Positions 1-64,000 of a stretch of 64,000 nucleotides of DNA are shown here, in pieces (the stretch's first letter is position 1; the number at the start of each line of letters is the position of its first letter). The DNA is taken from IMG/VR virus record IMGVR_UViG_3300049215_000771, positions 1-64,000 of that record. One strand, given 5' to 3'. The notes below the pieces were generated by a model. The model was not told the DNA's origin. It made no database searches and saw only the letters and a list, made by a program, of their open reading frames with translations. The position numbers were made by a program, and so were the translations under genes.

Positions 1-159
1 TCAAAAGACAAAGAAAAGCACCTGGCGAATGCCGTTAGAAGTGGCTGGTCCAGGGAGAAAATACTGGCCGAAGTTGCCAAGTGCGTATGCGTGTGTGCGA
101 ATTGCCATCGTAAACGGCACTGGAACGGCAAGCGGCTCGTGTTTAGGAGCGTGGTGTAA
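1..159 (+). CDS. HNH-type endonuclease, C-terminal part (5' end outside window)
   Basis: Frame 1 reads ...EKILAEVAKCVCVCANCHRKRH..., typical end of small phage HNH nucleases; stop lies inside tRNA-Trp. Confidence 0.6.
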   Translation, partial: SKDKEKHLANAVRSGWSREKILAEVAKCVCVCANCHRKRHWNGKRLVFRSVV

Positions 160-215
160 TGGTAACATTTCAGTCTCCAAAACTGACGTTCTCGGTTCGA
201 GTCCGAGCGCTCCTG
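145..215 (+). tRNA. tRNA-Trp(CCA)
   Basis: Cloverleaf; anticodon arm TCAGT-CTCCAAA-ACTGA; GGTTCGAGTCC T-arm. Confidence 0.92.
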
Positions 216-227
216 CTGTGATTGCTG

Positions 228-256
228 TTTACAAAACCCGATTTCCGTAGTAATAT
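228..256 (+). promoter_or_regulatory. sigma70-type promoter
   Basis: TTTACA-N17-TAATAT, same spacing as 9 other copies in the window. Confidence 0.6.
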
Positions 257-283
257 CTGAAGCCAACCCTGGAGGGCATAGAT

Positions 284-493
284 ATGACTAAAACAGAAAG
301 GGCCGCTATCGAACGAGTGAATCCAGAAGCAAGATACCGTCGATGCCTGGGACACTGGTGCGGTCACAAGGAATTTTTTAGCACAAGTGCAGCGAATCGC
401 TTCTGCCCCAAATGCGAGGCGAAGAAAAACCAGATTGCTCAATCGTCATCGGGCATTCGTATTGTGGGCGGCGGCGATAATTGGGAAGGATAA
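284..493 (+). CDS. small Cys-rich (Zn-finger-like) hypothetical protein
   Basis: CLGHWC...CPKC; GGAGG RBS upstream. Confidence 0.6.
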   Translation: MTKTERAAIERVNPEARYRRCLGHWCGHKEFFSTSAANRFCPKCEAKKNQIAQSSSGIRIVGGGDNWEG

Positions 494-495
494 AT

Positions 496-714
496 ATGCG
501 GACTGAGATGACTTCGGAAGAATTGTCCTTGGCGGAAGTGTTGAAGCCGTTGCTTTCCAAAGGAAAGTCACAAGCCAAGGTCAAGTTGACGGTGAATTTT
601 ACAAGTGGCGTCAACGGCGGCATTCTGGTCAAGGTCGAGGAAGATGGTAGCGAAGCGAAGCATCTGGCGTTTCCTTGGCGATCTGTGGCTCAATCTTTGA
701 CGCAGGGTATGTAA
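496..714 (+). CDS. hypothetical protein
   Basis: ORF packed between previous gene and tRNA-Gly. Confidence 0.55.
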   Translation: MRTEMTSEELSLAEVLKPLLSKGKSQAKVKLTVNFTSGVNGGILVKVEEDGSEAKHLAFPWRSVAQSLTQGM

Positions 715-787
715 GCGGGTGTAGCTCAGTGGCTAGAGCGCCACGTTGCCAACGTGGATGTCGTGGGTTCAAATCCCATCACCCGCT
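715..787 (+). tRNA. tRNA-Gly(GCC)
   Basis: Cloverleaf; CCACG-TTGCCAA-CGTGG. Confidence 0.93.
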
Positions 788-797
788 CTGTAGGTTT

Positions 798-868
798 GCG
801 GGCATGATGTAGCGGTAGCCTACCTGCTTGCCATGCAGGAAGTCCGGGTTCGACTCCCGGTGCCCGCT
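798..868 (+). tRNA. tRNA-Gly(GCC), second variant
   Basis: Cloverleaf; CCTGC-TTGCCAT-GCAGG. Confidence 0.88.
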
Positions 869-870
869 CT

Positions 871-995
871 GTGGGGATAGTGTAACGGCAGCACGGGAAA
901 AACAGTCTCAGCGCCAATTTGTCCTACGGGAATGCTTAGTTGGGATTACATTCCATTCGGAGGACCAAGTGTAGGTTCAACTCCTACTCCCCACA
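871..995 (+). ncRNA. tRNA-scaffolded Y-RNA-like chimera, copy 1
   Basis: Acceptor GTGGGGA/TCCCCAC, D arm, T arm GTAGG-TTCAACT-CCTAC; anticodon arm replaced by AGTCTCAGCGCCAATTTG-TCC-TACG-GGA-ATGCTTAGTTGGGATTACAT. Confidence 0.75.
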
Positions 996-1018
996 CTTAC
1001 AAGAAAGGAAAGTGAAAT

Positions 1019-1450
1019 GTGAACGGGAAGAAGGCGAGTGTCAAACACCGCATCGAAACCACTAAGATCGCTGGACTCCCCTCGCCGATCAACCCCGTCC
1101 GCCAACATCGCCATCGTGGATCGAGCAAAGGTGGTGAAGGTTTGGAAAGAGCCAGGGCCAAGAAACGCAGGGATAAGATGAAGGAACTGGCGAGGTCTGA
1201 ATTCGCCTATACGGTCAAGGTGAAACTTCCCTACATGGGAATGGAAGACCCCCAAGAAGTTGTCGGCCATATCAACGAGATGGCTTGCCGGCTTCGCTTC
1301 ATTACTCACGAAGATCGTCGAGGGCGTTCTGTGATGGTGAGGGCCGAAATGACAGATGCTCGTGAAGTGTGGGCCAGGGTCGTCCCATCGGGTATGCTGC
1401 AAGGCCCGGAGAAATACTTGTGGGGCGGTTTGAACAGGGAAAAGTCTTGA
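1019..1450 (+). CDS. basic hypothetical protein
   Basis: 143 aa ORF, AAGGA RBS upstream. Confidence 0.55.
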   Translation: MNGKKASVKHRIETTKIAGLPSPINPVRQHRHRGSSKGGEGLERARAKKRRDKMKELARSEFAYTVKVKLPYMGMEDPQEVVGHINEMACRLRFITHEDRRGRSVMVRAEMTDAREVWARVVPSGMLQGPEKYLWGGLNREKS

Positions 1451-1507
1451 TGGTAAGACGCCGGCTTTGGAAGCTGGAGACTGCGGGTTCGACTCCCGCT
1501 TCCCTGA
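1435..1507 (+). tRNA. tRNA-Pro(TGG), atypical (A8)
   Basis: CAGGGAA/TTCCCTG acceptor; CCGGC-TTTGGAA-GCTGG. Confidence 0.8.
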
Positions 1508-1516
1508 CTGGCGTAT

Positions 1517-1591
1517 CGGGGTGTAGCTTAGTTTGGCTAAAGCGCATGGTTCGGGACCATGAGAGCGCAGGTTCGAGTCCTGTCACCCCGA
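1517..1591 (+). tRNA. tRNA-Pro(CGG)
   Basis: Cloverleaf; CATGG-TTCGGGA-CCATG. Confidence 0.93.
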
Positions 1592-1682
1592 CTCGGTTGT
1601 TGGCTTCAGTCTACGTCAGTAGTGCCTCCAACAATACAACAGATGAGGGCGGCTTTTTACCGGGATCATCTGACCGATTCTT

Positions 1683-1755
1683 CAGGGAGAAGTCTTGTTG
1701 GTAAGACGCCTCGTTCGGATCGAGGAGGGTGCGGGTTCAACTCCCGCCTCCCTGA
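1683..1755 (+). tRNA. tRNA-Pro(CGG), atypical (A8)
   Basis: CAGGGAG/CTCCCTG acceptor; CCTCG-TTCGGAT-CGAGG. Confidence 0.8.
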
Positions 1756-1785
1756 CTTGAAGCACCTGGCCTTGAGGGGTTAGTT

Positions 1786-2127
1786 ATGTCAGTGCTGGGC
1801 AAGGATGATAAAGGTCGAGTCTGGTTCAAGTCGGATTGGTATCTCTCCGACATCACTGAGGCAATCGACTTCAAGGTTACGAATGAAAGTTTCTTGTGGT
1901 CGAAGTGGTTCAAACTGGTAGCCACAGTGCCTTACAACAAGGAATTTCATGGCACGATGCGAAATTCCAACGGGTACGAGTATTCTCCCAAATACTACGA
2001 CCAAACCATCGGCTGGTACAAGTCGCTGCAACAGGCGTCGATGGCGCTGGAGAACTTGATGCCTTTGTTGGGGATTCATGAGATCAGCCCCATCGACGGT
2101 ATGCCTTACATGAGGAAGAATCAATAA
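1786..2127 (+). CDS. hypothetical protein
   Basis: 113 aa ORF with GAGGGG RBS, ends at next tRNA. Confidence 0.65.
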   Translation: MSVLGKDDKGRVWFKSDWYLSDITEAIDFKVTNESFLWSKWFKLVATVPYNKEFHGTMRNSNGYEYSPKYYDQTIGWYKSLQQASMALENLMPLLGIHEISPIDGMPYMRKNQ

Positions 2128-2202
2128 CAGGGTGTGGTCCAGCTTGGAGTGGACGCCAGGTCGGGAACCTGGAGATCGGTGGTTCAAATCCACCCACCCT
2201 GA
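2128..2202 (+). tRNA. tRNA-Pro(GGG), C33 variant
   Basis: CCAGG-TCGGGAA-CCTGG; T arm GGTGG-TTCAAAT-CCACC. Confidence 0.8.
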
Positions 2203-2209
2203 CTTGTAT

Positions 2210-2278
2210 TGCCGGGGTACTGGTGTACGGTTGTGGCTCTGAACCACGACTTGCGGGGTTCGACTCCCTGACCGGCAG
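2210..2278 (+). tRNA. tRNA-Gln(CTG), reduced D arm
   Basis: GTGG-CTCTGAA-CCAC; T loop TTCGACT. Confidence 0.7.
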
Positions 2279-2313
2279 CTTGCTTCGTAGGTGCGGGCTG
2301 GGACTCAAGGCGG

Positions 2314-3126
2314 TTGTGGAGTGAGGTCCAGTTCAGGAGCGGCCCGGATAAAATGGGGAAACCGGGACGAAGCAAATTTCAGGAGAGCGTCGTGTCCGAC
2401 AAGATTGGTTTTCCTGTCGGTTTGGCTGACGGCCTTATCAAAGAAGAAAAAGTCGCCCGCCGTCCCATCGTCGATTGGGACAAAGAAATTCCCGACATGG
2501 AAGAAGGTTGGGTCTACGCCCGACGTGGCAACAAGAAGGGAAAGCGACTTCGGAAGTTCCTTCAGCCAATGGCTGGTTACTACCGGGACGACAGCCCCCT
2601 CATCTGGATGCCAAGGGTCAACGATCTCGTGACTGCTGAGGCGAAGCGATGGAAGGCTTTGGAATACAGGGTCAGGGAGATCACACCACTGTTGAAAGTG
2701 TTTGAACTTGTTCGTGACAACGCCCCATTCTGCTGTGTCCATATCACGGACCACTGGCCGGAATGTACCTGGGTGAAATTCCCCCGTACCAGCGACGGTT
2801 CCTACGGCAACAGCATTGGTGTCTCATGGGATTGGGTGAAGGGCAAGGAAAAGCCCAACTTGCCACAAAAGCAAGATATTGGAGATGCCTGGTTCGCCTA
2901 TGAAAGCCGTTCGAGCGAAGTCAGGCGACGTGTTGGTTTGTTCGAGTCGTTGTTCCAGATGGCGCTGGAGAAACGATACGCCGATGAATTCTACAGACAC
3001 AGGGACCGCACGTTTCTTCGGAACCTGGTCATCAATGGGCGAACCTATCTTGTCGGCAGGAAGGAAGGCGGCGGATTTGGTGTCATCGCCTATCCAGAAG
3101 ACATCATTACGGAAGTCGTGAAATGA
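2314..3126 (+). CDS. hypothetical protein
   Basis: 270 aa ORF; start may be ATG 2353. Confidence 0.65.
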   Translation: MWSEVQFRSGPDKMGKPGRSKFQESVVSDKIGFPVGLADGLIKEEKVARRPIVDWDKEIPDMEEGWVYARRGNKKGKRLRKFLQPMAGYYRDDSPLIWMPRVNDLVTAEAKRWKALEYRVREITPLLKVFELVRDNAPFCCVHITDHWPECTWVKFPRTSDGSYGNSIGVSWDWVKGKEKPNLPQKQDIGDAWFAYESRSSEVRRRVGLFESLFQMALEKRYADEFYRHRDRTFLRNLVINGRTYLVGRKEGGGFGVIAYPEDIITEVVK

Positions 3127-3386
3127 TTATCGCTGGCGGTCGTTACAGAAGTGGTACTCGATACGCCCGTGAAGTAACATCCAAACACGAGCCGTTGCTC
3201 GAACAGTTGGGATGGAAGTTGAAAGATGGTGTGTGGCAAACGGACGATCAGAAGGTGGTGGATGAAACCTTGTCCAAAGGCATCTATTGCAGCCGGACGC
3301 ACTTGTTTTTCTTCTCCAGGGAGTATGTACAGAAAGCACTTCCCAACAGATGGAAGGTTGGACTCAACGAAATTCTCGGTCCATAG
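3123..3386 (+). CDS. hypothetical protein
   Basis: ATGA overlap with upstream gene. Confidence 0.55.
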   Translation: MIIAGGRYRSGTRYAREVTSKHEPLLEQLGWKLKDGVWQTDDQKVVDETLSKGIYCSRTHLFFFSREYVQKALPNRWKVGLNEILGP

Positions 3387-3449
3387 CTCAGTTGGCAGAG
3401 CATCACCCTGATAAGGTGGGGGTCGGTGGTTCAAGTCCACCTGGACCGA
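3377..3449 (+). tRNA. tRNA-Ile(GAT)
   Basis: Cloverleaf; TCACC-CTGATAA-GGTGG. Confidence 0.9.
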
Positions 3450-3474
3450 CTGGTAGTTGTTAGAGGCGTCCTCC

Positions 3475-3669
3475 AGTGTCCTGCGGGATAGACGCTTCGT
3501 AGCCAGGATGAGCGGCAGCTATCCGTCCATATGCCATGCGTATATGACGTTTCCAACCGTCACACCCTCCAGGTGCGGCACACGCCCCCTGTGGCGGTTG
3601 GGATTGGTTAGTCACGGAACAATCGCAAGGTCAAGGCCGTGCCAGGGTGACAAAACCCTGCTGGACACT
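3475..3669 (+). ncRNA. candidate structured ncRNA
   Basis: Closing stem AGTGTCC/GGACACT encloses GGATAG/CTATCC, TCCAACCGTCACA/TGTGGCGGTTGGGA, CACGG/CCGTG, CAGGGT/ACCCTG. Confidence 0.45.
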
Positions 3670-3721
3670 AACCGCTGGAAATATCTGAGACTTCTACTAT
3701 GATATGGTAGGAGTCTGCAAC

Positions 3722-4111
3722 ATGAACACCAGAGAGAAAGGCGAGTACGCCTGCATCAAGATTCAAGAGGAAGCACTTCTGCGGGGCTACATCATTAGTC
3801 GCCCGACGATGGAAGGTTCCCGATACGACATGATTCTGGACGATGGCGAGAAGCTACAGAAGGTCCAGGTCAAGTACGCAAATGCGGAAGGTGATGGAGT
3901 TACCTACGCAACGCTCTCAAAAAAGAGTGGCGGTAAAGCATACACCGCAAAGGAAGTGGACTTGTTGATGGTTTTCATCCCAAAACTCAACAAGATATGC
4001 GCCTTCGGCCCGGAGGTTTTTGCAGGTCGTACCAAACTATTCATCAGGTACGGCCCGCCGAGGAATGGGCAGAAGAAGGGATGTGTGAACGCTACGGATT
4101 ACTTCTGGTAA
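3722..4111 (+). CDS. PD-(D/E)XK endonuclease (group I intron/tRNA-associated family)
   Basis: KGEYA...RYDMILD...KVQVK...Y..KEVD..M pattern. Confidence 0.8.
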   Translation: MNTREKGEYACIKIQEEALLRGYIISRPTMEGSRYDMILDDGEKLQKVQVKYANAEGDGVTYATLSKKSGGKAYTAKEVDLLMVFIPKLNKICAFGPEVFAGRTKLFIRYGPPRNGQKKGCVNATDYFW

Positions 4112-4112
4112 T

Positions 4113-4187
4113 CGGGGTGTAGTTCAGCTTGGCTAGAACGCATGGCTGGGGGCCATGAAGTCGCAGGTTCAAATCCTGTCACCCCGA
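4113..4187 (+). tRNA. tRNA-Pro(GGG)
   Basis: Cloverleaf; CATGG-CTGGGGG-CCATG. Confidence 0.92.
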
Positions 4188-4200
4188 CTGTAGGGCTGAG

Positions 4201-4866
4201 ATGATGAAGAAGTGGAAGAAAAAGAAACAAAAGCAGAAGCAACACAAACAGCCCAAACGCCCTGCGGGATTTCACGAGGCTCTTGAAGGCCCGATGTATG
4301 TCCTGTACTTCGACGGCATGTGTTCTCCGGTGAACCCGCAAGGAATTTGCATCGGTTCATTCATCTTGTACGACACCCACGGCATCCAGGTGGGAAAAGG
4401 AAGAGAACTCATTTGTAGGGAGACGAACGAAGCTACGAACAATACTGGCGAGTGGGCAGCGCTGGTCCTGGGACTGCGATTTGCAAAAGACCTGGGTGTG
4501 AAGCGATTGGAAATTAACGGCGACTCGCAGATCGTTCTCGGTTCTCTCACAACCTTCAAGCGGCCTGCGGTTCACTTGCAGAAATGGAAAGACGAGGCTC
4601 ATTCCTTCTTGAGTGAGATCGAGTGGACTGCGAATCACATTCCGAGGGAGGATAACGCCGAAGCCGACGCCTTGGGCAACGAGTTGTACGAACAGATCAT
4701 TGTCTCTGAACCATTCGATGAGTCGAAGCTGGGAGACAATCACTGGTACAACAAACCTCCTACGGATAAGCAGCTTGCTTACCTGAAAAGGCTCGGATAC
4801 GATGGGGAGCCTCCGACAACAGGCAAGGAGGCGTCCGACCTGATTGGTAGTCTGAGATCAGCCTGA
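4201..4866 (+). CDS. rnhA: ribonuclease HI-like protein with C-terminal extra domain
   Basis: LYFDG...ATNNTGEW.AL..GL...GDSQIV...HIPREDNAEADAL; C-terminal PPTDKQLAYLKRLG domain. Confidence 0.85.
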   Translation: MMKKWKKKKQKQKQHKQPKRPAGFHEALEGPMYVLYFDGMCSPVNPQGICIGSFILYDTHGIQVGKGRELICRETNEATNNTGEWAALVLGLRFAKDLGVKRLEINGDSQIVLGSLTTFKRPAVHLQKWKDEAHSFLSEIEWTANHIPREDNAEADALGNELYEQIIVSEPFDESKLGDNHWYNKPPTDKQLAYLKRLGYDGEPPTTGKEASDLIGSLRSA

Positions 4867-4871
4867 CTAAT

Positions 4872-4970
4872 GCCGGCGAAGCCCGATTGGTAGGGCATCT
4901 TCTCTTCGCTATTTGTCCTTCGGGAATGATTGAAGGGATTACATTGTAGGTTCGACTCCTATCGCCGGCT
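4872..4970 (+). ncRNA. tRNA-scaffolded Y-RNA-like chimera, copy 2 (minimal)
   Basis: GCCGGCG/CGCCGGC acceptor, D and T arms; insert TCTCTTCG-CTATTTG-TCC-TTCG-GGA-ATGAT-TGAAGGGA-TTACAT. Confidence 0.72.
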
Positions 4971-4995
4971 CTCGCCTCACAGGAGAAAGTAGAGA

Positions 4996-5241
4996 ATGGA
5001 ATTTACCAACGATGAACTCATCGTCCTGCGACAACTGTTCCAGAAATGGGAACTGACCAACGGGCGCACGGTCGAAGAAGAAATTCTCAACATCGACTCG
5101 GCTCCCTATGTCGTGGGGTTCAAACCGGAGCCTGGTCAACATAGGCTGCCACGATCTGAGTGGGCAGAATTCGTCAAGAAACTGAAAGAAATCGTCAGGC
5201 CGACTGCCGAGCATCATTACGACATCGGCGGCGAGGGATAG
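4996..5241 (+). CDS. hypothetical protein
   Basis: AGGAG RBS. Confidence 0.6.
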   Translation: MEFTNDELIVLRQLFQKWELTNGRTVEEEILNIDSAPYVVGFKPEPGQHRLPRSEWAEFVKKLKEIVRPTAEHHYDIGGEG

Positions 5242-5243
5242 AT

Positions 5244-5318
5244 TCCGGGGCTGGGGTTGCTGGTAATCCCGTCTGCCTTTGAAGCAGAACTGCGAAGGTT
5301 CGATTCCTTCCCCCGGAG
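5244..5318 (+). tRNA. tRNA-Gln(TTG)
   Basis: TCTGC-CTTTGAA-GCAGA; TCCGGGG/CCCCGGA acceptor. Confidence 0.8.
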
Positions 5319-5450
5319 CTAAGAAGTTCCGAACCGGAATTGAACACGGCGGTCTTCTGTGTAGAATGTAAATCGAGGCCAACTGGTTTCCGACGTGGAA
5401 GTGGCTGTTGTCGAATAGTTTCGCAACACTTTTCACAAAGGAGAACGCAG

Positions 5451-5825
5451 ATGGTTGAGATTTACAATGTTGGAACGGATGTGCCTTACGACCTGCCGGA
5501 TCAGGATGATCGGTTTGAGTGGCTGGTGTACTGGTACGAGGATGGAGGTTACGACGGCAACGGGGAATGTGTCGGCTACAACAAGGAAGATGGTATGCTG
5601 TACACGAAGAACCTGGGCCACTGCTCGTGTTATGGACCGTTCGACGGTTGGGGAACTGACTGCACGAAAGTCACGCCGCACGAGTTCTTCCGGGAAAAGG
5701 ACTCGATCTTCGATCCTGATAACATGGATGTCATCAAGAAGAAGGTCGCAGAACTGATCCCTTGGGCCGTCCCTTCGGGGCCGGTCTTCAAGGATAAGTT
5801 CAACTTGCTCGGAGAAGCGAAGTAA
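5451..5825 (+). CDS. hypothetical phage protein (HCSCYGP motif)
   Basis: AAGGAG RBS; acidic/aromatic phage-type ORF. Confidence 0.7.
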   Translation: MVEIYNVGTDVPYDLPDQDDRFEWLVYWYEDGGYDGNGECVGYNKEDGMLYTKNLGHCSCYGPFDGWGTDCTKVTPHEFFREKDSIFDPDNMDVIKKKVAELIPWAVPSGPVFKDKFNLLGEAK

Positions 5826-5930
5826 CGATTCGGCGGTCCTAGACTGGCGTGGAAGTGGCCCTTCGGGGCCACGCCACACGATTCGGCGGTCCTAGACTGG
5901 CGTGGAAGTGGCCCTTCGGGGCCACGCCAC
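5825..5930 (+). repeat. perfect 2 x 53-bp tandem repeat with a TTCG hairpin
   Basis: ACGATTCGGCGGTCCTAGACTGGCGTGGAAGTGGCCCTTCGGGGCCACGCCAC twice. Confidence 0.9.
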
Positions 5931-5984
5931 AAATCCTACGGGTTATTCTAGGTTACACCCGTAGCTGTTTTGCGAGACATCAAC

Positions 5985-6221
5985 ATGATGAACGGGCCGG
6001 ATTACAGCGACAACTGCCCCGATTGTGGGGAACCGCTGGCAGTACACCGGGGAGTGGTCCCCCTGACTGCTACAAGGTACTGTGCGAGTTGTAACTGGTG
6101 CGAAGTCACTGACGGCGACCGCCAGGCCAACGCCAGGGAAGATTGGTACGTTCGGAATGTGCGAAACAGGGAAGACAACAAGATCGTCATGGATGAAGAC
6201 GATGAATATGATGGTGGGTAG
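5985..6221 (+). CDS. Zn-ribbon hypothetical protein
   Basis: CPDC...CASC. Confidence 0.55.
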   Translation: MMNGPDYSDNCPDCGEPLAVHRGVVPLTATRYCASCNWCEVTDGDRQANAREDWYVRNVRNREDNKIVMDEDDEYDGG

Positions 6222-6336
6222 CTCAGTGGTAGAGCGACGTAAAAAGTCTCAGCGCCAATTTGTCCTTCGGGAATGCTTAGTTGGGATTACATGCCATTTA
6301 AGCCGTAGGTCGCAGGTTCAACTCCTGCCCCACCAG
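6212..6336 (+). ncRNA. tRNA-scaffolded Y-RNA-like chimera, copy 3
   Basis: TGGTGGG/CCCACCA acceptor, TAGCTCAGTGGTAGAGC D arm, GCAGG-TTCAACT-CCTGC T arm; same ~50-nt core as copy 1. Confidence 0.75.
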
Positions 6337-6338
6337 CT

Positions 6339-6875
6339 ATGACAAACATGCTTGATGCACACGACACACACTGCTGTCTGGAACACGGTTGCAAGTACGG
6401 CGATGAAGATTGCCCGGTTGCAACAGGTGTTAGGAAACAACAAGGGCTGTGCGAACAATGTGGCCTCGAAACTGAAGGCTACTACGGCGCAGCCGAGCGG
6501 ACCCGTGAAGAACAAGAAGCCTACTTGAATTTCTTGTGGGAAGACATGCACTTCCGTCCCGCTCGCCAGGTCGAGAAGGTTCACTGCCTGGTCTGCGACA
6601 AGGAACTGGAGTACGAGCCAGGACCAAATCACACCGGCAACGTAATGGACGCCGGCTTCATGTTGGTAAGTTTCCATTACGGCAGCCGACACGACCAGTG
6701 CCACGGCTACCACGGCAGGAAGACGATGAGGGGGAAAGACAACCCCATGCACGATCTCCTGGCGTGTGATGAGATCGAAGCCTTCATCTGTGACGATTGC
6801 TTCGAGAAGAAGTTCAACAAGATGAAGGGCTACGACATCCGACAGGAACGGACGAGAACGAAAAAGTTCAACTAA
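6339..6875 (+). CDS. Cys/His-rich hypothetical protein
   Basis: HCCLEHGCKYG.EDCPV and further CxxC pairs. Confidence 0.7.
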   Translation: MTNMLDAHDTHCCLEHGCKYGDEDCPVATGVRKQQGLCEQCGLETEGYYGAAERTREEQEAYLNFLWEDMHFRPARQVEKVHCLVCDKELEYEPGPNHTGNVMDAGFMLVSFHYGSRHDQCHGYHGRKTMRGKDNPMHDLLACDEIEAFICDDCFEKKFNKMKGYDIRQERTRTKKFN

Positions 6876-6882
6876 CAACATT

Positions 6883-6959
6883 CAGGGATTAGCTCAGTTT
6901 GGTTTCAGAGCGCCTGCCTTGGGAGCAGGAGGTCGGAGGTTCAAATCCTCTATCCCTGA
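6883..6959 (+). tRNA. tRNA-Pro(TGG)
   Basis: Cloverleaf; CCTGC-CTTGGGA-GCAGG. Confidence 0.92.
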
Positions 6960-6976
6960 CTACGGAGGGTCGCCCC

Positions 6977-7468
6977 ATGAAGAAGACAAAGAAGGACAAG
7001 TTGAAGGTCGGCTGGACCGACAAGTGGACAGGAGAGAAGAAGGTGGAACCAACCACTCTCTACCTCGACTACCACGAGTCCCGGAGCGGCGGTGAAATCT
7101 GCGAGGGCCAGGAGAACGATCCGTGGCCGAGCCACGAAGATGAGTTTACCGAATGGTCCCCGAACCGCCTGCACAAGACTGGCGATAAGGCTCAGTGGCA
7201 GCGGGAAGCAATTCAGGTTGACTTCGACCCGCTTGTTGGCCAAGATGTATGGCTGGTGGTTGTTCGGTACTACACTGGTTGTACCTTCGGGCGCACCTGT
7301 GGATGCTGGAGCATCATCGGCGTGTACGAACACCAAGGCCAGGCTGAGAAGGTCCGGGCCGGTATCAACGACGACAGCTTCATGCCGTCCTGCGGCTACA
7401 AGTGTTGGATCGGATATTTCGAGGGACTGGAAGACGTGGAGGTTCACCGCATGACGGTGGAAGCGTGA
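6977..7468 (+). CDS. hypothetical phage protein
   Basis: GGAGG RBS; V.Y.TG.TFG...W.GYFE motif common in phage ORFs. Confidence 0.7.
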   Translation: MKKTKKDKLKVGWTDKWTGEKKVEPTTLYLDYHESRSGGEICEGQENDPWPSHEDEFTEWSPNRLHKTGDKAQWQREAIQVDFDPLVGQDVWLVVVRYYTGCTFGRTCGCWSIIGVYEHQGQAEKVRAGINDDSFMPSCGYKCWIGYFEGLEDVEVHRMTVEA

Positions 7469-7872
7469 TGGGACGAGAAAACCAACTCGAAATCCTTCGA
7501 GAAACTATGCTCAGGGTAGCGGCGGCGGAAACGTCCTGCTATCCTGAAGTATATGATAAAGAAAAATCTCCACTCGACGGGCACTGCGGCGCTGTGTCAG
7601 CGATGGTACAAGGCGTATTTGGTGGTGATATTGTGACCGGCAAGGTCAACGGCGTCACCCACTACTGGAATCGGTTCGATGACGGCGTAGAAGTCGATCT
7701 CACATCATGTCAGTTTGGCGGTGATGGATATACACCACTGAAGAAAGGCCGGAAGGTCAAGCCCAGGACCGGGCCGCTTCCTTTGCGATTTATTGTGTTC
7801 GCTGATAAGGTAAATAAAGCCTTGTCGAAGCCGGTCAGGAAGATGCACAAAAAGCAAGAAGGTCGAGAGTAA
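7468..7872 (+). CDS. YunG-like (papain/transglutaminase-fold) protein
   Basis: GHCGAVSAMVQ..FGGDI....HYWNR....EVDLT..QF. Confidence 0.65.
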   Translation: MGRENQLEILRETMLRVAAAETSCYPEVYDKEKSPLDGHCGAVSAMVQGVFGGDIVTGKVNGVTHYWNRFDDGVEVDLTSCQFGGDGYTPLKKGRKVKPRTGPLPLRFIVFADKVNKALSKPVRKMHKKQEGRE

Positions 7873-7946
7873 GGGGGCGTAGCTCAACTGGTTAGAGCGC
7901 CAGCCTGTCACGCTGGAGGTTGCGGGTTCGAGTCCCGTCGCTCTCG
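7873..7946 (+). tRNA. tRNA-Asp(GTC)
   Basis: Cloverleaf; CCAGC-CTGTCAC-GCTGG. Confidence 0.93.
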
Positions 7947-7960
7947 CTCCGTTTCTTTGC

Positions 7961-7989
7961 TTTACAATCCCAAAGTAACGTGGTATCAT
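7961..7989 (+). promoter_or_regulatory. sigma70-type promoter
   Basis: TTTACA-N17-TATCAT. Confidence 0.55.
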
Positions 7990-8063
7990 GGGGTCATAGC
8001 TCAATTTGGGAGAGCGCCTGCCTTGCACGCAGGAGGTTACGAGTTCGAGTCTCGTTGGCTCCA
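7990..8063 (+). tRNA. tRNA-Ala(TGC)
   Basis: Cloverleaf with G3:U70; CCTGC-CTTGCAC-GCAGG. Confidence 0.93.
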
Positions 8064-8065
8064 CT

Positions 8066-8248
8066 ATGAAAGAAACAGCCGAACTCATTATCGAGCAGGC
8101 GAAGAAGATCGAGGCATATGAGGAAGCCTTGGCGACAATCTTGTTCAATGTCCTGCGAACCAATGATTCCTTCTTGAAGTTTTGCGTCAAGAACGAGATT
8201 GAGCGGGTGTGTCCCAGGGCTGTCGAAAAAGCGGAACAAATGCTGTGA
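8066..8248 (+). CDS. hypothetical protein
   Basis: Short helical ORF in the gene chain. Confidence 0.5.
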   Translation: MKETAELIIEQAKKIEAYEEALATILFNVLRTNDSFLKFCVKNEIERVCPRAVEKAEQML

Positions 8249-8520
8249 GACGACAACGCCGCCAACATCCTGATGGCTCGATCTGCGAGGAAGGCATTCG
8301 TAATGTCCCAAGGGGCTGGAAGCCTTGCTGCGAATCTCTCAAGTACCGTGTGAAAGCCTGCATCTACGATGTTCGCATTCAGTGGTTCAGCAAGGCGAAA
8401 TGTTGGGGCGTCCGACTGACGGACGGAACCAGCGCCTTCATCACGATTCACTACTGTCCATTCTGTGGGACGGCACTGGAGCCAGCCAGCACGGGGGACG
8501 GGAGAGGGATTGAGGTATGA
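8245..8520 (+). CDS. Cys-rich hypothetical protein
   Basis: CC...I.YCPFCG.L. Confidence 0.6.
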   Translation: MRRQRRQHPDGSICEEGIRNVPRGWKPCCESLKYRVKACIYDVRIQWFSKAKCWGVRLTDGTSAFITIHYCPFCGTALEPASTGDGRGIEV

Positions 8521-8819
8521 GCGACTTCAGCTACTTCAAAGGCTTCCCCAAACTTCCCAACCGGGACAAGGGCGATCTGCCGAACCTCCCGATTCGATGG
8601 CGGCTCTCGACGGACGCCTTCGGTGTTGATGCTGAAGATATTCCTCAGCAACAGGCCGAGAAGTTGTTGGAGCAAGCTGGTCTGAAGCATATGTTGGTTT
8701 TGGTGTTGCTCCAGGTTGGCGGTCGCCAAAGTGGAAGCATCAAAATCGACGATGACAAGACCAGGACCACGAAGTTTCTGCACTACGGCCCGAAGGAGAG
8801 AAAATGCTCGTCGGTGTAG
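8517..8819 (+). CDS. hypothetical protein
   Basis: ATGA coupling, GAGG RBS. Confidence 0.55.
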
Positions 8820-9277
8820 TGATGGGATCGCAGTCGGATTGGGAGACAATGAAGGGGGCGACCGAGATATTGGATATGCTCGTCATTCCCTACGAAGCCA
8901 AGGTGGTGTCGGCACACAGGACGCCTGACCTGATGTTTCAATATGCGGAGAGGGCTGAAGGAAGGTTGGATGCCATTATCGCCGGGGCAGGAGGAGCAGC
9001 CCATTTGCCTGGGATGCTGGCCTCAAAAACACAAGTGCCTGTCTACGGCGTGCCGGTTCAATCGAAAGCCTTCAATGGCCTGGATTCGCTGTTGTCGATT
9101 GTGCAGATGCCCGCTGGTGTTGGAGTAGCGACGTTCGCTGTGGGCCATGTTGGAGCAAGGAATGCGGCGCTGCATGTGGCACAATGGTTGGCGAAGTTCG
9201 ATGACAGGATCGCCGTGAAGTTGAGGAATTTTCGGGCCAACCAGATGGAAATGGTGTTGAGGGCGAAGTTGGAGTGA
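8804..9277 (+). CDS. purE: N5-carboxyaminoimidazole ribonucleotide mutase
   Basis: VMGSQSDW...VSAHRTP...[13 protein letters not shown]...[13 protein letters not shown]. Confidence 0.96.
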
Positions 9278-9489
9278 TGATGGTTGTTGTGTTGCGGTGG
9301 TATTACGATGGAAGGGACGGAACACCGATCCTTCCTGAATTGTCTGGAGTGTTTGGGCCGTTTCCTGACCGTGCGGCAGCGAACAAGTGGATCAGCACTG
9401 CATCGACATGGGGTGGTTGGGGCGAGTACAAATACCAGGTTGAAGACCTACATACACCCGTGGTGGAAGATGAAGCAGGCTCGACTTAA
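9274..9489 (+). CDS. hypothetical protein
   Basis: Coupled to purE stop. Confidence 0.5.
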
Positions 9490-9676
9490 CATCCTGGATT
9501 ATATGTCGCCGGTCAACGCCTTGGAGTTTGTCAGAATTCTTCACGAACACAAGGATGCGAAAGGAGTTGTCAAGATCGACCTGGGGCATGGGATGATTGT
9601 GGATTGTCAACTTGATGGTAAGTTCAATCCGCCACGGTCGATTGATTCGCCGCCAACGCCGGAAGACGAACGATAG
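9470..9676 (+). CDS. hypothetical protein
   Basis: Short ORF before tRNA-Ala. Confidence 0.5.
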   Translation: MKQARLNILDYMSPVNALEFVRILHEHKDAKGVVKIDLGHGMIVDCQLDGKFNPPRSIDSPPTPEDER

Positions 9677-9680
9677 TAAT

Positions 9681-9752
9681 GGGGTCATGGTGAAATTGGG
9701 ATCACGCTAGAATGGCATTCTGGAATTCGGGGTTCGAGTCCCCGTGGCTCCA
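9681..9752 (+). tRNA. tRNA-Ala(GGC)
   Basis: G3:U70; CTAGA-ATGGCAT-TCTGG. Confidence 0.88.
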
Positions 9753-9753
9753 C

Positions 9754-9903
9754 TGGATCAAACCGGCCCCGGAAGGGGCTAACTCGCAGGGCGTAGTCCC
9801 GTGCAAGTTCTCGTAGCCAACAGCGCAAGTTGTTGGACTGGACCCTAGCGGGGGCTGTAATGGTTGTCAGTCACCCACCCTGGAGAACCATCAAGTTGAT
9901 CCA
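9754..9903 (+). ncRNA. candidate structured ncRNA between tRNAs
   Basis: TGGATCAA/TTGATCCA closing stem; GGCCCC-GGAA-GGGGCT, CCAACAGC-GCAA-GTTGTTGG, GTTCTC/GAGAAC. Confidence 0.5.
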
Positions 9904-9911
9904 ATTTGTTC

Positions 9912-9985
<74 letters not shown>

Positions 9986-10004
9986 CTGCGGGCATTTGGT
10001 GAGC

Positions 10005-10075
10005 GGGCATTTGGTGAAAGGGTATCACGCTACTATGACACGGTAGAATACCAGGTTCGAGTCCTGGACTGCCCA
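10005..10075 (+). tRNA. tRNA-Val(GAC), second variant
   Basis: CTACT-ATGACAC-GGTAG; 15-bp duplication GCGGGCATTTGGTGA at 9988-10017. Confidence 0.8.
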
Positions 10076-10087
10076 CTGGAGAAAGCG

Positions 10088-10312
10088 ATGATGTACTACA
10101 GCTACAAGAAAACCATCCGAACGACTTCAACCAGGCCCGAAGGCGAGGTTGAAGAATTGGTGATCGAGCAATGCACCGGCCCGGAGGCGAAAGCCAAGAT
10201 GGAAGAAGCCGACAAGATAACGGAAGGTGCCGAGAAGAAGATGGAACAAACCTTCGCCAAGATGGATCGCTTCTTCAACAAAATGAGTGAAGCCTTCAAG
10301 GAACTGTGGTGA
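10088..10312 (+). CDS. hypothetical protein
   Basis: GGAG RBS. Confidence 0.55.
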   Translation: MMYYSYKKTIRTTSTRPEGEVEELVIEQCTGPEAKAKMEEADKITEGAEKKMEQTFAKMDRFFNKMSEAFKELW

Positions 10313-10472
10313 TGGTTTTCGGGCATGTTATTGCTGGCGCAGGGTTGTTTCTCCTGGTTTTGAACAGGCTGGGGTCGAAGTGGGATGACCCTGTGGCAAA
10401 TAGCCAAGCGTTCAAGATTGGATTGGGCATGTTTGGTATTGGTGAGACATTGGCCTGGGGAATTTACACGCT

Positions 10473-10543
10473 GGGGTCATGGTGAAATGGGATCACACCT
10501 GGTTCGCAATCAGGAATTCGGGGTTCAAATCCCCGTGGCTCCA
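10473..10543 (+). tRNA. tRNA-Ala(CGC)
   Basis: G3:U70; CCTGG-TTCGCAA-TCAGG. Confidence 0.9.
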
Positions 10544-10553
10544 CTGACAAACG

Positions 10554-10979
10554 ATGGCCTTGAGGGTTAGTACGATGGATGCCCCTGTGACCGAAGTTGT
10601 GTCGGCTCCCGTTGAGCCTGCGAAACGTCATCCGAGTGCGCTGGCTCCGCTGGCGGCTTTCAACGACCAGAAAACGCTGCTGAAGTTCTACCCGCAGGAA
10701 GATGGTTCCTGCCTGGTGGTCTTCTGGTGCCCCGGCTGTAAAGAAACCCACACCTACAAGGTGGGAACCTTCATGGGCGTCGGCGAGTGGGGCTTCATGA
10801 AGGACAAGCCGGTGAGGATGGACGGCTGGAAGTTCAACTGTGATCTCGAACATCCGACCTTCAGCCCGTCGCTCAAATACGACAAGTGCCATCTGTGGGT
10901 CGAGAATGGCGTCATCGACTATGGATACGACTGCGACCACAAGCTGAAGGGCAAGAAAGTGCCCCTGGAACTGTTCTGA
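10554..10979 (+). CDS. DUF6527-like Cys/His protein
   Basis: FWCPGC...W.FN.D...PTFSPSL...CH..V.NG.I.Y..DC.H.L.G. Confidence 0.7.
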   Translation: MALRVSTMDAPVTEVVSAPVEPAKRHPSALAPLAAFNDQKTLLKFYPQEDGSCLVVFWCPGCKETHTYKVGTFMGVGEWGFMKDKPVRMDGWKFNCDLEHPTFSPSLKYDKCHLWVENGVIDYGYDCDHKLKGKKVPLELF

Positions 10980-11593
10980 TGCTTCCCGATAAGCTGAACC
11001 TATATTTCGACGGATCGTGCGGGCCTAACAACCCAGGCGGCACGGCAGGATATGCGTGGCGACTGGTGGACCCCGATACCGGCAAAGTATTGGCCCAGGA
11101 CTGCGGCGAAGTATGCCGAGGCCCAACGGCGACGAACAATATCGGCGAGTGGGGCGCTGTCAAGGCGGGGCTGGAACACCTTGCCGAGAAGGGCTGGAAG
11201 GGAGAACTCAATATCCGAGGCGACAGCCAGTTGGTGATATACCAGCTAATCGGCAAGTATAAATGTCGCAAAGACACATTGATTCCCTTCTACGAGGCGT
11301 GTATGCTTATCTTGGAAGGCTGGACGTGGGACGCTCACTGGATTCCAAGGGAGCAAAACGATGAATGCGACCGAATGTCCAAGCAAGCCTACGCCCCTGG
11401 CAGACGAGGCACAGGAGATATACAACGACCTGTGGAACGATTGCAAAGAGATTCGGGAGATCATGGAGGAGTACGGTCTGAGTTGGTCGGACGTGGCAAG
11501 AAGTCTCGAAGAACACGGGCCACACAGCGGAATGGACCTGGACAAACCCAACCGCTGCCGGGTGAGGAGACGCCAGAAGTGGCGTTCGATTGA
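10979..11593 (+). CDS. rnhA: ribonuclease HI-like protein (second paralogue)
   Basis: LYFDGSC...ATNNIGEW...GDSQLVIYQL.G.YK...WIPREQNDECD. Confidence 0.88.
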   Translation: MLPDKLNLYFDGSCGPNNPGGTAGYAWRLVDPDTGKVLAQDCGEVCRGPTATNNIGEWGAVKAGLEHLAEKGWKGELNIRGDSQLVIYQLIGKYKCRKDTLIPFYEACMLILEGWTWDAHWIPREQNDECDRMSKQAYAPGRRGTGDIQRPVERLQRDSGDHGGVRSELVGRGKKSRRTRATQRNGPGQTQPLPGEETPEVAFD

Positions 11594-11600
11594 TGACTGA
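11361..11600 (+). CDS. RSIDD-tagged hypothetical protein
   Basis: Ends RRRQKWRSIDD*; overlaps the RNase H tail in another frame. Confidence 0.6.
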   Translation: MNATECPSKPTPLADEAQEIYNDLWNDCKEIREIMEEYGLSWSDVARSLEEHGPHSGMDLDKPNRCRVRRRQKWRSIDD

Positions 11601-11901
11601 ACAGGAACATGATGCCAGCCTGGGTCGTATGATACGACATTTCGCCAGGTTTCACGGCGGGGCGATCCTGACGTGTTTTATTCTGATCTGTTTCTTCGGC
11701 GATGGCCAGAAAACAGGACACTGGATCATGTGGACTAGCGTAGGCTGCGGGGCGGTAATCACCTATCTGTTGTGGAGAAGCGACAGAAGGCGTCGGAAGG
11801 AAGAAGAAATGTCCGGTGGGTGTGACGGAAGCACAAGGGTCTACGAAGCCCTTAGAACAGGTTCGACTCCTGTACCGGATACTGAAAGGAAAGATGGTTG
11901 A
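11593..11901 (+). CDS. membrane hypothetical protein
   Basis: Two hydrophobic segments; reads through tRNA-Arg. Confidence 0.5.
   Translation: MTEQEHDASLGRMIRHFARFHGGAILTCFILICFFGDGQKTGHWIMWTSVGCGAVITYLLWRSDRRRRKEEEMSGGCDGSTRVYEALRTGSTPVPDTERKDG
11811..11881 (+). tRNA. tRNA-Arg(ACG)
   Basis: AGGGT-CTACGAA-GCCCT; T loop TTCGACT. Confidence 0.85.
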
Positions 11902-12097
11902 CTACAACTACCCTTTCGTTTGCCCTCACTGCGGTAGCAAATGGTCGGCGGCTGAGTTTCTGGAGGAGCATATCTGGTATGACCACCAGGATGTAACGAA
12001 GGCTGAGATCGCCGATTGGTTCGCCAAGGAGTACAACCTCGATCCTGACGAAGTAAGCCAGGAAGATGTTGACCGGGAGTGGGAAGGTCGAGGATGA
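11894..12097 (+). CDS. C2H2 zinc-finger-like protein
   Basis: FVCPHCG......LEEHIWYDH. Confidence 0.6.
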   Translation: MVDYNYPFVCPHCGSKWSAAEFLEEHIWYDHQDVTKAEIADWFAKEYNLDPDEVSQEDVDREWEGRG

Positions 12098-12351
12098 AAC
12101 TTTTCTGCGTCAGTTGTTTGATTCGGAACACCAGACAGGCCATGTCTGGTTACATCTTCGCTGACGATGAAGAAGAAGCCCGGAAGATATTTCGACAATA
12201 CCTTCCAGTTGAACATGACATCGTGGTAGACGAGATCGAACAGGAGAAGGGTCTGCTGACGATGGTGACGAACGACCGGGCGGTACTGTTGAAGTATTAC
12301 CCGAAAACAACCGATAGGTGTACTGGAGGCACACAGCCCTGCGAAGGCTGA
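12094..12351 (+). CDS. hypothetical protein
   Basis: ATGA coupling. Confidence 0.5.
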   Translation: MKLFCVSCLIRNTRQAMSGYIFADDEEEARKIFRQYLPVEHDIVVDEIEQEKGLLTMVTNDRAVLLKYYPKTTDRCTGGTQPCEG

Positions 12352-12379
12352 GGAGCGGGTTCGACTCCCGCATCGGTTA
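12309..12379 (+). tRNA. tRNA-Arg(GCG)
   Basis: CAGCC-CTGCGAA-GGCTG; AACCGAT/ATCGGTT acceptor. Confidence 0.82.
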
Positions 12380-12380
12380 C

Positions 12381-12468
12381 TGCGACCAAATGCCAGAAGG
12401 GATTACATTCATTTGATAAGTGAAATGCTGGCCTAGCCAGCTAGTCTCTTCACCAGTTGTTGGTCGCA
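12381..12468 (+). ncRNA. free-standing Y-RNA-like element A (no tRNA body)
   Basis: TGCGACCAA/TTGGTCGCA terminal stem; ATGCCA-GAAGGGA-TTACAT...AG-TCTCTTC-ACCAGTTG; T-run follows. Confidence 0.7.
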
Positions 12469-12492
12469 ATTTTCCAACACGGGGCCGGAACA

Positions 12493-12834
12493 GTGGCGGT
12501 TAAAAGGAAAACGGTCGAATGTGAGTGTGGCGAAGTTTTCAACGACCTGCGCACTCATCTCCTGGGCAACCTAATCTTTGGTCCCTGGAAGGCCAAAACG
12601 CATCGTGTGAGGGAAACAAAGTCCAAAAGCGGTGGCGATATACTTGTCGCCGTGTGGGAACGAACAGTAGAATGTGGGAAGTGCGGCGGCGAACTGCTGA
12701 AGGAAAAACGACAGTACGAGTTGTCACCACCAGCAGATGTGACAAAACCAGAACCAATCAGCTACTACAGCAGTAGGGAGTTGATTGTCCGAGGGTCCGA
12801 GGGAGCAGATGGAATAATTCGGATGACGGCGTAG
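12493..12834 (+). CDS. Zn-ribbon hypothetical protein
   Basis: VECECGE...VECGKCG; start uncertain. Confidence 0.5.
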   Translation: MAVKRKTVECECGEVFNDLRTHLLGNLIFGPWKAKTHRVRETKSKSGGDILVAVWERTVECGKCGGELLKEKRQYELSPPADVTKPEPISYYSSRELIVRGSEGADGIIRMTA

Positions 12835-12844
12835 ATAGATTGAT

Positions 12845-12915
12845 GCCCGGTGGGTGTGACGGAAGCACGCAGCGCCTCGAACGCTGTAGAACGGGTTCGA
12901 CTCCTGTACCGGGTG
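12845..12915 (+). tRNA. tRNA-Arg(TCG), C33 variant
   Basis: CAGCG-CCTCGAA-CGCTG. Confidence 0.8.
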
Positions 12916-12988
12916 CTAAAGGTCGAGCATTTAAGTTCCTACGAGTAATCGTAGGCAGACTCTTTCTCGACCTTGAATCAGCGAGTGT

Positions 12989-13078
12989 ATTGTGGTCCAA
13001 ATGCTAAGGTGGGATTACATCTTTTCCAACAAGAAGAAGCCGAAAGGCAGTCTCATCACCAATTTGTTGGACCACAAT
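12989..13078 (+). ncRNA. free-standing Y-RNA-like element B (no tRNA body)
   Basis: ATTGTGGTCCAA/TTGGACCACAAT terminal stem; ATGCTAA-GGTGGGA-TTACAT...GCC-GAAA-GGC-AG-TCTCATC-ACCAATTTG; T-run follows. Confidence 0.72.
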
Positions 13079-13105
13079 TTTTCAACATGAAAGGTAGTGT
13101 GCTAT

Positions 13106-13183
13106 ATGGCTAAAGAAAAATCTCCGAAGAAGGAAAAAAAGAAGCCGAAGAAGAAGGACAAGGACAAGAAGCCGAGCAAGTAA
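13106..13183 (+). CDS. 25-aa Lys-rich peptide
   Basis: MAKEKSPKKEKKKPKKKDKDKKPSK*; AAGG upstream; stop abuts the next tRNA. Confidence 0.55.
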   Translation: MAKEKSPKKEKKKPKKKDKDKKPSK

Positions 13184-13277
13184 GCCCTTGTAGCTCAATT
13201 GGTAGAGCATCTGACTCTTGTGCTAGAAAGCACCCAAGTTAATCAGAGGGTTCAGGGTTCGAGTCCCTGCGAGGGCA
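13184..13277 (+). tRNA. tRNA-Lys(CTT) (or Asn GTT) with 21-nt insertion in the anticodon loop
   Basis: Normal acceptor, D and T arms; TCTGA-CTCTT[GTGCTAGAAAGCACCCAAGTT]AA-TCAGA; A73 favours Lys. Confidence 0.75.
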
Positions 13278-13279
13278 CT

Positions 13280-13707
13280 GCGAAGGAGAACTGGCGTTAC
13301 CTTAACCATCAGGGAGGCTGTTCGATTGTACTTCGCTGTCACAAAACCTCACGCTTCGGCAATGGGGGACAATGCTCGTGTAGCGAAGAAGGCGTAAGCC
13401 CACTGGAAACGGTGAGAGTCCCGTAGCTGTCCATGCTAATGGTCATGGAGAAATTCAGTAGTCCTTGGTCGGAAATCAAGGATGATGCTAGTTGGCGGGG
13501 TGACGGCCCACCAAGGCTGGACCGCATGGACCGGCACATGCAGCTTCGGCGAAGAAATTGTGTCGCCACGAGAGCTAATCGACAATCTCTGGACAAGGCC
13601 CATTCAGGGCGCAAGCCTATCTTCGGATGGCGAGTGTACTCTGACCCGTAGGGATGAAGCGGACTCCTGCCCCGGACTGATTCCGCAGAGAGGGGCCGAT
13701 TAGCAAT
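13280..13707 (+). ncRNA. candidate large structured ncRNA (~430 nt)
   Basis: No convincing ORF; many tetraloop hairpins (GGC-GTAA-GCC, CACTG-GAAA-CGGTG, TCCTTGGT/ATCAAGGA, GGC-GCAA-GCC, TATC-TTCG-GATG). Confidence 0.5.
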
Positions 13708-13709
13708 AT

Positions 13710-13783
13710 GGTGGTGTAGGTTAGCTGGCTAAACCGCCTCTCTCATAAGGAGGAGATCGTGGGTTCGAGTCCCACCACCACTA
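13710..13783 (+). tRNA. tRNA-Met/Ile2(CAT)
   Basis: CCTCT-CTCATAA-GGAGG. Confidence 0.85.
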
Positions 13784-13788
13784 CTACT

Positions 13789-14031
13789 ATGGACGACAAA
13801 ATCTTCAAGGTGCCGGACGCAGGCGAAAACGTCGTTATCCGAATCTTGCCGCCGAAGAAGGTTATGCCGTTTTATGCGACAAGGGTTCACAGGCTGCATC
13901 AGAAGAACAAAGCCTGCCCGATCTGTGAGTACGAGAAGCAATTGTCGGAAAAGCAGAAAGCCAATGGCGCAGGTGGAAGGAAGAAGAAGCGCTGGAGGAA
14001 TATCGACGAGCCTTGGGAGGCTTCGTCGTAG
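13789..14031 (+). CDS. gp32-like SSB N-terminal fragment with RSIDD-type tag
   Basis: GENVVIRILPP...H...CPICEY then KKKRWRNIDEPWEASS*. Confidence 0.6.
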   Translation: MDDKIFKVPDAGENVVIRILPPKKVMPFYATRVHRLHQKNKACPICEYEKQLSEKQKANGAGGRKKKRWRNIDEPWEASS

Positions 14032-14059
14032 GTCGCCCTTAGCACGAGGAGGAGTCCGA

Positions 14060-14599
14060 ATGAAAACGATTTGGTCTGCTTTTTCCATCGGGATCATCTT
14101 GATCTTGCTGGGTTGTCATCCGACACCCGCCCCCAATGCGACGGCTCAACCGGCCAAGGCAGCACCGGCTGCGGCTGGCGGGCAGAACGCCGTCGAGGAG
14201 CAAGGCAAGTATGTGAATTCGGCGAGCGCCAGGCTCGTCAAACTCATCAACCTGGGCAACGAGGCCGGCTTCAAGTTGCCGCATCACTCGTTCAGCGGCG
14301 GTGGGGGTTGGCTGTCTTCTGGTGAGGACAAGTGGGTGTCGCTGTACACCGTGCGGTTGGAGTCCACCAAGGACTACCGATTCCTGGCGGCGGGCGACAT
14401 GGATGCGAAGGTGTTGAACCTTCAGGTCTGCAACGTGGACGGCAAGGTGTTGGCGAACGATACTGACAATGACAGTCAGGCCGTGCTGAACTTCACGCCG
14501 AAGCAGACGGATCGGTACACCATCAAGATCAGGCTCAGGTCGTCGAAAGGCGGCGAGCAAGCGTTCTGTTTCGCCATGATGATGGAACGCAAACGGTAA
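14060..14599 (+). CDS. putative lipoprotein with PPC-like beta domain
   Basis: Signal peptide ending LLGC; AGDMDAKVLNLQV...F.P....Y.I.I. Confidence 0.65.
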   Translation: MKTIWSAFSIGIILILLGCHPTPAPNATAQPAKAAPAAAGGQNAVEEQGKYVNSASARLVKLINLGNEAGFKLPHHSFSGGGGWLSSGEDKWVSLYTVRLESTKDYRFLAAGDMDAKVLNLQVCNVDGKVLANDTDNDSQAVLNFTPKQTDRYTIKIRLRSSKGGEQAFCFAMMMERKR

Positions 14600-14630
14600 A
14601 CTCACTGCTCGCAGTGAGTTTCACTGCGAG

Positions 14631-14702
14631 GGGCGTTTAGCTCAGTGGTAGAGCGCCTGGATCACACCCAGGAGGCCGCTGGTTCAATCCCAGCAACGCC
14701 CA
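14631..14702 (+). tRNA. tRNA-Val(CAC)
   Basis: Cloverleaf; CCTGG-ATCACAC-CCAGG. Confidence 0.9.
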
Positions 14703-14779
14703 CTTCCGATGATACGCTGTAGCGTGTCGTCAGGCTGAAACAACAGCGTATTGGCCGCAATGCGACCGATGGGAAGTTA

Positions 14780-14904
14780 GGCCGGGTAGTGTAACGGTAG
14801 CACGGGTAAAAGCAGTCTCAGCGCCAATTTGTCCTACGGGAATGCTTAGTTGGGATTACATCCATTACCAGGACCAAGTACAGGTTCAATTCCTGTCCCG
14901 GCCT
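14780..14904 (+). ncRNA. tRNA-scaffolded Y-RNA-like chimera, copy 4
   Basis: GGCCGGG/CCCGGCC acceptor, D and T arms; core identical to copy 1. Confidence 0.75.
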
Positions 14905-14920
14905 CTGTAGGAACACAACG

Positions 14921-15130
14921 ATGAAGGTTTGCGATGCCTGTGGTTGTTCTGATGCCAAGCATCAGGAAGTCGGCGGTGTCGGGGTGGAAGTCAAAGGCTA
15001 CCATCACCAGCATCATACTCACCGTGGAAAGCCCTGGTATTGGACTCTGGATTTGTGCCCGAAGTGTGCAGGTCAATTGAAGGATGAACTTGATGCTGTA
15101 ATTCGGACTTTCAAGGAAGGTGGAAGCTAG
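14921..15130 (+). CDS. Zn-finger hypothetical protein
   Basis: CDAC...DLCPKC. Confidence 0.6.
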   Translation: MKVCDACGCSDAKHQEVGGVGVEVKGYHHQHHTHRGKPWYWTLDLCPKCAGQLKDELDAVIRTFKEGGS

Positions 15131-15285
15131 GTGGCGGAACCAGACGCACCACTGACAAGAACGCAGGTGGCGGTACGCTAACCCATCATGTATGTCCGGG
15201 GAGGGTGTCGGCTGTAGCCTCGTACCCCTGCATGGTGGTGTCCCCGACAGGACTGTACTTTGTAGGTTGGACTCCTACCCTAGCA
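15126..15285 (+). ncRNA. tRNA-like RNA with ~110-nt central insertion
   Basis: GCTAGG/CCTAGC acceptor, Leu-type TGGCGGAA..AGACGC D arm, GTAGG-TTGGACT-CCTAC T arm; insert hairpin CCATCATGTA/TGCATGGTGG. Confidence 0.55.
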
Positions 15286-15299
15286 CTGGAATCATTTAT

Positions 15300-15369
15300 T
15301 GCGGGGGCGCTGGGCCGCAGGCAGGTCTTTGAAGCCAGCCGTGGAGAGTTCGATCCTCTCACCCGCTGC
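15300..15369 (+). tRNA. degenerate tRNA-Gln(TTG)
   Basis: CTTTGAA loop, GAGAG-TTCGATC-CTCTC T arm, imperfect stems. Confidence 0.5.
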
Positions 15370-15380
15370 TTGGAGAAGTG

Positions 15381-15680
15381 ATGGCAACCATCAAGATTGA
15401 CGAACTCAGGCAATGGGTTCAACAATACAAGGATGACGAAATCATCAGCGTCGGCCAGGCTGGTGCTATCAAGGCGATGGATTACTTCCTTGAAGTTTTC
15501 GGTCGTCATGGTGATCTGGTTGATGGCGGCGGCGTGCTGGTGACGAAATCGGCTCAAAACGAAACTCGCCGTTGTATCGAAATCCTCAACGCCTTCATGG
15601 GCAAGATGTCGTTGTTGGCGCTGATGAGTCTCAGCGACGAGGAACGACAGAAGGCATTGTTTGGGGATGACGATGACTAG
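15381..15680 (+). CDS. hypothetical protein
   Basis: GGAG RBS. Confidence 0.6.
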   Translation: MATIKIDELRQWVQQYKDDEIISVGQAGAIKAMDYFLEVFGRHGDLVDGGGVLVTKSAQNETRRCIEILNAFMGKMSLLALMSLSDEERQKALFGDDDD

Positions 15681-15912
15681 GCATGATGAGTTCACCCATA
15701 CCATTTCAAGTGACAATGCCCCGGAACGACTGAAGGGCAAGATCGTCAAAGCTGTCCTTACCGAAGGACAGCTTTCTTTCGAGATAGACATGCCCGACGA
15801 CCCCACTCCCAATGAGTTGGGATATTTCAAATGGTTCACTGGAGAATTGGTGGACAAGTTGAAATCCCAAACCGGCATCGGCATGACCTGTAGGGGATTG
15901 GAGAAGAAATAG
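15673..15912 (+). CDS. hypothetical protein
   Basis: Overlapping start in gene chain. Confidence 0.55.
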   Translation: MTRHDEFTHTISSDNAPERLKGKIVKAVLTEGQLSFEIDMPDDPTPNELGYFKWFTGELVDKLKSQTGIGMTCRGLEKK

Positions 15913-15918
15913 ACAGAT

Positions 15919-15991
15919 TCCCAGGTAGCTCAGTTGGTAGAGCGGCTGACTGTTAATCAGCATGTCGGGGGTTCGAGTCCCTCCCTGGGAG
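15919..15991 (+). tRNA. tRNA-Asn(GTT)
   Basis: Canonical cloverleaf; GCTGA-CTGTTAA-TCAGC. Confidence 0.95.
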
Positions 15992-15993
15992 CT

Positions 15994-16665
15994 ATGATGA
16001 AAGTTAATCAACACCTTGCCTGGACGGAAAAATACGCCAAGATTTCCAATAAGGTGTATCCAACGGAGTTGCTGGTCAGAATTCTAGCTGGCGGCAATTA
16101 CCCCAGGATGAAGATCAAAACCAGTCTGACTGGTAAGGCGCTCGATGTTGGGTGCGGTGATGGGCGTAATTTCGGCCTCCTGAAAGATGTAGGCTTCAAA
16201 GTCTACGGCACAGAGATCACCGAGGGCATCGTGTCCGTTCTGCGGGCTGCATATCCAGATGTTGAATTGGCTGTCGCCTTCAATCACTCCTTGCCCTACC
16301 CTGATGGATTTTTCGATTGCATTGTTGCGGTTCATTCCTGCTACTATCTCGAAGATGGCGTAAAATTCGCTCAGGTTGTCAACGAGTTCAAAAGAGTGCT
16401 GAGGCCGGGCGGGTTGTTCGTAGGAACCATACCCGACACTAGGAACAGTGTGCAAAAAAATGCCGTAATACACCCCGACATGGAGTGTGTGATTACAAGC
16501 GATCCATTTGGTTTGCGAAATGGATGTAGGATGCAGTTGGCAAATTCCGAAGAACGGGTGCATAACTTGTTGGAGCCGGAATTCAACGATGTGTCGGTGG
16601 GGTCGTTTCACGACAACTATTTTGGCTCGGTGGTATCCGGGTATATGTTCGTCGCATACTCATGA
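15994..16665 (+). CDS. class I SAM-dependent methyltransferase
   Basis: ALDVGCGDGRN...LPYPDGFFD...RVLRPGG. Confidence 0.88.
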   Translation: MMKVNQHLAWTEKYAKISNKVYPTELLVRILAGGNYPRMKIKTSLTGKALDVGCGDGRNFGLLKDVGFKVYGTEITEGIVSVLRAAYPDVELAVAFNHSLPYPDGFFDCIVAVHSCYYLEDGVKFAQVVNEFKRVLRPGGLFVGTIPDTRNSVQKNAVIHPDMECVITSDPFGLRNGCRMQLANSEERVHNLLEPEFNDVSVGSFHDNYFGSVVSGYMFVAYS

Positions 16666-16982
16666 AATACAAAGTTCACAAATGCTGTCAGTCTGCTAGT
16701 GGCGGCAGCCATGTTACGATCTATGACGCCGACCTGGAGTTCACGGTTAATCGGGGCGATATTCAAGTCATTCTCCCTCCAGGGCAAGAAGCTGCCGTGG
16801 ACGTGCAAGAAGCTGCCGAGGCGATCAAGAAAGGCGCAGAAACAGCATTGACGCCTCGTGGGGTTGGTGCGATAATCAAACTTAGTCGGGTCGTGATACA
16901 TATGGTGGATTTCAAGCCCAGGAAGTTCGAGCAGTACACGACCGAAGAACTGGATCGCATCTGTGAGGGCGGTCTGCTTTGA
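16662..16982 (+). CDS. hypothetical protein (possible EF-G domain IV/S5-fold resemblance)
   Basis: AIKKGAETAL...V.IHMVD...F spacing recalls EF-G domain IV; weak. Confidence 0.45.
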   Translation: MKYKVHKCCQSASGGSHVTIYDADLEFTVNRGDIQVILPPGQEAAVDVQEAAEAIKKGAETALTPRGVGAIIKLSRVVIHMVDFKPRKFEQYTTEELDRICEGGLL

Positions 16983-16984
16983 TT

Positions 16985-17064
16985 GCCGCAGCACGACAAG
17001 GGTGGCCGACACCTATCATATGCTCTGGTTGTTGGTTGTAGGGTTCAAATCCCTGCCTGCGGCG
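16985..17064 (+). ncRNA. tRNA-like RNA with extended anticodon arm
   Basis: GCCGCAG/CTGCGGC acceptor, GTAGGG-TTCAAAT-CCCTGC T arm; no 7-nt anticodon loop. Confidence 0.5.
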
Positions 17065-17067
17065 TTT

Positions 17068-17139
17068 GCGAGGTTGGCATAGCGGCTGTGCGGTAGCCTT
17101 CCAAGCTACTTTAGACGGGTTCGACTCCCGTACCTCGCT
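17068..17139 (+). tRNA. tRNA-Gly(TCC)
   Basis: GTAGC-CTTCCAA-GCTAC. Confidence 0.9.
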
Positions 17140-17161
17140 CTACCTTGTAGGAGGAAATGGA

Positions 17162-17587
17162 ATGATCTTTCAGCTTGAGTGGACGACTTATGACAGCGCC
17201 ATCATCCATCACTTTGAGGCTCCTGAAGGGGCCACGCTGGAACAGTTCCAGGCGTTATGCGACAAGTTGATGGAAGAATCGCTTCAGGACGCTGTTGAAG
17301 GCAAGCCTGGGCGTTCGCCGATGCACGAAAACCCGCCGTACTGGTTGGGTTATATGTATGGTGTTGAGGAAGTCGCCGCCCGGCTTGCCGATCACGGATA
17401 CAAGGAAGTCAAGTTCGCCACGGTCAACTACACGCACGGCAGCATTATCGACGGCAAGAAGCCGGAAGAAGGTTGTGAAGATTTCGGTTACGGCAAGACC
17501 CTCACGGGTGATACACGGGAGAAGGTCGCCGCCTATAACCAGAAGATGAGCGAGGACAATAAGGAACGTCGCCAACGCAAAAGCTGA
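17162..17587 (+). CDS. hypothetical protein
   Basis: AGGAGG RBS. Confidence 0.65.
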   Translation: MIFQLEWTTYDSAIIHHFEAPEGATLEQFQALCDKLMEESLQDAVEGKPGRSPMHENPPYWLGYMYGVEEVAARLADHGYKEVKFATVNYTHGSIIDGKKPEEGCEDFGYGKTLTGDTREKVAAYNQKMSEDNKERRQRKS

Positions 17588-17645
17588 TTTGACTAGCTTC
17601 CGATTGTGAACTAGGGTTGTTACAACCCTCACAATAGGAGCAATC

Positions 17646-17855
17646 ATGAAGATCATCTGTGCGTGGTGTCAAGCTGACATGGGCGAGAAGGAGCCGCTGG
17701 AAGATACACAGATTTCCCATAGCATCTGTCCTTCGTGCATGGAAGTTGAAATCCAGTGCCTCCGTAGTTCAATGGCAGAACGCCAACTTGGTAAGTTGGA
17801 GGCTGTGGGTTCAATTCCCACCGGAGGCTCTTCAGATGTCGCAACAAAGGTCTAA
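17646..17855 (+). CDS. small Zn-finger protein
   Basis: ICAWC...SHSICPSC; AGGAG RBS. Confidence 0.6.
   Translation: MKIICAWCQADMGEKEPLEDTQISHSICPSCMEVEIQCLRSSMAERQLGKLEAVGSIPTGGSSDVATKV
17758..17829 (+). tRNA. tRNA-Thr(GGT)
   Basis: CCAAC-TTGGTAA-GTTGG. Confidence 0.92.
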
Positions 17856-18060
17856 GGATGCTAATTCGTCTATCCTCGAACGCTTCAAGGAGATGGAAGC
17901 GTCCTATGGTTACTCCTGGGACGAAGCTAACAACCAGCCTCGTCGCCTTGGTCAAACACATCGCTACATCGACGAGCCGTTCGAGGACTCCAGCACTGCC
18001 CAGCCGAAAGAGCCGAAGGAACATGGCGACCTTTGCTTCTGTAAAGACTGCCTGTCGTAA
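17836..18060 (+). CDS. hypothetical protein with RSIDD-like motif
   Basis: HRYIDEPFEDSS, C-terminal CFCKDC. Confidence 0.55.
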   Translation: MSQQRSKDANSSILERFKEMEASYGYSWDEANNQPRRLGQTHRYIDEPFEDSSTAQPKEPKEHGDLCFCKDCLS

Positions 18061-18098
18061 GGACAGCACGCATAATGGTCGCTCGGTAGTGGGTTGAT

Positions 18099-18464
18099 AT
18101 GGACAACATCGACGACTTGCTGAAGGATTTGTACAGCAAAGAACCCCGCAAGCGGCGCAAGAAGAAATATCGCAGCATTGACGACCCCTGGGAAGATTCA
18201 AGCGAATTCAAGCCCTTCAAAAAGCCGACAATCAAATCCTTCAAGCCTGTTGAGCGGTATTACTACAATGCCGTCATACGGGATCAAAGCGGGTCGATGG
18301 GTGAGGCGAAGTTGTTTTCTGTTGGGCCGACCTTGCACAAGAAGATCATGGAGGCTATGATTGGAACGGGGCAAATGCAAAGTATGTCAACGGTCGATCC
18401 TGTATCTGGAAACGAAGGCGCACATCCAGTTCGGCGGGATGGCCCCTCCAGTTCAGAAAGATGA
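18099..18464 (+). CDS. RSIDD-tagged protein with gp32-like SSB central fragment
   Basis: KKKYRSIDDPWEDSS then KPVERYYYNAVIR...KLFSVGPTLHKKIMEAM. Confidence 0.6.
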   Translation: MDNIDDLLKDLYSKEPRKRRKKKYRSIDDPWEDSSEFKPFKKPTIKSFKPVERYYYNAVIRDQSGSMGEAKLFSVGPTLHKKIMEAMIGTGQMQSMSTVDPVSGNEGAHPVRRDGPSSSER

Positions 18465-18629
18465 TTTGTGCCCTGTGTGTTGGGTCGATATTCACCCGGA
18501 TGAAGAAGTTCCCAAACTACCTGGTTGGCAATATATGCTGCGAGAGGTAGCAACTGTTGGGAAGAAAGGCAAACGAAGGAAGTACCTTGCCGAATCTCAC
18601 AAAGCAGAAGAAGTGGTCCGGGAAGAACT

Positions 18630-18708
18630 GTCGGCGGAAGCGAAACTGGTAGGGCACCAGGACGGTCTGCAAAACCGCTGCTAAGAGGTTCAACTCCTCC
18701 TGCCGACT
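18630..18708 (+). tRNA. tRNA-Cys(GCA), atypical D arm
   Basis: CGGT-CTGCAAA-ACCG; U73; GAGG-TTCAACT-CCTC. Confidence 0.7.
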
Positions 18709-18710
18709 CT

Positions 18711-19058
18711 ATGATAATCACACCAATGCAACTGTGTCCTGGCATGGCCGAGGCTACCAGGCCCGAAAAGATCGAACTTCTTCGGGAGATCGACGCTGAG
18801 ATTGGTCGTCTCCAGAATAAGCGTATGAACAACACGCTGATGCAGCTTGTGGGTGTTGTTGTGATATTCGCCGCACAACTCATCAACATCTACTTCTGGC
18901 CGACGCCTACGGGCAACGAAGATGTTGATTTTTGCATCAAGTGGTCTTGGCCTGTCTGGATGTTGGTTTGGGGTGCGATCATTATCTGGCGTGGAAGTCG
19001 GATCAGCAAACAGATCAGGGACAAGATCGACGAATTCTTCATGGAACTGCAAACGTGA
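18711..19058 (+). CDS. membrane hypothetical protein
   Basis: Two hydrophobic segments. Confidence 0.6.
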   Translation: MIITPMQLCPGMAEATRPEKIELLREIDAEIGRLQNKRMNNTLMQLVGVVVIFAAQLINIYFWPTPTGNEDVDFCIKWSWPVWMLVWGAIIIWRGSRISKQIRDKIDEFFMELQT

Positions 19059-19483
19059 CGGATGATTGCAAAGTTTCCGAGAAAGCTGAATGCTATGGGC
19101 ATCTCGATCAGGCGCTTGGCCAGTATGAAAACCTCAGATTCCTTAAAGATATGAGGGTGCAGAATCGCCAATATATGGGCGACGGGATCGACGAGAAGTT
19201 TGTCTGGACGGTCAATTATGATCGTGGCATGAAAGTTTTGCGGAAATTGATTGCTTGCTACGTTCCCGAAGACCTGGTTGATTGTACTTTCAAGTACGTT
19301 GCTGCCATGTACGATATGGAGTGGCGGCGGTACGAGCAGGACAAGCAGGCTGGCAAGGTGAAGGCTGGTTCTGAAGATTACAGGAATTACTCCTGGCGTG
19401 GCAATGGGCCGAGGCCATACTTCGAGGAGTTGATTTCCACTTTCATGAAGAAAAAGAAGCATCGCAGCATTGATGACGAGTAG
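19055..19483 (+). CDS. RSIDD-tagged hypothetical protein
   Basis: Ends KKKKHRSIDDE*. Confidence 0.6.
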   Translation: MTDDCKVSEKAECYGHLDQALGQYENLRFLKDMRVQNRQYMGDGIDEKFVWTVNYDRGMKVLRKLIACYVPEDLVDCTFKYVAAMYDMEWRRYEQDKQAGKVKAGSEDYRNYSWRGNGPRPYFEELISTFMKKKKHRSIDDE

Positions 19484-19495
19484 CATATCTAAAAT

Positions 19496-20425
19496 ATGCT
19501 CAAGATAGAACCAACCTACAATCACGTCCGGCATCTCATTCGGACCCGACCCGGCATTATCATCACGAATGCTTGCAACCTTGCCTGTGGCGGGTGCTAC
19601 GCCCAATGCGGTAAGTTCTCCAAGGACAAGCTGTGGTTTATTTCCTTGGATCAGTTCAGGGAGAACCTGGAATATATCGCCAAATATATGTACCAGGGTA
19701 AAGTCGAGTTGTTGAACGGGGAGGTAGTCGATATAAACCCGGAACGGCACGGTATCGACATGATCGGGGGCGAGCCTTCCATACACCCGGAATGGGAGAA
19801 GATTTGGGAGCTAATGACTGACGAATACAAGTCGTTGAAGTTTTTGGTTTCCACCAACGGGCGGGTGACATTCCCGAAAGCCGACAACGTGGGTTTGCAT
19901 CTTGACTACAAAACGAAAGATACACCTTCCCAGCATGAGTTTGTCTCAACACTTGTGGCCCCGATTGATGTTGTTGGTATTCAGGACCGTGGTTACTACT
20001 GGAAAACTGCACAAACAGATTGCGGTATCTGGAAGTCGTTGGGTTGTGTAAATCCAATCTACAAGAACCAGATTTCGCTTTGTTCGGTTGCTTCAAGTTG
20101 GAACGATCTTCTTGATCTGGACCTGGGATGGCCGTTGACGCCGGGCGGGAACCCGTTCTCGAAGTTGACCGACAAGGACGTGCGAGAGAAAGCCAGCAAG
20201 GTTTGTTATCGTTGTGGTTGGTCGAAGAAGATGAACCTGCCAGAAGACCAGCGTTCGGAAGGTTACGACCTGGTGAGCGCAACGAACCTGGAAACCTTGA
20301 CTCAAAATGGAAGAAACAAACCCTACAAACTCATCTACAGGGAGGGGGATGAGATCAAGGTTGGCGAATTGAAGGGTTCCAGGGAACTGGTGCAATTGGA
20401 AGTCAGGAAGAAGATGGCCGGCTAG
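19496..20425 (+). CDS. radical SAM protein
   Basis: CNLACGGC (CxxxCxxC), GGEP, STNG. Confidence 0.85.
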   Translation: MLKIEPTYNHVRHLIRTRPGIIITNACNLACGGCYAQCGKFSKDKLWFISLDQFRENLEYIAKYMYQGKVELLNGEVVDINPERHGIDMIGGEPSIHPEWEKIWELMTDEYKSLKFLVSTNGRVTFPKADNVGLHLDYKTKDTPSQHEFVSTLVAPIDVVGIQDRGYYWKTAQTDCGIWKSLGCVNPIYKNQISLCSVASSWNDLLDLDLGWPLTPGGNPFSKLTDKDVREKASKVCYRCGWSKKMNLPEDQRSEGYDLVSATNLETLTQNGRNKPYKLIYREGDEIKVGELKGSRELVQLEVRKKMAG

Positions 20426-20428
20426 TAT

Positions 20429-20499
20429 TGCCTCGTGGTGTAATGGTAGCACTGCTGACTCTGGATCAGCCAGTCTTCGTTCGAGTCGAAGCGAGGCAG
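20429..20499 (+). tRNA. tRNA-Gln(CTG)
   Basis: GCTGA-CTCTGGA-TCAGC. Confidence 0.9.
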
Positions 20500-20500
20500 C

Positions 20501-20529
20501 TTTACAATGGCTTGAAAGCGTGGTAGAAT
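20501..20529 (+). promoter_or_regulatory. sigma70-type promoter
   Basis: TTTACA-N17-TAGAAT with TG extension. Confidence 0.65.
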
Positions 20530-20549
20530 CCCACCCAGGAGGGTTCATC

Positions 20550-21056
20550 ATGCCGCAACAGTTGTTCATTCCATCGCTGGGTACGATCATCACGCTGGCC
20601 GAGAACTGGCAGTTCAAGCTGTTCTTCGAGCATCGGAATGAAACGCTGCTCAAGGCGCTTTGTGAGAACCCCTACCCGGAAGCCGCCGACCCCAAGAAGA
20701 TCACGGACGGGCGGTATTCCTGGCGCTGTGGCCAGAAGTATTGGGGCTGCAACCCGGAGCATCACGAGGGCAGCGAACTGCTCCGCTACCTGGAGCCGAT
20801 GGACGAGAAGGAACTGGAGGACGCCCACCACACCTACCGTTCCACCAACGCCAGGCGGGAGCCTTACTTGTTGGTTACGATGCCGGCTGGACAACAACTG
20901 AAGTTCGACCGCATCTACATCCGGGCTGGCGTCACGGCGTACAATTCCGTGACGTTCAGGACGACGAAAATCGGCCCGGACAAGAAGTTTCACTCGAAGC
21001 GGTTTTGGGTGAAGTTGCAGGATGCAAACAATGTCATCTGTAACGTGATTGGATAG
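20550..21056 (+). CDS. conserved jumbo-phage-type hypothetical protein
   Basis: W.F.LF.E.RN...DRIYIR.G...YNSVTF...RFWVKL.D.N; AGGAGG RBS. Confidence 0.7.
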   Translation: MPQQLFIPSLGTIITLAENWQFKLFFEHRNETLLKALCENPYPEAADPKKITDGRYSWRCGQKYWGCNPEHHEGSELLRYLEPMDEKELEDAHHTYRSTNARREPYLLVTMPAGQQLKFDRIYIRAGVTAYNSVTFRTTKIGPDKKFHSKRFWVKLQDANNVICNVIG

Positions 21057-21082
21057 GAACATGAAGAACTTGTGCTGACAAC

Positions 21083-21580
21083 ATGAAAAACCTGATGCAG
21101 AAGGCTGTGGATGTTTTCCACGATCAAGTCATCAGTATCATGCCAGGCGTTGTGAGCGCCGGCCTGATCGAGTCCATCAAGGTCATTGCTTGGGGTTCTC
21201 CGACACCCATCAGGCAGCTTGCTTCGGTGCATCAGGGTGATAAGGCAATCTCGATTCGGCCCTTCGATCCGCAAATCGCCGGGGCCATCCACAAAACCCT
21301 GGAAGCCGCAGAACATAACTGCTACATCAGCAAGGGTGTAGTGACCGTCAATATCCCCAAGTGGACAACCAGCGCCGATAAAGACCGGGCCACGGCCCAG
21401 GTTCGGCGGCTCGAAGAAGACACAAAGGTAATCATTCGGAATATCCGAAAGAAAGCCAGGCAGCACCTAACCGGCAGCGAGGACGAGATTCGCAAGGCCG
21501 AGAAGGAACTTCAGACGATGACGGATACATATGTCTCCCAGGTCGTCACCATCGCCAACAACAAAATCAAAACTTTGTGA
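21083..21580 (+). CDS. frr: ribosome recycling factor
   Basis: PI.QLASV...I.PFD...KV.IRNIRK...EKELQTMTD. Confidence 0.85.
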   Translation: MKNLMQKAVDVFHDQVISIMPGVVSAGLIESIKVIAWGSPTPIRQLASVHQGDKAISIRPFDPQIAGAIHKTLEAAEHNCYISKGVVTVNIPKWTTSADKDRATAQVRRLEEDTKVIIRNIRKKARQHLTGSEDEIRKAEKELQTMTDTYVSQVVTIANNKIKTL

Positions 21581-21631
21581 ACCTTGGCGGCGGCTGCGTG
21601 TCTTACTTGTGTTCGCCGAAAGGAGCCAAAG

Positions 21632-21985
21632 ATGGCCGAGTTTGCCGAGATTCCTGGTCAGCATCGAGTTCCTGTTCAGCCGATCAAGCCGAGCCAGGTG
21701 GTTCGGAAGAAGACCGAGATCATCCCTGATGGGGTGCTGGAAGCCTTCAACGAACTGATCGCCGAAACATGGGACGGGCGGCGGTCTTCCTTCAAGCTGA
21801 AGGATGTCCGGGCGCTTGCCAAGAAGAAGCTGGACGGCAAGGAAGTGAAGTCGGAATGGCTCGATGTGGAGCCGATCTACGAGAAGGCGGGCTGGCGAGT
21901 GAAGTTCGACAAGCCTGGTTGGGACGAGAACTACGATGCCTTCTTCGAGTTCACCAAGAAGCGGAGCAGCAGCGCCGATGATTGA
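21632..21985 (+). CDS. conserved phage hypothetical protein
   Basis: IPD.V.EAFNELI...WLDVE..Y..AGW.V.FDKP. Confidence 0.7.
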   Translation: MAEFAEIPGQHRVPVQPIKPSQVVRKKTEIIPDGVLEAFNELIAETWDGRRSSFKLKDVRALAKKKLDGKEVKSEWLDVEPIYEKAGWRVKFDKPGWDENYDAFFEFTKKRSSSADD

Positions 21986-22343
21986 CGTAACCGCAGAACG
22001 GAAGCATATTCAAGACCTGATCGCCGTAGAGAAGGCGAAGCGTCGTCCGAAGAAGGAACGCATCGAGTTCTTGCAGGAACGCATCGAGATGCTGGACATC
22101 ATCGAAGGCACCAGGGACGACGACGACGGGTTCTGCTGGATGCTGGAAGTGAAGGAGTACAGCGACGTACTCAAGGACGACTCGATCTGCATAATCCCGT
22201 TGAAGGCTAAAACAAAAGATCAGGCCATCAAGGAAGTGACCCGCTTGCTCAAGCGTGAATTCAAGAAAAAAGATGAGATCAAGCGGGTTCGTTTGTATCA
22301 GGCGCACTTGACAAAACAGTTCCGACTTGATGAAATCAAGTAA
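21978..22343 (+). CDS. hypothetical protein
   Basis: Coupled ORF. Confidence 0.6.
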   Translation: MIDVTAERKHIQDLIAVEKAKRRPKKERIEFLQERIEMLDIIEGTRDDDDGFCWMLEVKEYSDVLKDDSICIIPLKAKTKDQAIKEVTRLLKREFKKKDEIKRVRLYQAHLTKQFRLDEIK

Positions 22344-22346
22344 GAC

Positions 22347-22421
22347 GCCTCGTTCGTCTAGTCCGGTCTAGGACACGGCCCTCTCAAGGCTGAAACAGGG
22401 GTTCAAATCCCCTACGAGGTA
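22347..22421 (+). tRNA. tRNA-Glu(CTC)
   Basis: CGGCC-CTCTCAA-GGCTG. Confidence 0.92.
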
Positions 22422-22424
22422 CTT

Positions 22425-23285
22425 GTGAACGATAGGATGCGAGTCTGGTTCACGCCTCAGATGATAGCCCCCGACAAGGTTATCATGGAGGAATTGCAAG
22501 GGATTGCTGCTCAATACGATGCGGCGGGTGGCGACTTGAAGATGTCGGCTTTCGATCAGTTGATGGCTGAGTCCGACAAACTTCAGGCTGAGTTATGGCG
22601 ACGTGCAGTGGAGCGAGAAGAAGTGTTGCAATACAGACCGCCCGAATTGGCCGATGCGATCTTCCCTCAACTTGAAGGGGAGAAGTGGGGCTACATCAAC
22701 ATCAACGAGTTGGCTACTCAGGCAGCCGAGTTGATCGGGCCTATGCTCGACGAGAAGGTTGGCAACATTTTTCTGGACCCCGACCAGTGCGAGAAGTGGA
22801 AGAATTGGGTCCACAAGTTGAAGGGAATCGACTACTCGTGGGGTGGATACATGGAGGATCGGTCGATTGTGTGGGCCGGGCACTATCACGAGCCTGGCGC
22901 AACGATCCACCTGGGCGTTGACTTCTATGTGCCTGTTCGCACGAATGTCCACCTGCCGGTCCCTGGGACGTTGTTGTACAAGTTCCAAGACCCTGACAAG
23001 AACGGCGGCTGGGGTGGGAAGTTGGTGTTCGACACGGCGCTGGGCTACATGGTTTTTGGCCACCTGAACAACATGGTTTTGATGGAAGCGAAGAAGCATT
23101 ATCCGAAAGGAACCATCATCGGGTCGATTGCTGAGTCGAACGAGAACGGCGGTTGGAGTCCTCATCTGCATGTTCAACTCATGAGGAAGTACGATCCTCA
23201 TGTGGACGGCTACGGCAAAAAGTACGATGGCATGGAGAGGGATTTTCCCAATCCTTGCAAGGTGTTTGATGAGACACCGATGTAA
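22425..23285 (+). CDS. M23 family metallopeptidase
   Basis: HLGVD...FGHL...ENGGWSPHLH. Confidence 0.85.
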   Translation: MNDRMRVWFTPQMIAPDKVIMEELQGIAAQYDAAGGDLKMSAFDQLMAESDKLQAELWRRAVEREEVLQYRPPELADAIFPQLEGEKWGYININELATQAAELIGPMLDEKVGNIFLDPDQCEKWKNWVHKLKGIDYSWGGYMEDRSIVWAGHYHEPGATIHLGVDFYVPVRTNVHLPVPGTLLYKFQDPDKNGGWGGKLVFDTALGYMVFGHLNNMVLMEAKKHYPKGTIIGSIAESNENGGWSPHLHVQLMRKYDPHVDGYGKKYDGMERDFPNPCKVFDETPM

Positions 23286-23459
23286 TTCTTCGATCACCGA
23301 GGCGACAAGAAGGGCTGTGTCAGCGCTATGCTGCTGAAGAGTCGTAACTTGTTGCTTGCAGAAATGGAGAAGTGTGATGTTCGATGCGTTCGCTGTCACC
23401 GCCTGAAGACAGCGAAAGAGTTTGGTTACTACAAGGCAATACTTGCCTCCTTGGTCTAG
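23286..23459 (+). pseudogene. HNH endonuclease remnant
   Basis: FDHRGDK...AEMEKCDVRCVRCHRLKT, lacks its N-terminus, in frame just after the M23 stop. Confidence 0.55.
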
Positions 23460-23515
23460 TGGTATGACGCCACTCTCGTAAAGTGGAAGGGGGAGTTCGA
23501 TTCTCCCAGGAGGCT
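23445..23515 (+). tRNA. tRNA-Thr(CGT)
   Basis: CCACT-CTCGTAA-AGTGG. Confidence 0.9.
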
Positions 23516-23541
23516 CTGTCGGAAGTAAGTGTGACGTTGCT

Positions 23542-23592
23542 GCTACCTTAGTGTAAACAATCAGCACGCCGCCCTGCGAAGGCGGAAGAACG
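23542..23592 (+). pseudogene. 5' two-thirds of a tRNA-Arg(GCG), T arm missing
   Basis: TAGTGTAAACAATCAGCAC D arm, CCGCC-CTGCGAA-GGCGG; no T loop or 3' acceptor strand follows. Confidence 0.5.
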
Positions 23593-23793
23593 GTGGGCGA
23601 CCCTGGCGACCGGATGGGTGAACCGGGTTCAGGGAGCAGTAGACCGATGCGGCATCAAGCATGACGCTTTCCGACAACTTATCTCCAACTCGTGGCTTGA
23701 CGGGCAAATCAACCAACGAGAAGGAGATTCCAATGAGCAAGTACATCGAGCCAATGTCGAAGCGACGTAGGGGGTTTCCCCAGCGAACGACAA

Positions 23794-24231
23794 GTGAAAC
23801 GAGGCGTCCGAGTAGTCCACGGCGACAAGCTACTCGAAGAAAAGCTGGGCCGCAACGATCCGTGTCCGTGTGGGAGCGGGAAGCGGTTCAAGAAGTGCTG
23901 TATGCACACCGGCTTTTTTTCGATGGAACGAACCGGGGGCACTATGAACGCTAACGAGTGGCTGCAAAGCAACAACAAGGAACCGTACCAGACCGACATT
24001 TACGACAACTGGTACTGGATGACGTATCTGTACTATCACGGCGAGGTTTTCACGCAAGAAGAAATCGACGCCAACGGAGATGGGCACTGGACGCTGCCCA
24101 TCCCGATCTGGAACCATCTCCAGGCCAAAACCACCTACCCGTACTGCAAGATGTACAAAACTAGGGAGGAAGCCCTGGAGGATTTCCGACAAGCCTACGA
24201 TAAGGCTGTGGCGGAAGGATGGAGTGGATGA
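23794..24231 (+). CDS. SEC-C motif protein (possibly two genes, second from ATG 23944)
   Basis: [20 protein letters not shown]. Confidence 0.7.
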
Positions 24232-24245
24232 CAGAAGCCAACAAA

Positions 24246-24552
24246 AGCACCAGCAACCGCATCAGGGACGGACCTGCCCAAACTTGTGTGAGTTTGGGCG
24301 GCATTCAACTTGATGATATGACGTTCCTAGAGTCTTGGACTTATGGGCGTTTTCTTCACCGGCCACCGGCTTCGAGCCGAGTTCGGGAAGTAGTCAGGGT
24401 TGCCCTGGTGCTGGCAGGCCACCATGAGCGGGGATTCCTTCATAGAATAGCCGAACTAAGGCGAACCGGGTTGATAGGTTCGCACGAATAAGGCAAATAA
24501 AGATGGAGCGTGACCGTAGATAATCGTGCCAGGCTGCCTATAATATGGCAGC
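24246..24552 (+). ncRNA. candidate structured ncRNA
   Basis: AGCACCAG/CTGGTGCT, GCCCAAACT/AGTTTGGGC, GCGAACC/GGTTCGC, GCTGCC/GGCAGC stems. Confidence 0.4.
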
Positions 24553-24556
24553 ACTT

Positions 24557-24628
24557 GCCCCGTGGGTGTGACGGAAGCACGGCAGTCTTCTAAGCTGCTA
24601 GGACCGGGTTCGACTCCTGGACGGGGTG
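24557..24628 (+). tRNA. tRNA-Arg(TCT)
   Basis: GCAGT-CTTCTAA-GCTGC. Confidence 0.85.
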
Positions 24629-24631
24629 CTA

Positions 24632-24933
24632 GAGGGTTTGGGCTTCGTTGGGTTCTGGCACAACCAAACACTAAAAGATGCCTTGATTCACCGGAAGTGG
24701 TCGGGTGGAATTCAGACGAGCTACCAAACCTTCGATACACGCCGAGTTCTAATTGGGGACTTGTTCGCCTGGTAGATTACAATGTTATTTCCGGGAGGGG
24801 ACGAAAAACCGAAAGGTGATGTTTTCAGGTTAGGCCACCGGCTAATATGGGTTGGGTTCTGATGGTTCTTGGCTCCCCAGCCATAATGTTGTCGCTCCCA
24901 AGCACAACGAGGACTTATCAGGCTACCGACCCA
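24632..24933 (+). ncRNA. candidate structured ncRNA
   Basis: GAGGGTTTGG/CCAAACCTTC, ACC-GAAA-GGT, TGGGTTGG/CCGACCCA stems; fills the gap between two tRNAs. Confidence 0.4.
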
Positions 24934-24936
24934 CCT

Positions 24937-25007
24937 GCCCCCAGGGTGTGGCGGACGCATACCAGTTTCCTAAACTGATGGGCCAGGTTCGACTCCTGGT
25001 GGGGGTA
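24937..25007 (+). tRNA. tRNA-Arg(CCT)
   Basis: CAGT-TTCCTAA-ACTG. Confidence 0.82.
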
Positions 25008-25009
25008 CT

Positions 25010-25429
25010 GTGAAGTTTCAAGTTGGCGACATTGTGAGGATCAAAGATGGAGTGATTGGAGCGGGTCAGACAGGGATCATTGAAGAAATTAAGCCCTGGA
25101 ACATCAACAGCCCGCTTGCCGAACTTCGTGAGGATTTCCATTTCTGTGTCCTGGAAGATGGAGTTCGAGCCAAGTTCACGGCGGATTTGCTGGAGAAAGT
25201 TGGTGCCTTGAAGTACCGCCTGGGCGACAGGGTACTCATCAAGACGCCTGGGTTGACTGGTTACGGCGAAGTGGGAGTTGTTGTTGACCCTATTGACGAC
25301 TTGACCATTACTGTGGAACTTCCCAAAGTCCCTGGTCAATCCAACGAGCAGTGGCATCGGGTCAAATATACGGATGATGACATTCAGAAAGTCGGTCCTA
25401 GTTCCTGGAGGTCAATCGACGATGACTGA
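25010..25429 (+). CDS. tandem SH3/KOW-like protein with RSIDD tag
   Basis: FQVGDIVRI and YRLGDRVLI repeats; ends WRSIDDD*. Confidence 0.65.
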   Translation: MKFQVGDIVRIKDGVIGAGQTGIIEEIKPWNINSPLAELREDFHFCVLEDGVRAKFTADLLEKVGALKYRLGDRVLIKTPGLTGYGEVGVVVDPIDDLTITVELPKVPGQSNEQWHRVKYTDDDIQKVGPSSWRSIDDD

Positions 25430-25614
25430 AGAGCGCAGGCAGCAGTTGTTGGATGTCGTTCAGAAATACAACGACATGATGCGGGCCGACACGAAGGACA
25501 TGACCAACGAGGAGCGTGTGTTCTTCATGGAGTGTCATATCGAGGCCATCAGCAAGCCGTTGGAAATGTTCAAAGGGGCCGTGGCAAAAGGCCAAGGGGA
25601 CAAGAAATAAAATT

Positions 25615-25716
25615 GGGCGGGTAGCTCAGTGGCAGAGCGGCGATGACGCTGGACGGTTTTATAGTTGCCGGTTGCAGCTAATCGCAAGGTCGCTGGTTCA
25701 AATCCAGCCCCGCCCA
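25615..25716 (+). ncRNA. tRNA-like RNA with extended anticodon arm
   Basis: GGGCGGG/CCCGCCC, canonical D and T arms; GCGAT..ATCGC encloses ~36 nt instead of 7. Confidence 0.65.
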
Positions 25717-25784
25717 TTCGGTCAATTACTTTAACCCCTCCTGGAGCCAGGCCGTCCCAGGAGAAATCAAAACCGGCCAGGTGA

Positions 25785-26027
25785 ATGTACAAATGCCATC
25801 TTTGTGGAAGACAAGTTTTGGCTGGACAGCCGAGACAGTTGATCGTGTATAAGGAACCCTACACCCATCCTTACCGACACGATGCGTTTCAGAAGTGGGT
25901 GCAGAATCCAAGAACGAAGAAATGGAAGTGGGATTGGGTTGATGATGGCGGTGGACATGGCGAGCGGATCGTGAGCGAAATTCCGGTCTGTTTGGCCTGC
26001 AAGCAGGCTTCGGAGCGGCCTAAGTAA
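25785..26027 (+). CDS. Zn-finger hypothetical protein
   Basis: YKCHLC...G.G.RIV.E..VC.AC. Confidence 0.6.
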   Translation: MYKCHLCGRQVLAGQPRQLIVYKEPYTHPYRHDAFQKWVQNPRTKKWKWDWVDDGGGHGERIVSEIPVCLACKQASERPK

Positions 26028-26049
26028 TAGCTCCGATAATTTAGCCCCA

Positions 26050-26159
26050 GGGTGCGACAGGATCAACCGGGGCCAGCCTACCACGAACCTGGGTATCCCT
26101 CAGAAGTATGGTGGGGCACAAGCCAAGGCTGCGTTGATGTCAATAAACACGTTGCACCC
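26050..26159 (+). ncRNA. candidate small structured RNA
   Basis: GGGTGCGAC/GTTGCACCC closing stem, ATCAAC/GTTGAT inner stem. Confidence 0.35.
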
Positions 26160-26162
26160 AAT

Positions 26163-26233
26163 GCCGGTATCGTATAGTGGTATTACCCCTGTCTTGTAAG
26201 CAGGTGACGAGGGTTCGATTCCTTCTACCGGCT
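26163..26233 (+). tRNA. tRNA-Thr(TGT)
   Basis: CCTGT-CTTGTAA-GCAGG. Confidence 0.9.
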
Positions 26234-26235
26234 CT

Positions 26236-26508
26236 ATGGATTGCTACTGTGAACACATGAGAGCGACCGAAGAAGGTCGCAAAATCCTTCAGGAAGAAAA
26301 CATACCTGATGGATTCTGTGGTTGGTGTGGCGGCGTTGAAGACGTTCGTACTTGCAACAACCCCGGCCATGTTCGTCCGTATCCCGGCCCCGTTCCTTGC
26401 ACTGGTTGCTGGTGTGATGAATGTTACGAGATCGAGGCGCAAGCCTACCTCAAGTGGGAACAGGAGAATCCCGATGACGAATCTGCCGGAACAGAAGAAG
26501 CTGGATAA
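26236..26508 (+). CDS. Cys-rich hypothetical protein
   Basis: G.CG.C...PGH.R.YPGPVP.TG.WCD.CY. Confidence 0.6.
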   Translation: MDCYCEHMRATEEGRKILQEENIPDGFCGWCGGVEDVRTCNNPGHVRPYPGPVPCTGCWCDECYEIEAQAYLKWEQENPDDESAGTEEAG

Positions 26509-27216
26509 AGGCGAGATGTCGGTCGAAGAACTGATTGCCATCCTTCAGAAGTTGCCGCCCGGCACAAGGATGGAAGTCAGGGCCGGCTCTCACCAGGATG
26601 ACGCTTATGTTCCGAAAGTGCGGGTCTGGCTCTATCAGAAACGCCAGATCAGCGCCACTATCGAGGCCAGCTACAACGGCCATCACTACAACTACCCGGA
26701 ACACTACAACGGCGTCGAGGAAATTACCAACCAGGTTCTCGGCCAATGAATATCACTGGTGGGCTGCAACGCTTCAAAGGCAAATTCTTTGAATGTTGCT
26801 TGAGCAGTAAAGACTACCCCTATTGGGCCAGATATGGAATGAAGGGGAGTGAAAGCTATAAACGCTGTCAGCACTGCGACTGTGAAGTGTGCAGGAAAAA
26901 ACGCCAGGAAGGGAACTTGATGCGATGCGAGAAGAAACACAGATGCCTGGCGTGCCTGAACCACGAGATGAGGGAGTGGGCGGCAAAAGCAATCTGACTT
27001 TCTGGCAGGATGTCAAGCGGCTGGCTTTCTGGCGTTGCTGGGCGAATCCATACTGGTACTTGTTGTTGGTTTTGTTCGTGTACTGGCCCATCTACAACAG
27101 ATTCAGCATTGATGGTTTGGAGTTGCATTGGTTCTGGTGGATATACGCAATACTTGGCCCTCCATTCTGGCTGGTGATGGCGGTGGCCTGCAATAGAACA
27201 AGGCCAGTTGTGTGAC

Positions 27217-27314
27217 GGGAGCGTGGTGTAAAGGTAGCACACGAGACTTATAATCTCGGCCAAACGGTAGCGCCTGATTAGCGCTAGGTGAGGGTTCAAG
27301 TCCTTCCGCTCCTA
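27217..27314 (+). tRNA. tRNA-Ile(TAT) with oversized variable region
   Basis: CGAGA-CTTATAA-TCTCG; ~31-nt variable region with TAGCGC/GCGCTA hairpin. Confidence 0.75.
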
Positions 27315-27498
27315 CTGAGGATCATCATGACGGACAAGCAGCAACACACGATCCGGGTGGCTCTCAACTTCCTTTCTGAGCAATTGGATGTTGGTGGAAA
27401 AACACCGGAACAAGTGCAGCACTTGCGACAACTCGGCCTCATGTGGCTGGGGAATTGTCCGTTGTCGAAAGAAGATGTTGAAAATGCTATGAAAGTAT

Positions 27499-27569
27499 GC
27501 CCCTTGAGTGTGGCGGACGCACGGCACCCTCCGAAGGTGTAGGTACAGGTTCGACTCCTGTAAGGGGTA
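27499..27569 (+). tRNA. tRNA-Arg(CCG)
   Basis: GCACC-CTCCGAA-GGTGT. Confidence 0.85.
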
Positions 27570-27572
27570 CTA

Positions 27573-27878
27573 ATGGCCTCCTGGACGGATTTCTTCAAGT
27601 TATGGTCGTATGCGAGAAAGAACCCAATGCCAGCAACAAGTGTAACGGGAATCGGGTCTAGTCTGAATACTGAAGGCAAAGGGTATTCGGTCATCATTCT
27701 GGTGGACGAGAAGGCTCACCACAAGATGACGGATGAAGTTTTCCGCAAGGCTGATTACGTCATCACAAAAAGCGGCAAGTACATCAAGACCCGTGATGGC
27801 CAACATCCGGTGATTTTGAACACGCCTGCCGAGCCGAAGGAAAAAGACAAAAAATATCGGAGCATCGACGACGCATAA
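27573..27878 (+). CDS. RSIDD-tagged hypothetical protein
   Basis: Ends KDKKYRSIDDA*. Confidence 0.65.
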   Translation: MASWTDFFKLWSYARKNPMPATSVTGIGSSLNTEGKGYSVIILVDEKAHHKMTDEVFRKADYVITKSGKYIKTRDGQHPVILNTPAEPKEKDKKYRSIDDA

Positions 27879-27908
27879 ATGATTTTGAAGGAGCGGTGTA
27901 GATAAGGC

Positions 27909-28763
27909 ATGAAATGCCTTCAATCAAGAAATCCGCTTTGCTATCAAAATGTTCGCTGGCTCTATATCAATAGTGCGTGGCTCCCGGCTGTCACAGTTTG
28001 CGACCAGAAGTTGTACAAGCCAACGCTGTGTGTGTCTGGTGGTGGCGGTGGTGGCGGTGGTGGCGGTGGTGATGATGGCTGCGATGTTACAAACCCGATA
28101 GCATTTGTTCAATCAGCAGTCCTTGGTGACACAAGTATCGAATTCAACTCGCCCGTGACCAAGTGCAATTTGTTGGTGGTTTTTGTCGTGGTGGACAACA
28201 ACGCCGTTTCTCCAGACCCGTCAGCCACGGTCACAGATACATTGGGGAACACCTATACGCAGGTGGATTATGCGTATGAAAGGGTGGTAGGTTCAACACC
28301 GCCACTGGATGTGTACCAAGTGAGCATTTGGTACACCATATCCAATGGAACTGGTTCCAATGCGATTACGGTGGTGGACAACAATGAAAATGGGCAATAC
28401 TTGTTTGCGACAGCCATTGAATACACTGGCATTGTTGACATAGACGGACACCAGGCCCAATCCTACACCAATAGCGATGATTCGCAGCCGGTTAATTGGA
28501 CGATTACTTGCCCGGCGACTCACGACAACGACCTGGCAATCGGTTTCATTTACGGGGCGAATTCGCCAAGTCCATCAACCGAGTGTAACAGTCGATTTAC
28601 GGCTGAAGACATTGGTAATAATGCTGGTATTTTCGACATCATTGGCGTGAGTGGAACAACGACGATCAGCGGAACCGCCACCGGCACGGATCAGTTGTCT
28701 TCTGACTCGCCACCCTACTCTGGCGGCTACGAAGTGATTGGCGTGTGCTTCAAAGGAAGCTGA
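27909..28763 (+). CDS. Thr/Gly-rich beta-domain protein (virion/surface-like)
   Basis: Poly-Gly linker; TVTDTLGNTYT motif; acidic Thr-rich composition. Confidence 0.6.
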   Translation: MKCLQSRNPLCYQNVRWLYINSAWLPAVTVCDQKLYKPTLCVSGGGGGGGGGGGDDGCDVTNPIAFVQSAVLGDTSIEFNSPVTKCNLLVVFVVVDNNAVSPDPSATVTDTLGNTYTQVDYAYERVVGSTPPLDVYQVSIWYTISNGTGSNAITVVDNNENGQYLFATAIEYTGIVDIDGHQAQSYTNSDDSQPVNWTITCPATHDNDLAIGFIYGANSPSPSTECNSRFTAEDIGNNAGIFDIIGVSGTTTISGTATGTDQLSSDSPPYSGGYEVIGVCFKGS

Positions 28764-28797
28764 TGAAAGAAACCTTCCAGATCGGCTAGATAGCTTC

Positions 28798-29505
28798 ATG
28801 ATGAAGTTTAGTCAATTCCTGGAACAGCGTGAACGCCTGGACGAGATGGCGGCTCGTCGAAGTAAGAAGCGAAGTCAAAGCAAATGGGGACCGGGCGGCA
28901 AGAAGCCCGTCGCCATTTTAACTGCTTTTCAGGGCGGCAGCCGTCCTTTGGCACGCCTTGTGCAGAATAGAGCAGCGAACCGCAAGCTGGTGCAAGCCTT
29001 CAAGGACAAGGGGTTGAGTTTTTACCCTGTTCACGGCATGGGCCAGGAAGAAGTTCGCTACCTGTGGGGGCTGATTCGCTTCCGTAACCCCACTGAGGAA
29101 GAATCTTTCGTCGTTCAGCCCATTGGAGACATGCCTGAACAGGAGTTCATGTCAATTATTCAGGGATTCTTGCAGGAGTTCAACCAGTACGCTGCCGCCA
29201 CGAAATTACCATCCGAGCAGGACGCTTTTTTGCTGCATCCTAACGGAAATCGTAGTATCATAGGGTCGGAGGTAGGGGATCGGACTCCGCAGGACGACTA
29301 CTTCTCCCAGCTTCACGGAGGGCCGAGGGCACCAGATGCCCAGCTAAGTCCTTACGAGTTGACTGGCGAGACGAACCCTTTGCGGCGGGTCGTCAACCGG
29401 ATTAGAGGGCGTGCCGACATGAACCAGCCTGCCGACCGTAGCAAAATCGGCCAGCGTTTCTCCGTCCGACAGCCTCAACCGCCGCAAGAAGGCGATGAAA
29501 CATGA
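28798..29505 (+). CDS. hypothetical protein, possible head-packaged (MKFSQFLE N-terminus)
   Basis: ILTAF...N..AN.KL......GL.F..V.G...E...EESF.V. Confidence 0.65.
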   Translation: MMKFSQFLEQRERLDEMAARRSKKRSQSKWGPGGKKPVAILTAFQGGSRPLARLVQNRAANRKLVQAFKDKGLSFYPVHGMGQEEVRYLWGLIRFRNPTEEESFVVQPIGDMPEQEFMSIIQGFLQEFNQYAAATKLPSEQDAFLLHPNGNRSIIGSEVGDRTPQDDYFSQLHGGPRAPDAQLSPYELTGETNPLRRVVNRIRGRADMNQPADRSKIGQRFSVRQPQPPQEGDET

Positions 29506-29700
29506 GTTATTTTACCCTCAAGTATCTGGAACTCAAACTTGCGTTTGGCGAATTCGGCAAGCAGAAGAAGTATCAACGGCTTTGCCTTGAGCGAAATGCG
29601 ACAACGACTGCTGCGAGATTGGAAATTGCCAAGGAAGTTCTTGATGGTCCCGGCGTCAACAGCCTGGAGTCCTGGGCGCACGACACTTACTTGAAAGAAC

Positions 29701-30159
29701 ATGCGAAGAAAGAAACAACCTGAGAAACCCAAGCGGCCCAAGCAGGAAAAGCGCTGGCTCTCGCTATCGAAGCTGGAGGGTGTGCGTTGGATATGGGCTG
29801 ACAATTGGTGGGATTGGGTGTTGTCGGGGGTTGTCGAATATCAAGGCAAGCGGTACTATGCTGTTTGTGTTGATGAAAACTACGACAAGCGGTACAAGTG
29901 GTTCCGGCGCTATCTGATGGTAGATTTGCCGGAAGATGTGTGGAAAGACGAACTGGAGAGGCACGCTTTCTTTGTTGAGAAGGTTGGCAGTCACTTCGAG
30001 TTTGACGTAGAGCGTCAATGTCGGAAAGGCCCGGAGAAGTACCTGAAAGATTCTCGGACCTGGCATGAGTTCTACGAAAGGTATCCCAGCCCGACGCAGG
30101 GCGGGGAAGTGCGGGACTACAAGCAATACCCGCACATTGGCTGGTTTGAGAACGACTAA
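29701..30159 (+). CDS. hypothetical protein
   Basis: 152 aa aromatic-rich ORF. Confidence 0.6.
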   Translation: MRRKKQPEKPKRPKQEKRWLSLSKLEGVRWIWADNWWDWVLSGVVEYQGKRYYAVCVDENYDKRYKWFRRYLMVDLPEDVWKDELERHAFFVEKVGSHFEFDVERQCRKGPEKYLKDSRTWHEFYERYPSPTQGGEVRDYKQYPHIGWFEND

Positions 30160-31063
30160 CCTGGAGGATAGGTATGCGCCGCCTAGCTACGAGTTCGTGT
30201 CGTCTCGTTTCGAGAAGTTCGGGTTCCCGCTCGTAATTGACGAAACGATCATTCCCGACGACGACACGACGTTGTTTGTTTGCAGTGGGATGCAAAGGCT
30301 CAGGAACAAGTTTCTGACGCCGGATGGAAGCAAGCACGGCTCTCTACAGTCGTGCATTAGGACCAACGATCTGGAGTTGGTCGGCGATGGATCGCACCTT
30401 ACATATTTTCAAATGCTTGGTAATTTCTCATTTGGTGGGGATTACGAGCAGTCAGTTGAGCTATGGCACAATCTGCTCACTGATCTTCAGATCAAAATCG
30501 AACCAGTTCACTGTCATCCTGACAATCCTGGGCACCACCAGTTGTGGCGCAAGCGGGGATATGATACAGTTGACGATGTGTCGTGCGTCTGGAGTGACGG
30601 CCAGATTGGGGGCTACTGCTGCGAGGTTTATAGCCGGGGGTTGGAGATTGGCAATCTTGTCAATACCCTTGGGCATTCGACGGACGTGGGGTTTGGCTGG
30701 GAAAGGTTGTTCCTCATTGTCGAGGGCAAGGAGAGGGTCGATCAAACCTCCTTGTTCCTCAATCATCACCCAATTGTGGCGGATCACGCCCGGACGCTGG
30801 AAATCCTGTGGAAAAACAACGTAGTTCCTGGTACAAAGCATAGGAACTATGTTTGCCGCAGGCTCCTGCGGAGGATGCTGCGATACCTGAACGGCACAGA
30901 GAAATTCGTCTTTGACGAATGGCTCTCCCAGGAAAGAACGCAGCTAGAGCGTCGTGTCCGAGAGGCGAGAAAAATATGGCACAGGTACAAGCACCAGCCA
31001 TCCGAGTGGTGGTGGACGACCTGTGGTATATTGCCTGAAGAAGTTCCACTACTAGGGAGATGA
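30146..31063 (+). CDS. alaS: alanyl-tRNA synthetase, catalytic core only
   Basis: DTTLFVCSGMQ...QSCIRTNDLELVG...FQMLGNFSFG...DVGFGWERL...ADHAR...YVCRRLLRR; no editing or C-Ala domain. Confidence 0.85.
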   Translation: MRTTNLEDRYAPPSYEFVSSRFEKFGFPLVIDETIIPDDDTTLFVCSGMQRLRNKFLTPDGSKHGSLQSCIRTNDLELVGDGSHLTYFQMLGNFSFGGDYEQSVELWHNLLTDLQIKIEPVHCHPDNPGHHQLWRKRGYDTVDDVSCVWSDGQIGGYCCEVYSRGLEIGNLVNTLGHSTDVGFGWERLFLIVEGKERVDQTSLFLNHHPIVADHARTLEILWKNNVVPGTKHRNYVCRRLLRRMLRYLNGTEKFVFDEWLSQERTQLERRVREARKIWHRYKHQPSEWWWTTCGILPEEVPLLGR

Positions 31064-31350
31064 TGATGGATGAACGCACCCCAAAAAAGGAGATGACCAC
31101 TACGGAGGCGGCGAAGGCGAAAGCCCTCGATCAGTTCATTCGGCGTAAGCGTTACGCCGCACAGATTGAGAAGATCGACAACGCCGGCCTTCACGCCGGT
31201 CAGCCGATGTACTTCTACTGTGATACTTGTGGCATTCCCACGGAGGTCTTGCCGGAAGACTACCTGTTCTGCCCCTACAAGATGTGTTCTCAGTGCAAGG
31301 GGATGGAAGAAGAAGGCTGGCTGGAGGAAGCCATCAAGTTGAAGGAATAG
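31060..31350 (+). CDS. Zn-ribbon hypothetical protein
   Basis: IDN..L.AG.PMYFYC..C...C..C. Confidence 0.65.
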   Translation: MMMDERTPKKEMTTTEAAKAKALDQFIRRKRYAAQIEKIDNAGLHAGQPMYFYCDTCGIPTEVLPEDYLFCPYKMCSQCKGMEEEGWLEEAIKLKE

Positions 31351-31373
31351 GGAGCAGTTACCCCGGATGCTGT

Positions 31374-31402
31374 TTTACAAACAAGGGCATCCGGGGTACT
31401 AT
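31374..31402 (+). promoter_or_regulatory. sigma70-type promoter
   Basis: TTTACA-N17-TACTAT. Confidence 0.6.
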
Positions 31403-31433
31403 CCCCTAGCTGGAGGATTCAAGTGAGGTTGAG

Positions 31434-31862
31434 ATGAACAAGATTGAAAGAAAAGACGCCCATGCTTTTTTTGACAGCCTGATTGCTGGGGAGTCGCCTG
31501 AAGAAAAAATCGCCATCCTTCGAGACATCTTGGTGGATGAGTTTTGTTTCAATGGGATGCCAGAAGAAGTTTCTGAATTGGAAGCTGCTGTCTATGCCGT
31601 CATGAGCAGTCCGCAGGGGGCTTCGCAGAAGATTCAACAGATCAAGTTGGTTCGGGAAAAAACCGGCCTGGGCTTGAAGGAAGCGAAGGAATTCGTCGAA
31701 TCTTTGACGCCAGGGCATCCTTACTACGGCCAGAAGCAGTACCGTCAAATTGATCGGTTGTTGCCGACCCCGCAGGATTACACGGATACGGCGCTGGTGA
31801 ACCGGCTCAACAAGATCGCCAGGGCGTACAACAGGCCGGGAATCTGCTTTACAAACGCCTGA
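31434..31862 (+). CDS. ribosomal L7/L12 C-terminal-domain protein
   Basis: KIQQIKLVREKTGLGLKEAKEFVE. Confidence 0.75.
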   Translation: MNKIERKDAHAFFDSLIAGESPEEKIAILRDILVDEFCFNGMPEEVSELEAAVYAVMSSPQGASQKIQQIKLVREKTGLGLKEAKEFVESLTPGHPYYGQKQYRQIDRLLPTPQDYTDTALVNRLNKIARAYNRPGICFTNA

Positions 31863-31876
31863 TGTCGTAGTAGAAT
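31848..31876 (+). promoter_or_regulatory. sigma70-type promoter (tRNA-Gly/Ro60 unit)
   Basis: TTTACA-N17-TAGAAT. Confidence 0.65.
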
Positions 31877-31903
31877 GCTTGTTGCCCTTTCTTCCGAAGG
31901 CAA

Positions 31904-31974
31904 GCGGGTATGATGTAGCGGCAGCCTGTCACGTTCCCAACGTGAATGTGGGGGTTCGACTCCCCCTACCCGCT
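31904..31974 (+). tRNA. tRNA-Gly(CCC)
   Basis: TCACG-TTCCCAA-CGTGA. Confidence 0.88.
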
Positions 31975-32077
31975 CTCAAGTAAGTTGTTGGGATGTTCCC
32001 ACGTTCGCCCAAACCGTCGTTGTAGGCGGCAAGGTCGTGGTGGTTGCAGGACTCCCAAATGAAAGGTAGGTGATACG

Positions 32078-33943
32078 ATGGCAAACAAGAATCTGTTCAG
32101 CAAGCCGGGCGCACAGGGCCAGCATGTCGGTAGCGTTCCGAACGCCGACACCAAGAACGAGGCTGGCGGCAAGGCTTATTCCATGTCGAACGAGGCTGCC
32201 CTGGCGCAGTTCGTGGCGACTTCGTGCCTCAACGGTACGTTCCACACGTCGGCCAAGGATCAGCTTGATACCGTCAAGAAGCTGCTCGCCGGCTGCACCC
32301 CGGAGTTCATCGGCAAGGTTGCCATCTACGGTCGCCAGAGCGCCTTCATGAAGGATTTGCCGGCATTGTGCATCAGCCATCTGGCTGCCGACAACGGTGG
32401 CGGCAAGAACGCTGGTGATCCGTCCCGTCGTTCCGCCCCGTCGTGGACGGGTGGTCCGACCACGCCTGAGCAGGAGGCGAAGCAGGAAGTTCTCAACAAG
32501 GTTTTCCCGCACGTCATTGATTCTGGCACGATGGTCCGTAACTTCGTGCAGATGATCCGTTCCGGCGTGCTGGGCCGCAAGTCGCTGGGCTACAGCCTCC
32601 GTCACCTGGTTCGCCAGTGGTTCGAGAACCGCAGCCCGGCTACGATCTTCCACAACAGCATCGGCAACAACCCGACGCTGGGCGAAGTGATCCGTATCGC
32701 CCGTCCGAAGCCGAACACCCCGGAGAAGGCGGCTTTGTTCGCCTACCTGACGGGGGCGAAGGTCGTTGATGACGCCGAGGGGAAGGTACTCCGTACCTAC
32801 TTCAAGGACGACAGCGACGGCCAGGTGAAGGTTGCCTACGAACACCCGTTCGCCAACCTGCCGCAGATCGTGCAGCAGTTCGAGGCGTGGAAGGCGGACC
32901 AGACGCTTCCTCAGCCGAAGCTGAACTTCCGTTTCCTGGACGGCATCAAGAAGCTGTCTACTGCCGAGTGGACGGAAATCGCTCGGAACGCCAACTGGTT
33001 GACCACGTTGAAGTCCATGAACACCTACAAGGAGCATGGCGTATTCGATCAGCCTGGTATGGTGGAACTGATCTCGGCTCGGCTGGCTGACGCCAACGAA
33101 GTCGCCAAGGTCCGGGTTTTCCCGTACCAGATTCTCATCGCCTACCTTGCCTCCGAGGGCAAGGCTCCGCAGAAGGTCCGTGATGCTTTGCACGACGCAC
33201 TGGAAGCTGCTACTCGCAACGTGCCGGTGTTGACGGGCAAGGTCTACATCTGTGTGGACGTGTCGGGTTCGATGACGACGGGTCGGGTTACGGGCGACCG
33301 TGGCTCGGCGACGACGGCGGCTCGTTGTATCGACGTGGCGGCGCTGTACGCAGCCTCGCTGCTTCGTGTCAACAAGAGCGCCGAAGTCATTCCGTTCGAG
33401 GTAGGTGTCGTCCTGCCGAGCAAGCTGACGTTGGAACCACGGGACACCGTGATGACCAACGCCCGCAAGCTGGCGTCCATCGGCGGCGGTGGTACGAACT
33501 GTTCGGCTCCGCTGAACATGCTCAACCAGCGCAACGCCAAGGGCGATGTCGTTGTCTTCGTCAGCGACTACGAGTCGTGGGCCGATGGTCCGAACGCTCA
33601 CAACGGCAAGGCTACGGCCATGCTGGAGCAGTGGGCCATCTTCAAGAAGCGCAACCCGGACGCCAAGCTGGTTTGCATCGACTTGACGCCTCGTGCCAAC
33701 CACCAGGTTGTCGAGCGCCCGGACATCCTCCAGGTTGGCGGTTTCTCCGACAACGTGTTCAACGTCGTGGCTCGGTTCGCCGAGAGCGGCTGGGACAAGA
33801 ACTTCTGGCTCCAGGAGATCAACAAGATCGACCTGGACGCCTTGGGCGACCTGTGTGGCTCGAAGGCGAAGAAGCAAGATGCAGTGCAGGTTGAAGTCAC
33901 CGAGGCTGTCGGCGGTGATGAAGAGTCCGAAGAACAGCAGTAA
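32078..33943 (+). CDS. Ro60/Rsr TROVE + vWA domain RNA-binding protein
   Basis: NEAGG.AY...LAQ...FPYQ.L.AY...VDVSGSM...GGGGTNCSAPL...VSD.ESW...GGFSD.VF. Confidence 0.93.
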   Translation: MANKNLFSKPGAQGQHVGSVPNADTKNEAGGKAYSMSNEAALAQFVATSCLNGTFHTSAKDQLDTVKKLLAGCTPEFIGKVAIYGRQSAFMKDLPALCISHLAADNGGGKNAGDPSRRSAPSWTGGPTTPEQEAKQEVLNKVFPHVIDSGTMVRNFVQMIRSGVLGRKSLGYSLRHLVRQWFENRSPATIFHNSIGNNPTLGEVIRIARPKPNTPEKAALFAYLTGAKVVDDAEGKVLRTYFKDDSDGQVKVAYEHPFANLPQIVQQFEAWKADQTLPQPKLNFRFLDGIKKLSTAEWTEIARNANWLTTLKSMNTYKEHGVFDQPGMVELISARLADANEVAKVRVFPYQILIAYLASEGKAPQKVRDALHDALEAATRNVPVLTGKVYICVDVSGSMTTGRVTGDRGSATTAARCIDVAALYAASLLRVNKSAEVIPFEVGVVLPSKLTLEPRDTVMTNARKLASIGGGGTNCSAPLNMLNQRNAKGDVVVFVSDYESWADGPNAHNGKATAMLEQWAIFKKRNPDAKLVCIDLTPRANHQVVERPDILQVGGFSDNVFNVVARFAESGWDKNFWLQEINKIDLDALGDLCGSKAKKQDAVQVEVTEAVGGDEESEEQQ

Positions 33944-33950
33944 CCCTTCG

Positions 33951-33995
33951 GGGGTTGGGCGTCTGTTAGCAAGGGCGTCCCAACCCCCTTTTTTG
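33951..33995 (+). terminator. rho-independent terminator
   Basis: GGGGTTGGGCGTC..GGCGTCCCAACCCC followed by T-run. Confidence 0.75.
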
Positions 33996-34404
33996 CGAGG
34001 GCGGCATGGATTTCACGCTTACCATTGGCGACAAATTGTCCACTTTCACGCCCAACACTGACGCTGCACGGGCCTACTTGCAGAAGCACGGCCTCCCGAA
34101 TCCCTGGGAAGTTTCGACACACGAATTCAGCTTGCCCATGCACATGACCCACATCGAGGTCGAGGCCAAGCTGACCCTGGAGACGAAAGATGAGCGGGGA
34201 AAATCCTCAACTTGACATCGTTGCCGAGTCCCTTGCGCAACATCCGAACGTCAAGCAGATTCTTGGCTGCATGAACAAAGAAACAGATGGCCTGCACGTC
34301 GTCATTGACGGCGAGCAGTACATCGTCACCATCCGGCCTCGCCATGATGGTGAAAGTTTCACCTTGTACGAGATGCAGGAACTTGGTCCGAAGGGACATG
34401 CCCA

Positions 34405-34773
34405 ATGAGGCATATGATGCACGCTAAGTTGGTGTACGAACACGCCGGTCGTCCCACTTGGACGATCTGTGATGTTATCTTGTACGAGCCGAACGACGAG
34501 ACGGCGAAGGTTATTGCCGTGTTCACGCAGCTTGATGCCCACCGGGGCGTGAGCATCACCAACTCCGTCGAGAGCGCCTGTGCCGCTTTCTGTGAAGATC
34601 GCAACGTATACCCTGACCAGTGTGTTTTCATCGAGCGGTATGAACATTCGCCCGAAGACCTGGACATGATTTTTCTCGATGAGTATGGCCAGAATCCTCG
34701 CTGGAAACGTCTTGCAAAGGAGCAATCGGCGGGTATACTAGCTGTTTTGCCCAAACCTAGCCTCGTGGTGTAA
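34405..34773 (+). CDS. hypothetical protein
   Basis: G.SITN..E.......F.E.Y......P.W motif. Confidence 0.6.
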   Translation: MRHMMHAKLVYEHAGRPTWTICDVILYEPNDETAKVIAVFTQLDAHRGVSITNSVESACAAFCEDRNVYPDQCVFIERYEHSPEDLDMIFLDEYGQNPRWKRLAKEQSAGILAVLPKPSLVV

Positions 34774-34888
34774 CGGTAGCACAACGGTCCTCTGAAAAGG
34801 GATAGTCTCGACACTATTTGTCCTTCGGGAATGCCGTTGGGATTACATTCATAATCCGTGTGTCCTGGTTCGAGTCCAGGCGAGGCGA
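34759..34888 (+). ncRNA. tRNA-scaffolded Y-RNA-like chimera, copy 5
   Basis: GCCTCG/CGAGGC acceptor, D and T arms; AGTCTCGAC-ACTATTTG-TCC-TTCG-GGA-ATGCC-GTTGGGA-TTACAT; residual TTCATAA-TCCGT. Confidence 0.75.
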
Positions 34889-34890
34889 CT

Positions 34891-35244
34891 ATGGAAGATA
34901 TAAGGAGTCATCCTGCTTTGCAGGCGGCATTTGCAAGGGGTAGGGCAATGAAAGAACAACAGCCCGACGAGCCAATTGGAAATCTCCAACCCCTGGGTCT
35001 TGAGAACCCCCACCTGCCGATCTGGTCCTCGATGTTGGACAATCGCTTCCTGTGCGAAGTCCAACGCATCGACGCCGATTATGGCACTTTCGTCATTTTC
35101 GACGTTCACGATGGCAACAAGCCTGTTTTCAACCGGAAGGTTCCGCTCATGTACGGAGCGCCTTTCGGCCCGGACGTTGACGATGTTGCCCGGTGGGAAG
35201 AAATGGGCATCCAGTTTGTGGATACAGGAAAGGTTGAACCATGA
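34891..35244 (+). CDS. hypothetical protein
   Basis: W...LD.RF..EV.R...V.L.YGA.FGPDVDDV..W. Confidence 0.65.
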   Translation: MEDIRSHPALQAAFARGRAMKEQQPDEPIGNLQPLGLENPHLPIWSSMLDNRFLCEVQRIDADYGTFVIFDVHDGNKPVFNRKVPLMYGAPFGPDVDDVARWEEMGIQFVDTGKVEP

Positions 35245-35831
35245 CCAGACCAGCCGACGACCGTTACTCTGTTGAGGAAACCAAACTCACCCCTGAAGAA
35301 GTTGCGCAACTCGAAGCCGAGGCCAAGCAGCCCCACCCTGGCCCTTCTGAAGAAGAGCGCATGGCCTGTTTCAAGGACGAGAACCCCTATCTCCACATCT
35401 ATGCCCAAGAACAGTGGCATGGCGAAGCATTCATGGTCGCCAACATGCAGGCGTTGCTTTTGCTTCGCAAAGCCATCGACGATGCTCTCCTGAATGGACA
35501 TGGCTACGTTCCGGCTTTCGTTGGTGATGGCGAAGGTTACAACACGCTTATCGCCAAGATGGACGATCCCAGGGAATTCGACAACCTGGCTGTTCCCTAC
35601 AACGACGAGATCGCCCAGGAAACAAGGGAACTGGCTGTCTGGCCGTGGAAACTTCCCAGGATCAGGCAAGCCGGCGACGACGCAATGGCCTGGATTGAGA
35701 AGAAATACACCAAGGAAGAAGCTGAAGAAATCATCGCCAGCCTCAAGGAAGATCGTGAAAGGGAACAAACAGCACGACAGGGAGGCGACAGCATTCTCGC
35801 CCAGCAGAAGAAAGATCGAGGCGAAGCATGA
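35241..35831 (+). CDS. hypothetical protein
   Basis: LHIY.Q..WH.EAF...F..DGEGY. Confidence 0.65.
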   Translation: MTRPADDRYSVEETKLTPEEVAQLEAEAKQPHPGPSEEERMACFKDENPYLHIYAQEQWHGEAFMVANMQALLLLRKAIDDALLNGHGYVPAFVGDGEGYNTLIAKMDDPREFDNLAVPYNDEIAQETRELAVWPWKLPRIRQAGDDAMAWIEKKYTKEEAEEIIASLKEDREREQTARQGGDSILAQQKKDRGEA

Positions 35832-36190
35832 TCGAGCCTGAACGAATCTTGTACTACTTCGAGCATGTCGCTTTGCTTTTTTGCGAAGCGGAAGTTATGG
35901 GCGAAGCGCAGGAAGATGGTTCCCGTCCGATTCACTACGAGTGGTCGGATGAGTTCAAGAAGAGTATGGAGAAATTCCTCTCTTGCTTCTACATATTCTG
36001 TCATGTCGGGACTGCGAGTATGCACAAGTGCCAGCACCCCGATTGGGAGGAAATGTTCCTGAAGTGGGAGAAGGAAATGATTGACAGTGGGCATATGAAG
36101 CCCTATGATGTCAGGAAGCAGGAAGGCCCGCTGTCCAGTGATGCACTGGACAAAGCGATGGGCAAATTCCTTATCCAAAATCAGAAATGA
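35828..36190 (+). CDS. hypothetical protein
   Basis: ATGA coupling. Confidence 0.6.
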   Translation: MIEPERILYYFEHVALLFCEAEVMGEAQEDGSRPIHYEWSDEFKKSMEKFLSCFYIFCHVGTASMHKCQHPDWEEMFLKWEKEMIDSGHMKPYDVRKQEGPLSSDALDKAMGKFLIQNQK

Positions 36191-36194
36191 AGAT

Positions 36195-36268
36195 GGCGGC
36201 GTAGCTGAGTTGGCTCAAGCGCCTTGCTCATAACGAGGAGTACGTCAGTTCGATCCTGACCGCCGCTA
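36195..36268 (+). tRNA. tRNA-Met(CAT)
   Basis: CCTTG-CTCATAA-CGAGG. Confidence 0.88.
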
Positions 36269-36270
36269 CT

Positions 36271-36300
36271 AAACGCCACTCGATTTCGAGTGGCGTTTTT
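36271..36300 (+). terminator. rho-independent terminator
   Basis: AAACGCCACTCGA-TT-TCGAGTGGCGTTTTT. Confidence 0.8.
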
Positions 36301-36314
36301 GCTAGGATAGGGCC

Positions 36315-36992
36315 ATGAAAAACCGACCCTGGCTCGCATACCCAAAGAAGGAAGGCGAAAACATAAAGTTTCGCATTCTTCCCCCATTCCGGCCACTGAG
36401 CCTACAGTGGCATACGTTCGCTCGTGCTATTGATACAGCCTATCACACCTTCCAATGTCCCAGGCGGCTCGTTGCTGCTCGTTGGGAGGGGTATTGTCCG
36501 GCCTGTGAATACGTCAAAGAACTCTATGGTGCCGGCCTCGCAACTGGAGATATTGAAGAGGCCAAGCGACTGAGGGCGTGGGAGCGACATTACTACAACG
36601 TCTTCGACCGAGCGGATAATTTTCCCAAGGGGTTCGCAGCCTTCAAAGCTACACACCAACATCTTCTGACTTATATTCTTGGCGATCCTGACCAGGGCAT
36701 TGCAGCCTGTGGCGATATTACCGACATGACTACAGGTCGAGATGTCATTGTTCACTGTGATAAGATCATGGCGGGGAAGTACCCCAACTACCAGGTGATC
36801 TTACTTCAACCCGGCCCGTTCAATGAAGAAGCAGAAATTTGCAACTTTTTCAGTGAGTGGCCGGATGATTTTGAAGATGTGCCTCAAGACCACACCACTC
36901 AAATTGAATACGTTATCGAGCATTTCTATCGTCATTCGCCCAGGAAGCGACGTATGTGGCGTTCGATAGATGAACCCTGGTCTTCGCAATAA
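36315..36992 (+). CDS. divergent gp32-like ssDNA-binding protein with RSIDD tag
   Basis: KEGENIKFRILPP...CPACE...RHYYNV...GDITD...GRD...YPNY; ends RRMWRSIDEPWSSQ*. Confidence 0.7.
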   Translation: MKNRPWLAYPKKEGENIKFRILPPFRPLSLQWHTFARAIDTAYHTFQCPRRLVAARWEGYCPACEYVKELYGAGLATGDIEEAKRLRAWERHYYNVFDRADNFPKGFAAFKATHQHLLTYILGDPDQGIAACGDITDMTTGRDVIVHCDKIMAGKYPNYQVILLQPGPFNEEAEICNFFSEWPDDFEDVPQDHTTQIEYVIEHFYRHSPRKRRMWRSIDEPWSSQ

Positions 36993-36993
36993 C

Positions 36994-37022
36994 TTTACAA
37001 TTCCACTGATTCGGGGTACTAT
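36994..37022 (+). promoter_or_regulatory. sigma70-type promoter (near-leaderless ileS)
   Basis: TTTACA-N17-TACTAT, 6 nt before the ATG. Confidence 0.65.
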
Positions 37023-37028
37023 CCACTC

Positions 37029-39797
37029 ATGGGCACTCACAAAGACACACTGCTTCTCCCTCAGACCACACTCCCGATCAAGGCCGACTTGCCGGCCAAC
37101 GAGCCAGCAGTCTACAAAGCGTGGAATGAAAGCGACCTGATCCGGCGTATGCGCCGGGACGGGGACAATCCTTTCATCCTCCACGACGGCCCACCTTACG
37201 CCAATGGCGACATCCATATCGGTCATGCTCTCAACAAAATCTTGAAGGATTTTGCCGTCAAGGTCCAATACTTCAACGGGCGAGGCGTTGAGTTCGTGCC
37301 GGGTTGGGACTGCCACGGTTTGCCAATCGAACAGAAGGCTCGTCAACTCCACCCGGAGAGTCGAGACGAGTACGGCCTGCGGCAGATGTGCCGGCAGTAC
37401 GCCTCTCAACAGATCGACATCCAGCGTGAACAATTCAAAGCCCTGGGCGTCATCGCCGATTGGGAGCATCCATACACGACAATGGATCGTTCCTTCGAGT
37501 CGATGGTCTACAATCGACTTTGTGAACTTCTCGGCAAGGAGATGTTGATTCAGGGCAAGAAGCCCGTTTTCTGGTCCTGGGCCGAGCAAACGGCGCTGGC
37601 TGAGGCGGAAGTCGAGTACAAGGATCGCACCGATCCTTCGATCTATGTTGTGTTCCCGACTCAGGAAGCAACTTTTCCTGGTGGTTTTTTGGTGTGGACA
37701 ACTACGCCCTGGACTTTGCCTGCTAACGTCGCTGTTGCCCTGCACCCGGACCTGGATTATGTTCCTGTCAAGTTCAAGGACTATCCCTGGCCGCTCGTGG
37801 TCGCCGAAAATCTGGTGGAAGAACTGGCTGCCAAGGGCATCGTTGAAGGGAAACATTGGGTCAGCAAGTACAAAGGCAAAGACTTCTTGGGTTGGAAGCT
37901 GAAGCATCCGATCAATGGAACTGTGTCTGTCGTCATCAACGCCGACTTCGTGAAGGCTGACACTGGCACAGGTTGCGTCCATATCGCCCCTGGGCACGGC
38001 GAAGATGATTATTTCGTCGCCAGAAGCTACGGTCTGCCACTCGTTATGCCTGTTGGTCCAGATGGTAAGTACACCGAGGGCAAGTACGCCGGCCATTTCG
38101 TTTTCGACGCCAACAAGCAAATCCCCGAAGATTTGAAGACCAAGGGTTTGTTGCTTCATGAAGAAAAAATCACGCACAGCTACCCGCATTGCTGGCGTTC
38201 GGATACTCCGGTCATCTACCGGGCCACGCCACAATTGTTCCTGGATTTGAGCAAGATTCGGGAGTCCGTGTTGAAGGAATTCGCAGCCGTCGAGTTCCTG
38301 CCCGAAGCGTCGAAGAATCGCATGAAGCCGATGCTTGAATCCAGGCCCGACTGGTGCCTCAGTCGCCAGCGTATGTGGGGAGTTCCTATCGCTTTCGTTC
38401 GCAACAAGGAACAGGGCGTTTTTTCCTCTCATCCCGATGTGGTGAGATATACGCAGCGCATGTTGCAAGAAGAAGGCATTGACGTGTGGTGTCGGAAAAT
38501 GGTTGAAGAATGCCAACCGCCTTCTTGGTATGGGGCTATGTTCGTTGGTCTGACCAGCCAATACTTCGAGAAATGCACCGACATCTTAGATGTCTGGTTC
38601 GATAGCGGCCTCACCTGGAACACCCTCAACGGTCGCCAGGCGGACGTTTACCTGGAAGGGAACGATCAACACCGTGGTTGGTTCCAAAGCAGCTTGTGGC
38701 TGTCGGTGGCGCTGACGGGGAAGGCTCCGTACAAGAAGGTCATCACACATGGATTCGTCGTTGACCAAAACGGCGAGAAAATGTCGAAGCGGAAGGGGAA
38801 CGTCGTTGATCCGAACGACGTGGTGAGGAAGTACGGCGCTGAAGTTCTCCGCTATTGGGCGGCGTCCATCGACTACACGAAGGACATGACCTGTGGCGAA
38901 GACATCATGAAGCGTTGTGCCGAGGGACACAAGAAGCTGAGGAATACTTTCAGATTCCTCATCGCCAACATGATCGAGCCTGCCGGCGATATGGAGGGAC
39001 AGTACCTTCCGGTGGATCGGTGGATTCTCGACAAGGCGTGCCAGGTGTTCACGGAGGTTCACGATGCCTTCGAGAAATACGAATACTACAAGGGTCTGCA
39101 CAAGTTGACGGAGTTTGTCAACACGGACCTGAACGCCATCTATTTCAACGCCGTGAAGGATCGTTTGTACTGTGACGGCAAGAACAGTTTCGTGAGAAAC
39201 AGTGCCAACGTGACGATGATTTTACTGGCTGAGGGTTTGTTGAGTCTCGTGGCCCCGTTGTTTACCTACACGGCTCATGAAGTGTTCCAACATGCCCCTG
39301 ATTTCTTCAAGCTGGGACGCAAGGACATCTTCGATGTGACGTATGTTCAACCCGTACCGCTGCCCAAGTACGACTTCGTTGAATATCTGGACGAGGAATA
39401 CTGGAAGGCAGCTTTGAACGCTTTCCATGTCGAGTTCGACAAACTCAAGGCAGCGGGCCAGGTGAGAGACACGCTGGAAGTCAATATCGAACTCAAGGCA
39501 GGGGCGAGTCACCATTTCTTTGCCAAGGCCGAGGATTGGTTTGTGGTTTCTGACGTAACCGGAATGCCTACGGATGGCGAGCCGTTGGCTGAGTTTATGG
39601 CAATGGGTGATACTTACCGCATCGTCCGGGCTAGACAGGGAAAGTGTGACCGTTGCTGGAAGCGCAAGGCAGAAGGCAACTTGTGTCTACGGTGTCGCAA
39701 AGTATTGGAGGAAACCTGGACTTCGGCCTGCAAGGTCAAGTCTGATTTACAACCAGACCAGAACGTGGTAGAATCCTCCCCGGAGAAACAAACATGA
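37029..39797 (+). CDS. ileS: isoleucyl-tRNA synthetase
   Basis: HDGPPYANG.IHIGH, GWDCHGLPIE, WTTTPWTLP, DQHRGWFQS, KMSK, C-terminal CDRCW Zn finger. Confidence 0.97.
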   Translation: MGTHKDTLLLPQTTLPIKADLPANEPAVYKAWNESDLIRRMRRDGDNPFILHDGPPYANGDIHIGHALNKILKDFAVKVQYFNGRGVEFVPGWDCHGLPIEQKARQLHPESRDEYGLRQMCRQYASQQIDIQREQFKALGVIADWEHPYTTMDRSFESMVYNRLCELLGKEMLIQGKKPVFWSWAEQTALAEAEVEYKDRTDPSIYVVFPTQEATFPGGFLVWTTTPWTLPANVAVALHPDLDYVPVKFKDYPWPLVVAENLVEELAAKGIVEGKHWVSKYKGKDFLGWKLKHPINGTVSVVINADFVKADTGTGCVHIAPGHGEDDYFVARSYGLPLVMPVGPDGKYTEGKYAGHFVFDANKQIPEDLKTKGLLLHEEKITHSYPHCWRSDTPVIYRATPQLFLDLSKIRESVLKEFAAVEFLPEASKNRMKPMLESRPDWCLSRQRMWGVPIAFVRNKEQGVFSSHPDVVRYTQRMLQEEGIDVWCRKMVEECQPPSWYGAMFVGLTSQYFEKCTDILDVWFDSGLTWNTLNGRQADVYLEGNDQHRGWFQSSLWLSVALTGKAPYKKVITHGFVVDQNGEKMSKRKGNVVDPNDVVRKYGAEVLRYWAASIDYTKDMTCGEDIMKRCAEGHKKLRNTFRFLIANMIEPAGDMEGQYLPVDRWILDKACQVFTEVHDAFEKYEYYKGLHKLTEFVNTDLNAIYFNAVKDRLYCDGKNSFVRNSANVTMILLAEGLLSLVAPLFTYTAHEVFQHAPDFFKLGRKDIFDVTYVQPVPLPKYDFVEYLDEEYWKAALNAFHVEFDKLKAAGQVRDTLEVNIELKAGASHHFFAKAEDWFVVSDVTGMPTDGEPLAEFMAMGDTYRIVRARQGKCDRCWKRKAEGNLCLRCRKVLEETWTSACKVKSDLQPDQNVVESSPEKQT
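39746..39774 (+). promoter_or_regulatory. sigma70-type promoter
   Basis: TTTACA-N17-TAGAAT. Confidence 0.6.
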
Positions 39798-40204
39798 GCG
39801 AAGAAACCAGTATCACAAAGGAGTCCTTCCATGAAGCGCTAACCGCTGTGGTGACTTCCATCGCAGATCGGGCCGACGCCGAGATGCAAAAGGAAAAACC
39901 GTGGGCCGAATTGTGGGAGGCTTCCGAGGGTGGGCTGCGGTCCCTGCTCTCGGAAGCCGACCACCAGATGAAGGGTCCAGTATTCGCCCTTTGTGACATC
40001 ATCAAGAAGCGATTCGGCATCAAGAAAATCTCCGGTAAATTGTACGATTTGTTCAAGGCTCTGCCTTTCGCTATGTGGGAAGTCAGAGAACATATCAGCA
40101 ATACACAGGGAATGTCCTGTTGTGCTGACAAGGCACGGGAAGCCTACTACCAGGAGGTTCTTGAAGAAATCAACCGCATTAAAGGGGAAGAAAATGGCGG
40201 GTAA
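39794..40204 (+). CDS. hypothetical protein
   Basis: GGAG RBS, helical. Confidence 0.6.
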   Translation: MSEETSITKESFHEALTAVVTSIADRADAEMQKEKPWAELWEASEGGLRSLLSEADHQMKGPVFALCDIIKKRFGIKKISGKLYDLFKALPFAMWEVREHISNTQGMSCCADKAREAYYQEVLEEINRIKGEENGG

Positions 40205-41549
40205 AACGATTCACATCCTGGGCGGCGGGACCGTCAGCCATGTACGCAATCATCTAGCGTTGGCCGCACCCGCCTACGGTGGCACGGCCCGCCGCCTTTT
40301 CGACATCTGTGGCGACCAGTCGTTCATGGAACGTCGCCTTCATCTGACCATGATGGCCGGGGGTTATGGTTATCCCGGTGACAATCGCCAGATCAAGCTG
40401 GAAACAAACGAAGATGTGGCGGCGCTGTTGAAAGTTATCGCCGCCGACCCGGATACCAAGATCATCTTCATGACCTGTGCCCTGGTGGATTTCTACGGCG
40501 CTGTCGGCATGGTGAAAAGTGGCAAGCACGCCGAGCGGCTGCACAGCCGGACTCACAACAGGGGCCAATTCGTCGGCGAAGGCAACGATATGATGTTGTT
40601 TCCGAAGCCCAAGTTGCTGCCGGAAATTCGCAAGGACCGCAAGGACATTTACCTTGTCGCCTTCAAGACGACGACCGAGGCCACGGAAGACGAGCAATAC
40701 GCTGCCGCCCTGCATCTCCTGAAGGAAAGTTCCTGCAATCTCGTTCTCGCCAACGACGTGGTGACGAGAACCAACATGATCGTGACGCCCGAAGAGGCCC
40801 GCTATCACGTCACCAAGAATCGTGAGGAAGCCCTTTGGAACCTGGCGCAAATCGCCATCCTTCGGTCGCAACTGACCTTCACCCGTTCTACCGTCATCGA
40901 CGGCGAGCCGATCTCCTGGTACTCCGATCTGGTCCCCAACAGCTTGAGGGCCGTGGTCAACCACTGCATCTCCAGGGGAGCCTACAAGCCTTTTAACGGA
41001 GCCACGGTTGGGCATTTTGCTTGTAAGATAAACGACACAACTTTTCTTACAAGTATCAGAAAGTCCGACTTCAACCATCTGCCTGACACTGGCCTGGTGA
41101 TGGTCAAAACGGACGGCCCGGACTCCGTGATCGCCTATGGCGCAAAGCCAAGCGTGGGCGGGCAAAGTCAGCGCATCGTGTTCCACGATCACCCGGAGTA
41201 CGACTGCATCGTACACTTTCACTGCCCGAAGAAGGCAGGGTCGGAAGTTCCCACTGTCTCCCAGCGGGAGTTCGAGTGTGGATCGCATCAGTGTGGTCAG
41301 AACACGAGCAGTGGCCTGACGAAGTTCGGCAATCTGAGCGCTGTTTACCTGGATGAACACGGGCCGAACATCGTGTTCAATCATGAAATCAACCCGCAAG
41401 AAGTCATCGCCTTCATCGACAACAATTTCGATCTTTCCGGCAAGACGGGTGGGCTGATCCTCAGCTTGAATGACTACTTGCCGCATACGGAGGAACAATG
41501 TTCCAATATCACGGCAACAACGAGTGTCAATGTGTCATCTGCCGGCTGA
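40194..41549 (+). CDS. CoaB/DFP-like ligase domain fused to class II aldolase/adducin-like domain
   Basis: GGGT...ALVDF...LVAFK...LVLAND; then GHFA...KPSV...IVHFH...CGS. Confidence 0.7.
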   Translation: MAGKTIHILGGGTVSHVRNHLALAAPAYGGTARRLFDICGDQSFMERRLHLTMMAGGYGYPGDNRQIKLETNEDVAALLKVIAADPDTKIIFMTCALVDFYGAVGMVKSGKHAERLHSRTHNRGQFVGEGNDMMLFPKPKLLPEIRKDRKDIYLVAFKTTTEATEDEQYAAALHLLKESSCNLVLANDVVTRTNMIVTPEEARYHVTKNREEALWNLAQIAILRSQLTFTRSTVIDGEPISWYSDLVPNSLRAVVNHCISRGAYKPFNGATVGHFACKINDTTFLTSIRKSDFNHLPDTGLVMVKTDGPDSVIAYGAKPSVGGQSQRIVFHDHPEYDCIVHFHCPKKAGSEVPTVSQREFECGSHQCGQNTSSGLTKFGNLSAVYLDEHGPNIVFNHEINPQEVIAFIDNNFDLSGKTGGLILSLNDYLPHTEEQCSNITATTSVNVSSAG

Positions 41550-41986
41550 AACGTGAAGGTCTGACGGATGAGCAGATCGAACAGCACCAACGGCAGTGGG
41601 AACAGGAGGCGCTGGAGAAACAAGGTTGGTTCGGGCACTACTGCAATGACGAACGCTACCCAACTGGTGCCAACTACCACACGCATGGCCTGCCGGCGAC
41701 GATGAACCACATGGACCTTCAGTTGGTTGTCCCGCTGGACATGAAAACGGCCCACGGCATCTTCACTGGAGTTGTCGATCTCATCAAGGAGGGGAAGGTT
41801 TTCCATGACGGAGACACCGCTGACAAAGTGGTGAGAGGCTACAGGGTCAAGTTTATCGAGATGACGGAAGGCGAACGGCAGGTGTTGAGGATCATCCTGC
41901 CAGATCAACGGGGCAACCTGGAGCAATGGGAGATCGAAGGTAATCTGGCTCTCCAGTACGAGCCGTTTCTTGACACCGAGGCGTAA
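41498..41986 (+). CDS. DUF4262-like protein
   Basis: GW..H...NYHTHGL.....H.DLQ...LRIILPD..G. Confidence 0.6.
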   Translation: MFQYHGNNECQCVICRLKREGLTDEQIEQHQRQWEQEALEKQGWFGHYCNDERYPTGANYHTHGLPATMNHMDLQLVVPLDMKTAHGIFTGVVDLIKEGKVFHDGDTADKVVRGYRVKFIEMTEGERQVLRIILPDQRGNLEQWEIEGNLALQYEPFLDTEA

Positions 41987-42274
41987 CCCCGCCTATCCGG
42001 GCGGGGTTACTTGTTCAGGAGTTTGACGTGCAAACCTATGTTGTGACGTTGAAGGTGAACTTCGAGGATGGTCGGATTGACTCCCAGGAAACGGCGGCTG
42101 ATTTCCTGGGCAATATCGTCCGCCAGATCGGGGAACACACTGTCGCCAAAAGCGTTGTCGGCGAGATTTTCGATTTTCAGTCCAACAAGGCGATGGGCGG
42201 GGCCACCTATAAGGACGACAAGTTGACGGCGATTACCGCCGACGAACTTGCCAGGTTCAACGAGGGCCAATGAT

Positions 42275-42823
42275 ATGGGCGTTGATTTCAATGTCGGCGG
42301 CAAAAGCGTCGGGGCACATTGGTCCTACAGTGGATTCAACGAGTTCCGACATAAACTTGCCGCCGCCATCGGTATTGACCTGGACCAGATGGAGGGTTTC
42401 GGCGGCAAATACGAGCCAATTCCGATGCCATCTTTGGCTGATGTGCTGGAGGGCAAGGCCGAAATGCCCTCCGAGGAAGACATCAGACAAATGGCTTTGG
42501 AGCGTGCCGAGAAGTATGTCGCCAGCCAGGGCAAGACTTCCTGGGATACCATCAACGACCCGCTGAAGCCCCTGCTTCATCACTCTGATTGTGACGGCGA
42601 TCTTACACCTGAAGAATGCGCCCAGGTCGCTCCCAGGCTGAAGGAGATTGTGACGGGCTGGGACGACAAGTGGAAGTTGACCATCAATCCTGAGTTCCGG
42701 GAGAAGATGCCCCACTACCCGGAGACGATGGAGATGGACAACTACGACAAAACCAACGCCCTGAAACTGGTTGAGGGAATGCAGGAGGCCGTGAGGCTCG
42801 GCGTTCCACTGGAGTTTTGTTGA
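42275..42823 (+). CDS. conserved phage hypothetical protein
   Basis: WSYSGF..FR..LA...L..HSDCDG.L..EEC. Confidence 0.7.
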   Translation: MGVDFNVGGKSVGAHWSYSGFNEFRHKLAAAIGIDLDQMEGFGGKYEPIPMPSLADVLEGKAEMPSEEDIRQMALERAEKYVASQGKTSWDTINDPLKPLLHHSDCDGDLTPEECAQVAPRLKEIVTGWDDKWKLTINPEFREKMPHYPETMEMDNYDKTNALKLVEGMQEAVRLGVPLEFC

Positions 42824-43365
42824 TGTCGAAACTTGTTGACTTCTACCTGGGAGAAACTACAGCCGGGGTCGGTTGGCATTCCGACATCGTTGGTATTTGG
42901 ACTGACGAGCATTGGGAAATGAATCACGACTTCATCCAGTGGATTTTCCCTCTCAAAACGCCGTCGTCTTTCAACCCGGATGCTCCGTTGTTGTCCGAGG
43001 AGGACATCGAAACCTTCAAGAAAAGCAATCACCTTCACAATCTGGTGCTTCAATCGTTCGAGCGATTCCTTCGTTTCGTTGGGTTGGAGATGGAATTGAA
43101 AGGCGGAACTCCGGTCCAGAATGGGTGGGCTTCTGATCTGGAGGTCAAGAAGGGTCGCAATTGGGAGGACCGGGAGTGGATTTGGAAGCACCCCAACCAC
43201 AACTGGCTTCGCATCACCCGTGTCATTGCCAGCTTGAAGTTGTTGGGCCTGGATGTTTGCTCGAAAAGATTGTTTGAGTACATCCAGCAACTCTACAACG
43301 ATGGCTACGGCTCCCCCGACAGTTTTGGTTACTGGCAGAAAGCCGCAGAAGGACTCATTGAATGA
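42823..43365 (+). CDS. opioid growth factor receptor (OGFr) conserved-region protein
   Basis: E..HDFIQWIFPL..PS.FNP.AP.L...NHNWLRITRVI.SL. Confidence 0.85.
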   Translation: MSKLVDFYLGETTAGVGWHSDIVGIWTDEHWEMNHDFIQWIFPLKTPSSFNPDAPLLSEEDIETFKKSNHLHNLVLQSFERFLRFVGLEMELKGGTPVQNGWASDLEVKKGRNWEDREWIWKHPNHNWLRITRVIASLKLLGLDVCSKRLFEYIQQLYNDGYGSPDSFGYWQKAAEGLIE

Positions 43366-43956
43366 TCCGGCGCAAACACCCGATGCCTCATGGCTGGAAG
43401 CCTGTTCCTGAATTCGTCAGCTATAAGGGCAAAAAGACCCGTGTGCAGACGCATGGGGATGGTGTATATTACAAAGATATTGGTGGGGAAGTGGTCCTCG
43501 TCAATATCGGGCCGGAAGAAGTGACGGTGAGTTGCACTGCGGGCATCAGCAAAAACGAAGCACTGCGTTACGCTGTGGAAATTTGTTCGATGGAAGTAGG
43601 AGACGCCGTTACTCTTCTATAGCATCTCTAACCCATAAGGGAGGTACGATGCTTTGGAATGAGGGGAAGTTGCGGCAGCCGGATGTGGACTGGCGATGGG
43701 AAAGAACCAAGACCGGAGAGAAGCTGACGTTGACGCATATTCCTACAGGAAAGAAAGTTACTTCTGAAGAAGTTAGGTTGGGAAGAAGCGTTGACAAGCT
43801 GTACGCCCAAAAAAGAAAACGACAGGTCTACGAAGACCTTTTCGACAAGCTGGAGGAAGTCGTGTATGGTCCTCAACCGAAAGGCCGTGTAGGAATCAAC
43901 GGCTGATACTTACATACCAGTGACCGGCGCATTTTTGCCGGTCACTGGAGGGCTAA

Positions 43957-44475
43957 TTGGAAATTACGATTTGTGGTCACAGGAGGGCAGTACAGATACT
44001 CAAAGAAAAGCCGAAGGAACTTGACATCTTGATGATTTCGAGTCCTGAACCATATGGCAGTTTCTTTGGGGTTGAGGGATCGGAGCAAATTCCCGAACTC
44101 GCACGGGAATGCAAAATGATCGCATTCCACGATATTGACTTCCCCCGCCCCGGCTACCATCCTCCGTCGAAGGAGGACATTCAGGAAGCGTTGAAATGGG
44201 CGAAGGGCAAGAAGAAGATCATCGTGGCGTGCCAGGCGGGTATCTCCCGCAGCAGTGCAACAGCGTATGTCATCAAATGCACCACGACGGACCCAAGAAG
44301 TGCTTTGTTGATATTGGACGAGGACAAACACAGTCCCAACATGATGATTATCCGGCACGGAGCAGACATCTTGCAGAAGCCGGAAATGGTCGATATAGTG
44401 TTGGACTGGAAATATCGCTCGGAGGAAAGCAGAAATGCCTGGAACCTCGACGACACCGATCAGATTGTGTCCTAA
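43957..44475 (+). CDS. tyrosine/dual-specificity phosphatase-like protein
   Basis: CQAGISRSSA (CX5R), FHD, PN. Confidence 0.8.
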   Translation: MEITICGHRRAVQILKEKPKELDILMISSPEPYGSFFGVEGSEQIPELARECKMIAFHDIDFPRPGYHPPSKEDIQEALKWAKGKKKIIVACQAGISRSSATAYVIKCTTTDPRSALLILDEDKHSPNMMIIRHGADILQKPEMVDIVLDWKYRSEESRNAWNLDDTDQIVS

Positions 44476-44709
44476 GCCCGATGGCGGGCGAGTCGAATCT
44501 GGCCCGGTCCAGTTCGGAGATGACTGGCCGGGCTTGTTCATCCGTGGCGATGACTGCATGAGGCTGTTTCTGGACCTGCGCCACGTCATGGCGGCTCTTG
44601 ATGGCGATACTGATGTTTTCATGCTCGCCCAGGCGAAGGCGAATCTGAAACACATAATGGAAACCATCAACGGGCAAGTAAACCTTGCGAACAGGAAGGA
44701 AGATGGGCA

Positions 44710-45105
44710 ATGACCGTCCTGGAACAACTGGCCGAATTCGTCAAGGACGCCGAGGGCAAGATGGCGCAAAGCAAGTGGCTCGCCGATGATACAATGAATG
44801 TATACGTCAGGCGTGGCTTCCATTACATCGACGGGCTGCCCCGCATCTGTCTCGACATCGCCAGCGTCACGGTTGCCGTGGAGCAGCAGGGAACGTGGAC
44901 AGGTTTCATTTGGAAGGCTCACGACTTGAATCCGTGGGACTGCACTTTCGTTGAATGCGTTCACAACCCTCATCTGGCTTCGTGGTTGTTGAGGAATGGA
45001 TTTGCGCCGACGGAGGGCATGGAGTCCTACTACTTGCCGAAAGACCCGGAAAAATGGAAAACCTCATCCCAATCTTCAAGGACATCAATCCCTACTACGT
45101 TCTGA
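44710..45105 (+). CDS. GNAT-like hypothetical protein
   Basis: LDIASV.V....QG...FVECV.NP.L...L.R.GF. Confidence 0.55.
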   Translation: MTVLEQLAEFVKDAEGKMAQSKWLADDTMNVYVRRGFHYIDGLPRICLDIASVTVAVEQQGTWTGFIWKAHDLNPWDCTFVECVHNPHLASWLLRNGFAPTEGMESYYLPKDPEKWKTSSQSSRTSIPTTF

Positions 45106-45461
45106 TCTGGTTGTTTTTCCTTCACTGGTTTGGCGATTTCCGTTGTCAGACCAGATGGATGGCGGACAACAAAAGCAAGAACGTGTTCGCCCTGATGTTT
45201 CACATACTTGTGTATGGGTCGGTGTTGGCAGTGGGGACTGTATTGTTGTTCCCGAAATCCAACATGGTCCATAAAGACCCCTGGATGGCCTGGTTGGTTG
45301 TGAACATGGTGTTGCATATGGTGACGGATGCTATCACCAGTCGGATTACCAGCAGGCTTTGGGAGGAGAAAAACGTCAAGGGTTTCTTCGATACAATCGG
45401 ATTTGACCAGTTCATTCACGCAGCGTGCCTTATTGGAACAACCCAGGTATTCCTCACATGA
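45053..45461 (+). CDS. DUF3307 membrane protein
   Basis: H..GDF..Q..WMA..K...H...H..TD...GFDQ.IH. Confidence 0.75.
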
Positions 45462-45810
45462 CATCTGAAGAACTCGCTAACTGGAAGATTGAGTCGTTGG
45501 CGAGAGCCATCAACTGGTTGACGGCACGGGCCACTCAGGGGGACGAGCGCCGGGCGGTCTTAATTTCTCAGGAGGATTGGGACGAGTTTCAACAGGCGGT
45601 CGAGGGGACTTTCCGTGCTAAAGAAAGTGACCTATCAGGGGCTTGACGGACCAATCGAAGTGGAATATGACAGTGAAGCCCCCTGCCGGGTTTGCGGGCT
45701 GCCTGTGAAAGAAGCGTCTGTTGGCGGAACAGATGTCTGTCCGTGGTGTGATGCCGGTTTTCATCGTGATGGCCGGCGCTGGAGTTATTCCGATCTGATG
45801 AGGTACACTC

Positions 45811-46194
45811 ATGGCAAAGGTGAAACTGTGCCCCAAGAAGTTGGGCAAGGAGATCGAATCGCTGAGGGGTGAAATGCCCCTGGAACAACTGTCCGAGGCC
45901 AGCGGCCTTTCTGTCGAGTACCTTCGCAATCTGGAGGCGGGGGACGTGCAGAAGGTCAAGAAGAAGGAACTCAAGCGGCTGGGCAAGGCGTTGCAAATGC
46001 CGACACCCTGCATCAAGATGATGGGTCTGGACCCTGCCGACGTTCCCGACAAGATTCTGTCGCAATTGGCCGGCACTGTTCAGCAGGCGATCAAGGCGTG
46101 CATCGCCGCTCGTCACGAGACGAACGGCAAGCATATCGACCTGACCAAAGAAGATGATCCCGCCAACAAGAAGAAGAAGAGCAAGAAGAAATGA
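45811..46194 (+). CDS. XRE-family HTH protein
   Basis: LEQLSEASGLSVEYLRNLEAG. Confidence 0.75.
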   Translation: MAKVKLCPKKLGKEIESLRGEMPLEQLSEASGLSVEYLRNLEAGDVQKVKKKELKRLGKALQMPTPCIKMMGLDPADVPDKILSQLAGTVQQAIKACIAARHETNGKHIDLTKEDDPANKKKKSKKK

Positions 46195-46697
46195 TCGAGA
46201 AGATCATCTCTGGCGGTCAGACCGGAGCCGATCAAGCTGGCCTACGGGCAGCTAAAGCGGTTGGCCTCGCTACGGGTGGATGGCTCCCCCAAGGGTGTAT
46301 TACTTTGGACGGGCCACGCCCGGACCTGTTGGAAATTTATTCCATGCAGGAACACCCCAAGAAGGGTTATCCAGCCCGTACCGAGGCCAACGTCAGAGAC
46401 TCAGACGGCACAATCCGCTTCGCCGAGAAGTTTGGCTCGCCCGGCGAAAAATGCACCCTCAAGGCCATCCATTGGTTCAGGAAGCCCTATTTGGATATTC
46501 CCATTCTCGCTATGTACAACGGCAAGGAGTGGGTTGCCAAAGCCATTGGTTATTCTCCCGCCGATGTTCTGGCCTGGGTGAAAGAAAACAACATCCGTGT
46601 ACTCAACGTCGCCGGCAACAGCGAACAAACCTGCAAAGGTATCGGCGACGTTGTACACGACTTCCTCGTGAAAGTATTCGGGGTGACGCATGATTGA
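46191..46697 (+). CDS. SLOG-family (putative molybdenum-carrier/YpsA-like) protein
   Basis: KIISGGQTGADQAGL...RTEANVRDSDGT...LNVAG. Confidence 0.85.
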   Translation: MIEKIISGGQTGADQAGLRAAKAVGLATGGWLPQGCITLDGPRPDLLEIYSMQEHPKKGYPARTEANVRDSDGTIRFAEKFGSPGEKCTLKAIHWFRKPYLDIPILAMYNGKEWVAKAIGYSPADVLAWVKENNIRVLNVAGNSEQTCKGIGDVVHDFLVKVFGVTHD

Positions 46698-47694
46698 TTT
46701 CGAGCGTGGGTCCAAGGTGACGGGATCGAAGTTCTACTTCCTCACGGGCGATGAAGCACTCATGGAGTGGAACCTCATCAACTTCATGCTGGCCTATCAT
46801 CAGCGCAACGGCTGGAATTTTGTCATTCCTCCGTACCTCATCAACAAAAACACCGGCACCCAGGCTGGCATCTTGCCTCGCTTCGAGGGCGACTACTACC
46901 AGACCCAGGAAGGGCTGATGCTGATTCCTACCGCTGAAACGCCGCTGGTGGGGATGCACAGCGATGAAATCTTCAAGGAAGAAGACTTGCCCATCAAGTA
47001 CGTCGCCTTCTCGCCGTGTTTTCGCAAAGAAGCCGGCAGCTACGGAGCGAAGGACAAGGGCTACAAGCGGGTTCATCAGTTTCACAAGATTGAACTTTTC
47101 GCTATCACGACGCCTGACCAGTCGGGCATCATGCAGGAGCGTATGGTTTTCGAGATCGGCGAGATGCTGACCGGAATGGGCGTCAACTGGCGCTCGGTGG
47201 AACTGCCGCCCGAAGAACGCAGCCCGGTGTCGAATAAAACCATTGACTTGGAAGTGAAAGTCGGCGATGATTGGTTGGAGGTTTCGTCGATTTCCAACAC
47301 AGGCGACAACCAAAGCAAACCGGCACAGATTCGCTACAAGCCGAAGAACGGCGGCAAGAACATCAAATGTCACTTGCTCAATGGGTCTGGCGTGGCTTTG
47401 CCCCGGCTGATGTTGGCGTTGGCGGATCGTGCCGACGTGTGGGCTAATCCGTTTCCGCCTTTGAAGGCTTTCGCCAAGCGCCCGCTGACGGTTGCCAACC
47501 TTGCAGTGGCTCTACGCTGTAAGCCTGACGACATCATTGCCCGCCTGAAGCATTATTGTGCCCATCCCGACGCCAAGTTGTGGGACGCCATCATTACTCC
47601 TAGCACGGTGGTCGATCCTGAGATGGCCCGGCTGCTCGCAAGGGAGAATGGTTATGGACTTGAAATTGAGGACAAGGAGCGACCCACGGAATAA
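46690..47694 (+). CDS. serS: seryl-tRNA synthetase catalytic core lacking the N-terminal arm, with IF2_N-like C-terminal domain
   Basis: LIPTAE.P, FRKEAGSYG, RVHQF.KIE, EVSSISN, H.LNGSG.A.PR. Confidence 0.88.
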   Translation: MIDFERGSKVTGSKFYFLTGDEALMEWNLINFMLAYHQRNGWNFVIPPYLINKNTGTQAGILPRFEGDYYQTQEGLMLIPTAETPLVGMHSDEIFKEEDLPIKYVAFSPCFRKEAGSYGAKDKGYKRVHQFHKIELFAITTPDQSGIMQERMVFEIGEMLTGMGVNWRSVELPPEERSPVSNKTIDLEVKVGDDWLEVSSISNTGDNQSKPAQIRYKPKNGGKNIKCHLLNGSGVALPRLMLALADRADVWANPFPPLKAFAKRPLTVANLAVALRCKPDDIIARLKHYCAHPDAKLWDAIITPSTVVDPEMARLLARENGYGLEIEDKERPTE

Positions 47695-48107
47695 ATACGT
47701 CCGCTATACAGTGGGTGGCGGATACGTTATGCCTGGCGGGGTTTGGCTTGAGAGGGACGCCTGGCGATATGACGACCCACTATCATTCGATGGTATTTTC
47801 ACAATCGCTCGCACCGAGAAGAACAAGGGGCGATTCACCAAAGAAAATGCCAAAATAATCGCCGACACATTCGCCTGGTACAACAACAATATACCTTGTC
47901 CGACTTGGACTGACTGGAAAGAAGCTGGTGTGTGGAGGCCAGATTGGATATGCTGGTGGAGACTTAGCGCCAAGGAAGCGATTCGCCGGATGCAGCCTAT
48001 GATCCGGGCCATGAGGAAGCATGGTATCGTGATCTGCACTTTGTATACAGATCGGTTGTCGGGTATAAAATACCGAGACAAATACCAGGTCGTTGCGGAA
48101 TGTCCTC

Positions 48108-48548
48108 ATGGCTAGGAAAAAAGCCAAGAAGCCCCTTGACGATGACACAGGCGAGCCTGTAGAACAGGAACAGCCCCGACGCCAGGTGGGTAACGAGGGG
48201 CTTATAACTCCTCCAACCAAGGAACAAGTAGAGGCGATAGGGGTTGACATCACGGTTGAGTTGGCTACACTAGGCGAGTCGCAAGCGGCAGTCGCAGCGG
48301 CGCTGGCGAAAGCTGAGATATATGGCGAGCGTATCGACGACAACAAATGTCCTGTCGCCAATTACTTGAAGAAAATGGTGAACTTCCCGCAACACACCTA
48401 TGTTTCGGTACAACACAAAGAAGTTCACTTGCTGGAACATTTCGGGGGTGATACGCTATTGAGCGTCCCCCTGCCGAAAGGCGTGATGAAATTCATCGAA
48501 GCGTGGGACAACGGCTCGTACAAAAAACTTGCCGATGTCATGGAGTGA
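48108..48548 (+). CDS. hypothetical protein
   Basis: I.G.R.....CPVANYL...LP..V..FI..WD.G.Y..L. Confidence 0.6.
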   Translation: MARKKAKKPLDDDTGEPVEQEQPRRQVGNEGLITPPTKEQVEAIGVDITVELATLGESQAAVAAALAKAEIYGERIDDNKCPVANYLKKMVNFPQHTYVSVQHKEVHLLEHFGGDTLLSVPLPKGVMKFIEAWDNGSYKKLADVME

Positions 48549-48577
48549 GTTCCCTTTTACTCAGGAGGTCTTAGACC

Positions 48578-48988
48578 ATGAAGAAGTTCCTTTCTCTCGC
48601 CCTTGTGATGGGAGCGATGTTGCTCCTGACCAACACTGCCAACGCTCAGTGCCGTATCTTCGGCGGACGCTGCGGCGGGTATTCCTGCGGGCCTGTCTAC
48701 TACAGCCAGCCGGTTTACTACAGCCAGCCGGTTTACTACAGCGTTCCGTCCTGTGGCCAGGTCTACTACAGCCAGCCGGTGTACTACTCGGCTCCTGTGA
48801 CGACCTATTACTACAACGGGTGCGGCCCGTATTCGTGTGGAAGGGTGTATTACAGCACTCCGGTCTACACACAGCCCTATACCTACCCGGCCCCCTCCGT
48901 CGATGCGACTGGCGGCATTCCCACACCAGCCGATCAGCCGAAGAAGATTACGCTTCCGGCTCCAAGTTCCATCGACCCCGGCAAGTAA
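48578..48988 (+). CDS. secreted Tyr/Pro-rich repeat protein
   Basis: Signal peptide ending ANA; repeated VYYSQP; AGGAGG RBS. Confidence 0.7.
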   Translation: MKKFLSLALVMGAMLLLTNTANAQCRIFGGRCGGYSCGPVYYSQPVYYSQPVYYSVPSCGQVYYSQPVYYSAPVTTYYYNGCGPYSCGRVYYSTPVYTQPYTYPAPSVDATGGIPTPADQPKKITLPAPSSIDPGK

Positions 48989-49015
48989 GCTGCATGTCAC
49001 CTAGCCCTTCCCCAA

Positions 49016-49047
49016 ACCCCGGCTGTTGCGAGCAGCCGGGGTTCTTT
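49016..49047 (+). terminator. rho-independent terminator
   Basis: AACCCCGGCTG..CAGCCGGGGTT-CTTT. Confidence 0.6.
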
Positions 49048-49049
49048 GC

Positions 49050-49078
49050 TTTACAGACCCACGATTTCGTAGTATCAT
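49050..49078 (+). promoter_or_regulatory. sigma70-type promoter (gltX)
   Basis: TTTACA-N17-TATCAT. Confidence 0.65.
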
Positions 49079-49110
49079 GTGGCTACACCCTAACTGCAAG
49101 GTGCCGCCGC

Positions 49111-50442
49111 ATGTCTGACCCTATCCGAACCAGGTTTGCTCCGAGTCCGACTGGCTTCCTGCATATCGGCGGGGTCCGCACGGCCTTGTACAACTGGCTT
49201 TTGGCCCGCAAGATGGGCGGCAAGTTCGTTCTGAGGATCGACGATACCGACACGGGGCGCAATGTTCAAGAAGCCCTCCAGCCCATTCTTGATGGCTTCA
49301 AGTGGCTCGGCCTGAATTGGGACGAAGGACCGGAAGTGGACGGACCCTATGGCCCGTACTACCAGTCCCAGCGAACCAAGATTTATCAGGGCTACTTTGC
49401 CATTCTCCAGTCACGCAACGAAGTGTACCAGGACAAGGGCGCTTGGCGTTTGAAGATGCAGACTGGCGATCAACAACTCATGATCGACGACCTGGTTCGG
49501 GGACGTGTGACCTGGGATGTGAAGAATTTGACGCACCGAGGCGATCCGGTGATCGTCCGCAGCGATGGTACGTTTCTCTACAACTTCGCTACGGTTTGTG
49601 ACGATCACGACATGAAGATCACTCATGTCCTTCGTGCCGAGGAACATCTTTCCAACACACCAGTTCAATTGAAGATTTACGAGGCGTTGGGCATGAAGCC
49701 GCCGTTGTTCGGACATCTTCCTTTCGTGTGTTCCCCTGGCTCCAAGAAGAAACTGAGCAAGCGTGATGCAGTGCCGGTGACGGTCGAATACTACAAAAAT
49801 GTCGGTTATACACAGTCCGGCATTCTCAACTACTTGGCGTTGCTGGGTTGGTCGCTGGACGACCGCACTGAGTTGTTCACCCTTCAGGAGTTGATTGACG
49901 GTTTTTCCATCAAGGGCATCCACAACGCCCCGGCCAGCTTCGACCCGAAGAAGATGCTGCATATCAATGCCGAGCATATGAAGCTGTTGCCCAATGTCAA
50001 AGTGGATCGCTGTGCCGATCACCTTCGGTCGCTGGGTATCGAGCCGGATATGGAGATGGTTAAGAAGGTCGTGGAGGCGTGTGGCGACCGTATCAAGACG
50101 TTCAACGATATTTCGGGTTATGGTATTTTCTTCTTTCGTGACCCGGAGTATAACGAGGAAGCATTCCAGAAGCGACTTGGCGGGGAGCATTTTGATCCCG
50201 CCTACAAGTTCGTGTTGGGCATCAAGGAAGTCACGCCGTTCGATTCCAAGACCTTGGAAGCAAAACTCCATGAGTATTGTGAACAGAACGGCCTGAAGGT
50301 GGGCGATATGGTTCACGCCATTCGCATCGCCATCACCGGCCAACCTATTGGGCCGGGTGTGTTTGACTGCCTCTCTATCCTTGGGCCAGACGAATCGGTA
50401 CGCCGGTTCAATATGGCCTGGAGGAAGAAACGAGGCTTGTAA
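49111..50442 (+). CDS. gltX: glutamyl-tRNA synthetase
   Basis: RFAPSPTGFLHIGG, LRIDDTD, KLSKR, anticodon-binding domain; short acceptor-binding insertion. Confidence 0.95.
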   Translation: MSDPIRTRFAPSPTGFLHIGGVRTALYNWLLARKMGGKFVLRIDDTDTGRNVQEALQPILDGFKWLGLNWDEGPEVDGPYGPYYQSQRTKIYQGYFAILQSRNEVYQDKGAWRLKMQTGDQQLMIDDLVRGRVTWDVKNLTHRGDPVIVRSDGTFLYNFATVCDDHDMKITHVLRAEEHLSNTPVQLKIYEALGMKPPLFGHLPFVCSPGSKKKLSKRDAVPVTVEYYKNVGYTQSGILNYLALLGWSLDDRTELFTLQELIDGFSIKGIHNAPASFDPKKMLHINAEHMKLLPNVKVDRCADHLRSLGIEPDMEMVKKVVEACGDRIKTFNDISGYGIFFFRDPEYNEEAFQKRLGGEHFDPAYKFVLGIKEVTPFDSKTLEAKLHEYCEQNGLKVGDMVHAIRIAITGQPIGPGVFDCLSILGPDESVRRFNMAWRKKRGL

Positions 50443-50528
50443 ATCTTGGCGTATTTGTGGTTGTCAAGCCCACAAAATCTGCTAAGATTGTTTGGGGTTT
50501 CAACTTTTTCTTCAAGGAGTGACGGACG

Positions 50529-50762
50529 ATGAGTGCAACGAAGACAGCAGCAGCAACCGGAGCCACGACTTCCACCAAGCAGCCGGCGAAAGCCGGGGCC
50601 AAAGCGAGCATCAGTGCTTGCAGTCAGGGCAGCAAACTCTGCGAGGACGCCATCCGGGAGAAGGCGTACCTGAAGTGGGAGAAAGCTGGCTACCCGCCGA
50701 GCGACGGCGTGCAGTTCTGGCTTGAGGCCGAGTCGGAACTGGCGGCGGAAGCTGCTGAGTAA
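50529..50762 (+). CDS. DUF2934 protein
   Basis: IREKAYLKWEKAG.P......FWLEAE.EL. Confidence 0.8.
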   Translation: MSATKTAAATGATTSTKQPAKAGAKASISACSQGSKLCEDAIREKAYLKWEKAGYPPSDGVQFWLEAESELAAEAAE

Positions 50763-50844
50763 CCCTGTTCTGCCGGCCCACAGGAAGGCAGAGTCTTGGC
50801 CTCCGTGGTCGGGACTCTGCCTTCTTCAGTTTAGGGACACGATC

Positions 50845-51348
50845 ATGTGTGAACAGTGTATGGCGGAAACCAAAACCTACGGGGAAGTTCTTCCCTGTTG
50901 GTGGTTGGTGCAGGCGACGAAAGATGGTCATGAGATGAAGGCAGGCGACTACGGGCTTGTCGTCTGTAATGATCCCGACTATATCTGGTCCGGGACGCCA
51001 CGCAAAGACCCATCGTTCGGGATGACGGACGAAGAATTCGACAATATGTCGGATGATGTTGGCAGGGAATGGGATGATTTCATGGATTATGTTGATGAGT
51101 TGCGGAAACACTTCAACAGTGATCCTATGACCGGCTACAGCCTGGTTACGGCAGCCAAGGAAGCAGGCTGGGATCGGGAGACGCATGGTTTCTTGCTCGT
51201 TTGGCTGTCGCATCGGATGGCTGAAGTGATCGAGCGGAACCCAACAGCCGACGAAGCCATCTGCGAGCGATTCGCCCTCGAAGACGAGAAAACCTGGGGC
51301 TACAAAAGGGACGAGCATAATGTCCCAAGGAAACATCAGGATGGGTAG
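50845..51348 (+). CDS. hypothetical protein
   Basis: MCEQC.A start, acidic. Confidence 0.6.
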   Translation: MCEQCMAETKTYGEVLPCWWLVQATKDGHEMKAGDYGLVVCNDPDYIWSGTPRKDPSFGMTDEEFDNMSDDVGREWDDFMDYVDELRKHFNSDPMTGYSLVTAAKEAGWDRETHGFLLVWLSHRMAEVIERNPTADEAICERFALEDEKTWGYKRDEHNVPRKHQDG

Positions 51349-51660
51349 CGGATTTTTTCCCGGCATGGTTGTCGGTTTGATCTTGGGCGTGCTGGCCACG
51401 ATGATTGGCCTCGCTATCTTCGCTAAGGCCAGCACACCCAATACCAAAGAACGGGAGCGTGACCCCGCTGACTGGTGGAAGGATGGAGGCGAGCCGCCAT
51501 GTTGACGTATTGGTTTGGGTTGAGTCTGAACGTGTTGGCAATTTTCATGGCTTGTTCGTTCAGAAACAAGTGGGCGTCATACTTCTGTATATGGATCAAC
51601 GTGCCAGGAGTTTTTGGGAGCCTGTTCAACATCTTGTATGTCTTGTTGCTTAAATAGGAC

Positions 51661-51909
51661 ATGAAGAAGTTTGTACAGGGTCGAGACTACTATATCGAGA
51701 AAGGCCGTTGGGTTTTTACAGAAGACTACTTGAGAAGAAGGGGCTTCTGTTGCAACAACAATTGTCGGCATTGTCCGTATCGGGCGGTTAGCTCAGATGG
51801 AAGAGCGTCAGACTTACATTCTGAAGGTCACAGGTTCGATCCCTGTACCGCCTACTCAGATGAAAAGGAGCAAGATGGCACTATTGAAAGGGTTCCCGAA
51901 AAGCAATGA
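51661..51909 (+). CDS. DUF5522-like Cys-rich protein
   Basis: DYY......VFTE.YL..RG.CC...CRHCPY. Confidence 0.65.
   Translation: MKKFVQGRDYYIEKGRWVFTEDYLRRRGFCCNNNCRHCPYRAVSSDGRASDLHSEGHRFDPCTAYSDEKEQDGTIERVPEKQ
51782..51854 (+). tRNA. tRNA-Val(TAC)
   Basis: TCAGA-CTTACAT-TCTGA. Confidence 0.92.
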
Positions 51910-52496
51910 GTTGTTTCCCCAACCCAGGGAAGTGAAAGTCAGATGCAGGGTCAGGAAAGGTAAAAGTCAACATTTCAACACCTATTGCATCCTTCTCAGG
52001 GATTACCATCGGGAACTGCGTGATGGGGCGTATGTTGAAGCCGAGAAGATTCGGACACTGATGGAGGAGTCGGCGCAGGCGATGACTTGGGATGAGTGTT
52101 GTGTGGCGAACCATCTTTCTGCGGAGCTATGGGAAGCCTCCGAGGAAGAAATGAGTCGTTTACTGGTAAAATACCTTGAAGATTGAACCAGGCAACTACA
52201 TATGGCGAGCGAGGAGCGGCGACCAACAAGTGGTCGTTCTGTCCGCCCTGGGTATGGGACCGGATGGAAGGCTCTACGTTCGCATTGAAGGTTCTAACAC
52301 CGGCATTCCATTCGACGAATGCGAGCGCCCCAAGGAGATCAGTGTATCACGGAAACCAAGACCCAAACGACTCTTTTGACATCATTATGTGCTTGTTGCT
52401 GATCTTGGTGATGATTCTGATGGGAGTGAGCAGTTTTCTTATATTCACAGGAATGGCTCACATGCACAGAATGGTCATCAGGTAAGTATATAAGGC

Positions 52497-52913
52497 ATGG
52501 AGAGGATTTGTAGCTTCGCTGAGTATGTTCTAATTCAGGAAGGCAGCCGCCTTACTTCGTCCAAGACCGGCTTGTACCCGCTTGGCTATGGCGGCATCGG
52601 CCTCTACCCCGATGCGGATTACCTGACTCACGCTGCGGACGCTATTTTGTACCTCACTCAAGACAAAAGGCTTTACAACAACCAAGACGAAGCACCGTTC
52701 GACATCACCCACCTGCCCGGACACGAGTTGTTCGGTGATAAAGTCAACAGTGGTGATGGCGATCCGTTCAATATCGAAGACCTTCCAGGTAAGCCTGTGC
52801 CGCCAAAAGACAGCCCGATGCCTGGCAAGATCGTACCGTTCAAGAATTGGATCAAACTGGTCCAGAAACCTAAAACAATTTCGCCCCCAACACCGCCCGG
52901 ACTCCCCAAATAG
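52497..52913 (+). CDS. hypothetical protein, possible virion protein
   Basis: SFAEYV..QE N-terminus; LYPLGYGGIGLYP; TATATA just upstream. Confidence 0.6.
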   Translation: MERICSFAEYVLIQEGSRLTSSKTGLYPLGYGGIGLYPDADYLTHAADAILYLTQDKRLYNNQDEAPFDITHLPGHELFGDKVNSGDGDPFNIEDLPGKPVPPKDSPMPGKIVPFKNWIKLVQKPKTISPPTPPGLPK

Positions 52914-53252
52914 AAAGGGGTCAGATGTGAAAGACATTGCCGAATACGTCAACCACAAAGTTGACGGGTGGGCTGAAACTATGCTTCTGCCCGGCCAGCT
53001 TGTCTTCATCAACGCCCAAGAAGGCATCCAGCTAACCACTGATGTCAAAGACTACGGGAAGCTACAAGTCATTCACGCTTCTATCGCTCCACTGCATACG
53101 ATTGACACGCCTCCTACAGTCGAGGAGTTGTTTTTTCGCACAGCGGAGATACTACAATTGTTCTTCGGAAATCGTGGCTTCGCACAACAACCACTTGATG
53201 AGCGCCGCCCGGAGATGAGGCACTACTTCTCCATTTTGGAAAAGGAGGATCA

Positions 53253-55010
53253 ATGAACAAGGAAATCTACAAGCCAGACCTGTTTGACTGGCATGAAGGC
53301 AAGCAGACCTTCTATATCACCACTGCCATTGACTACCCGAATGCCAAACCACACATCGGTACGGCCTTCGAGAAGATCGGTGCAGACATCCAGGCTCGCT
53401 TCTGGCGATTCCTGGGCCATGAAGTCTTCTTCCTCATGGGGAACGATGAGAACACCGTCAAAGTGTTGAAGGCTGCACAAACCGATGGTTACTCCAGTTA
53501 CAAGGAGATGACCATCAAAGCCTACGCCGACCGCATGGCCGAGGAGTTCAAGGAAGTCTGGCGGGCGCTGGATATTTCCAACGACGATTTTATCCAGACC
53601 AGCGAGCAACGCCACAAGATTGGCGTGCAGCACTTCATTCAGACCGTGTATGACGCCGGTTTCATCTACAAGAAGCCTTACGCCGGCTGGTACTGTGAGG
53701 GGTGTGAGGAATTCAAGCTGGAGAAGAACCTTCAGGACGTGGCCGGTCACAAAATCTGCCCGAACCACCCACTGTCGCTGGTGTGGCGTGAGGAGGAGAA
53801 CTACTTCTTCAAATTGTCGGCGTTCAAACAGTGGATTCTGGATTTGTACGTTCCGGCTTTCGACTCGCCCTACACCGAGGTTCTTCCCGCAGCCCGGCTC
53901 AACGAAATGGAGAATTTCGTCAAGGGTGAACTGGATGATATTTCCATCAGTCGCAAGAACGAAGGCTGGGGCATTCCGGTTCCCTGGGACGAATCCCAGG
54001 TCATCTACGTTTGGTTCGACGCCTTGTTGAACTACCTGACTGGCATTGGTTTCCCCGACCCCAAGTTCCAGAAGTGGTGGCCGGCACGGTGTCACGTCAT
54101 CGGCAAGGACATCACCCGCTTCCACTGTGCCTTGTGGCCGGCAATGATCCATGCCTACAACCAGAAGGCCACGGTGAAGCTGTGTGCCCCGGAGAAGGTG
54201 TTCGCACACGGTTTCATCTACCAGAAGAAGGGGGATGAGGCTATCAAGGTGTCGAAAAGCGGCACCAGCATCAACCCGATGGACCTGGTTGAGAAGTACG
54301 GCAGCGATGCCTACAGGTACTACTTCATGTCGAAGTGTTCCTTCGCCCACGACGGCGAGTACAGCTTGCAGCACTTCAATGAAGTCTACAATGCTGAACT
54401 GGCGAACAACCTGGGCAATCTTGCCAGTCGGGTCGGGAATATGGTCCTCAAGAATCTGGAGGGCATCATTCCGAGCAAGGAGGCGATTGAGAAAACGGGC
54501 AACTTGACGGACGTTGGCTACAACTTCTTCACCATCGAAAGCCTCAACGAGTGGGTGAAGGCGACGGAAGCCTTTGACTATCGCCGTGGCCTGGGTATCG
54601 TGTGGGAAATTCTCATCCGTGCCAACAGGTACTTCGACGATAGGAAGCCCTGGACCTTGGCCCGGAAGAAGGGTGAGCCGCTGGACCAGGATAAGGTGAT
54701 CCAGCTTGCTTCTACCCTTCGCAACACTGTTGCCATGATTCGGTGTGTGGCGATTTTGCTGAAACCTTATCTCCCCAGGGCATCGGAAAAGTTGTATAAT
54801 ACCTACGACTGGCCGGTGAAATGGGAAGACCTGAGCTACAATCATCTCCTGGAGATCGTCAAGGAGAACGATTGTGGGTCGAGGGACGAGTTCCGGCTGA
54901 ATCCGACTGCACTGGTGAAGGATGAAAACAACAAAACAGGCGACATCCATTTCCTCAAGTACCCAGCCTTGTTCCCCAGGGTTGAACTTAAAAAAGATGA
55001 GGCAGTCTAA
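53253..55010 (+). CDS. metG: methionyl-tRNA synthetase
   Basis: FYITTAIDYPN..PHIG, YVWFDALLNY, IGKDI.RFH, KVSKS, LAN.LGNL. Confidence 0.95.
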   Translation: MNKEIYKPDLFDWHEGKQTFYITTAIDYPNAKPHIGTAFEKIGADIQARFWRFLGHEVFFLMGNDENTVKVLKAAQTDGYSSYKEMTIKAYADRMAEEFKEVWRALDISNDDFIQTSEQRHKIGVQHFIQTVYDAGFIYKKPYAGWYCEGCEEFKLEKNLQDVAGHKICPNHPLSLVWREEENYFFKLSAFKQWILDLYVPAFDSPYTEVLPAARLNEMENFVKGELDDISISRKNEGWGIPVPWDESQVIYVWFDALLNYLTGIGFPDPKFQKWWPARCHVIGKDITRFHCALWPAMIHAYNQKATVKLCAPEKVFAHGFIYQKKGDEAIKVSKSGTSINPMDLVEKYGSDAYRYYFMSKCSFAHDGEYSLQHFNEVYNAELANNLGNLASRVGNMVLKNLEGIIPSKEAIEKTGNLTDVGYNFFTIESLNEWVKATEAFDYRRGLGIVWEILIRANRYFDDRKPWTLARKKGEPLDQDKVIQLASTLRNTVAMIRCVAILLKPYLPRASEKLYNTYDWPVKWEDLSYNHLLEIVKENDCGSRDEFRLNPTALVKDENNKTGDIHFLKYPALFPRVELKKDEAV

Positions 55011-55181
55011 TCCCTACTCCTGGATGTTTGCCGGCGCATTCGCCCTGGGATTGTTCTTGGGTAATTGGCTTACAGGTCCGTTCATCGTTGATGGGCGGAC
55101 CTTTAGTCAATCTGCTTGCGTCGGACTCATTGCTGCTGCATTGTTCCTGTTGATTTGGCCGGTCGTGCGATACATAAATAG

Positions 55182-55418
55182 ATGAAATTCTTCGTGGGCG
55201 ATACGGTTCACGTTTGCACGACCGATCCAGTGACAGGAATGTGGAAGCACCTATATGACGCTACTGTGGTGGAAGCGGACGAGTGGAAGGCTCGTGTCCT
55301 GGTGCGAGAGGGAACATATGGTTTCTGGTATTACCAGGAAGACGGCAAAAAGATTGGAATATCCACACGGTATATATCAAAGAAAATCGACGGGTGGAGA
55401 AGTATTGACGACGAGTAG
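55182..55418 (+). CDS. SH3-like small protein with RSIDD tag
   Basis: MKFFVGDTV...; ends GWRSIDDE*. Confidence 0.65.
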   Translation: MKFFVGDTVHVCTTDPVTGMWKHLYDATVVEADEWKARVLVREGTYGFWYYQEDGKKIGISTRYISKKIDGWRSIDDE

Positions 55419-55503
55419 TTAGTAGGATATGCTGAGACTTTGGGAGTGTGGGCAAATTCTTTCTTGTGGCAATCACAGGCAATACAGTTCTCACGCTCCC
55501 GAT

Positions 55504-55585
55504 GGGGTTATAGCTTAATGGAAGAGTGGCGAGGTAAGGCCCAAGTGGTCCCTCGCAGGTAGGGGTTCGACTCCCCTTAGCTCCA
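55504..55585 (+). ncRNA. tRNA-like RNA with enlarged anticodon loop
   Basis: GGGGTTA/TAGCTCC (Ala-like G3:U70), AGGGG-TTCGACT-CCCCT; GCGAGG..CCTCGC encloses 16 nt. Confidence 0.6.
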
Positions 55586-55660
55586 CTGAATGAAAGGCAT
55601 CCTGATACTTCTGATTCTCTCCCTAATCATCGCCATCACCGCAATCCTGACGAGGAAAAA

Positions 55661-56179
55661 ATGAGCGAACAGTTCACTTTGTTTTGGGGCGAGCGCCCTT
55701 TCTCCCAATGGTCGCCGTCTACCTTTACGGTCGATGGCGTAACCTACAACTGCGCCGAACAGTACATGATGGCGATGAAGGCTAAGTTCTTCAAGGACGA
55801 CGAGAAGCTGCAAGAAATTATGCAGGCCGAGCATCCCGCCGATCAGAAGCGCCTGGGTCGGCAAGTGCGCAATTTTGAGGCAACCCGTTGGGATGAAGTC
55901 GCCAGGGACATCGTGTACAAGGGCAACTACGAGAAATTCAGGCAGAACGCAGACATGCGAGAAAAACTGTTCGCCACGGCAGGAACGACCTTGGTGGAAG
56001 CCAGCCCGAAGGATAGGATATGGGGCATCGGTATGGGTGCCAAAAACCCCGATGCACTGGATCGCTCCAAATGGCGGGGTCGCAACTGGCTGGGCGAAGT
56101 TTTGACCAAAGTGCGAGACGATCTTCTCAAGGAGAAGGAGGACGGCCTTGTTCATGCTCACAAGAAAGTTCAGGGTTAA
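55661..56179 (+). CDS. NADAR family protein
   Basis: FSQW...AEQYMM..KA..F...K.LGR.V..F...KF.QN...LVEASP.DRIWGIG...G.N.LG. Confidence 0.92.
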   Translation: MSEQFTLFWGERPFSQWSPSTFTVDGVTYNCAEQYMMAMKAKFFKDDEKLQEIMQAEHPADQKRLGRQVRNFEATRWDEVARDIVYKGNYEKFRQNADMREKLFATAGTTLVEASPKDRIWGIGMGAKNPDALDRSKWRGRNWLGEVLTKVRDDLLKEKEDGLVHAHKKVQG

Positions 56180-56320
56180 ATCCGGCCAGCACAAGGGGCG
56201 TGAAGGAAACCTGGTCAGTATTCCCTGGCTGGGCAACCTTTGGAACTTGCGCATGACACTCAACGTGCCTTCAACTCGTCGCCTGGCCTCCGATACATGG
56301 TGGCCTCAAGATAGGCGTGA

Positions 56321-57337
56321 ATGGATCAAGGTATGGTCATGGGAAACGGAAGAATGTACGACACCACCAAACCCTACAAATCTCGTATCCTGAAAGCCAT
56401 CGAGTCTACTTGGGAGTCGCCCTACTCCCACATCACCCGCTGGCCGAATCAGCCCTACCCCATCATTCGCCCACGGCACGACTGCGCCTTGGAAGTCGAT
56501 CACACGGATGGTATTGGCACGAAGGGAATGCTCCACTACCAGTACGGAACCTGGAAGTATGCAGCCCAGGACGCCCTGGCGATGAATCTCAATGATTTGT
56601 TGGCTGTTCGGGCCACTCCGTACAAGTTGCAGAACCACATCAGTCTCGAACATGACAATCACGACGCTATCGTGGCAATCGTCGAGGCTCTGGCCGGGTT
56701 TTGTAAAGAATACAAAATTGCCATGACTGGCGGCGAAACGTCCATCATGAATAACATGCGGGGCATGGACCTGAGCGTAACTGTTACAGGTTTCGTGCGC
56801 AGCTTGAAGGGCAGCTTACTACAAACAGGCGACTTGTTGGTGGGTTTGCCTAGCAGCGGCGTCCATTCCAACGGGTTCACCGCAATCAGGAATTTTTTTG
56901 ATGGTGCTGGCCTCGTCCAATTCAACGAGCCGACTGCCATTTATTGGGGGCAGGTGTTCCCGCATCTGGATTCCATCAACGCTTGCATTCATGTTGCGGG
57001 TGGTGGTTTTACCAGGTTGCGGGACTTCATGCAGCATAACCAGGCTGTGAGGGTCAACCGCTACAAGACACGCCATCCCATCTTCGATGAAATCTACAAG
57101 GTGGGCACGGATGGTGTTTATGAGAAGTACATGCCGACGAGGGTGTTGACGGACGAGGCAATGTACAAAACCTTCAACTGCGGGATTGGTATGATCCTGT
57201 CGGTGCCTCCTAGTGAGGTTGTGAAGGTTCTTACTCCTTTAGGGGGTGAGATTATCGGGGAGGTCGTGCCCGGTGATGGAAGCCGGATCACCATCGACTC
57301 GATTTTTAGTGATAAAGTGGTGGAATTCAATGGATAA
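56321..57337 (+). CDS. purM: phosphoribosylformylglycinamidine cyclo-ligase (AIR synthase)
   Basis: TDGIGTK, DALAMNLND, GGET, SSGVHSNGF, TFNCGIGM. Confidence 0.9.
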   Translation: MDQGMVMGNGRMYDTTKPYKSRILKAIESTWESPYSHITRWPNQPYPIIRPRHDCALEVDHTDGIGTKGMLHYQYGTWKYAAQDALAMNLNDLLAVRATPYKLQNHISLEHDNHDAIVAIVEALAGFCKEYKIAMTGGETSIMNNMRGMDLSVTVTGFVRSLKGSLLQTGDLLVGLPSSGVHSNGFTAIRNFFDGAGLVQFNEPTAIYWGQVFPHLDSINACIHVAGGGFTRLRDFMQHNQAVRVNRYKTRHPIFDEIYKVGTDGVYEKYMPTRVLTDEAMYKTFNCGIGMILSVPPSEVVKVLTPLGGEIIGEVVPGDGSRITIDSIFSDKVVEFNG

Positions 57338-57537
57338 GGAACAAGCAAAGTTGATCGCTTCCTTCGAGCAGGGAGCGGCTGGTCTTGGTGAATTTGCGGT
57401 CATGTTGGGGTCGTATCATGCGGCCCTGTGTGAGCAAGGGTTCCAGCGACATGAGGCGTTGGAGTTGGTGAAAGGATTGCAGAAGATTCTGTTCAGCCGG
57501 ACTTTCAACCAGATCGCCCCGGAGCAGAAGCCTGATT

Positions 57538-58113
57538 ATGACGACGAAGGCATGTCCTAAGCGAGTCATTATCACGAAACCCGACTACTTGTTGGGCAAA
57601 ATGGGTGTTCTCAAAGGAGATCGCTTCAAGTACCCCAGCCAGAGTTTTTGGGTTCAACCTGTTCTCCTGGACGATGGGAGCGAAGTCCTAGCGCTGGCAT
57701 ACGAGGAGTGTATGGACGAAGCACCTATCAAAATTGATGTGGACCCAACTGTGGTCTACGACTACCAGGAATGTCTACAGCGAGCCATCTGTCATCATTG
57801 CGGCAAAGCGCTGCATTGGAAACTCGCCAACATCCTGAACAACAAAGAACATTTCCACGATGACCGTTTCTGCTATGCGGTTTGTTGTCTGACCAGGTAT
57901 TCGATGGTCCCGGAGAAGGTGCGGATTGTCGCATCACTCGATGTTCCTGAATGCACCGAGGACGACAAAGACGATGAACTGAAGATTGAGGATGAAGAGT
58001 TCCTTCGTGAATTGCAGAAGATGAATCTGCAAACCAAGGATCAGATCGACGACTTGCTCATTCTTTCTGGAGTGAAACCACGTCCCTATGAGGATGATGA
58101 CGATTTGAAGTGA
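57538..58113 (+). CDS. hypothetical protein
   Basis: CHHC and CC pairs; acidic tail. Confidence 0.55.
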   Translation: MTTKACPKRVIITKPDYLLGKMGVLKGDRFKYPSQSFWVQPVLLDDGSEVLALAYEECMDEAPIKIDVDPTVVYDYQECLQRAICHHCGKALHWKLANILNNKEHFHDDRFCYAVCCLTRYSMVPEKVRIVASLDVPECTEDDKDDELKIEDEEFLRELQKMNLQTKDQIDDLLILSGVKPRPYEDDDDLK

Positions 58114-58149
58114 TGGGTCTGAAGCCTATGATACACCAAGGAGTGTATC

Positions 58150-58437
58150 ATGGGTCCAGAACAAGAAGACACCGGCCAGTTCAAACGCATCGCCATCCCC
58201 CTGGTCAGGAGGATATATCCTCAACTTATTGCGAACAAGATCGTAAGCGTTCAGCCGTTGTTGGGGCCGACAGGATTGACGTATTATCTGCGCCATCGGT
58301 ATTCGCAGAATTCACAAAGTCAGCCGCAACCGACAACTATTGACGGCGCTTTTGAGAATCCGCCGACCAGGAAGAAGCAGATCAAGAAGAAGAAATACCG
58401 TAGCATCGACGATCCGTGGAGCGCTGATGGTTCCTGA
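58150..58437 (+). CDS. major capsid protein (gp23-like) N-terminal fragment with RSIDD tag
   Basis: IPLVRRIYPQLIANKIVSVQPLLGPTGL.YYLR.RY then KKKKYRSIDDPW. Confidence 0.75.
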   Translation: MGPEQEDTGQFKRIAIPLVRRIYPQLIANKIVSVQPLLGPTGLTYYLRHRYSQNSQSQPQPTTIDGAFENPPTRKKQIKKKKYRSIDDPWSADGS

Positions 58438-58696
58438 TGACAGTCAAATTCGGGACGCCGTAGAAACCTGTTTCGATGAAGGTACGCAGGACGCCATGAA
58501 GTACCTGAAGGAATACGGCGAGGAAGAATTCAAGAAGGTTCTCCAGGAGGAACCGCCGCCCGGCGTCGGTTTCCATCCTGGGAGTCTTCTTGACAAGTTG
58601 CGCCAGTGGAACGGCGTATTCAAAGCCAAGATGGAAGATGCCAAACGTGGCAAGAAACGCCGCCGTACCATCTGGCGCAGCATCGACGCAAGGTAG
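58427..58696 (+). CDS. RSIDD-tagged hypothetical protein
   Basis: Ends KKRRRTIWRSIDAR*. Confidence 0.6.
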   Translation: MVPDDSQIRDAVETCFDEGTQDAMKYLKEYGEEEFKKVLQEEPPPGVGFHPGSLLDKLRQWNGVFKAKMEDAKRGKKRRRTIWRSIDAR

Positions 58697-58725
58697 TTTA
58701 CAAATCTGTGTTTTCGTGGTATCAT
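58697..58725 (+). promoter_or_regulatory. sigma70-type promoter
   Basis: TTTACA-N17-TATCAT. Confidence 0.65.
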
Positions 58726-58750
58726 TCCGTTGAATACACACGGAGATACC

Positions 58751-59185
58751 ATGCCTACCAAACAAGTAATCGTGTGGCGGCAAGACCTGCAAAACGTCCC
58801 GAAGGGCAAATTCGGGGCGCAGATGGGTCATGCTGCCCATTTGTTCCTCACGGAGCAAGTCCGGGCCGAGTACGGCGGTAAGGGGCCGAAACTCCGTGCT
58901 GGCGAATCTGGCCGGGTTGAAATCCGTCTGACTCAGGCCGAGATGGATTGGATTCTTGGCAACTACCGCAAGGTGGTGGCCTGGGTCCGTTCCGAAGAAG
59001 ATTTGATGACGGTTTACAACAAGGCCAAGGAACTCGGTCTGCCCGTGCATCTCGTCACCGACGATGGGTTGACGGTTTTCGACAAACCCACGAAGACTTG
59101 TATTTCCATCGGTCCTGCCGAGGAATCGGAAGTGGACAAGGTGACGGGAGAGGCCGGGCCTCTTGGAAAGTTGAAGTTGCTATGA
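58751..59185 (+). CDS. pth2: peptidyl-tRNA hydrolase, Pth2 family
   Basis: KQVIV.R.DL...KGK..AQ.GHA...KVV...V.D.G.T....T.T...IGP....VDKVTG...L.LL. Confidence 0.9.
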   Translation: MPTKQVIVWRQDLQNVPKGKFGAQMGHAAHLFLTEQVRAEYGGKGPKLRAGESGRVEIRLTQAEMDWILGNYRKVVAWVRSEEDLMTVYNKAKELGLPVHLVTDDGLTVFDKPTKTCISIGPAEESEVDKVTGEAGPLGKLKLL

Positions 59186-59526
59186 GCCAGGATTTTCTCT
59201 GGACATTCTTCAACCAACTCCCCATTGGGGCGAAGTTCAAGATGTCCGATGATCCCCAGCCGGTGTACGAGAAGCGCAGCGAGTACCAGGCGTGGCGGCG
59301 GACGGACCCTTGGGGATTGGGACAGCCCGGCAAGACCATGATGGTTCTTGACGGGCATGTTGAAGTGATGCCCGTCGATGTCGCCGAATGTTACTGGTGT
59401 GGTGGCGAATTCGCCATGATCGACCTGGTGTATATTCCAAGGAAGGGTGACAATCCCGACGCCGAGCCTCGCCGATTCATGTGTGCCGATTGTGATTTAG
59501 GCGATGCAGATGAAAGCAAACCATGA
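59182..59526 (+). CDS. hypothetical protein with C-terminal Zn finger
   Basis: CYWC...CADC. Confidence 0.55.
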   Translation: MSQDFLWTFFNQLPIGAKFKMSDDPQPVYEKRSEYQAWRRTDPWGLGQPGKTMMVLDGHVEVMPVDVAECYWCGGEFAMIDLVYIPRKGDNPDAEPRRFMCADCDLGDADESKP

Positions 59527-60050
59527 TTCCGGTCTTTGTTACCGACAAACACGCCCCACAAACCAGCCCTTGTTATTTCTGCTACACTGGCTCATCTGGC
59601 GTGGCAGAAGCCTTCAAGTCCTGGGATGATGGTCTGGCGAGATTTGTTGCCGATATTCTTCGGGAAGGCCCGGAGGCCAAACCGACGCATCAGATATGCA
59701 GAAGTTGCTATGAAGCCGGCAAACATCGCCAGCGTAGTCGATGCCAGAACTGTGGGAAATTAGCAAGCCTGCTGCGAACGGCCAACGATTCGATGACGAA
59801 TACTTGGGCGGATATTGGCCCGGACCATGTTATCTTGTGTGAAGTATGCCAGAAGGTGTACTACGACACGGACAAGCGACAATGGACGTTCAAATATGAC
59901 GGCGGCGGCAAGCTGATAATACCGTATACGAGCAAGGTTCCGCTGACGGACGAAGACATTCTCCTGCTTAGACGGCTATGGCGGGAGTACCCGGACTGGA
60001 AAACCAGGAACAAGATGCCGACATTGCACCGGAGGATCGACGATGATTAG
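59523..60050 (+). CDS. Cys-rich protein with RSIDD-type tag
   Basis: Several CxxC; ends LHRRIDDD*. Confidence 0.6.
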   Translation: MIPVFVTDKHAPQTSPCYFCYTGSSGVAEAFKSWDDGLARFVADILREGPEAKPTHQICRSCYEAGKHRQRSRCQNCGKLASLLRTANDSMTNTWADIGPDHVILCEVCQKVYYDTDKRQWTFKYDGGGKLIIPYTSKVPLTDEDILLLRRLWREYPDWKTRNKMPTLHRRIDDD

Positions 60051-60660
60051 GGGCACCAGACACTTATTCGGTGCAGAGGCTCGATTATTTCACGAAATAA
60101 CGAGCGAGTTGCGTAGAATAACTATACAGGAAGGCTACCAGGAGTTCATCCCCTCCGCACTGTGCGAGGTGGAAGTCTTCACAGGGAAGGCGGGGCCGGA
60201 AATCCTGGGTCAGATGTACACGTTCAAGGACAAGAAGGAACGTGAAATATGCCTTGTGCCAGAGATAACTGCTGTGGTACAAAGTATATATACTGCCGAC
60301 TGGTCCAAGTATCTCCCCAGGCCGGTGAAAGTGTTCTACCTGGCCCGATGTTACAGGTACGAGCGGCCACAGGAAGGTCGCTATAGGGAGTTCTGGCAGT
60401 TCGGTGTTGAGAACTTGGGCGGCAAGACATCCAAGGAAGAGATGATTGATCTGCTCAGGAAGTCTTTGGAGGCGTGTGGCATCGAGTTTGTCATCAACGA
60501 TGGCGTCAAACGAGGGCTGAATTACTACGTTGAAGATGGCTTCGAGGCTGAAGTGGCAGCACTTGGCGCTCAGAAGCAAGTGGCCGGTGGAGGCCGGTAT
60601 AGTGAAGGCATCGGATGGGCCATTGGAGTTGATAGGCTGATGCTGGCGAAACAAAAATGA
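60043..60660 (+). CDS. hisS: histidyl-tRNA synthetase-like catalytic core (no anticodon-binding domain)
   Basis: RGT, MYTFKD, L.PE.TA, YRYERPQ.GRYREF.QFGVE, RGLNYY, GGGRY, GWAIGVDRL. Confidence 0.85.
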   Translation: MIRGTRHLFGAEARLFHEITSELRRITIQEGYQEFIPSALCEVEVFTGKAGPEILGQMYTFKDKKEREICLVPEITAVVQSIYTADWSKYLPRPVKVFYLARCYRYERPQEGRYREFWQFGVENLGGKTSKEEMIDLLRKSLEACGIEFVINDGVKRGLNYYVEDGFEAEVAALGAQKQVAGGGRYSEGIGWAIGVDRLMLAKQK

Positions 60661-61202
60661 CGTATGCTATTCTGGTCGTGATGCTGATGGGATTCGGCTA
60701 CATTGGCTGGAAGCTGCACAGGTTGGAGAAACGATTGGCTGCAAATGAAGCAGGCCAGAAAACCAACAATGAGCAGATAGTTCAGGTCAATCAGCGAGTT
60801 GTTGCAACAAATCAGTTGTTTGGCAACCTCGACACGAAGATTGACAAGACGAACAAGAAGGTCGGTGAAATCGACAAACGCACAACTCCTGGTGCGATGA
60901 CGAAAGAACAACTCGACTTCAAGGAGGACTTGGAGAAGAGATGGAAAACTACGATGGAGAAGGCTAGGACGGACCTGGCCGAGCAGCTTGTTCTGGATAA
61001 GGACAAGTTGAAGGCCGATGTAGAAAAGTACAAAGCCGGGTTTGAGGCAACGGTCAAGAAGGCATATGATGAAGCGTGTGCCAAGATCGACTTCGAGCGG
61101 GTAGAGTACAAGAAAACCATCACCAAGAAGCGGCGAGAGTTTAGCCGCAGCCACAAGGCGGTAACACCGCAAAGAAGTTTCAGGTCGATAGATGATGAAT
61201 AA
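60657..61202 (+). CDS. membrane-anchored coiled-coil protein with RSIDD tag
   Basis: N-terminal TM helix; ends RSFRSIDDE*. Confidence 0.65.
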   Translation: MTYAILVVMLMGFGYIGWKLHRLEKRLAANEAGQKTNNEQIVQVNQRVVATNQLFGNLDTKIDKTNKKVGEIDKRTTPGAMTKEQLDFKEDLEKRWKTTMEKARTDLAEQLVLDKDKLKADVEKYKAGFEATVKKAYDEACAKIDFERVEYKKTITKKRREFSRSHKAVTPQRSFRSIDDE

Positions 61203-61572
61203 CCCACAGGTCTTCGGATTCGCTTCAGCCCCGCATACGGGGCATGGTCCGATGGCCGCACAACTGGCGAAGGACTTGAAGGCTCGCATTGAGGCGTGGA
61301 TCGACTCGATGATCGAGCCTGATGGTCCATGTGGCGGGCCGAAGGAAGATTTCCTGCGGAACCTGAAAGACTCCTCCCACGAGGGGTCCGATCCGGCGTA
61401 CCTGTTGTGGATGTGCGATCAGATCGTGGAAAAATCCCAGGAATGGCCGGCGACACGCCTGCATCGGTGGGTCGGTTATATCCAGGGTTGTCTGGTTCAT
61501 GGCGGCATTTCCACGCTCGAAGACGAGAAAACCGCCGTCCGTGAAGTAAAAAAATCGTTCTCTGAGGGGTAG
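61192..61572 (+). CDS. hypothetical protein
   Basis: LLWM...HRWVGYIQG.L...G. Confidence 0.6.
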   Translation: MMNNPQVFGFASAPHTGHGPMAAQLAKDLKARIEAWIDSMIEPDGPCGGPKEDFLRNLKDSSHEGSDPAYLLWMCDQIVEKSQEWPATRLHRWVGYIQGCLVHGGISTLEDEKTAVREVKKSFSEG

Positions 61573-61699
61573 ATTTGCGAACCTTCCCCCGTCGAGAGCG
61601 TCTTTAAGGTGTATCTCGACGGGAAAGCCTGGCGGCGGGAACACCAAACCACCAAGGACCAGGCTAAATAGGAACGTACACCCGTTCGGAGGATGATTT

Positions 61700-62425
61700 A
61701 TGTCAGCATTGTCTCAGCAAAAAGTTCTGGTAGTCAACCGATTCCAGGTTCCGATCAACGTCGTGACCCTGGAAGACGCACTGAAGAAGCTGACCGGCAC
61801 ATACAAGAACGGGCAGCCGAAAGCAGTGATCGTTGACTGCTTGAACGCCCACGCCGAGTGGGAGTGGGATGACTGGCGTGAACTCATCCCACACGCAAAC
61901 GCTTGCCCGGAATGCCGTCGCCTGCTGGACCAGGATCAGATCGAGGAGATCAAGCCAGAATACGGCGAGCCGGTGAAGGTTTGCAAGGACTGTCAGGTTC
62001 CGATTGGCGAGCCGGGTATCAAGTGCCCGAATGCCATCCTTCGTATCCCGACTGTTATTCGTCTGACCCGGTATGACAAGCTGCCGCAGGCGAAGATCAA
62101 GTACAACCGTCGCACCATCTACCGCAGGGACAACAACACCTGCCAGTATTGTGGCGCACGACCGGGGACGAAGGAACTGTCGCTTGACCACGTTATTCCT
62201 CGTGCCCAGGGCGGTAAGACCGTGTGGGAAAATATCGTGGTCGCTTGCACGGACTGCAACGCTCGGAAGGCAGACCGCACCCCGGCCCAGGCCGGTATGA
62301 AGCTGCTCCGTCAGCCGAAGAAGCCGAAGTTCAACCTTTATTCTGGAGACATCCGGGTGAAGGATTGGGAAACTTGGCTGGGTGTGGCCTACTGGCTGAC
62401 CGAACTCAAGAACGACGAGGAGTAA
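61700..62425 (+). CDS. HNH endonuclease (McrA-like)
   Basis: RD...CQYCG...SLDHVIPRAQGG...WENIVVAC..CN.RK. Confidence 0.9.
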   Translation: MSALSQQKVLVVNRFQVPINVVTLEDALKKLTGTYKNGQPKAVIVDCLNAHAEWEWDDWRELIPHANACPECRRLLDQDQIEEIKPEYGEPVKVCKDCQVPIGEPGIKCPNAILRIPTVIRLTRYDKLPQAKIKYNRRTIYRRDNNTCQYCGARPGTKELSLDHVIPRAQGGKTVWENIVVACTDCNARKADRTPAQAGMKLLRQPKKPKFNLYSGDIRVKDWETWLGVAYWLTELKNDEE

Positions 62426-62473
62426 CCCTTGGCCGGGCGTATAGAATACGCCCGGCTATTTCTATATACAGGC

Positions 62474-62644
62474 ATGAAACGTGTCACTTTCAAGGAATGG
62501 CTGGAAAAACGGGAAGGCAAGGTCAAGATTGCCGGCAAACCCGTGCGCCGACTCCCGCCTCCAAAACCTGGCGAAGATTCCGTGAAGACCGTCGATGGCC
62601 TTCACCAGTACAAGCCCATGTCCGAACTTCCTCCTGGGCTTTAG
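62474..62644 (+). CDS. small protein with FKEWLE N-terminus
   Basis: MKRVTFKEWLEKRE; TATATA just upstream. Confidence 0.5.
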   Translation: MKRVTFKEWLEKREGKVKIAGKPVRRLPPPKPGEDSVKTVDGLHQYKPMSELPPGL

Positions 62645-62652
62645 TTTTGATC

Positions 62653-62681
62653 TTTACAACCAGTGTATTTCGAGATAGAAT
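62653..62681 (+). promoter_or_regulatory. sigma70-type promoter
   Basis: TTTACA-N17-TAGAAT. Confidence 0.6.
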
Positions 62682-62714
62682 CTGGTCATGACTGTTTTCT
62701 AACCGAGAAGAACC

Positions 62715-62987
62715 ATGACCACCAAAGTCACCCAAGCGGAATGCGAAGAGGCCAGGCCCGTTTGTGATCTGGTCTACACTGTCATCAAGGATCACCCGGA
62801 AGGGATCAATTATCCCGACCTGATCCGTGAAATCAGGCTGCGGGGATGCACGATTTCTGATCTTTCGGAGCGTGTGCATTTTTCGCTGCACTGTATGGTT
62901 TGTCACGGGGTTTGCGATAGGCTGGAAGCGCCGACCCTGGAGCGTATCTACCAACTTCCGGCACTGGAGAAGAAGTCCAATGAGTAA
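62715..62987 (+). CDS. winged-helix-like hypothetical protein
   Basis: Helical pattern ending in R.Y.L. Confidence 0.5.
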   Translation: MTTKVTQAECEEARPVCDLVYTVIKDHPEGINYPDLIREIRLRGCTISDLSERVHFSLHCMVCHGVCDRLEAPTLERIYQLPALEKKSNE

Positions 62988-63778
62988 GCGCAAGAATCAG
63001 TGGTTCGAGGAACGCAAGGTCCAGCAGCCGGCGACTGTTTGTCTTTGAGGCAGCCAACACCCTTCTCGTCGAACTTCAGTTCGGCGAAGGCGGCACGGAC
63101 TCAAAGCTGTTCGTTGCTGACCTTCTACTCACCTACCAACGCTACGCCGCCATCAAAGGCTTCAAGACAGAACTCCTCTCCGAAGAAAATGGCAAAGCCA
63201 TGCTCAAGGTGATGGGGAAGAATGTCTGGACGGCCTTCAAGAATGAACCCGGCAAGCACGTTGTTCAGCGTGTGCCTCCGACCGAGCGTTCGGGGCGGTG
63301 GCAAACATCTGTGATTTCCGTCGCCGTCCTGCCGCTGCCCCCGGAAAACAAGCTGGTTCCACTCCAAGAAAAAGACTTGGAAATTACCACGCAAACCGGC
63401 AAGCAGAAGGCGGGCGGACAAAACGTCAACAAAGTCGCCAGCGCCGTCAGGATGAAGCATAAGCCTACGGGTCTGTCTGTATTCATCAACGGGCGGGACC
63501 AAGGCCAGAACAAGAAGGAAGCCCTGCATGTTCTGACGGCCAGGGTCAACCAGCTTCGTCTCGACAAGACCGCCTCCGATTACGACAATCTGAGGACGGG
63601 ACAGATGAAGGGAATCGGCGACAAACTCGGTGGTAGGGGCGACAAGATTCGTACCTACAACTTCATCAAGTCGAGGGTGGTGGATCACAGACTCGGCGTG
63701 AAGACCGGAAACATCAAGGAAGTGATGAAGGGAAACCTCACACTCCTGTTCGACAGTCAAGAAAAAGATGAAGAATAA
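62980..63778 (+). CDS. class I peptide chain release factor (PxT type), probable +1 frameshift at CTT-TGA 63043-63048
   Basis: +1 frame: LVELQFGEGG.DSKLF...G.HVVQRVPPTE.SGR.QTS...AGGQNVNK...KIRTYNF...RV.DHR. Confidence 0.85.
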
Positions 63779-63783
63779 CAAAG

Positions 63784-63821
63784 AAAAGGCCAGGCCGATT
63801 TGATTCGGCCTGGCCTTTTTT
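63784..63821. terminator. bidirectional terminator between convergent genes
   Basis: AAAAGGCCAGGCCGA..TCGGCCTGGCCTTTTTT. Confidence 0.85.
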
Positions 63822-63833
63822 CCCTTTTTTGTT

Positions 63834-63998
63834 TCAATTAGCCTTGAATCGGACATATTTGTGGGCTGTCCAGAAGTCGGAAGCGAGTTCCGGGTTCTCG
63901 ATGTAAGCGTAAGGCATTTCAAAGTAACCACTCATGCCCCAGCTTGCGCCCCAGGAATTGCGGACCTTGACCATCTTCGTGGCGTCGTTATAGCCAAC
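63834..63998 (-). CDS. papain-like C1 cysteine peptidase, C-terminal part
   Basis: Reverse strand VGY...VRNSWGASWGMSGYFEMPYAY...DFW. Confidence 0.85.
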   Translation of the reverse strand, partial: VGYNDATKMVKVRNSWGASWGMSGYFEMPYAYIENPELASDFWTAHKYVRFKAN

Positions 63999-64000
63999 TG

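What the first reader, a model, noticed from the sequence alone, without database searches (positions are those of the whole stretch)
13280..13707. ~430-nt hairpin-rich non-coding block inside the tRNA array
Seen: lies exactly between two tRNAs, has no credible ORF and has many GNRA/UUCG-capped stems. Established: large phage ncRNAs such as GOLLD and ROOL sit in tRNA arrays. I cannot assign it to a family. Inference: a large ncRNA released by processing of the flanking tRNAs.
Basis: partly seen in the sequence, partly recalled or inferred. Interest (0 to 1): 0.6.

Follow-up and report, generated by a model that had tools for sequence, protein, structure and literature searches.

The report
Phage RNA mimicking 16S helix 11
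A 431-base non-coding stretch between two tRNA genes of a half-megabase phage carries a near-perfect copy of the tip of one hairpin (helix 11) of bacterial 16S ribosomal RNA; isolated copies of that hairpin turn up in over a hundred other phage sequences, so it may be a previously undescribed way for phages to engage a ribosome-building factor.

Summary
Window 13279-13709 fills the gap between a tRNA (13184-13278) and tRNA-Met (13710-13784). Its ORFs do not look coding. It has 7 GNRA/UNCG-capped hairpins against a genome mean of 1.2. It matches no Rfam family, including GOLLD, ROOL, RNase P, tmRNA and introns.

Its core, 13487-13517, is the apical part of 16S rRNA helix 11. It is 30/31 identical to a Gemmataceae 16S and 26/31 to E. 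coli, and the match is significant genome-wide. Two 12-nt words equal to the tips of helices 8 and 15 flank it in the rRNA order and at near-rRNA spacing.

The same phage carries a second tRNA-flanked rRNA mimic, of 23S H42-H44. Isolated helix 11 pieces occur in 105 IMG/VR contigs and in cultured phages (ZCEC13, Omar), usually in a covarying three-way junction. Isolated 23S H43/H44 pieces sit beside tRNAs in large phages.

My reading is that tRNA processing releases an RNA that presents helix 11 to a host factor, most likely ribosomal protein uS17. That mechanism is inferred, not shown. I found no homologue of the whole block, so its overall fold is untested. I found no published description.

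The parts
13184..13278 (+). Upstream tRNA (anticodon region reads CTT, probably Lys) with a 24-nt insert in the anticodon loop. Its 3' end defines the 5' end of the block. No CCA is encoded.
   Evidence: ARAGORN; Rfam tRNA 62.2 bits with a 24-nt insertion
13279..13709 (+). The non-coding block (431 nt), the putative processed RNA.
   Evidence: No Rfam family. ORFs non-coding by codon usage and family scans. Tetraloop-hairpin count in the top 0.08% of genome windows. Sequence identical in independent assemblies.
13354..13366 (+). 13-nt word identical to Gemmataceae 16S positions 371-383 (the 5' strand of helix 15). It is out of rRNA order and overlaps a UUCG/GCAA hairpin.
   Evidence: By itself this is at the edge of chance (about 0.03 expected).
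13401..13414 (+). GAAA-capped 5-bp hairpin. Its 12-nt core equals the tip of E. coli 16S helix 8 (155-166) and lies on the rRNA diagonal, 7 nt off the helix 11 anchor.
13463..13481 (+). 7-bp hairpin with loop CGGAA, immediately 5' of the helix 11 mimic. It resembles 23S H84 and the L31-leader hairpin, but not significantly.
   Evidence: cmscan 16.3 bits, E 4-7; compared with a Planctomycetota 23S
13485..13519 (+). Mimic of the apical part of 16S rRNA helix 11 (E. coli 247-277). The core is 13487-13517. The loop reads GUGACGG where rRNA has GUAACGG.
   Evidence: 30/31 to Gemmataceae 16S, 26/31 to E. coli. nhmmer genome-wide E 0.0025. 35/37 to Acidobacteria-like 16S genes. The CM of the phage helix 11 family scores 31.5 bits, E 1.7e-5.
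13607..13618 (+). GCAA-capped hairpin whose 12 nt equal the tip of 16S helix 15 (E. coli 376-387, and three Gemmataceae 16S). It lies on the rRNA diagonal, 9 nt off the anchor.
13617..13630 (+). UUCG-capped 5-bp hairpin.
13710..13784 (+). tRNA-Met(CAT). Its 5' end, the RNase P site, defines the 3' end of the block.
   Evidence: ARAGORN; Rfam 67.3 bits

Best explanation
Window 13279-13709 is a non-coding RNA gene embedded in the tRNA array of a megaphage of about 0.53-0.67 Mb from moss metagenomes. The host is probably a planctomycete (Gemmataceae).

The RNA is transcribed with the tRNAs and cut out by the enzymes that mature them: RNase P at tRNA-Met, and 3' processing after the upstream tRNA. 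Both steps are inferred.

The functional core is a copy of the apical part of 16S rRNA helix 11. It is flanked, in rRNA order and at near-rRNA spacing, by hairpins equal to the tips of helices 8 and 15. The connecting rRNA helices are replaced by short tetraloop hairpins. The RNA therefore looks like a stripped-down imitation of the lower 5' domain of 16S rRNA.

I propose that it works by molecular mimicry. It offers helix 11 to a host factor that normally recognises it during 30S assembly. The likeliest factor is the primary assembly protein uS17, possibly with the neighbouring 5'-domain proteins bS20 and bS16. The RNA would then either titrate that factor or recruit it.

It is one of at least two such tRNA-flanked rRNA mimics in this phage. 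It belongs to a broader habit of phages of carrying isolated helix 11 and 23S H43/H44 copies, for which I found no published description.
For: Shown:
- Non-coding and hairpin-rich.
- The helix 11 apex is conserved at 30/31 while the rest of the block is unalignable to 16S. Uniform decay of a captured gene would not give this pattern.
- 12-nt words of the helix 8 and helix 15 tips lie within 20 nt of the anchored rRNA diagonal. This happens in 3/3000 and 1/3000 shuffles. 10 and 11 of 7098 real windows of the phage have such a word on one side, and 0 have one on both sides.
- A second block (G000 484119-484001, - strand) matches Rfam LSU positions 1083-1154 (H42-H44) at 33 bits, E 3.5e-8. It lies between tRNA-Leu and an unannotated tRNA-Ser.
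- These two are the only rRNA-like stretches in 533 kb.
- 105 IMG/VR contigs carry an isolated helix 11 piece of 41-90 nt and no 16S gene.
- In most of them it sits in a three-way junction, and 8 of 22 predicted pairs show compensatory changes.
- One actinophage-type copy keeps h7+h11+h12 and scores 71 bits on the SSU model.
- Cultured phages carry it too. ZCEC13's copy differs from its host E. coli's helix 11 by pair-preserving changes.
- One 11-kb contig has the piece between two tRNAs of an array that also holds GOLLD.
- 25 of 26 IMG/VR contigs with the 23S H43/H44 core hold only an isolated piece. Wherever a tRNA was called nearby it has the same orientation, and in several cases it lies 3-10 nt away.
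- RNA-library contigs match 13487-13673 and 13011-13307 without a difference.

Against: - I found no homologue of the whole block. There is therefore no covariation for anything outside helix 11.
- The MFE is ordinary.
- The CM of the small phage family matches only the 31-nt apex. The helix 11 lower stem and the third helix are not recognisable here.
- Apart from the anchored-diagonal test, rRNA words in the block are not unusual: 7% of genome windows carry as many.
- GNRA hairpins with G+C stems are generic, so the helix 8 match, which equals E. coli but not the candidate hosts, may be convergence.
- No binding partner has been tested. The phage encodes no S17 or L11 of its own, so the partner would have to be a host protein.
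- The RNA-library contigs cannot separate transcript from DNA carry-over. The depth peak over 13487-13518 is cross-mapping of real 16S rRNA.
Confidence: 0.4

Rival explanations
1. The RNA is an rRNA mimic, but its partner is not uS17. It could be a decoy for a host or competitor factor that attacks or inspects ribosomal RNA (a nuclease, an ADP-ribosyltransferase or a modification enzyme), or a landing pad for a phage protein.
For: The same phage also mimics 23S H42-H44, the GTPase-associated centre. That site binds uL11 and uL10 and, from my memory of the literature, is the target of an rRNA-ADP-ribosylating toxin. The shared theme of two unrelated rRNA sites in tRNA arrays fits a general 'protect or imitate the ribosome' role as well as it fits r-protein capture. 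The mimic loop often reads GUGAYGG instead of the rRNA GUAAYGG (21 of 105 copies and this block). This hints at a requirement that is not simply 'look like the host rRNA'.
Against: I know of no factor that targets helix 11 other than the ribosomal proteins. The actinophage copies keep exactly h7+h11+h12, which is close to the uS17 contact set quoted.
Confidence: 0.2
2. The block is a cis-acting structured spacer. It exists to fold, space or protect the long untranslated tRNA-array transcript, for example as a processing scaffold or as protection from Rho or RNases. The helix 11 copy is simply a stable hairpin borrowed for that purpose.
For: It lies inside a 30-kb array with no promoter or terminator of its own. 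It is dense in very stable tetraloop hairpins. The other gaps in the array are of similar length.
Against: Most other gaps of this array hold small ORFs with normal codon usage, so spacers are not generally needed. This idea does not explain why the same 31-47 nt of 16S recur in more than 100 phages that have no tRNA nearby. It also does not explain why the apex is held at 30/31 identity.
Confidence: 0.12
3. The block is a decaying relic of a piece of host 16S rRNA gene picked up by illegitimate recombination, with no present function.
For: Helix 8, 11 and 15 words occur in rRNA order and spacing, which suggests descent from a real 16S 5' domain. Phages do pick up host DNA.
Against: Identity is 97% over 31 nt and random elsewhere, whereas neutral decay is uniform. 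The replaced parts are not random sequence but compact tetraloop hairpins. Independent phage lineages keep the same segment inside covarying stems.
Confidence: 0.1
4. The block is a small protein-coding gene, the 73-aa ORF 13482-13703 that public pipelines called.
For: Gene callers annotated it on two assemblies.
Against: Its codon-usage score of 0.005 lies at the 2.6th percentile of real coding pieces, while the neighbouring genes score 0.41. It has no Pfam or PHROGs match. I saw no Shine-Dalgarno sequence before it. Its N-terminus is the translation of an rRNA hairpin.
Confidence: 0.03
5. The block is a divergent member of a described large RNA family: GOLLD, ROOL, RNase P RNA, tmRNA, or a group I/II intron.
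For: Its location in a phage tRNA array is the same as for GOLLD and ROOL. A real GOLLD sits in the analogous array of contig L093.
Against: cmscan of the block, alone and with its flanks, at E<=10 returns none of these families. ARAGORN finds no tmRNA. Both flanking tRNAs are complete, so no exon is interrupted.
Confidence: 0.02

Closest known systems
16S rRNA 5' domain (Rfam RF00177, helices 7-15)
   Same: The helix 11 apex is 30/31 identical to a planctomycete 16S. The tips of helices 8 and 15 are present in the same order and within 7-9 nt of the rRNA spacing.
   Different: The block fails the SSU model entirely. It lacks the universal stretches, such as the 340-360 region and the 530 loop. 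The helix 11 lower stem is not kept. The block is 431 nt and flanked by tRNAs in a phage.
Small phage-borne helix 11 elements found here (IMG/VR loci L039-L143; Escherichia phage ZCEC13, Klebsiella phage SBP, Streptomyces phages Omar and Stella, and others)
   Same: The same 27-31-nt apex, and a GUGAYGG loop variant shared with 21 of the 105. They are isolated from any rRNA gene.
   Different: Those elements are about 100-130 nt: an outer stem, a full helix 11 with its lower stem, and a third hairpin or helix 12. They mostly lie far from tRNAs. This block shares only the apex and is four times longer.
Ribosomal-protein leader RNAs (autoregulatory rRNA mimics, e.g. the L10, L1, S15, L31 leaders)
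   Same: The principle: a short RNA that imitates the rRNA site of a ribosomal protein.
   Different: Those are 5' UTRs of the protein's own operon in bacteria. This is a free-standing, tRNA-flanked RNA in a phage that has no S17 or L11 gene. What follows it is a tRNA and then ORFs of unknown function.
GOLLD and ROOL
   Same: Large non-coding RNAs in phage tRNA arrays, presumably released with the tRNAs.
   Different: There is no sequence or structure match. GOLLD and ROOL are not rRNA-like.
Phage T4 stable RNAs 'species 1 and 2' (rnaC, rnaD) in the tRNA cluster (from memory, not checked here)
   Same: Small stable RNAs of unknown function, co-transcribed and co-processed with phage tRNAs.
   Different: I know of no rRNA likeness for them, and I did not compare them here.

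Membership tests
GOLLD (RF02032) / ROOL / other Rfam large RNAs | Match to the family covariance model | tested here: not met
   cmscan at gathering score and at E<=10 finds nothing in 13279-13709. The same tool finds GOLLD at 196 bits in L093, so the test works.
Bacterial SSU rRNA (RF00177) | Match to the whole model or to a closed sub-domain of it | tested here: not met
   No match at E<=10, either in the genome search or when the block is scanned alone. By contrast the phage element L064 reaches 71 bits over h7-h12.
Bacterial SSU rRNA (RF00177) | Helix 11 apical stem-loop sequence and pairing | tested here: met
   30/31 and 26/31 identities; nhmmer E 1e-6 for the block and 0.0025 genome-wide.
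Phage helix 11 three-way-junction elements (model R1, built here) | Helix 11 apex (model positions 31-61) | tested here: met
   31.5 bits, E 1.7e-5 at 13487-13517.
Phage helix 11 three-way-junction elements (model R1, built here) | Helix 11 lower stem, third hairpin and enclosing outer stem | tested here: not met
   The CM alignment stops at the apex. By eye there is only a 3-4-bp AUG/CAU closure and a hairpin on the 5' side instead of the 3' side.
Ribosomal-protein leader (rRNA-mimic autoregulator) | Lies in the 5' UTR of the gene of the protein it binds | tested here: not met
   Downstream are tRNA-Met and then ORFs without family matches. There is no S17 or L11 gene in the phage.
tRNA-array ncRNA released by tRNA processing | Abuts tRNAs on both sides, on the same strand | tested here: met
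tRNA-array ncRNA released by tRNA processing | Discrete RNA with ends at the tRNA borders | not testable with these tools
   Only assembled contigs of the RNA runs were available. They cannot show ends or strand.
Structured RNA (any) | Covariation across homologues | not testable with these tools
   I found no homologue of the block beyond identical copies.

The most novel reading that the evidence does not exclude
Phages of many lineages carry free-standing RNA copies of single ribosomal RNA domains, and these form a new class of phage RNA. The copies seen here are 16S helix 11 (with or without h7/h12) and the 23S H42-H44 GTPase-associated centre. In large phages they are wired into tRNA arrays so that tRNA processing releases them. 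Their proposed role is to capture or redirect host ribosomal or ribosome-directed proteins. The block in this window would be the largest and most elaborate example, imitating three hairpins of the 16S 5' domain at once.
Probability: 0.35. Interest if true: 0.85.

Novelty: new variant of a known kind. Interest (0 to 1): 0.72.

Why it matters
Imitation of rRNA by another RNA is known from bacterial operon leaders that sense their own ribosomal protein. A virus carrying loose copies of rRNA domains would be a different use of the same trick. It would let a phage reach into ribosome assembly, or into whatever else reads those rRNA sites, without encoding a protein.

Helix 11 pieces occur in cultured coliphages and Streptomyces phages, so the idea can be tested at the bench even though this megaphage is uncultured.

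There are also practical consequences. Gene callers translate these elements into spurious 'hypothetical proteins'. And rRNA reads cross-map onto them in metatranscriptomes, as happened here.

Tried and rejected
- RNase P RNA, tmRNA, a group I intron and SRP/6S were considered by eye and rejected. cmscan at E<=10 and ARAGORN give nothing, and both flanking tRNAs are intact.
- Global fold energy is uninformative: z = -0.35.
- Searches for homologues of the block all failed:
  - GenBank phages by blastn.
  - Two exact-word scans of IMG/VR.
  - Neighbour proteins in IMG/VR.
  - A metagenome scan with a phage-flavoured helix 11 pattern, which returned only five genuine 16S genes.
  - The 80-aa downstream protein, which has no relatives.
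  - Relatives of the 179-aa neighbour lie in Gemmataceae chromosomes or in a tRNA-free phage contig.
- The RNA-library depth peak at 13364-13560 is not expression of the block. It is real 16S rRNA contigs overlapping 13487-13518, with rRNA-like loose ends.
- Local alignment of the flanks to the 16S 5' domain is not significant (p 0.06-0.35).
- A position-free count of rRNA 11-mers outside the core is ordinary (7% of windows).
- The H84/L31-leader likeness of hairpin 13463-13481 is not significant.
- I found no other universal rRNA motifs (SRL, 530 loop and others) in the phage.
- Helix 11 and H43/H44 pieces do not co-occur within the fetched IMG/VR loci.
- The phage has no S17 or L11 gene.
- Eight literature searches found no description of phage-borne rRNA-fragment mimics. 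The library is incomplete, so this is weak evidence of novelty.

Full report
**Setting.** The window is the first 64 kb of a 532,729-bp IMG/VR virus record. The same sequence lies on a 673-kb ENA scaffold and in Logan contigs of moss metagenomes. The phage carries at least 56 tRNA genes in two arrays, and 38-39 of them are in this window. A neighbouring 179-aa protein (14060-14599) has its relatives almost only in Gemmataceae/Planctomycetota genomes. A planctomycete host is therefore likely.

**The observation.** The finding sits exactly in the gap between two tRNAs. One is a 95-nt tRNA whose anticodon loop holds a 24-nt insert (13184-13278). The other is tRNA-Met (13710-13784).

- The ORFs inside the gap are 72-91 aa. 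They match no Pfam or PHROGs family.
- By a codon-usage log-odds trained on 113 long ORFs of this phage they score about 0 or below. Real coding pieces average 0.42 and the two genes just downstream score 0.41.
- Public pipelines did call one of these ORFs. I take that call to be spurious.
- The block holds 7 GNRA- or UNCG-capped hairpins. Windows of 431 nt across the phage average 1.24, and only 0.08% of them reach 7.
- The minimum free energy is not unusual (z = -0.35).

**What it is not.** The block matches no Rfam family. This holds at gathering scores, at E<=10 with flanks, and at E<=10 when the block is scanned alone so that truncated matches are allowed. That excludes recognisable GOLLD, ROOL, RNase P RNA, tmRNA, SRP, 6S and introns.

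**The lead.** I laid contigs of three metatranscriptomes and one metagenome on 11000-16900. The RNA runs piled up only on 13487-13518, and the overhanging ends of those contigs read like 16S rRNA. That depth is cross-mapping, not expression. But it showed that the block contains a stretch shared with real 16S rRNA.

**The helix 11 core.**
- BLAST and nhmmer against E. coli 16S and four Gemmataceae/Planctomycetota 16S genes fetched here place window 13487-13517 on 16S positions 247-277 (E. coli numbering), the apical part of helix 11.
- Identities are 26/31 to E. coli and 27-30/31 to the planctomycetes. Acidobacteria-like 16S genes from metagenomes match 35/37, including a few flanking bases.
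- Over the whole 533-kb phage the match has E = 0.0025.
- The rest of the block does not align to 16S by score (p 0.06-0.35 against shuffles).
- So 31 nt are held at about 97% while the surroundings are unrelated. That is not what a neutrally decaying captured gene looks like.

**Collinear landmarks.** Two exact 12-nt words flank the core on nearly the same alignment diagonal as in rRNA. Window 13402-13413 equals the tip of E. coli helix 8. Window 13607-13618 equals the tip of helix 15 in E. coli and in three Gemmataceae. They lie 7 and 9 nt off the helix 11 anchor.

- Words that long within 20 nt of the diagonal occur in 3/3000 and 1/3000 shuffles of the flanks.
- Among 7098 other windows of the phage treated the same way, 10 and 11 have such a word on one side and none has one on both.
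- Two cautions apply. Both words are G+C-stemmed GNRA hairpins, a generic motif, and the helix 8 word matches E. coli rather than the candidate hosts. Also, a position-free count of rRNA 11-mers outside the core is ordinary (7% of windows).

I therefore call the helix 11 mimic solid. The 'skeleton of the 5' domain' reading is probable but not proven.

**A second mimic in the same phage.** The only other rRNA-like stretch in the genome lies in the second tRNA array, on the minus strand at about 484119-484001. Rfam's LSU model aligns it over positions 1083-1154, that is H42-H44, the uL11/uL10-binding GTPase-associated centre. The outer helix is closed and one loop is replaced by a 55-nt insert (33 bits, E 3.5e-8). 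It follows tRNA-Leu(GAG) and is followed by further 23S-like words and by a tRNA-Ser(CGA) that ARAGORN missed. This phage therefore places imitations of two different rRNA protein-binding domains between tRNAs.

**The habit is widespread.**
- A degenerate 27-nt helix 11 pattern hit 105 IMG/VR contigs. Every one holds only 41-90 nt of 16S-like sequence (positions about 245-291, in some reaching helix 12) and no 16S gene.
- Most belong to a few groups of contigs, many from records of about 45-55 kb. In these an outer stem encloses a complete helix 11 and a third hairpin.
- In an alignment of 19 representatives, 8 of 22 predicted pairs keep pairing through changes on both sides, while the apex is invariant.
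- An actinophage-type copy keeps helices 7, 11 and 12 with helices 8-10 deleted, and scores 71 bits on the SSU model. Streptomyces phage Omar has the same arrangement near its genome end.
- Escherichia phage ZCEC13 carries a copy between tail genes, on the opposite strand. Its apex differs from E. coli's own helix 11 by pair-preserving changes, so it is not a fresh capture from that host.
- One 11-kb contig with 17 tRNAs has the piece in a 252-nt gap between two tRNAs, and it has a bona fide GOLLD elsewhere in the same array.
- A pattern for the 23S H43/H44 core hit 26 IMG/VR contigs, 25 of them with an isolated piece only. Most are on contigs of 50-370 kb. Wherever a tRNA was called nearby it has the same orientation, and in four cases it lies only 3-10 nt away.

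**Relation of this block to the small family.** A covariance model built from the small elements finds the window only at 13487-13517 (31.5 bits, E 1.7e-5) and aligns nothing beyond the apex. This block shares the module, including the GUGAYGG loop variant seen in 21 of the 105 copies. It does not share the architecture. I found no homologue of the full 431 nt, so its fold outside the apex rests on single-sequence prediction only.

**Mechanism.**
- Shown: the sequence features above.
- Inferred: co-transcription with the array (no promoter- or terminator-like site in the block) and release by tRNA-processing enzymes.
- Weak support for presence in RNA: RNA-library contigs identical to 13487-13673 and to 13011-13307 exist. 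The latter spans the tRNA, its insert and the first 29 nt of the block. These contigs cannot exclude DNA carry-over or show ends.
- Function: the published contacts of helix 11 are with uS17, a primary 5'-domain assembly protein that also touches helices 7 and 9. bS20 binds helices 6 and 8-10 (PMC4604426, PMC3359968). The actinophage copies retain h7+h11+h12, which fits uS17 best.
- I therefore propose that the RNA binds host uS17, perhaps with its neighbours. I cannot say whether this titrates the protein away from 30S assembly or recruits it.
- The phage has no S17 or L11 gene, so any such partner is a host protein.
- Rivals are a decoy for some other rRNA-directed factor, a cis-acting structural spacer, a functionless relic, and a small protein gene. 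They are weighed in the rival section.

**Novelty.** Eight full-text searches found no description of phage-borne rRNA-fragment mimics. The library is incomplete, so this is not proof. The principle of rRNA mimicry is known from ribosomal-protein leaders, and tRNA-array RNAs are known from GOLLD and ROOL. The combination, the target (helix 11) and the breadth across phages appear new.

**Limits.** Only contigs, not raw reads, of the RNA runs were available. The IMG/VR loci are unannotated.

Noticed in passing
L038:602-720 (- strand) = G000 about 484001-484119, outside the window: A tRNA-flanked mimic of 23S rRNA H42-H44, the uL11/uL10-binding GTPase-associated centre, with a 55-nt insert (Rfam LSU 33 bits, E 3.5e-8). 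It lies between tRNA-Leu(GAG) and a tRNA-Ser(CGA) at L038:138-228 that ARAGORN did not report.
   Followed up: partly
L039-L143 (IMG/VR); L144:2501-2545 (Escherichia phage ZCEC13); L145:580-637 (Streptomyces phage Omar): About 105 viral contigs and several cultured phages carry an isolated 16S helix 11 copy, some with h7/h12. It usually sits in a three-way junction with covarying stems. In GenBank it is unannotated or annotated as a tiny hypothetical protein.
   Followed up: partly
L151-L176 (IMG/VR): 25 of 26 contigs with the 23S H43/H44 core carry only an isolated piece of 36-67 nt. Most are on phage contigs of 50-370 kb. Nearby tRNAs are always in the same orientation, and in several cases lie 3-10 nt away (L153, L156, L162, L166).
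   Followed up: partly
L093:4326-4576 and L093:8407-8841: An 11-kb viral contig with 17 tRNAs has a helix 11 mimic in a 252-nt gap between tRNA-Arg and tRNA-Trp. It also has a GOLLD RNA (196 bits) in the same array.
   Followed up: partly
window 13184-13278, 25615-25716, 27217-27314, 34759-34888, 55504-55586; by eye about 6213-6335: Several tRNAs of this phage carry inserts of roughly 10-60 nt in the anticodon loop. These are too short for group I introns. Three were found only by Rfam and one only by eye. An RNA-library contig (13011-13307) contains the 24-nt insert unspliced.
   Followed up: no
G000 80837-80930, 121393-121540, 491736-491826 (outside the window): ARAGORN reports tRNAs with anticodons TCA (one) and CTA (three). 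These are possible stop-codon suppressors and hint at recoding in part of the genome.
   Followed up: no
window 5826-5931: A tandem duplication of a unit of about 53 nt. Each copy ends in a long G+C hairpin capped by UUCG, just after a small ORF (5452-5826). The area 5501-6281 has the highest tetraloop-hairpin count in the genome (9).
   Followed up: no
window 13487-13518: Genuine 16S rRNA contigs of metatranscriptomes cross-map here and even form chimeric contigs with the phage sequence. This inflates apparent expression and is a trap for read-based analyses.
   Followed up: yes
window 14060-14599: A 179-aa secreted/lipoprotein-like protein whose relatives are chromosomal genes of Gemmataceae and other Planctomycetota (17 genome loci). 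This is the best clue to the host.
   Followed up: partly
window 8804-9277, 10886-11593, 15934-16665, 19496-20425: Genes interspersed in the tRNA array include PurE (AIR carboxylase, E 5e-57), an RNase H-like protein, a SAM methyltransferase and a weak radical-SAM match.
   Followed up: no

Follow-up and report, generated by a model that had tools for sequence, protein, structure and literature searches.

A probable accessory gp32 paralog and two gp32 pieces share a peptide tag in a phage from a moss metagenome

[quoted passage not shown] The C-terminal tip peptides of SSBs, such as DDDIPF in bacteria and the acidic tail of gp32 (gp32-Dda complex, 8gme), are expected to recruit partners rather than to bind DNA. 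Short terminal peptides are also shared for targeting, including the cargo-loading peptides of encapsulins, the capsid targeting sequence of T4 internal proteins, and the C-terminal tail of the HK97 protease, and C-terminal motifs of the PIP-box or T4 type (e.g., S-L-D-F-L-F) bind the sliding clamp. The phage described here comes from a moss metagenome and is represented by a 673-kb contig that was trimmed to a virus record of 533 kb (IMGVR_UViG_3300049215_000771); the window analyzed comprises the first 64,000 nt of that record. The preliminary description had reported three gp32-like open reading frames (ORFs) in the window, each with a tag. All three were found on the plus strand at the stated coordinates, with a tag of the form [K/R]n-aromatic-R-S-I-D-D/E-(P-W), together with the following features.

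13710..13784, plus strand: tRNA-Met, its 3' end 4 nt upstream of the ATG of the next ORF, which has no Shine-Dalgarno sequence
13789..14031, plus strand: N fragment, an 80-aa ORF with the gp32 N-terminal strand motif (..VVIRILPP..), the zinc-finger His, and the CPxC knuckle, ending in a linker and then the tag RKKKRWRNIDEPWEASS
17836..18060, plus strand: 74-aa ORF starting 5 nt past tRNA-Thr, in which a tag variant HRYIDEPFEDSS lies internally and a short, Cys-rich terminus (..CFCKDC..) comes after it, assigned to the putatively rearranged gp32/tag locus
18099..18464, plus strand: middle fragment, a 121-aa ORF with an N-proximal tag RKRRKKKYRSIDDPWEDSS (about nt 18144-18200, residues about 17-32) ahead of KPVERYYYN...HKKIMEAMIG, the central block of gp32 (about nt 18234-18416)
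36271..36303, plus strand: terminator-like element, located after tRNA-Met (36195-36269) and before the next ORF, in which a strong hairpin leads into a U run
36315..36992, plus strand: 225-aa tagged gp32 paralog with a complete OB-fold and zinc-finger core and the C-terminal tag RKRRMWRSIDEPWSSQ (about nt 36942-36989)
37029..39797, plus strand: isoleucyl-tRNA synthetase, separated by 37 nt from the tagged gp32 upstream
58150..58437, plus strand: tagged capsid fragment, a 95-aa ORF in which major capsid protein residues 55-102 are joined through a linker to a C-terminal tag

The 225-aa ORF resembled T4 and RB69 gp32 in its OB fold, its His-Cys3 zinc finger, and the most conserved core residues of the family, but scored under the Pfam threshold and was 27% identical to the canonical gp32 of its own phage. 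It matched phrog_1192 (SSB; E 1.8e-4); there was no Pfam match at E<=1, and the curated threshold of PF08804 was not reached. An exhaustive HMMER search returned 112 relatives with E-values down to 1e-43, and canonical-length gp32 relatives with acidic tails matched the ORF in an exhaustive phmmer search with E-values down to 5e-14. The ORF is a divergent member of the gp32 family. An AlphaFold2 model built on an 87-sequence alignment (pLDDT 88, pTM 0.80) was compared with known structures as had been proposed, and the top Foldseek matches were gp32 structures (2a1k, 1gpc, and 8gme; E 1e-8 to 7e-6, TM about 0.6), led by the core of RB69 gp32 (2a1k; E 1e-8, TM 0.62) and that of T4 gp32 (1gpc; E 1.6e-8). 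The gp32 fold, an OB-fold core with an inserted zinc finger, is thus predicted with confidence. The residues R20, P23, C48, C61, C64, R91, Y93, Y94, and N95 were retained, as were G133, G141, D143, and Y159, and the columns of C48, C61, C64, R91, Y93, Y94, and N95 were at least 69% conserved across the 87 sequences. H33 aligned with the canonical zinc-binding His, which completes the His-Cys3 set, and the (R)YYYN aromatic block of the gp32 family was present.

As in the gp32 proteolytic core, both flanking domains were absent from the 225-aa ORF. The first core strand begins after about 14 residues, compared with about 44 in the canonical gp32 of the same phage, so that the N-terminal cooperativity segment (B domain) is missing; the other tagged gp32 members likewise begin at or near the core. 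In place of the acidic C-terminal domain (A domain), which ends in ..DDDF(L/M)xxL.. in canonical relatives, the ORF carried a basic-RSIDEPW tag, a form of the basic-aromatic-RSIDD-PW motif that is common to dozens of unrelated proteins. The preliminary description of a near-complete, divergent core that ends in the tag is therefore borne out. The same C-terminal tag was present on representatives of at least 15 clusters from other phages, 207-250 aa in length, and in a phylogenetic tree the tagged forms, on long branches, fell in one clade with the canonical gp32 of this phage. The ORF belongs to a conserved, fast-evolving subfamily of short, tag-ending gp32 proteins. The three ORFs had been regarded as derivatives of one panel; their common tag and gp32 similarity stand, but the longest of them is no one-off.

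An authentic SSB elsewhere in the genome, which had been named as a point to check, was located on the 673-kb contig at about 544.3-545.3 kb, ~11 kb past the end of the record and outside the window. This canonical gp32 (337 aa, PF08804) has an acidic DDDF-type tail and adjoins genes for a UvsX-like protein (RecA_N) and endonuclease VII (Endonuclease_7). A separate search with the canonical gp32 of a related phage confirmed that PF08804 annotates the canonical family. A related phage of 343 kb contained a canonical gp32 in the same arrangement and a separate tagged gp32, and the two forms were co-resident in both of the two genomes that could be checked. Unlike canonical gp32, the tagged paralog did not lie beside UvsX; it was found among tRNA and translation or RNA genes. 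A class-I aminoacyl-tRNA synthetase likewise follows the tagged gp32 in a related phage (G002), and among small contigs syntenic with this window the neighbors were Pth2, S21, Ro60-vWA, and ClpS in one (L049) and, in another (L050), an ANTAR regulator alongside an RNase H-like gene. The tagged gp32 subfamily therefore occupies a conserved tRNA and translation/RNA gene neighborhood. Because of this context (tRNA, aminoacyl-tRNA synthetase, Pth2, S21, and Ro60-like genes), the ligand of the paralog could be RNA rather than DNA of the replication fork; it is the gene neighborhood that suggests this.

The tag was not restricted to gp32-like proteins. The pattern R[SNT]ID[DE] occurred 40 times in a six-frame translation of the 533-kb record, and 35 of these occurrences lay within 13 residues of a stop codon in a frame open for at least 50 residues, whereas 20 shuffles gave a mean of 1.75 occurrences overall and 0.05 at C-termini. 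About 35-40 small proteins of this phage bear the tag, including membrane proteins, SH3-like proteins, and zinc ribbons; the role of the tag is thus general and need not concern SSB biology. The codons of the tag varied among copies, and its conservation is therefore at the level of the peptide and not of the DNA. Tag variants were uniform inside a phage lineage, differed between lineages, and co-varied within a lineage. The most plausible reading of the tag is that of a short linear motif recognized by a single putative, co-evolving receptor.

The tag shares with SSB tips its small size, disorder, C-terminal position, acidic residues, and an aromatic residue near the terminus; however, it is preceded by a basic cluster, its aromatic is not the last residue, and it is not SSB-specific. 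Its presence on many proteins would therefore represent one label for one putative receptor, the reverse of one SSB tip with many partners. The tag also resembles terminal targeting peptides in being short, conserved, and placed behind a flexible linker on otherwise unrelated proteins of one virus. Four of its carriers have putative N-terminal transmembrane helices, read from their sequences, and would then not be packaged, and the genuine capsid protein, scaffold, and protease of the phage are untagged. Head proteins are the source of several tagged proteins, and two tagged proteins are encoded within the head gene module. The C-terminal place, basic flanks, and aliphatic-aromatic spacing (S-I-D-D-P-W) are also found in clamp-binding motifs, but the canonical Gln and the paired aromatics of the PIP-box are missing. 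Searches with PF09116, PF02916, and PF00712 detected no sliding clamp in this record and two related ones (G000, G001, and G002), a scope that extends neither to the host nor to roughly 120 kb of the parent contig, and no family-B polymerase was found in the same three records.

These observations are, on balance, probably explained by an accessory, core-only gp32 paralog together with tagged pieces of canonical gp32 and a tag that acts as a receptor-read linear motif. In this explanation, the conserved core residues would allow the 225-aa paralog to bind single-stranded nucleic acid without cooperativity, and the tag would couple it to a different partner, one shared with the other small tagged proteins of the phage.

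Both short ORFs are only pieces of the gp32 fold. The middle fragment matched phrog_1192 (E 3.8e-5) and was the only one of the three ORFs with a PF08804 match, which was below threshold (E 0.013; 15.9 bits against a cut-off of 26.8). By BLASTP against the phage's own canonical gp32, 19 of 43 residues of the N fragment (residues 33-75, E 5e-8) and 22 of 50 residues of the middle fragment (residues 130-179, E 2e-12) were identical, so that both pieces, at 44% identity, are closer to canonical gp32 than to the tagged paralog. The gp32 similarity proposed for all three ORFs was thus recovered, by phrog_1192 for the two longer ones, Foldseek for the longest, and BLASTP for the two short ones, and the sequences indicate that the short ORFs descend from a canonical-type gp32 and not from the 225-aa ORF. 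On that ORF they map to about residues 10-70 and 84-125. The suggestion that they cover complementary parts of it holds insofar as the parts are consecutive and non-overlapping; neither of them therefore represents the OB fold's C-terminal half. A complete OB-fold and zinc-finger core was lacking in both, and the segment with the first zinc cysteine was deleted from the N fragment, with the loss of one zinc ligand. The short ORFs are homologous gp32 pieces, not family members by function, each probably too incomplete for an OB fold. They would be unable to fold as an SSB and, if functional, may serve as tagged peptide modules that engage the usual contacts of the respective gp32 block.

The tag of the middle fragment is N-proximal, and the fragment has no C-terminal tag; its 3' end is overlapped in another frame by a zinc-ribbon-like ORF (18361-18684). 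Such a tag at the wrong end and a 3' overlap are typical of a decaying chimera and count against a function of the middle fragment. The sequence [DE]P[WF]E[AD]SS is common to the three local tags, which are near-copies of one another. We infer that the locus at 17.8-18.5 kb is at least partly a product of rearrangement.

The short ORFs may alternatively be debris of a duplicated canonical gp32 that recombined at or near tag DNA, with the 225-aa paralog as the only functional protein; this is rather unlikely, and it would account for the scrambled locus (the internal tag at 17836-18060, the N-proximal tag at 18099-18464, and the ORF overlap), the near-identity of the local tags, and the lost zinc ligand. 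No homologue of either fragment was found in IMG/VR, nor one of the N fragment in a set of 5.8 billion proteins, and the ESM Atlas models were poor (pLDDT 0.41 for the N fragment and 0.50 for the middle fragment). No metatranscriptome contig covered the N fragment. On the other hand, the two ORFs have remained open over 80 and 121 codons although they are only 44% identical to the parent, they retain the most conserved motifs of the family in frame, and their codon usage and GC3 resemble those of genes. Furthermore, a 267-nt metatranscriptome contig (17909-18175) spans the start of the middle fragment, and analogous tagged fragments derived from the capsid protein remain open across phages despite saturated synonymous divergence.

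The short ORFs belong to a wider gene class, in which a tagged mini-protein carries the best-conserved blocks of a larger protein of the phage; among the parents are a head protein, PrkA, the prohead protease, and the major capsid protein. Besides fragments of the last of these, the tag marks a dead paralog of the prohead protease and a PrkA fragment that was found in two lineages. The capsid part of the ORF at 58150..58437 was 87.5% identical to the phage's own capsid protein. The parallel between gp32 and capsid fragments had been drawn in the preliminary description and is stronger than stated there: the tagged capsid fragments tile the Gp23 Pfam profile and recur in other phages (G001, G002, G003, and L049), with dN of 0.33-0.64 between phages and dS of 2.1 for one pair, the other three pairs being too saturated to compute. 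The tag labeling of copies and fragments of core proteins looks like an undescribed strategy.

The three ORFs were originally interpreted as a diversified panel of SSB decoys, parallel to the capsid fragment. Such decoys would mislead or occupy host sensors of phage SSB, the tag would sequester or destroy the bound sensor, and the tagged capsid fragments would act likewise on capsid sensors. Phage SSBs do activate several defense systems, including retron-Eco8, AbpAB, Hna, DARNA, DRT4, and DRT10 (bioRxiv 10.64898/2026.02.22.705581; PMC10732053), and the major capsid protein is also a documented trigger. The tagged pieces are the most conserved gp32 and capsid blocks, which sensors would be expected to read, the capsid-derived mini-genes are kept across phages, and one capsid fragment with an N-terminal tag sits between Macro and PARG genes. 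However, a mimic of a trigger is expected to activate a sensor rather than silence it unless the tag adds something. Some SSB-dependent systems, such as DARNA, sense the ssDNA that SSB presents and not the SSB protein itself (bioRxiv 10.64898/2026.02.22.705581), and fragments unable to bind DNA would not mimic such ssDNA. The tag also occurs on membrane proteins, on PrkA fragments, and on numerous small proteins unrelated to these, and the tagged gp32 paralog lies in a translation/RNA neighborhood. A decoy panel is therefore considered improbable. An equally doubtful, broader proposal is that the tag is an address label with which a megaphage clade sends extra copies and mini-fragments of its best-conserved proteins (capsid protein, gp32, prohead protease, and PrkA) to one receptor, the fragments being baits whose binders are delivered by the tag to sequestration or destruction. 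If true, the baits might bind, for example, subunits of a rival phage or host immune sensors that recognize the core phage proteome.

A split SSB that reassembles from the two short ORFs through their tags is very improbable; it would fit consecutive segments tagged at the C-terminus of one and near the N-terminus of the other, but roughly half the OB fold is still missing from the pair, as is one zinc ligand, the genes are 4 kb apart with unrelated genes in between, and about 35-40 unrelated proteins carry the same tag. Just as little likelihood is given to the 225-aa ORF as the sole replicative SSB with the tag as its partner-binding tail: searches with PF08804, phrog_1192, and PF00436 found no further SSB in the 533-kb record, but the canonical gp32 with its acidic tail lies on the same contig beside the UvsX-like and endonuclease VII genes, and the related phage has the same arrangement plus a separate tagged gp32. 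The ORF is not associated with recombination or replication genes and lies between a tRNA and the isoleucyl-tRNA synthetase. Its candidacy as the only SSB is refuted by the canonical gp32 unless the 673-kb contig is a chimeric assembly. The hairpin between this tRNA and the ORF had a folding energy of -21.1 kcal/mol (z -4.2), and none of 200 shuffled sequences folded as well.

The three gp32-like ORFs of the preliminary description were present in the window, and all of them shared the tag, which in the middle fragment precedes the gp32 block.

13789-14031 (+), 80 aa: N fragment
18099-18464 (+), 121 aa: middle fragment
36315-36992 (+), 225 aa: long ORF, the tagged gp32 paralog

The long ORF represents a conserved gp32 paralog. 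A word-indexed search with this protein returned only itself and it had no Pfam match, but it matched a PHROG SSB family, and an exhaustive HMMER search recovered 112 relatives, most of which were gp32 proteins of canonical length with acidic tails. The canonical-length family was found to carry PF08804 in a separate search. AlphaFold2 gave a pLDDT of 37 from the single sequence, and an alignment of 87 sequences was then used, which raised the pLDDT to 88 (pTM 0.80). The only significant Foldseek matches of this model in the PDB were the gp32 cores of RB69 and T4 and the gp32-Dda complex; thus, the proposed gp32 likeness of the long ORF was borne out by structure prediction. The zinc ligands and the most highly conserved core residues of the gp32 family were retained. 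At least 15 cluster representatives (50% identity) had a length of 207-250 aa and the tag at the end, and the canonical relatives had 300-360 aa and acidic tails of the DDDF type. In a maximum-likelihood tree, every tagged gp32 fell within a clade that included the phage's own canonical gp32; the tagged proteins formed a few clusters on long branches, consistent with a single origin or several.

A related 343-kb phage contained both forms, with the canonical gp32 adjoining UvsX and the tagged form adjoining a class-I aminoacyl-tRNA synthetase. Other neighbors of tagged gp32 genes included Pth2, ribosomal protein S21, a Ro60-vWA protein, and ClpS, and in another setting an RNase H-like gene and an ANTAR regulator were adjacent. 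Small contigs with a tagged gp32 were syntenic with the window, in which the following genes lie in the tRNA array.

32078-33943: Ro60-vWA-like protein
58697-59182: Pth2-like peptidyl-tRNA hydrolase
10844-11590 and 4159-4863: RNase H-like genes

Because the same set surrounds tagged gp32 genes in other phage contigs, these genes suggest a conserved module for translation or RNA quality control.

No other gp32, bacterial-type SSB, or UvsX was detectable within the 532,729-bp IMG/VR record, of which the window spans the first 64 kb. This record had been cut as a supposed provirus from a moss-metagenome contig of 673,178 bp (record position 1 is contig position 710). Two related records were collinear with its end and placed a canonical gp32 and UvsX just past it, and the authentic SSB was located by walking the parent contig.

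Contig 544,304-545,317: canonical gp32, 337 aa, PF08804, ending in ..EEDVLADDDFMKELGDMQ

It is preceded by an endonuclease VII gene and followed by a RecA_N gene. Since this canonical gp32 is present, the long ORF is not the sole functional SSB of the phage, a possibility that the preliminary description had raised, and the expectation of an authentic SSB elsewhere in the genome proved correct. The provirus call cut off about 140 kb of what is evidently phage DNA from the contig (L046 and L048, two stretches of the parent contig; 521,937-552,254). The trimmed-off part holds the canonical gp32, a UvsX-like gene, endonuclease VII, and a second Gp23-family gene, and gene absence judged from the record alone is therefore unsafe.

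gp32 is a textbook SSB, the mode of action of which is set by its two flanking domains. The tagged gp32 proteins are similar to the proteolytic core fragment of gp32 in that both flanking domains are missing. The tagged paralog may therefore bind single strands non-cooperatively and be re-addressed via the tag, and its ligand would perhaps be RNA. A gp32 lineage that is widespread in nature has kept the core alone and exchanged the acidic tail for a motif of dozens of unrelated proteins, which amounts to a novel mode of SSB re-wiring.

The two short ORFs also descend from gp32, as had been proposed. The N fragment aligned to residues 33-75 of the phage's canonical gp32 (44% identity) and to the CPxC knuckle, with the stretch containing the first zinc cysteine deleted, and the middle fragment aligned to residues 130-179 (44% identity), with an identical KPVERYYYN block. 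Both are nearer to the canonical gp32 than to the paralog (44% identity to the canonical gp32, vs. 27% for the paralog). Each is too incomplete for the gp32 fold, and the ESM Atlas models of both were poor. No relatives of either fragment were found in IMG/VR, and a word-indexed protein search with the N fragment returned only itself. Both had gene-like codon usage and were called as genes by public gene callers. The N fragment starts 4 nt past a tRNA and has no Shine-Dalgarno sequence, as is the case for many local ORFs. RNA-library contigs spanned the start of the middle fragment and not the N fragment, at very low depth, and these metatranscriptome contigs were too sparse for ranking expression.

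The locus at 17.8-18.5 kb is rearranged: its three tags are near-copies of one another, ORF 17836-18060 contains an internal tag variant, and the middle fragment overlaps a further ORF at its 3' end. A frameshift fusing 17836-18060 with 18099-18464 is impossible, as the first frame ends at 18060 and the second does not open before 18089, and no gp32 similarity was found when the middle fragment was extended into the +1 frame. Its N-terminus (DDLLKDL) resembles the gp32 acidic tail (DDFMKEL) without significance (E 2.4), a lead only. The middle fragment may be debris.

The tag has the consensus K-K-K-K-[Y/W]-R-S-I-D-D-P-W-E and ends 0-9 residues ahead of the stop codon. It was found at the end of 35 ORFs in the record, compared with 0.05 expected from shuffles, and the residue preceding its Arg was aromatic or His in every case. 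The copies differ in synonymous codons, which indicates selection at the peptide level. The motif was likewise present at the end of small ORFs in three further IMG/VR records and two short, unrelated contigs. Its extended form is uniform within a lineage (on one contig, for example, all tags end in ..EP[A/S]W), which points to co-evolution with a single putative receptor. No shared promoter or upstream motif of the tagged genes was seen by eye. The searchable literature contained no description of the motif, nor of a relevant C-terminal signal in huge phages; the sole text match concerned the RLY/KLY motif of bS21.

Conserved mini-genes built from the best-conserved blocks of three proteins (capsid protein, protease, and PrkA) bear the tag as well. 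A Gp23 family search returned the complete capsid gene together with four tagged mini-ORFs, which cover consecutive segments of the profile, and phmmer added two capsid pieces and a tagged prohead protease paralog.

Tagged derivatives of core proteins in the record
58150-58437, 351369-351617, 453477-453812, 517817-518062, 518216-518509, 524328-524810: six capsid mini-ORFs from successive conserved blocks (tag N-terminal in the last)
238157-238621 (-): prohead protease paralog, catalytic His and Ser motifs altered
246691-247429 (-): 127-aa fragment of the PrkA C-terminal domain

The PrkA fragment was also tagged in a distant small phage contig (L050), and a related phage encodes PrkA at full length. 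Homologous tagged capsid fragments occurred in three other phage records (G001, G002, and G003) and a small phage contig (L049), which upholds the parallel drawn earlier between the gp32-like ORFs and tagged capsid fragments. Between phages, the capsid mini-genes showed dS of 2.1 or not computable (at or near saturation) and dN of 0.33-0.64, indicating that they have long been kept as open genes.

Membrane proteins, SH3-like proteins, and zinc ribbons are further carriers, and the tag is therefore a general label. A putative role as a degron or adaptor-binding motif would fit every carrier class. Capsid targeting is hard to reconcile with the tagged membrane proteins. A clamp-binding motif was rejected, as no gp45-type or beta clamp and no PolB was found in this record and two related ones. 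A decoy function of the tagged gp32 ORFs, as the preliminary description suggested, is hypothetical, and a literature search for capsid-fragment decoys found nothing. The identity of the receptor would account for a sizeable share of the function-unknown small genes in very large phages, and would put directly to the test whether phages turn pieces of their core proteins against host sensing.

Several other features of these genomes were observed. The phage ClpS, a candidate reader of the tag, retains the residues of the canonical N-degron pocket.

Record 493265-493462 (-): ClpS
L049 3717-4064: ClpS, its start overlapping the end of a tagged capsid-fragment gene

The tag core begins with an aromatic residue and Arg, which would form a strong N-degron if exposed by cleavage. 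At 475464-475769 (-) of the record, a copy of the N-terminal propeptide of the capsid protein (about residues 1-50) is joined to a zinc ribbon and not to the tag. Macro-domain and PARG-like genes lie on either side of the N-terminally tagged capsid C-terminal fragment (record 523648-525100; L046 2421-4232), which suggests a capacity for reversing ADP-ribosylation. The source is a very large tailed phage (G+C 53%) with a T4-like head module of portal, Peptidase_S77-type protease, scaffold, and Gp23-family capsid protein. An 860-aa portal-like ORF (record 330888-333467) has an inserted segment resembling an intein or homing-endonuclease insertion. Many genes of G001 (IMGVR_UViG_3300045125_000119) are split into two to four adjacent frames relative to this record, probably by assembly or sequencing indels, and ORF-level conclusions from G001 are therefore unreliable.

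All 38 tRNA genes of the window lie on the + strand; small ORFs are interspersed among them, and an isoleucyl-tRNA synthetase is also encoded. At least 10 ORFs (≥60 aa) begin 1-6 nt past a tRNA 3' end, which leaves no space for a ribosome-binding site.

3457, 8066, 13789, 15994, 17836, 22425, 25010, 26236, 27573, 51860: starts of ORFs directly after a tRNA

tRNA processing would turn these into near-leaderless mRNAs, in an arrangement reminiscent of mitochondrial tRNA punctuation. ARAGORN further predicted two tRNA-like genes with four-base anticodons, one of them 95 nt long, which are candidates for a frameshift suppressor, an intron-bearing tRNA, or a tRNA mimic.

13184-13278 and 55504-55586: tRNA-like genes (anticodons cttg and aagg)

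What the first reader, a model, noticed from the sequence alone, without database searches (positions are those of the whole stretch)
30146..60660. All three class II synthetases are minimal cores while the class I enzymes are near full length
Seen: AlaRS ~305 aa (no editing or C-Ala domain), SerRS 334 aa, HisRS 205 aa (no anticodon-binding domain), versus IleRS 922, MetRS 585 and GluRS ~443 aa. Established: Ala, Ser and His identity rests largely outside the anticodon. Inference: anticodon-blind enzymes could charge cleaved tRNAs or the anticodon-less tRNA-like RNAs here (55504-55585 has the Ala G3:U70 pair), or act on non-tRNA acceptors.
Basis: partly seen in the sequence, partly recalled or inferred. 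Interest (0 to 1): 0.62.

Follow-up and report, generated by a model that had tools for sequence, protein, structure and literature searches.

The report
Miniature class II tRNA synthetases, huge phage
A 533-kb phage carries intact but drastically shortened alanyl-, seryl- and histidyl-tRNA synthetase genes, each from a large length-conserved family, which are candidates for the smallest natural synthetases; the suggested contrast between synthetase classes disappears once the whole genome is examined.

Summary
The three short class II genes are real. They are an AlaRS-like gene at 30146-31063 (305 aa), a SerRS-like gene at 46690-47694 (334 aa) and a HisRS-like gene at 60043-60660 (205 aa). 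None is a fragment. Each belongs to a large metagenomic family of conserved length, with medians of about 292, 252 and 209 aa, and the catalytic motifs are invariant.

The mini-HisRS clade is monophyletic. It has two clean deletions, the insertion domain and the anticodon-binding domain. In relatives it often sits next to tRNA-His genes with G-1:C73.

The mini-AlaRS is not a simple truncation. It is a compacted version of the whole aminoacylation domain and ends just after the second G3:U70-contact element.

Most mini-SerRS relatives are bare 250-aa cores without the tRNA-binding arm. This copy adds a rare C-terminal domain that resembles IF2_N.

The contrast between class II and class I comes from looking only at this window. 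Elsewhere the same 533-kb genome encodes full-length class II LysRS and AspRS. It also encodes a class I ValRS that has lost its CP1 editing domain.

A better rule is that the anticodon-reading domain is lost only in HisRS, where the anticodon is a weak identity element, while editing domains and elbow- or arm-binding modules are shed.

My best reading is streamlined enzymes that read the acceptor stem. This is least certain for SerRS. No activity has been shown.

The parts
30146..31063 (+). Mini AlaRS-like gene, 305 aa (332 aa if read from ATG 30065). It has a catalytic core plus a compacted tRNA-recognition helical domain. There is no editing domain and no C-Ala domain.
   Evidence: NCBIfam alaS gives E 3.8e-27 and 94.9 bits against a cut-off of 457. 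The AF2 model has pLDDT 92.9. VIA-align gives Z about 27, with 297 residues aligned to AlaRS fragments spanning chain residues 1 to 403-418. It is collinear with bacterial AlaRS apart from internal deletions. The family has 396 relatives with a median of about 292 aa.
46690..47427 (+). Mini SerRS-like catalytic core, residues 1-246. The N-terminal coiled-coil tRNA-binding arm and the first ~45 residues of the globular domain are absent.
   Evidence: serS profile positions 151-397 of 418 are matched at 252.6 bits against a cut-off of 301.65. The match to PDB 2dq3 covers residues 151-398 at E 7e-53. The best 120 relatives have a median length of 252 aa, with motif 2, motif 3 and the serine-site residues invariant. 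No SerRS arm is encoded anywhere in the genome.
47428..47694 (+). An 88-aa C-terminal extension of this SerRS copy, forming a small alpha/beta domain that resembles IF2_N.
   Evidence: Among the best 120 relatives it is shared only with P0242, at 45% identity. The Atlas structure search places residues 261-329 on IF2_N-containing clusters at TM 0.53-0.58. It matches no NCBIfam family.
60043..60660 (+). Mini HisRS-like gene, 205 aa. It is a class II core with motifs 1-3 and both histidine-binding motifs. The insertion domain and the anticodon-binding domain are absent.
   Evidence: hisS gives 157 bits against a cut-off of 286.75, compared with 88 bits for hisZ. The alignment to T. thermophilus HisRS covers residues 8-158 and 242-315. 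There are 1515 relatives; the best 120 listed have a median of 209 aa. The clade is monophyletic with support 0.997 and shows two clean deletions. The homodimer prediction scores 0.88 against a best control of 0.00.
37029..39797 (+). IleRS, 922 aa, full length with its CP1 editing domain.
   Evidence: TIGR00392 scores 805 bits against a cut-off of 621, with a contiguous match to profile positions 3-805 of 861.
49111..50442 (+). GluRS, 443 aa from ATG 49111. About 50 profile positions (95-145) are missing.
   Evidence: TIGR00464 scores 398 bits against a cut-off of 290, in two stretches. The start codon was checked.
53253..55010 (+). MetRS, 585 aa, with a complete core.
   Evidence: TIGR00398 scores 399 bits against a cut-off of 336, matching profile positions 1-510 of 530.
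7990..8064 (+). tRNA-Ala(UGC) with G3:U70 and A73. Two more tRNA-Ala genes, at 9681-9753 (GGC) and 10473-10544 (CGC), have the same acceptor stem.
   Evidence: ARAGORN and Rfam both call them. The sequences were read.
55504..55586 (+). tRNA-like RNA with an Ala-type acceptor stem (G3:U70, A73). Its anticodon arm is extended and ends in a 5-nt loop.
   Evidence: Rfam tRNA scores 49.1 bits. ARAGORN cannot assign an anticodon. The fold is shown.

Best explanation
The three genes encode streamlined but catalytically competent class II synthetase cores. Huge phages keep them as accessory translation genes, alongside large tRNA arrays and about a dozen other synthetases.

Each enzyme activates its amino acid with an intact class II active site. 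It most likely transfers the amino acid to tRNA by reading acceptor-end identity elements only: G-1:C73 for His and G3:U70 for Ala.

The modules shed are those a phage can do without during a short infection. These are editing domains, elbow- or arm-binding domains, and for HisRS the weakly used anticodon-binding domain.

Shown here:
- Conservation of length and catalytic residues.
- The AlaRS fold, and a confident HisRS fold within the dimer prediction.
- Monophyly of the mini-HisRS clade.
- A predicted HisRS dimer through motif 1.
- Retention in the mini-AlaRS of a compact tRNA-recognition domain that reaches both G3:U70-contact positions.
- tRNA-His genes next to the mini-HisRS in relatives.

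Inferred:
- Actual aminoacylation.
- The identity of the tRNA substrates. This genome has no tRNA-His gene, so the substrate there would be the host's.
- How the arm-less SerRS finds tRNA-Ser. Possibilities are the IF2_N-like add-on in this copy, a trans factor, or a heterodimer with host SerRS.
For: 1. Conserved families.
- Mini-HisRS: 1515 hits at E<=1e-5; the best 120 listed are about 200-215 aa at 54-84% identity.
- Mini-AlaRS: 396 hits, about 257-320 aa.
- Mini-SerRS: the best 120 are about 245-260 aa.

2. Invariant catalytic positions.
- HisRS: the motif 2 loop, an RGL.YY motif, GGGRY, and the motif 3 Arg.
- AlaRS: R72, the MLGNFSFG block, and D180 with G182 and G184.
- SerRS: R112 and E114, the TAE motif, E197/S199/S200/S202/N203, and R239.

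3. Mini-HisRS evolution. The clade separates from 81 full-length HisRS with support 0.997 and has two block deletions of 104 and 101 columns.

4. Mini-HisRS context. A tRNA-His(GTG) lies within 3 kb in phage Phosso and in 5 of 7 IMG/VR relatives, directly adjacent in three. Of the eight such genes (two in L009), six have G at -1 and C73.

5. Mini-HisRS homodimer. The score is 0.88 against a best control of 0.00, a mark reached by 20 of 30 proteins solved as pairs of one chain and 1 of 23 solved as single chains. Runs agree in at least 97% of contacts and pLDDT is at least 86. The interface is residues 1-17 and 33-42.

6. Mini-AlaRS structure. It aligns over 297 residues to AlaRS aminoacylation fragments up to chain residue about 403-418. 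It ends about 10 residues after the element that aligns with YDTYGFP. A helical tRNA-recognition domain would be unnecessary for adenylate synthesis alone.

7. Precedent. The 461-aa Tupanvirus mini-AlaRS lacks the Asn and Asp readers yet charges tRNA-Ala and microhelices in a G3:U70-specific way (PMC10036535).

8. Cognate tRNAs. Three tRNA-Ala with G3:U70 and A73, and at least four tRNA-Ser, are in the genome.

9. Genome-wide pattern. The pattern of domain retention fits the location of identity elements.
Against: - No activity data exist.
- None of the three reaches its NCBIfam equivalog cut-off.
- From memory, not checked here: deleting the arm of E. coli SerRS nearly abolishes tRNA charging, N-terminal E. 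coli AlaRS fragments shorter than about 461 residues make adenylate but charge poorly, and the isolated E. coli HisRS catalytic domain is a weak, less specific enzyme.
- This genome encodes no tRNA-His.
- A 58%-identical mini-AlaRS sits in an ordinary bacterial chromosome context, where it would be a paralogue of the housekeeping enzyme. That fits a non-canonical role as well as it fits this one.
- The homodimer pass may reflect the model's memory of solved HisRS dimers.
Confidence: 0.55

Rival explanations
1. The proteins are synthetase-like paralogues that make an aminoacyl-adenylate and pass the amino acid to something other than tRNA, such as a carrier protein, a small molecule or a protein. 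Alternatively they act as amino-acid sensors. Precedents are HisZ, AsnA, EpmA/PoxA and the SerRS-like amino acid:carrier-protein ligases.
For: - The classical tRNA-binding modules are missing, and no substitute is encoded elsewhere in the genome.
- All three score below the equivalog cut-offs.
- A mini-AlaRS relative lies among ordinary bacterial genes, and NCBI names another relative only 'alanine--tRNA ligase-related protein'.
- No conserved tRNA-related partner gene flanks the mini-HisRS.
Against: - The HisRS motif 2 loop, which reads the acceptor end, is invariant.
- tRNA-His genes abut the gene in relatives.
- hisS scores above hisZ, and the genome has no hisG.
- The SerRS core is of the bacterial type (253 bits), not the methanogen type from which the carrier-protein ligases derive (about 19-20 bits).
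- The mini-AlaRS keeps a tRNA-recognition domain.
- All three sit among tRNA genes and other synthetases.
Confidence: 0.22
2. The mini subunits work as heterodimers with the host's full-length class II enzyme. The host subunit supplies the tRNA-binding arm or anticodon domain, and the phage subunit supplies the active site or poisons it. This matters most for SerRS, where tRNA binds across the dimer.
For: - The motif 1 dimer interface is retained and is predicted to be used.
- The mini-SerRS has no arm, and none is encoded in the genome.
- Cross-subunit binding of tRNA-Ser is established for SerRS. This is from memory and was not tested here.
Against: - No heterodimer test was run, because the host is unknown.
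- The mini-HisRS is predicted to form homodimers.
- The families are diverse (54-84% identity) and occur across many phages with presumably different hosts, which makes a conserved fit to each host enzyme less likely.
Confidence: 0.12
3. One reading: class II enzymes in particular are minimised so that anticodon-blind cores can charge cleaved tRNAs or the anticodon-less tRNA-like RNAs of this phage.
For: - Several tRNA-like genes here have extended or interrupted anticodon arms, one with G3:U70.
- Suppressor-type tRNAs exist elsewhere in the genome. The UCA one has a Ser-like acceptor stem and a long variable arm.
- Ala, Ser and His identity lies mainly outside the anticodon (established knowledge).
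Against: - Class is not the variable. LysRS and AspRS are full length and ValRS is truncated.
- Host AlaRS and SerRS are equally blind to the anticodon, so minimisation is not needed for this.
- The minis occur in genomes independently of one another.
- No link between the minis and odd tRNAs was tested across genomes.
Confidence: 0.08
4. The genes are decaying fragments or mis-called ORFs of once full-length synthetases.
For: They are short, and their scores fall below the family cut-offs.
Against: - Hundreds of relatives have the same length and invariant catalytic residues.
- The folds are predicted with confidence: pLDDT 92.9 and 88.1 for the AlaRS-like and SerRS-like models, and at least 86 in the HisRS dimer runs.
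- The missing parts are not found in other frames or elsewhere in the genome.
Confidence: 0.02

Closest known systems
Tupanvirus mini-AlaRS (TuAlaRS, 461 aa; PMC10036535)
   Same: [quoted passage not shown] In this protein both aligned positions are Thr, while the family consensus keeps Asn at the first.
   Different: The phage protein is about 155 aa shorter. It has some ten internal deletions and ends about 10 residues after the second contact element. It is of bacterial type and comes from a phage rather than a giant virus of amoebae. Its activity is untested.
Canonical bacterial HisRS and its engineered catalytic-domain fragment
   Same: It has the same class II core: motifs 1-3, both histidine-binding motifs and the motif 2 loop. 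It is predicted to dimerise through motif 1.
   Different: It lacks both the insertion domain of about 100 aa and the C-terminal anticodon-binding domain of about 100 aa. At 205 aa it is about half the normal size and smaller than the engineered fragment.
HisZ (HisRS-like regulatory subunit of ATP phosphoribosyltransferase)
   Same: It is a HisRS paralogue without an anticodon-binding domain.
   Different: HisZ keeps the insertion region and works with the short form of HisG. Here hisS scores 157 bits against 88 for hisZ, the catalytic residues are invariant, and the genome has no hisG.
SerRS-like amino acid:carrier-protein ligases and arm-deleted SerRS constructs
   Same: It is a SerRS catalytic core without the N-terminal coiled-coil arm.
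   Different: The carrier-protein ligases derive from methanogen-type SerRS. This core is of the bacterial type, scoring 253 bits against about 19-20. No carrier-protein gene was noticed nearby. This copy adds an IF2_N-like domain.
Synthetases of huge phages (Al-Shayeb et al. 2020, PMC7162821)
   Same: Huge phages carry up to 15 synthetases and up to 67 tRNAs. This genome has about 14 synthetase-like genes and 56-66 tRNA calls. Two huge-phage genomes of 634-642 kb in the phage collection carry the mini-HisRS, and one also carries the mini-AlaRS.
   Different: In the passages I read, that paper does not describe truncated architectures.
Bacterial GlyRS alpha subunit and PylRS catalytic domain (about 270-300 aa)
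   Same: They are naturally small class II cores. GlyRS alpha is the next-best structural match to the mini-AlaRS core, at Z about 16.5.
   Different: GlyRS alpha needs a beta subunit to bind tRNA, and no such partner was found here. The sequences here are clearly of AlaRS, SerRS and HisRS type.

Membership tests
Histidine--tRNA ligase (HisRS) | Class II motifs 1-3 plus the two histidine-binding motifs and the motif 2 loop | tested here: met
   The alignment to T. thermophilus HisRS is. R105, P109 to Q119, R157 to Y162, G182 to Y186 and R198 are invariant or nearly so in 89 sequences.
Histidine--tRNA ligase (HisRS) | Whole-protein score over the curated equivalog cut-off | tested here: not met
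   157.2 bits against 286.75.
Histidine--tRNA ligase (HisRS) | C-terminal anticodon-binding domain and the insertion domain | tested here: not met
   Profile positions 135-230 and 316-406 are unmatched. Blocks of 104 and 101 columns are present only in full-length HisRS. There is no separate copy in the genome other than the ThrRS domain.
Histidine--tRNA ligase (HisRS) | Charges tRNA-His | not testable with these tools
   The only evidence is circumstantial: tRNA-His with G-1:C73 lies next to the gene in relatives.
HisZ | Partner HisG (short form) present, and a better fit to HisZ than to HisS | tested here: not met
   The genome has no hisG. hisZ scores 87.9 bits against 157.2 for hisS.
Alanine--tRNA ligase (AlaRS) | AlaRS-type catalytic core fold and motifs | tested here: met
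   Foldseek E 8e-19 to 1riq, and VIA Z about 27. The invariant core residues are listed.
Alanine--tRNA ligase (AlaRS) | Editing domain and C-Ala domain; score over the equivalog cut-off | tested here: not met
   94.9 bits against 457. Nothing beyond about profile position 312-371 is matched, in the gene or anywhere in the genome.
Alanine--tRNA ligase (AlaRS) | tRNA-recognition domain with the Asn and Asp that read G3:U70 | tested here: inconclusive
   The helical domain is present in compact form. The position aligned with the PSN Asn is Thr here and Asn in the family consensus. The position aligned with the Asp of YDTYGFP is Thr. The E. coli residue numbers for these positions are from the paper read and from memory.
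Natural mini-AlaRS (TuAlaRS type) | Aminoacylation domain only, active on tRNA-Ala and microhelix | tested here: inconclusive
   The architecture is comparable but about 155 aa shorter. Activity cannot be tested, and no phylogeny against TuAlaRS was made.
Serine--tRNA ligase (SerRS) | Bacterial-type catalytic domain with motifs 2 and 3 and the serine-site residues | tested here: met
   E 7e-53 to 2dq3 residues 151-398. The invariant positions are listed.
Serine--tRNA ligase (SerRS) | N-terminal coiled-coil arm that binds the long variable arm; score over cut-off | tested here: not met
   Profile positions 1-150 are absent from the gene and the genome. The score is 252.6 bits against 301.65.
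SerRS-like amino acid:carrier-protein ligases | Descent from methanogen-type SerRS; adjacent carrier-protein gene | tested here: not met
   The methanogen-type models score 19-20 bits against 253 for the bacterial serS model. The flanking ORFs scanned gave no carrier-protein hit, but the neighbourhood was not scanned exhaustively.

The most novel reading that the evidence does not exclude
These are autonomous natural mini-synthetases that read only the acceptor end of tRNA, the 'operational RNA code'. The 205-aa HisRS would be the smallest natural aminoacyl-tRNA synthetase known. Because they ignore the anticodon arm, they would also charge the phage's suppressor-type tRNAs and its tRNAs with aberrant anticodon arms. 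That would give huge phages a charging system that survives host attack on anticodon loops, or that supports reassigned codons.
Probability: 0.25. Interest if true: 0.85.

Novelty: new variant of a known kind. Interest (0 to 1): 0.62.

Why it matters
Synthetases have long been argued to have begun as small catalytic cores that read acceptor-stem minihelices. So far that idea has been tested mainly with engineered fragments and 'urzymes'.

Natural cores kept by selection, of 205, about 250 and about 300 aa, would provide real proteins for testing several questions:
- how little protein suffices for specific charging;
- whether tRNA recognition can be rebuilt without arm, elbow or anticodon contacts;
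- what a phage gains from its own editing-free synthetases.

The cores could also serve as compact scaffolds for engineering orthogonal synthetase and tRNA pairs. One relative is in a cultured system, Sinorhizobium phage Phosso, so the questions can be tested directly.

Tried and rejected
- **Near-identical DNA in GenBank phages.** No match.
- **Missing domains elsewhere in the genome.** I looked for a SerRS arm, an AlaRS editing or C-Ala domain, and a HisRS anticodon domain. None was found.
- **Conserved partner genes next to the mini-HisRS.** None of the flanking ORFs recurs in eight related loci.
- **ORF upstream of SerRS (46191-46697).** It is not a detached arm. No SerRS arm is detected anywhere in the genome, and by eye the ORF carries a GGQTGADQ-type motif of an unrelated family.
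- **Zn-ribbon ORF after AlaRS (31060-31350).** It recurs near the gene in one other huge phage only, which is too little to call it a partner.
- **The three minis as one travelling module.** Rejected. Five related genomes with the mini-HisRS lack the mini-AlaRS and have no mini-SerRS; one has a 36%-identical SerRS in a 411-aa frame and one only a weak match.
- **PHROGs.** There is no family for the mini forms. The phage AlaRS and SerRS profiles there are full length, and the mini-HisRS matches nothing.
- **Scan of species-representative genomes with the mini-AlaRS alignment.** It returned only ordinary full-length AlaRS at 26-31% identity, because the search patterns are common to all AlaRS. 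It says little about bacterial mini copies.
- **Literature.** Four searches found no description of truncated phage synthetases. The library is incomplete, so this is not proof of novelty.
- **Heterodimer prediction with a host SerRS.** Not run. The host is unknown, and conserved class II interfaces would probably pass regardless.
- **Read mapping and sequencing-run tools.** Not used.

Full report
**What the window is.**
The window is the first 64 kb of a 532,729-bp virus record. Its G+C is about 53% and nearly all genes lie on the + strand. ARAGORN finds 38 tRNA genes in the window and 56 in the genome, or 66 if short insertions are allowed. This is a huge phage of the kind described by Al-Shayeb et al. 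2020, which carry up to 67 tRNAs and up to 15 synthetases. No near-identical phage is in GenBank.

**The observation.**
- The AlaRS-like ORF runs 30065-31063. The TTG at 30146 gives 305 aa, and an identical 305-aa protein exists in the protein collection.
- The SerRS-like gene is 46690-47694 (334 aa).
- The HisRS-like gene is 60043-60660 (205 aa).
- IleRS (922 aa), MetRS (585 aa) and GluRS (443 aa from ATG 49111) all exceed their curated cut-offs. None of the three class II genes does.
- GluRS itself lacks about 50 profile positions (95-145), so 'near full length' is approximate.

**They are not fragments.**
- *Mini-HisRS.* It has 1515 relatives at E<=1e-5 within the searchable length range. 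The best 120 are almost all 200-215 aa, at 54-84% identity.
- *Mini-AlaRS.* It has 396 relatives, mostly 257-320 aa.
- *Mini-SerRS.* The best 120 relatives have a median length of 252 aa.
- *Catalytic residues.* In all three families the catalytic motifs are invariant or nearly so.
- *Where the relatives are.* They sit on contigs of up to 669 kb. They also occur in the cultured 469-kb Sinorhizobium phage Phosso (HisRS, 196 aa, annotated as such) and in two huge-phage records of 634-642 kb.

**HisRS.**
The alignment to T. thermophilus HisRS covers residues 8-158 and 242-315. The insertion domain and the whole C-terminal anticodon-binding domain are absent.

An exhaustive search without a length filter shows that the nearest clusters are all about 200-225 aa and match in one continuous stretch. 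Full-length HisRS appear only from rank 15 and match in two stretches.

I built a tree from 27 mini representatives plus the query and 81 full-length HisRS. I left out rows shorter than 190 aa, between 241 and 379 aa, or longer than 480 aa. The tree puts all minis on one side of a split with support 0.997. The alignment shows two block deletions of 104 and 101 columns. This points to one origin followed by diversification.

The motif 2 loop, which in HisRS reads the acceptor end, is invariant.

A homodimer prediction scored 0.88 against a best control of 0.00. That mark was reached by 20 of 30 proteins solved as pairs of one chain and by 1 of 23 proteins solved as single chains. The runs agree in at least 97% of contacts and pLDDT is at least 86. 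The interface uses residues 1-17 and 33-42, the motif 1 region. This supports dimerisation but does not show it, and it may reflect the model's memory of solved HisRS dimers.

In Phosso and in 5 of 7 IMG/VR relatives a tRNA-His(GTG) lies within 3 kb of the gene, directly adjacent in three. Of the eight such genes (two in L009), six have G at -1 opposite C73. This genome itself has no tRNA-His. It also has no hisG, which argues against a HisZ-like role.

**AlaRS.**
The AF2 model is confident, with pLDDT 92.9. It matches AlaRS catalytic fragments with Foldseek E 8e-19 and VIA Z about 27. The alignment covers 297 residues but spans chain residues 1 to about 403-418.

An alignment with 15 bacterial AlaRS sequences shows why. 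The phage protein is collinear with the first ~410 residues and has about ten internal deletions:
- two deletions, of 19 and 13 columns, between motifs 2 and 3;
- one of 19 columns after motif 3;
- two, of 24 and 10 columns, in the helical tRNA-recognition domain.

The protein stops about 10 residues after the element that aligns with the YDTYGFP motif. It is therefore a compacted whole aminoacylation domain rather than a bare core.

The position aligned with the Asn that reads U70 is Thr in this protein and Asn in the family consensus. The position aligned with the Asp that reads G3 is Thr.

The 461-aa Tupanvirus mini-AlaRS also lacks both readers. It still charges tRNA-Ala and microhelices in a G3:U70-dependent way, and its authors call it the only known natural synthetase made of the aminoacylation domain alone.

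The three tRNA-Ala genes in the window all have G3:U70 and A73.

One 58%-identical relative lies in an unmistakably bacterial neighbourhood, with topoisomerase I, NfeD, CvpA and a PAS histidine kinase. The family is therefore not confined to phages. In a cell it would be a paralogue of the housekeeping enzyme.

**SerRS.**
Residues 1-246 match bacterial SerRS from residue about 150 to 398, with all active-site motifs. The coiled-coil arm is absent from the gene and from the genome.

Most relatives stop at about 250 aa. The 88-aa tail of this copy is shared only with P0242 among the best 120. The Atlas structure search places residues 261-329 on IF2_N-containing clusters at TM 0.53-0.58, which is a lead and not a proof.

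How an arm-less SerRS would select tRNA-Ser is the weakest point of the charging hypothesis.

**The class contrast does not hold genome-wide.**

| Enzyme | Class | Size | State |
|---|---|---|---|
| LysRS | II | 517 aa | full length, over cut-off |
| AspRS | II | 554-aa ORF | over cut-off, N-terminal anticodon-binding domain present |
| ThrRS | II | 408 aa | no N-terminal TGS/editing part, anticodon domain kept |
| PheS-like | II | 356-aa frame | below cut-off |
| ValRS-like | I | 507 aa | about 200-aa CP1 editing domain deleted |
| CysRS | I | 439 aa | matches profile positions 1-365 of 466 |
| TyrRS | I | 391-aa frame | over cut-off |
| ArgRS-like | I | 433-aa frame | weak match |

What is lost across the genome:
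- editing domains in Ala, Val and Thr, but not in Ile;
- elbow- or arm-binding modules in Ala and Ser;
- one weakly used anticodon domain, in His.

Anticodon-binding domains persist wherever the anticodon is a main identity element.

The three minis are also independent of one another. Five related genomes with the mini-HisRS lack the mini-AlaRS. One of them has a 36%-identical SerRS in a 411-aa frame.

**Interpretation.**
The most economical reading is that these are streamlined, active synthetases that read the acceptor end of tRNA. I put this at about 0.55 overall. It is more likely for His and Ala and less likely for Ser.

The rivals are:
- paralogues that use a non-tRNA acceptor (0.22);
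- function as heterodimers with host subunits (0.12);
- gene decay (0.02).

The tRNA-like RNA at 55504-55586 does have an Ala-type acceptor stem and no normal anticodon loop. Any AlaRS should accept such a stem, so it does not explain the miniaturisation.

**Novelty.**
I found no paper describing these truncated phage families. PHROGs has no family for them. The library searched is incomplete.

The nearest characterised relative in concept is the Tupanvirus mini-AlaRS. I rate this a new variant of a known kind. Its particular interest is the 205-aa HisRS core, which would be the smallest natural synthetase if it is active.

Noticed in passing
window 13184-13278, 25615-25716, 34759-34888, 55504-55586 (also 4872-4971, 6212-6337, 14780-14905 by ARAGORN with introns allowed): Several tRNA genes carry short insertions (11-48 nt) in or next to the anticodon loop, or have extended anticodon arms. 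Rfam calls the four listed first tRNA, and ARAGORN needs its intron option to type them. 27217-27314, which both tools also flag as long, has a normal UAU anticodon loop with a long two-hairpin variable region.
   Followed up: partly
window 32078-33943 (+): There is a homologue of the RNA-binding protein Rsr/Ro60 (E 1e-22, C-terminal half). It lies between tRNA-Gly 31904-31975 and the 130-nt tRNA-like element at 34759-34888, which might be its RNA partner. This was not tested.
   Followed up: no
genome 80837-80930, 121393-121540, 491736-491826 (outside the window): tRNAs with stop-codon anticodons: UCA at 80837-80930, two CUA in tandem at 121393-121540, and a CUA call at 491736-491826 that ARAGORN retypes as Ser(AGA) when introns are allowed. 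The UCA one has a Ser-like acceptor stem, G73 and a long variable arm. No alternative genetic code was assumed or tested.
   Followed up: partly
genome 459827-460435 (-), outside the window: A free-standing 202-aa protein matches the C-terminal tRNA-binding part of GatB and the YqeY domain (E 1e-18). It lies between the ValRS-like and ThrRS genes and could be a tRNA-binding helper acting in trans.
   Followed up: no
L108 10001-10924 (bacterial MAG contig of 254,566 bp): A 307-aa mini-AlaRS relative (58% identity) sits among ordinary bacterial genes: topA, NfeD, CvpA and a sensor kinase. The same arrangement is seen in an independent Logan contig.
   Followed up: partly
window 61700-62425 (+): An HNH-nuclease-like ORF matches the HNH region of IscB and Cas9 (E 7e-13). 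It is probably a homing-type HNH endonuclease.
   Followed up: no
window 31434-31862 (+) and 56321-57337 (+): A 142-aa ORF has a short match to ribosomal protein L7/L12 (E 4e-8). A separate 338-aa ORF is PurM-like (E 2e-39, below cut-off).
   Followed up: no
window 39993-41549 (+): A 518-aa ORF has a weak match to a phosphopantothenate--cysteine ligase-like domain (E 1.5e-7) and matches phrog_35624, of unknown function.
   Followed up: no
PHROGs family phrog_4806: A 190-position phage family annotated 'histidyl tRNA synthetase' is matched weakly by the SerRS core and not at all by the mini-HisRS. It may be a further small class II-like phage family.
   Followed up: no
window 31060-31350 (+); L025 4622-4822: The 96-aa four-cysteine ORF that overlaps the AlaRS stop codon has a 44%-identical counterpart about 700 bp downstream of the mini-AlaRS in a 669-kb phage contig. 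It is absent from the other contexts examined.
   Followed up: partly
L012 3001-3619: In one related 252-kb contig the mini-HisRS matches as two overlapping pieces (query residues 1-73 and 48-205). This suggests a frameshift or a local duplication.
   Followed up: no
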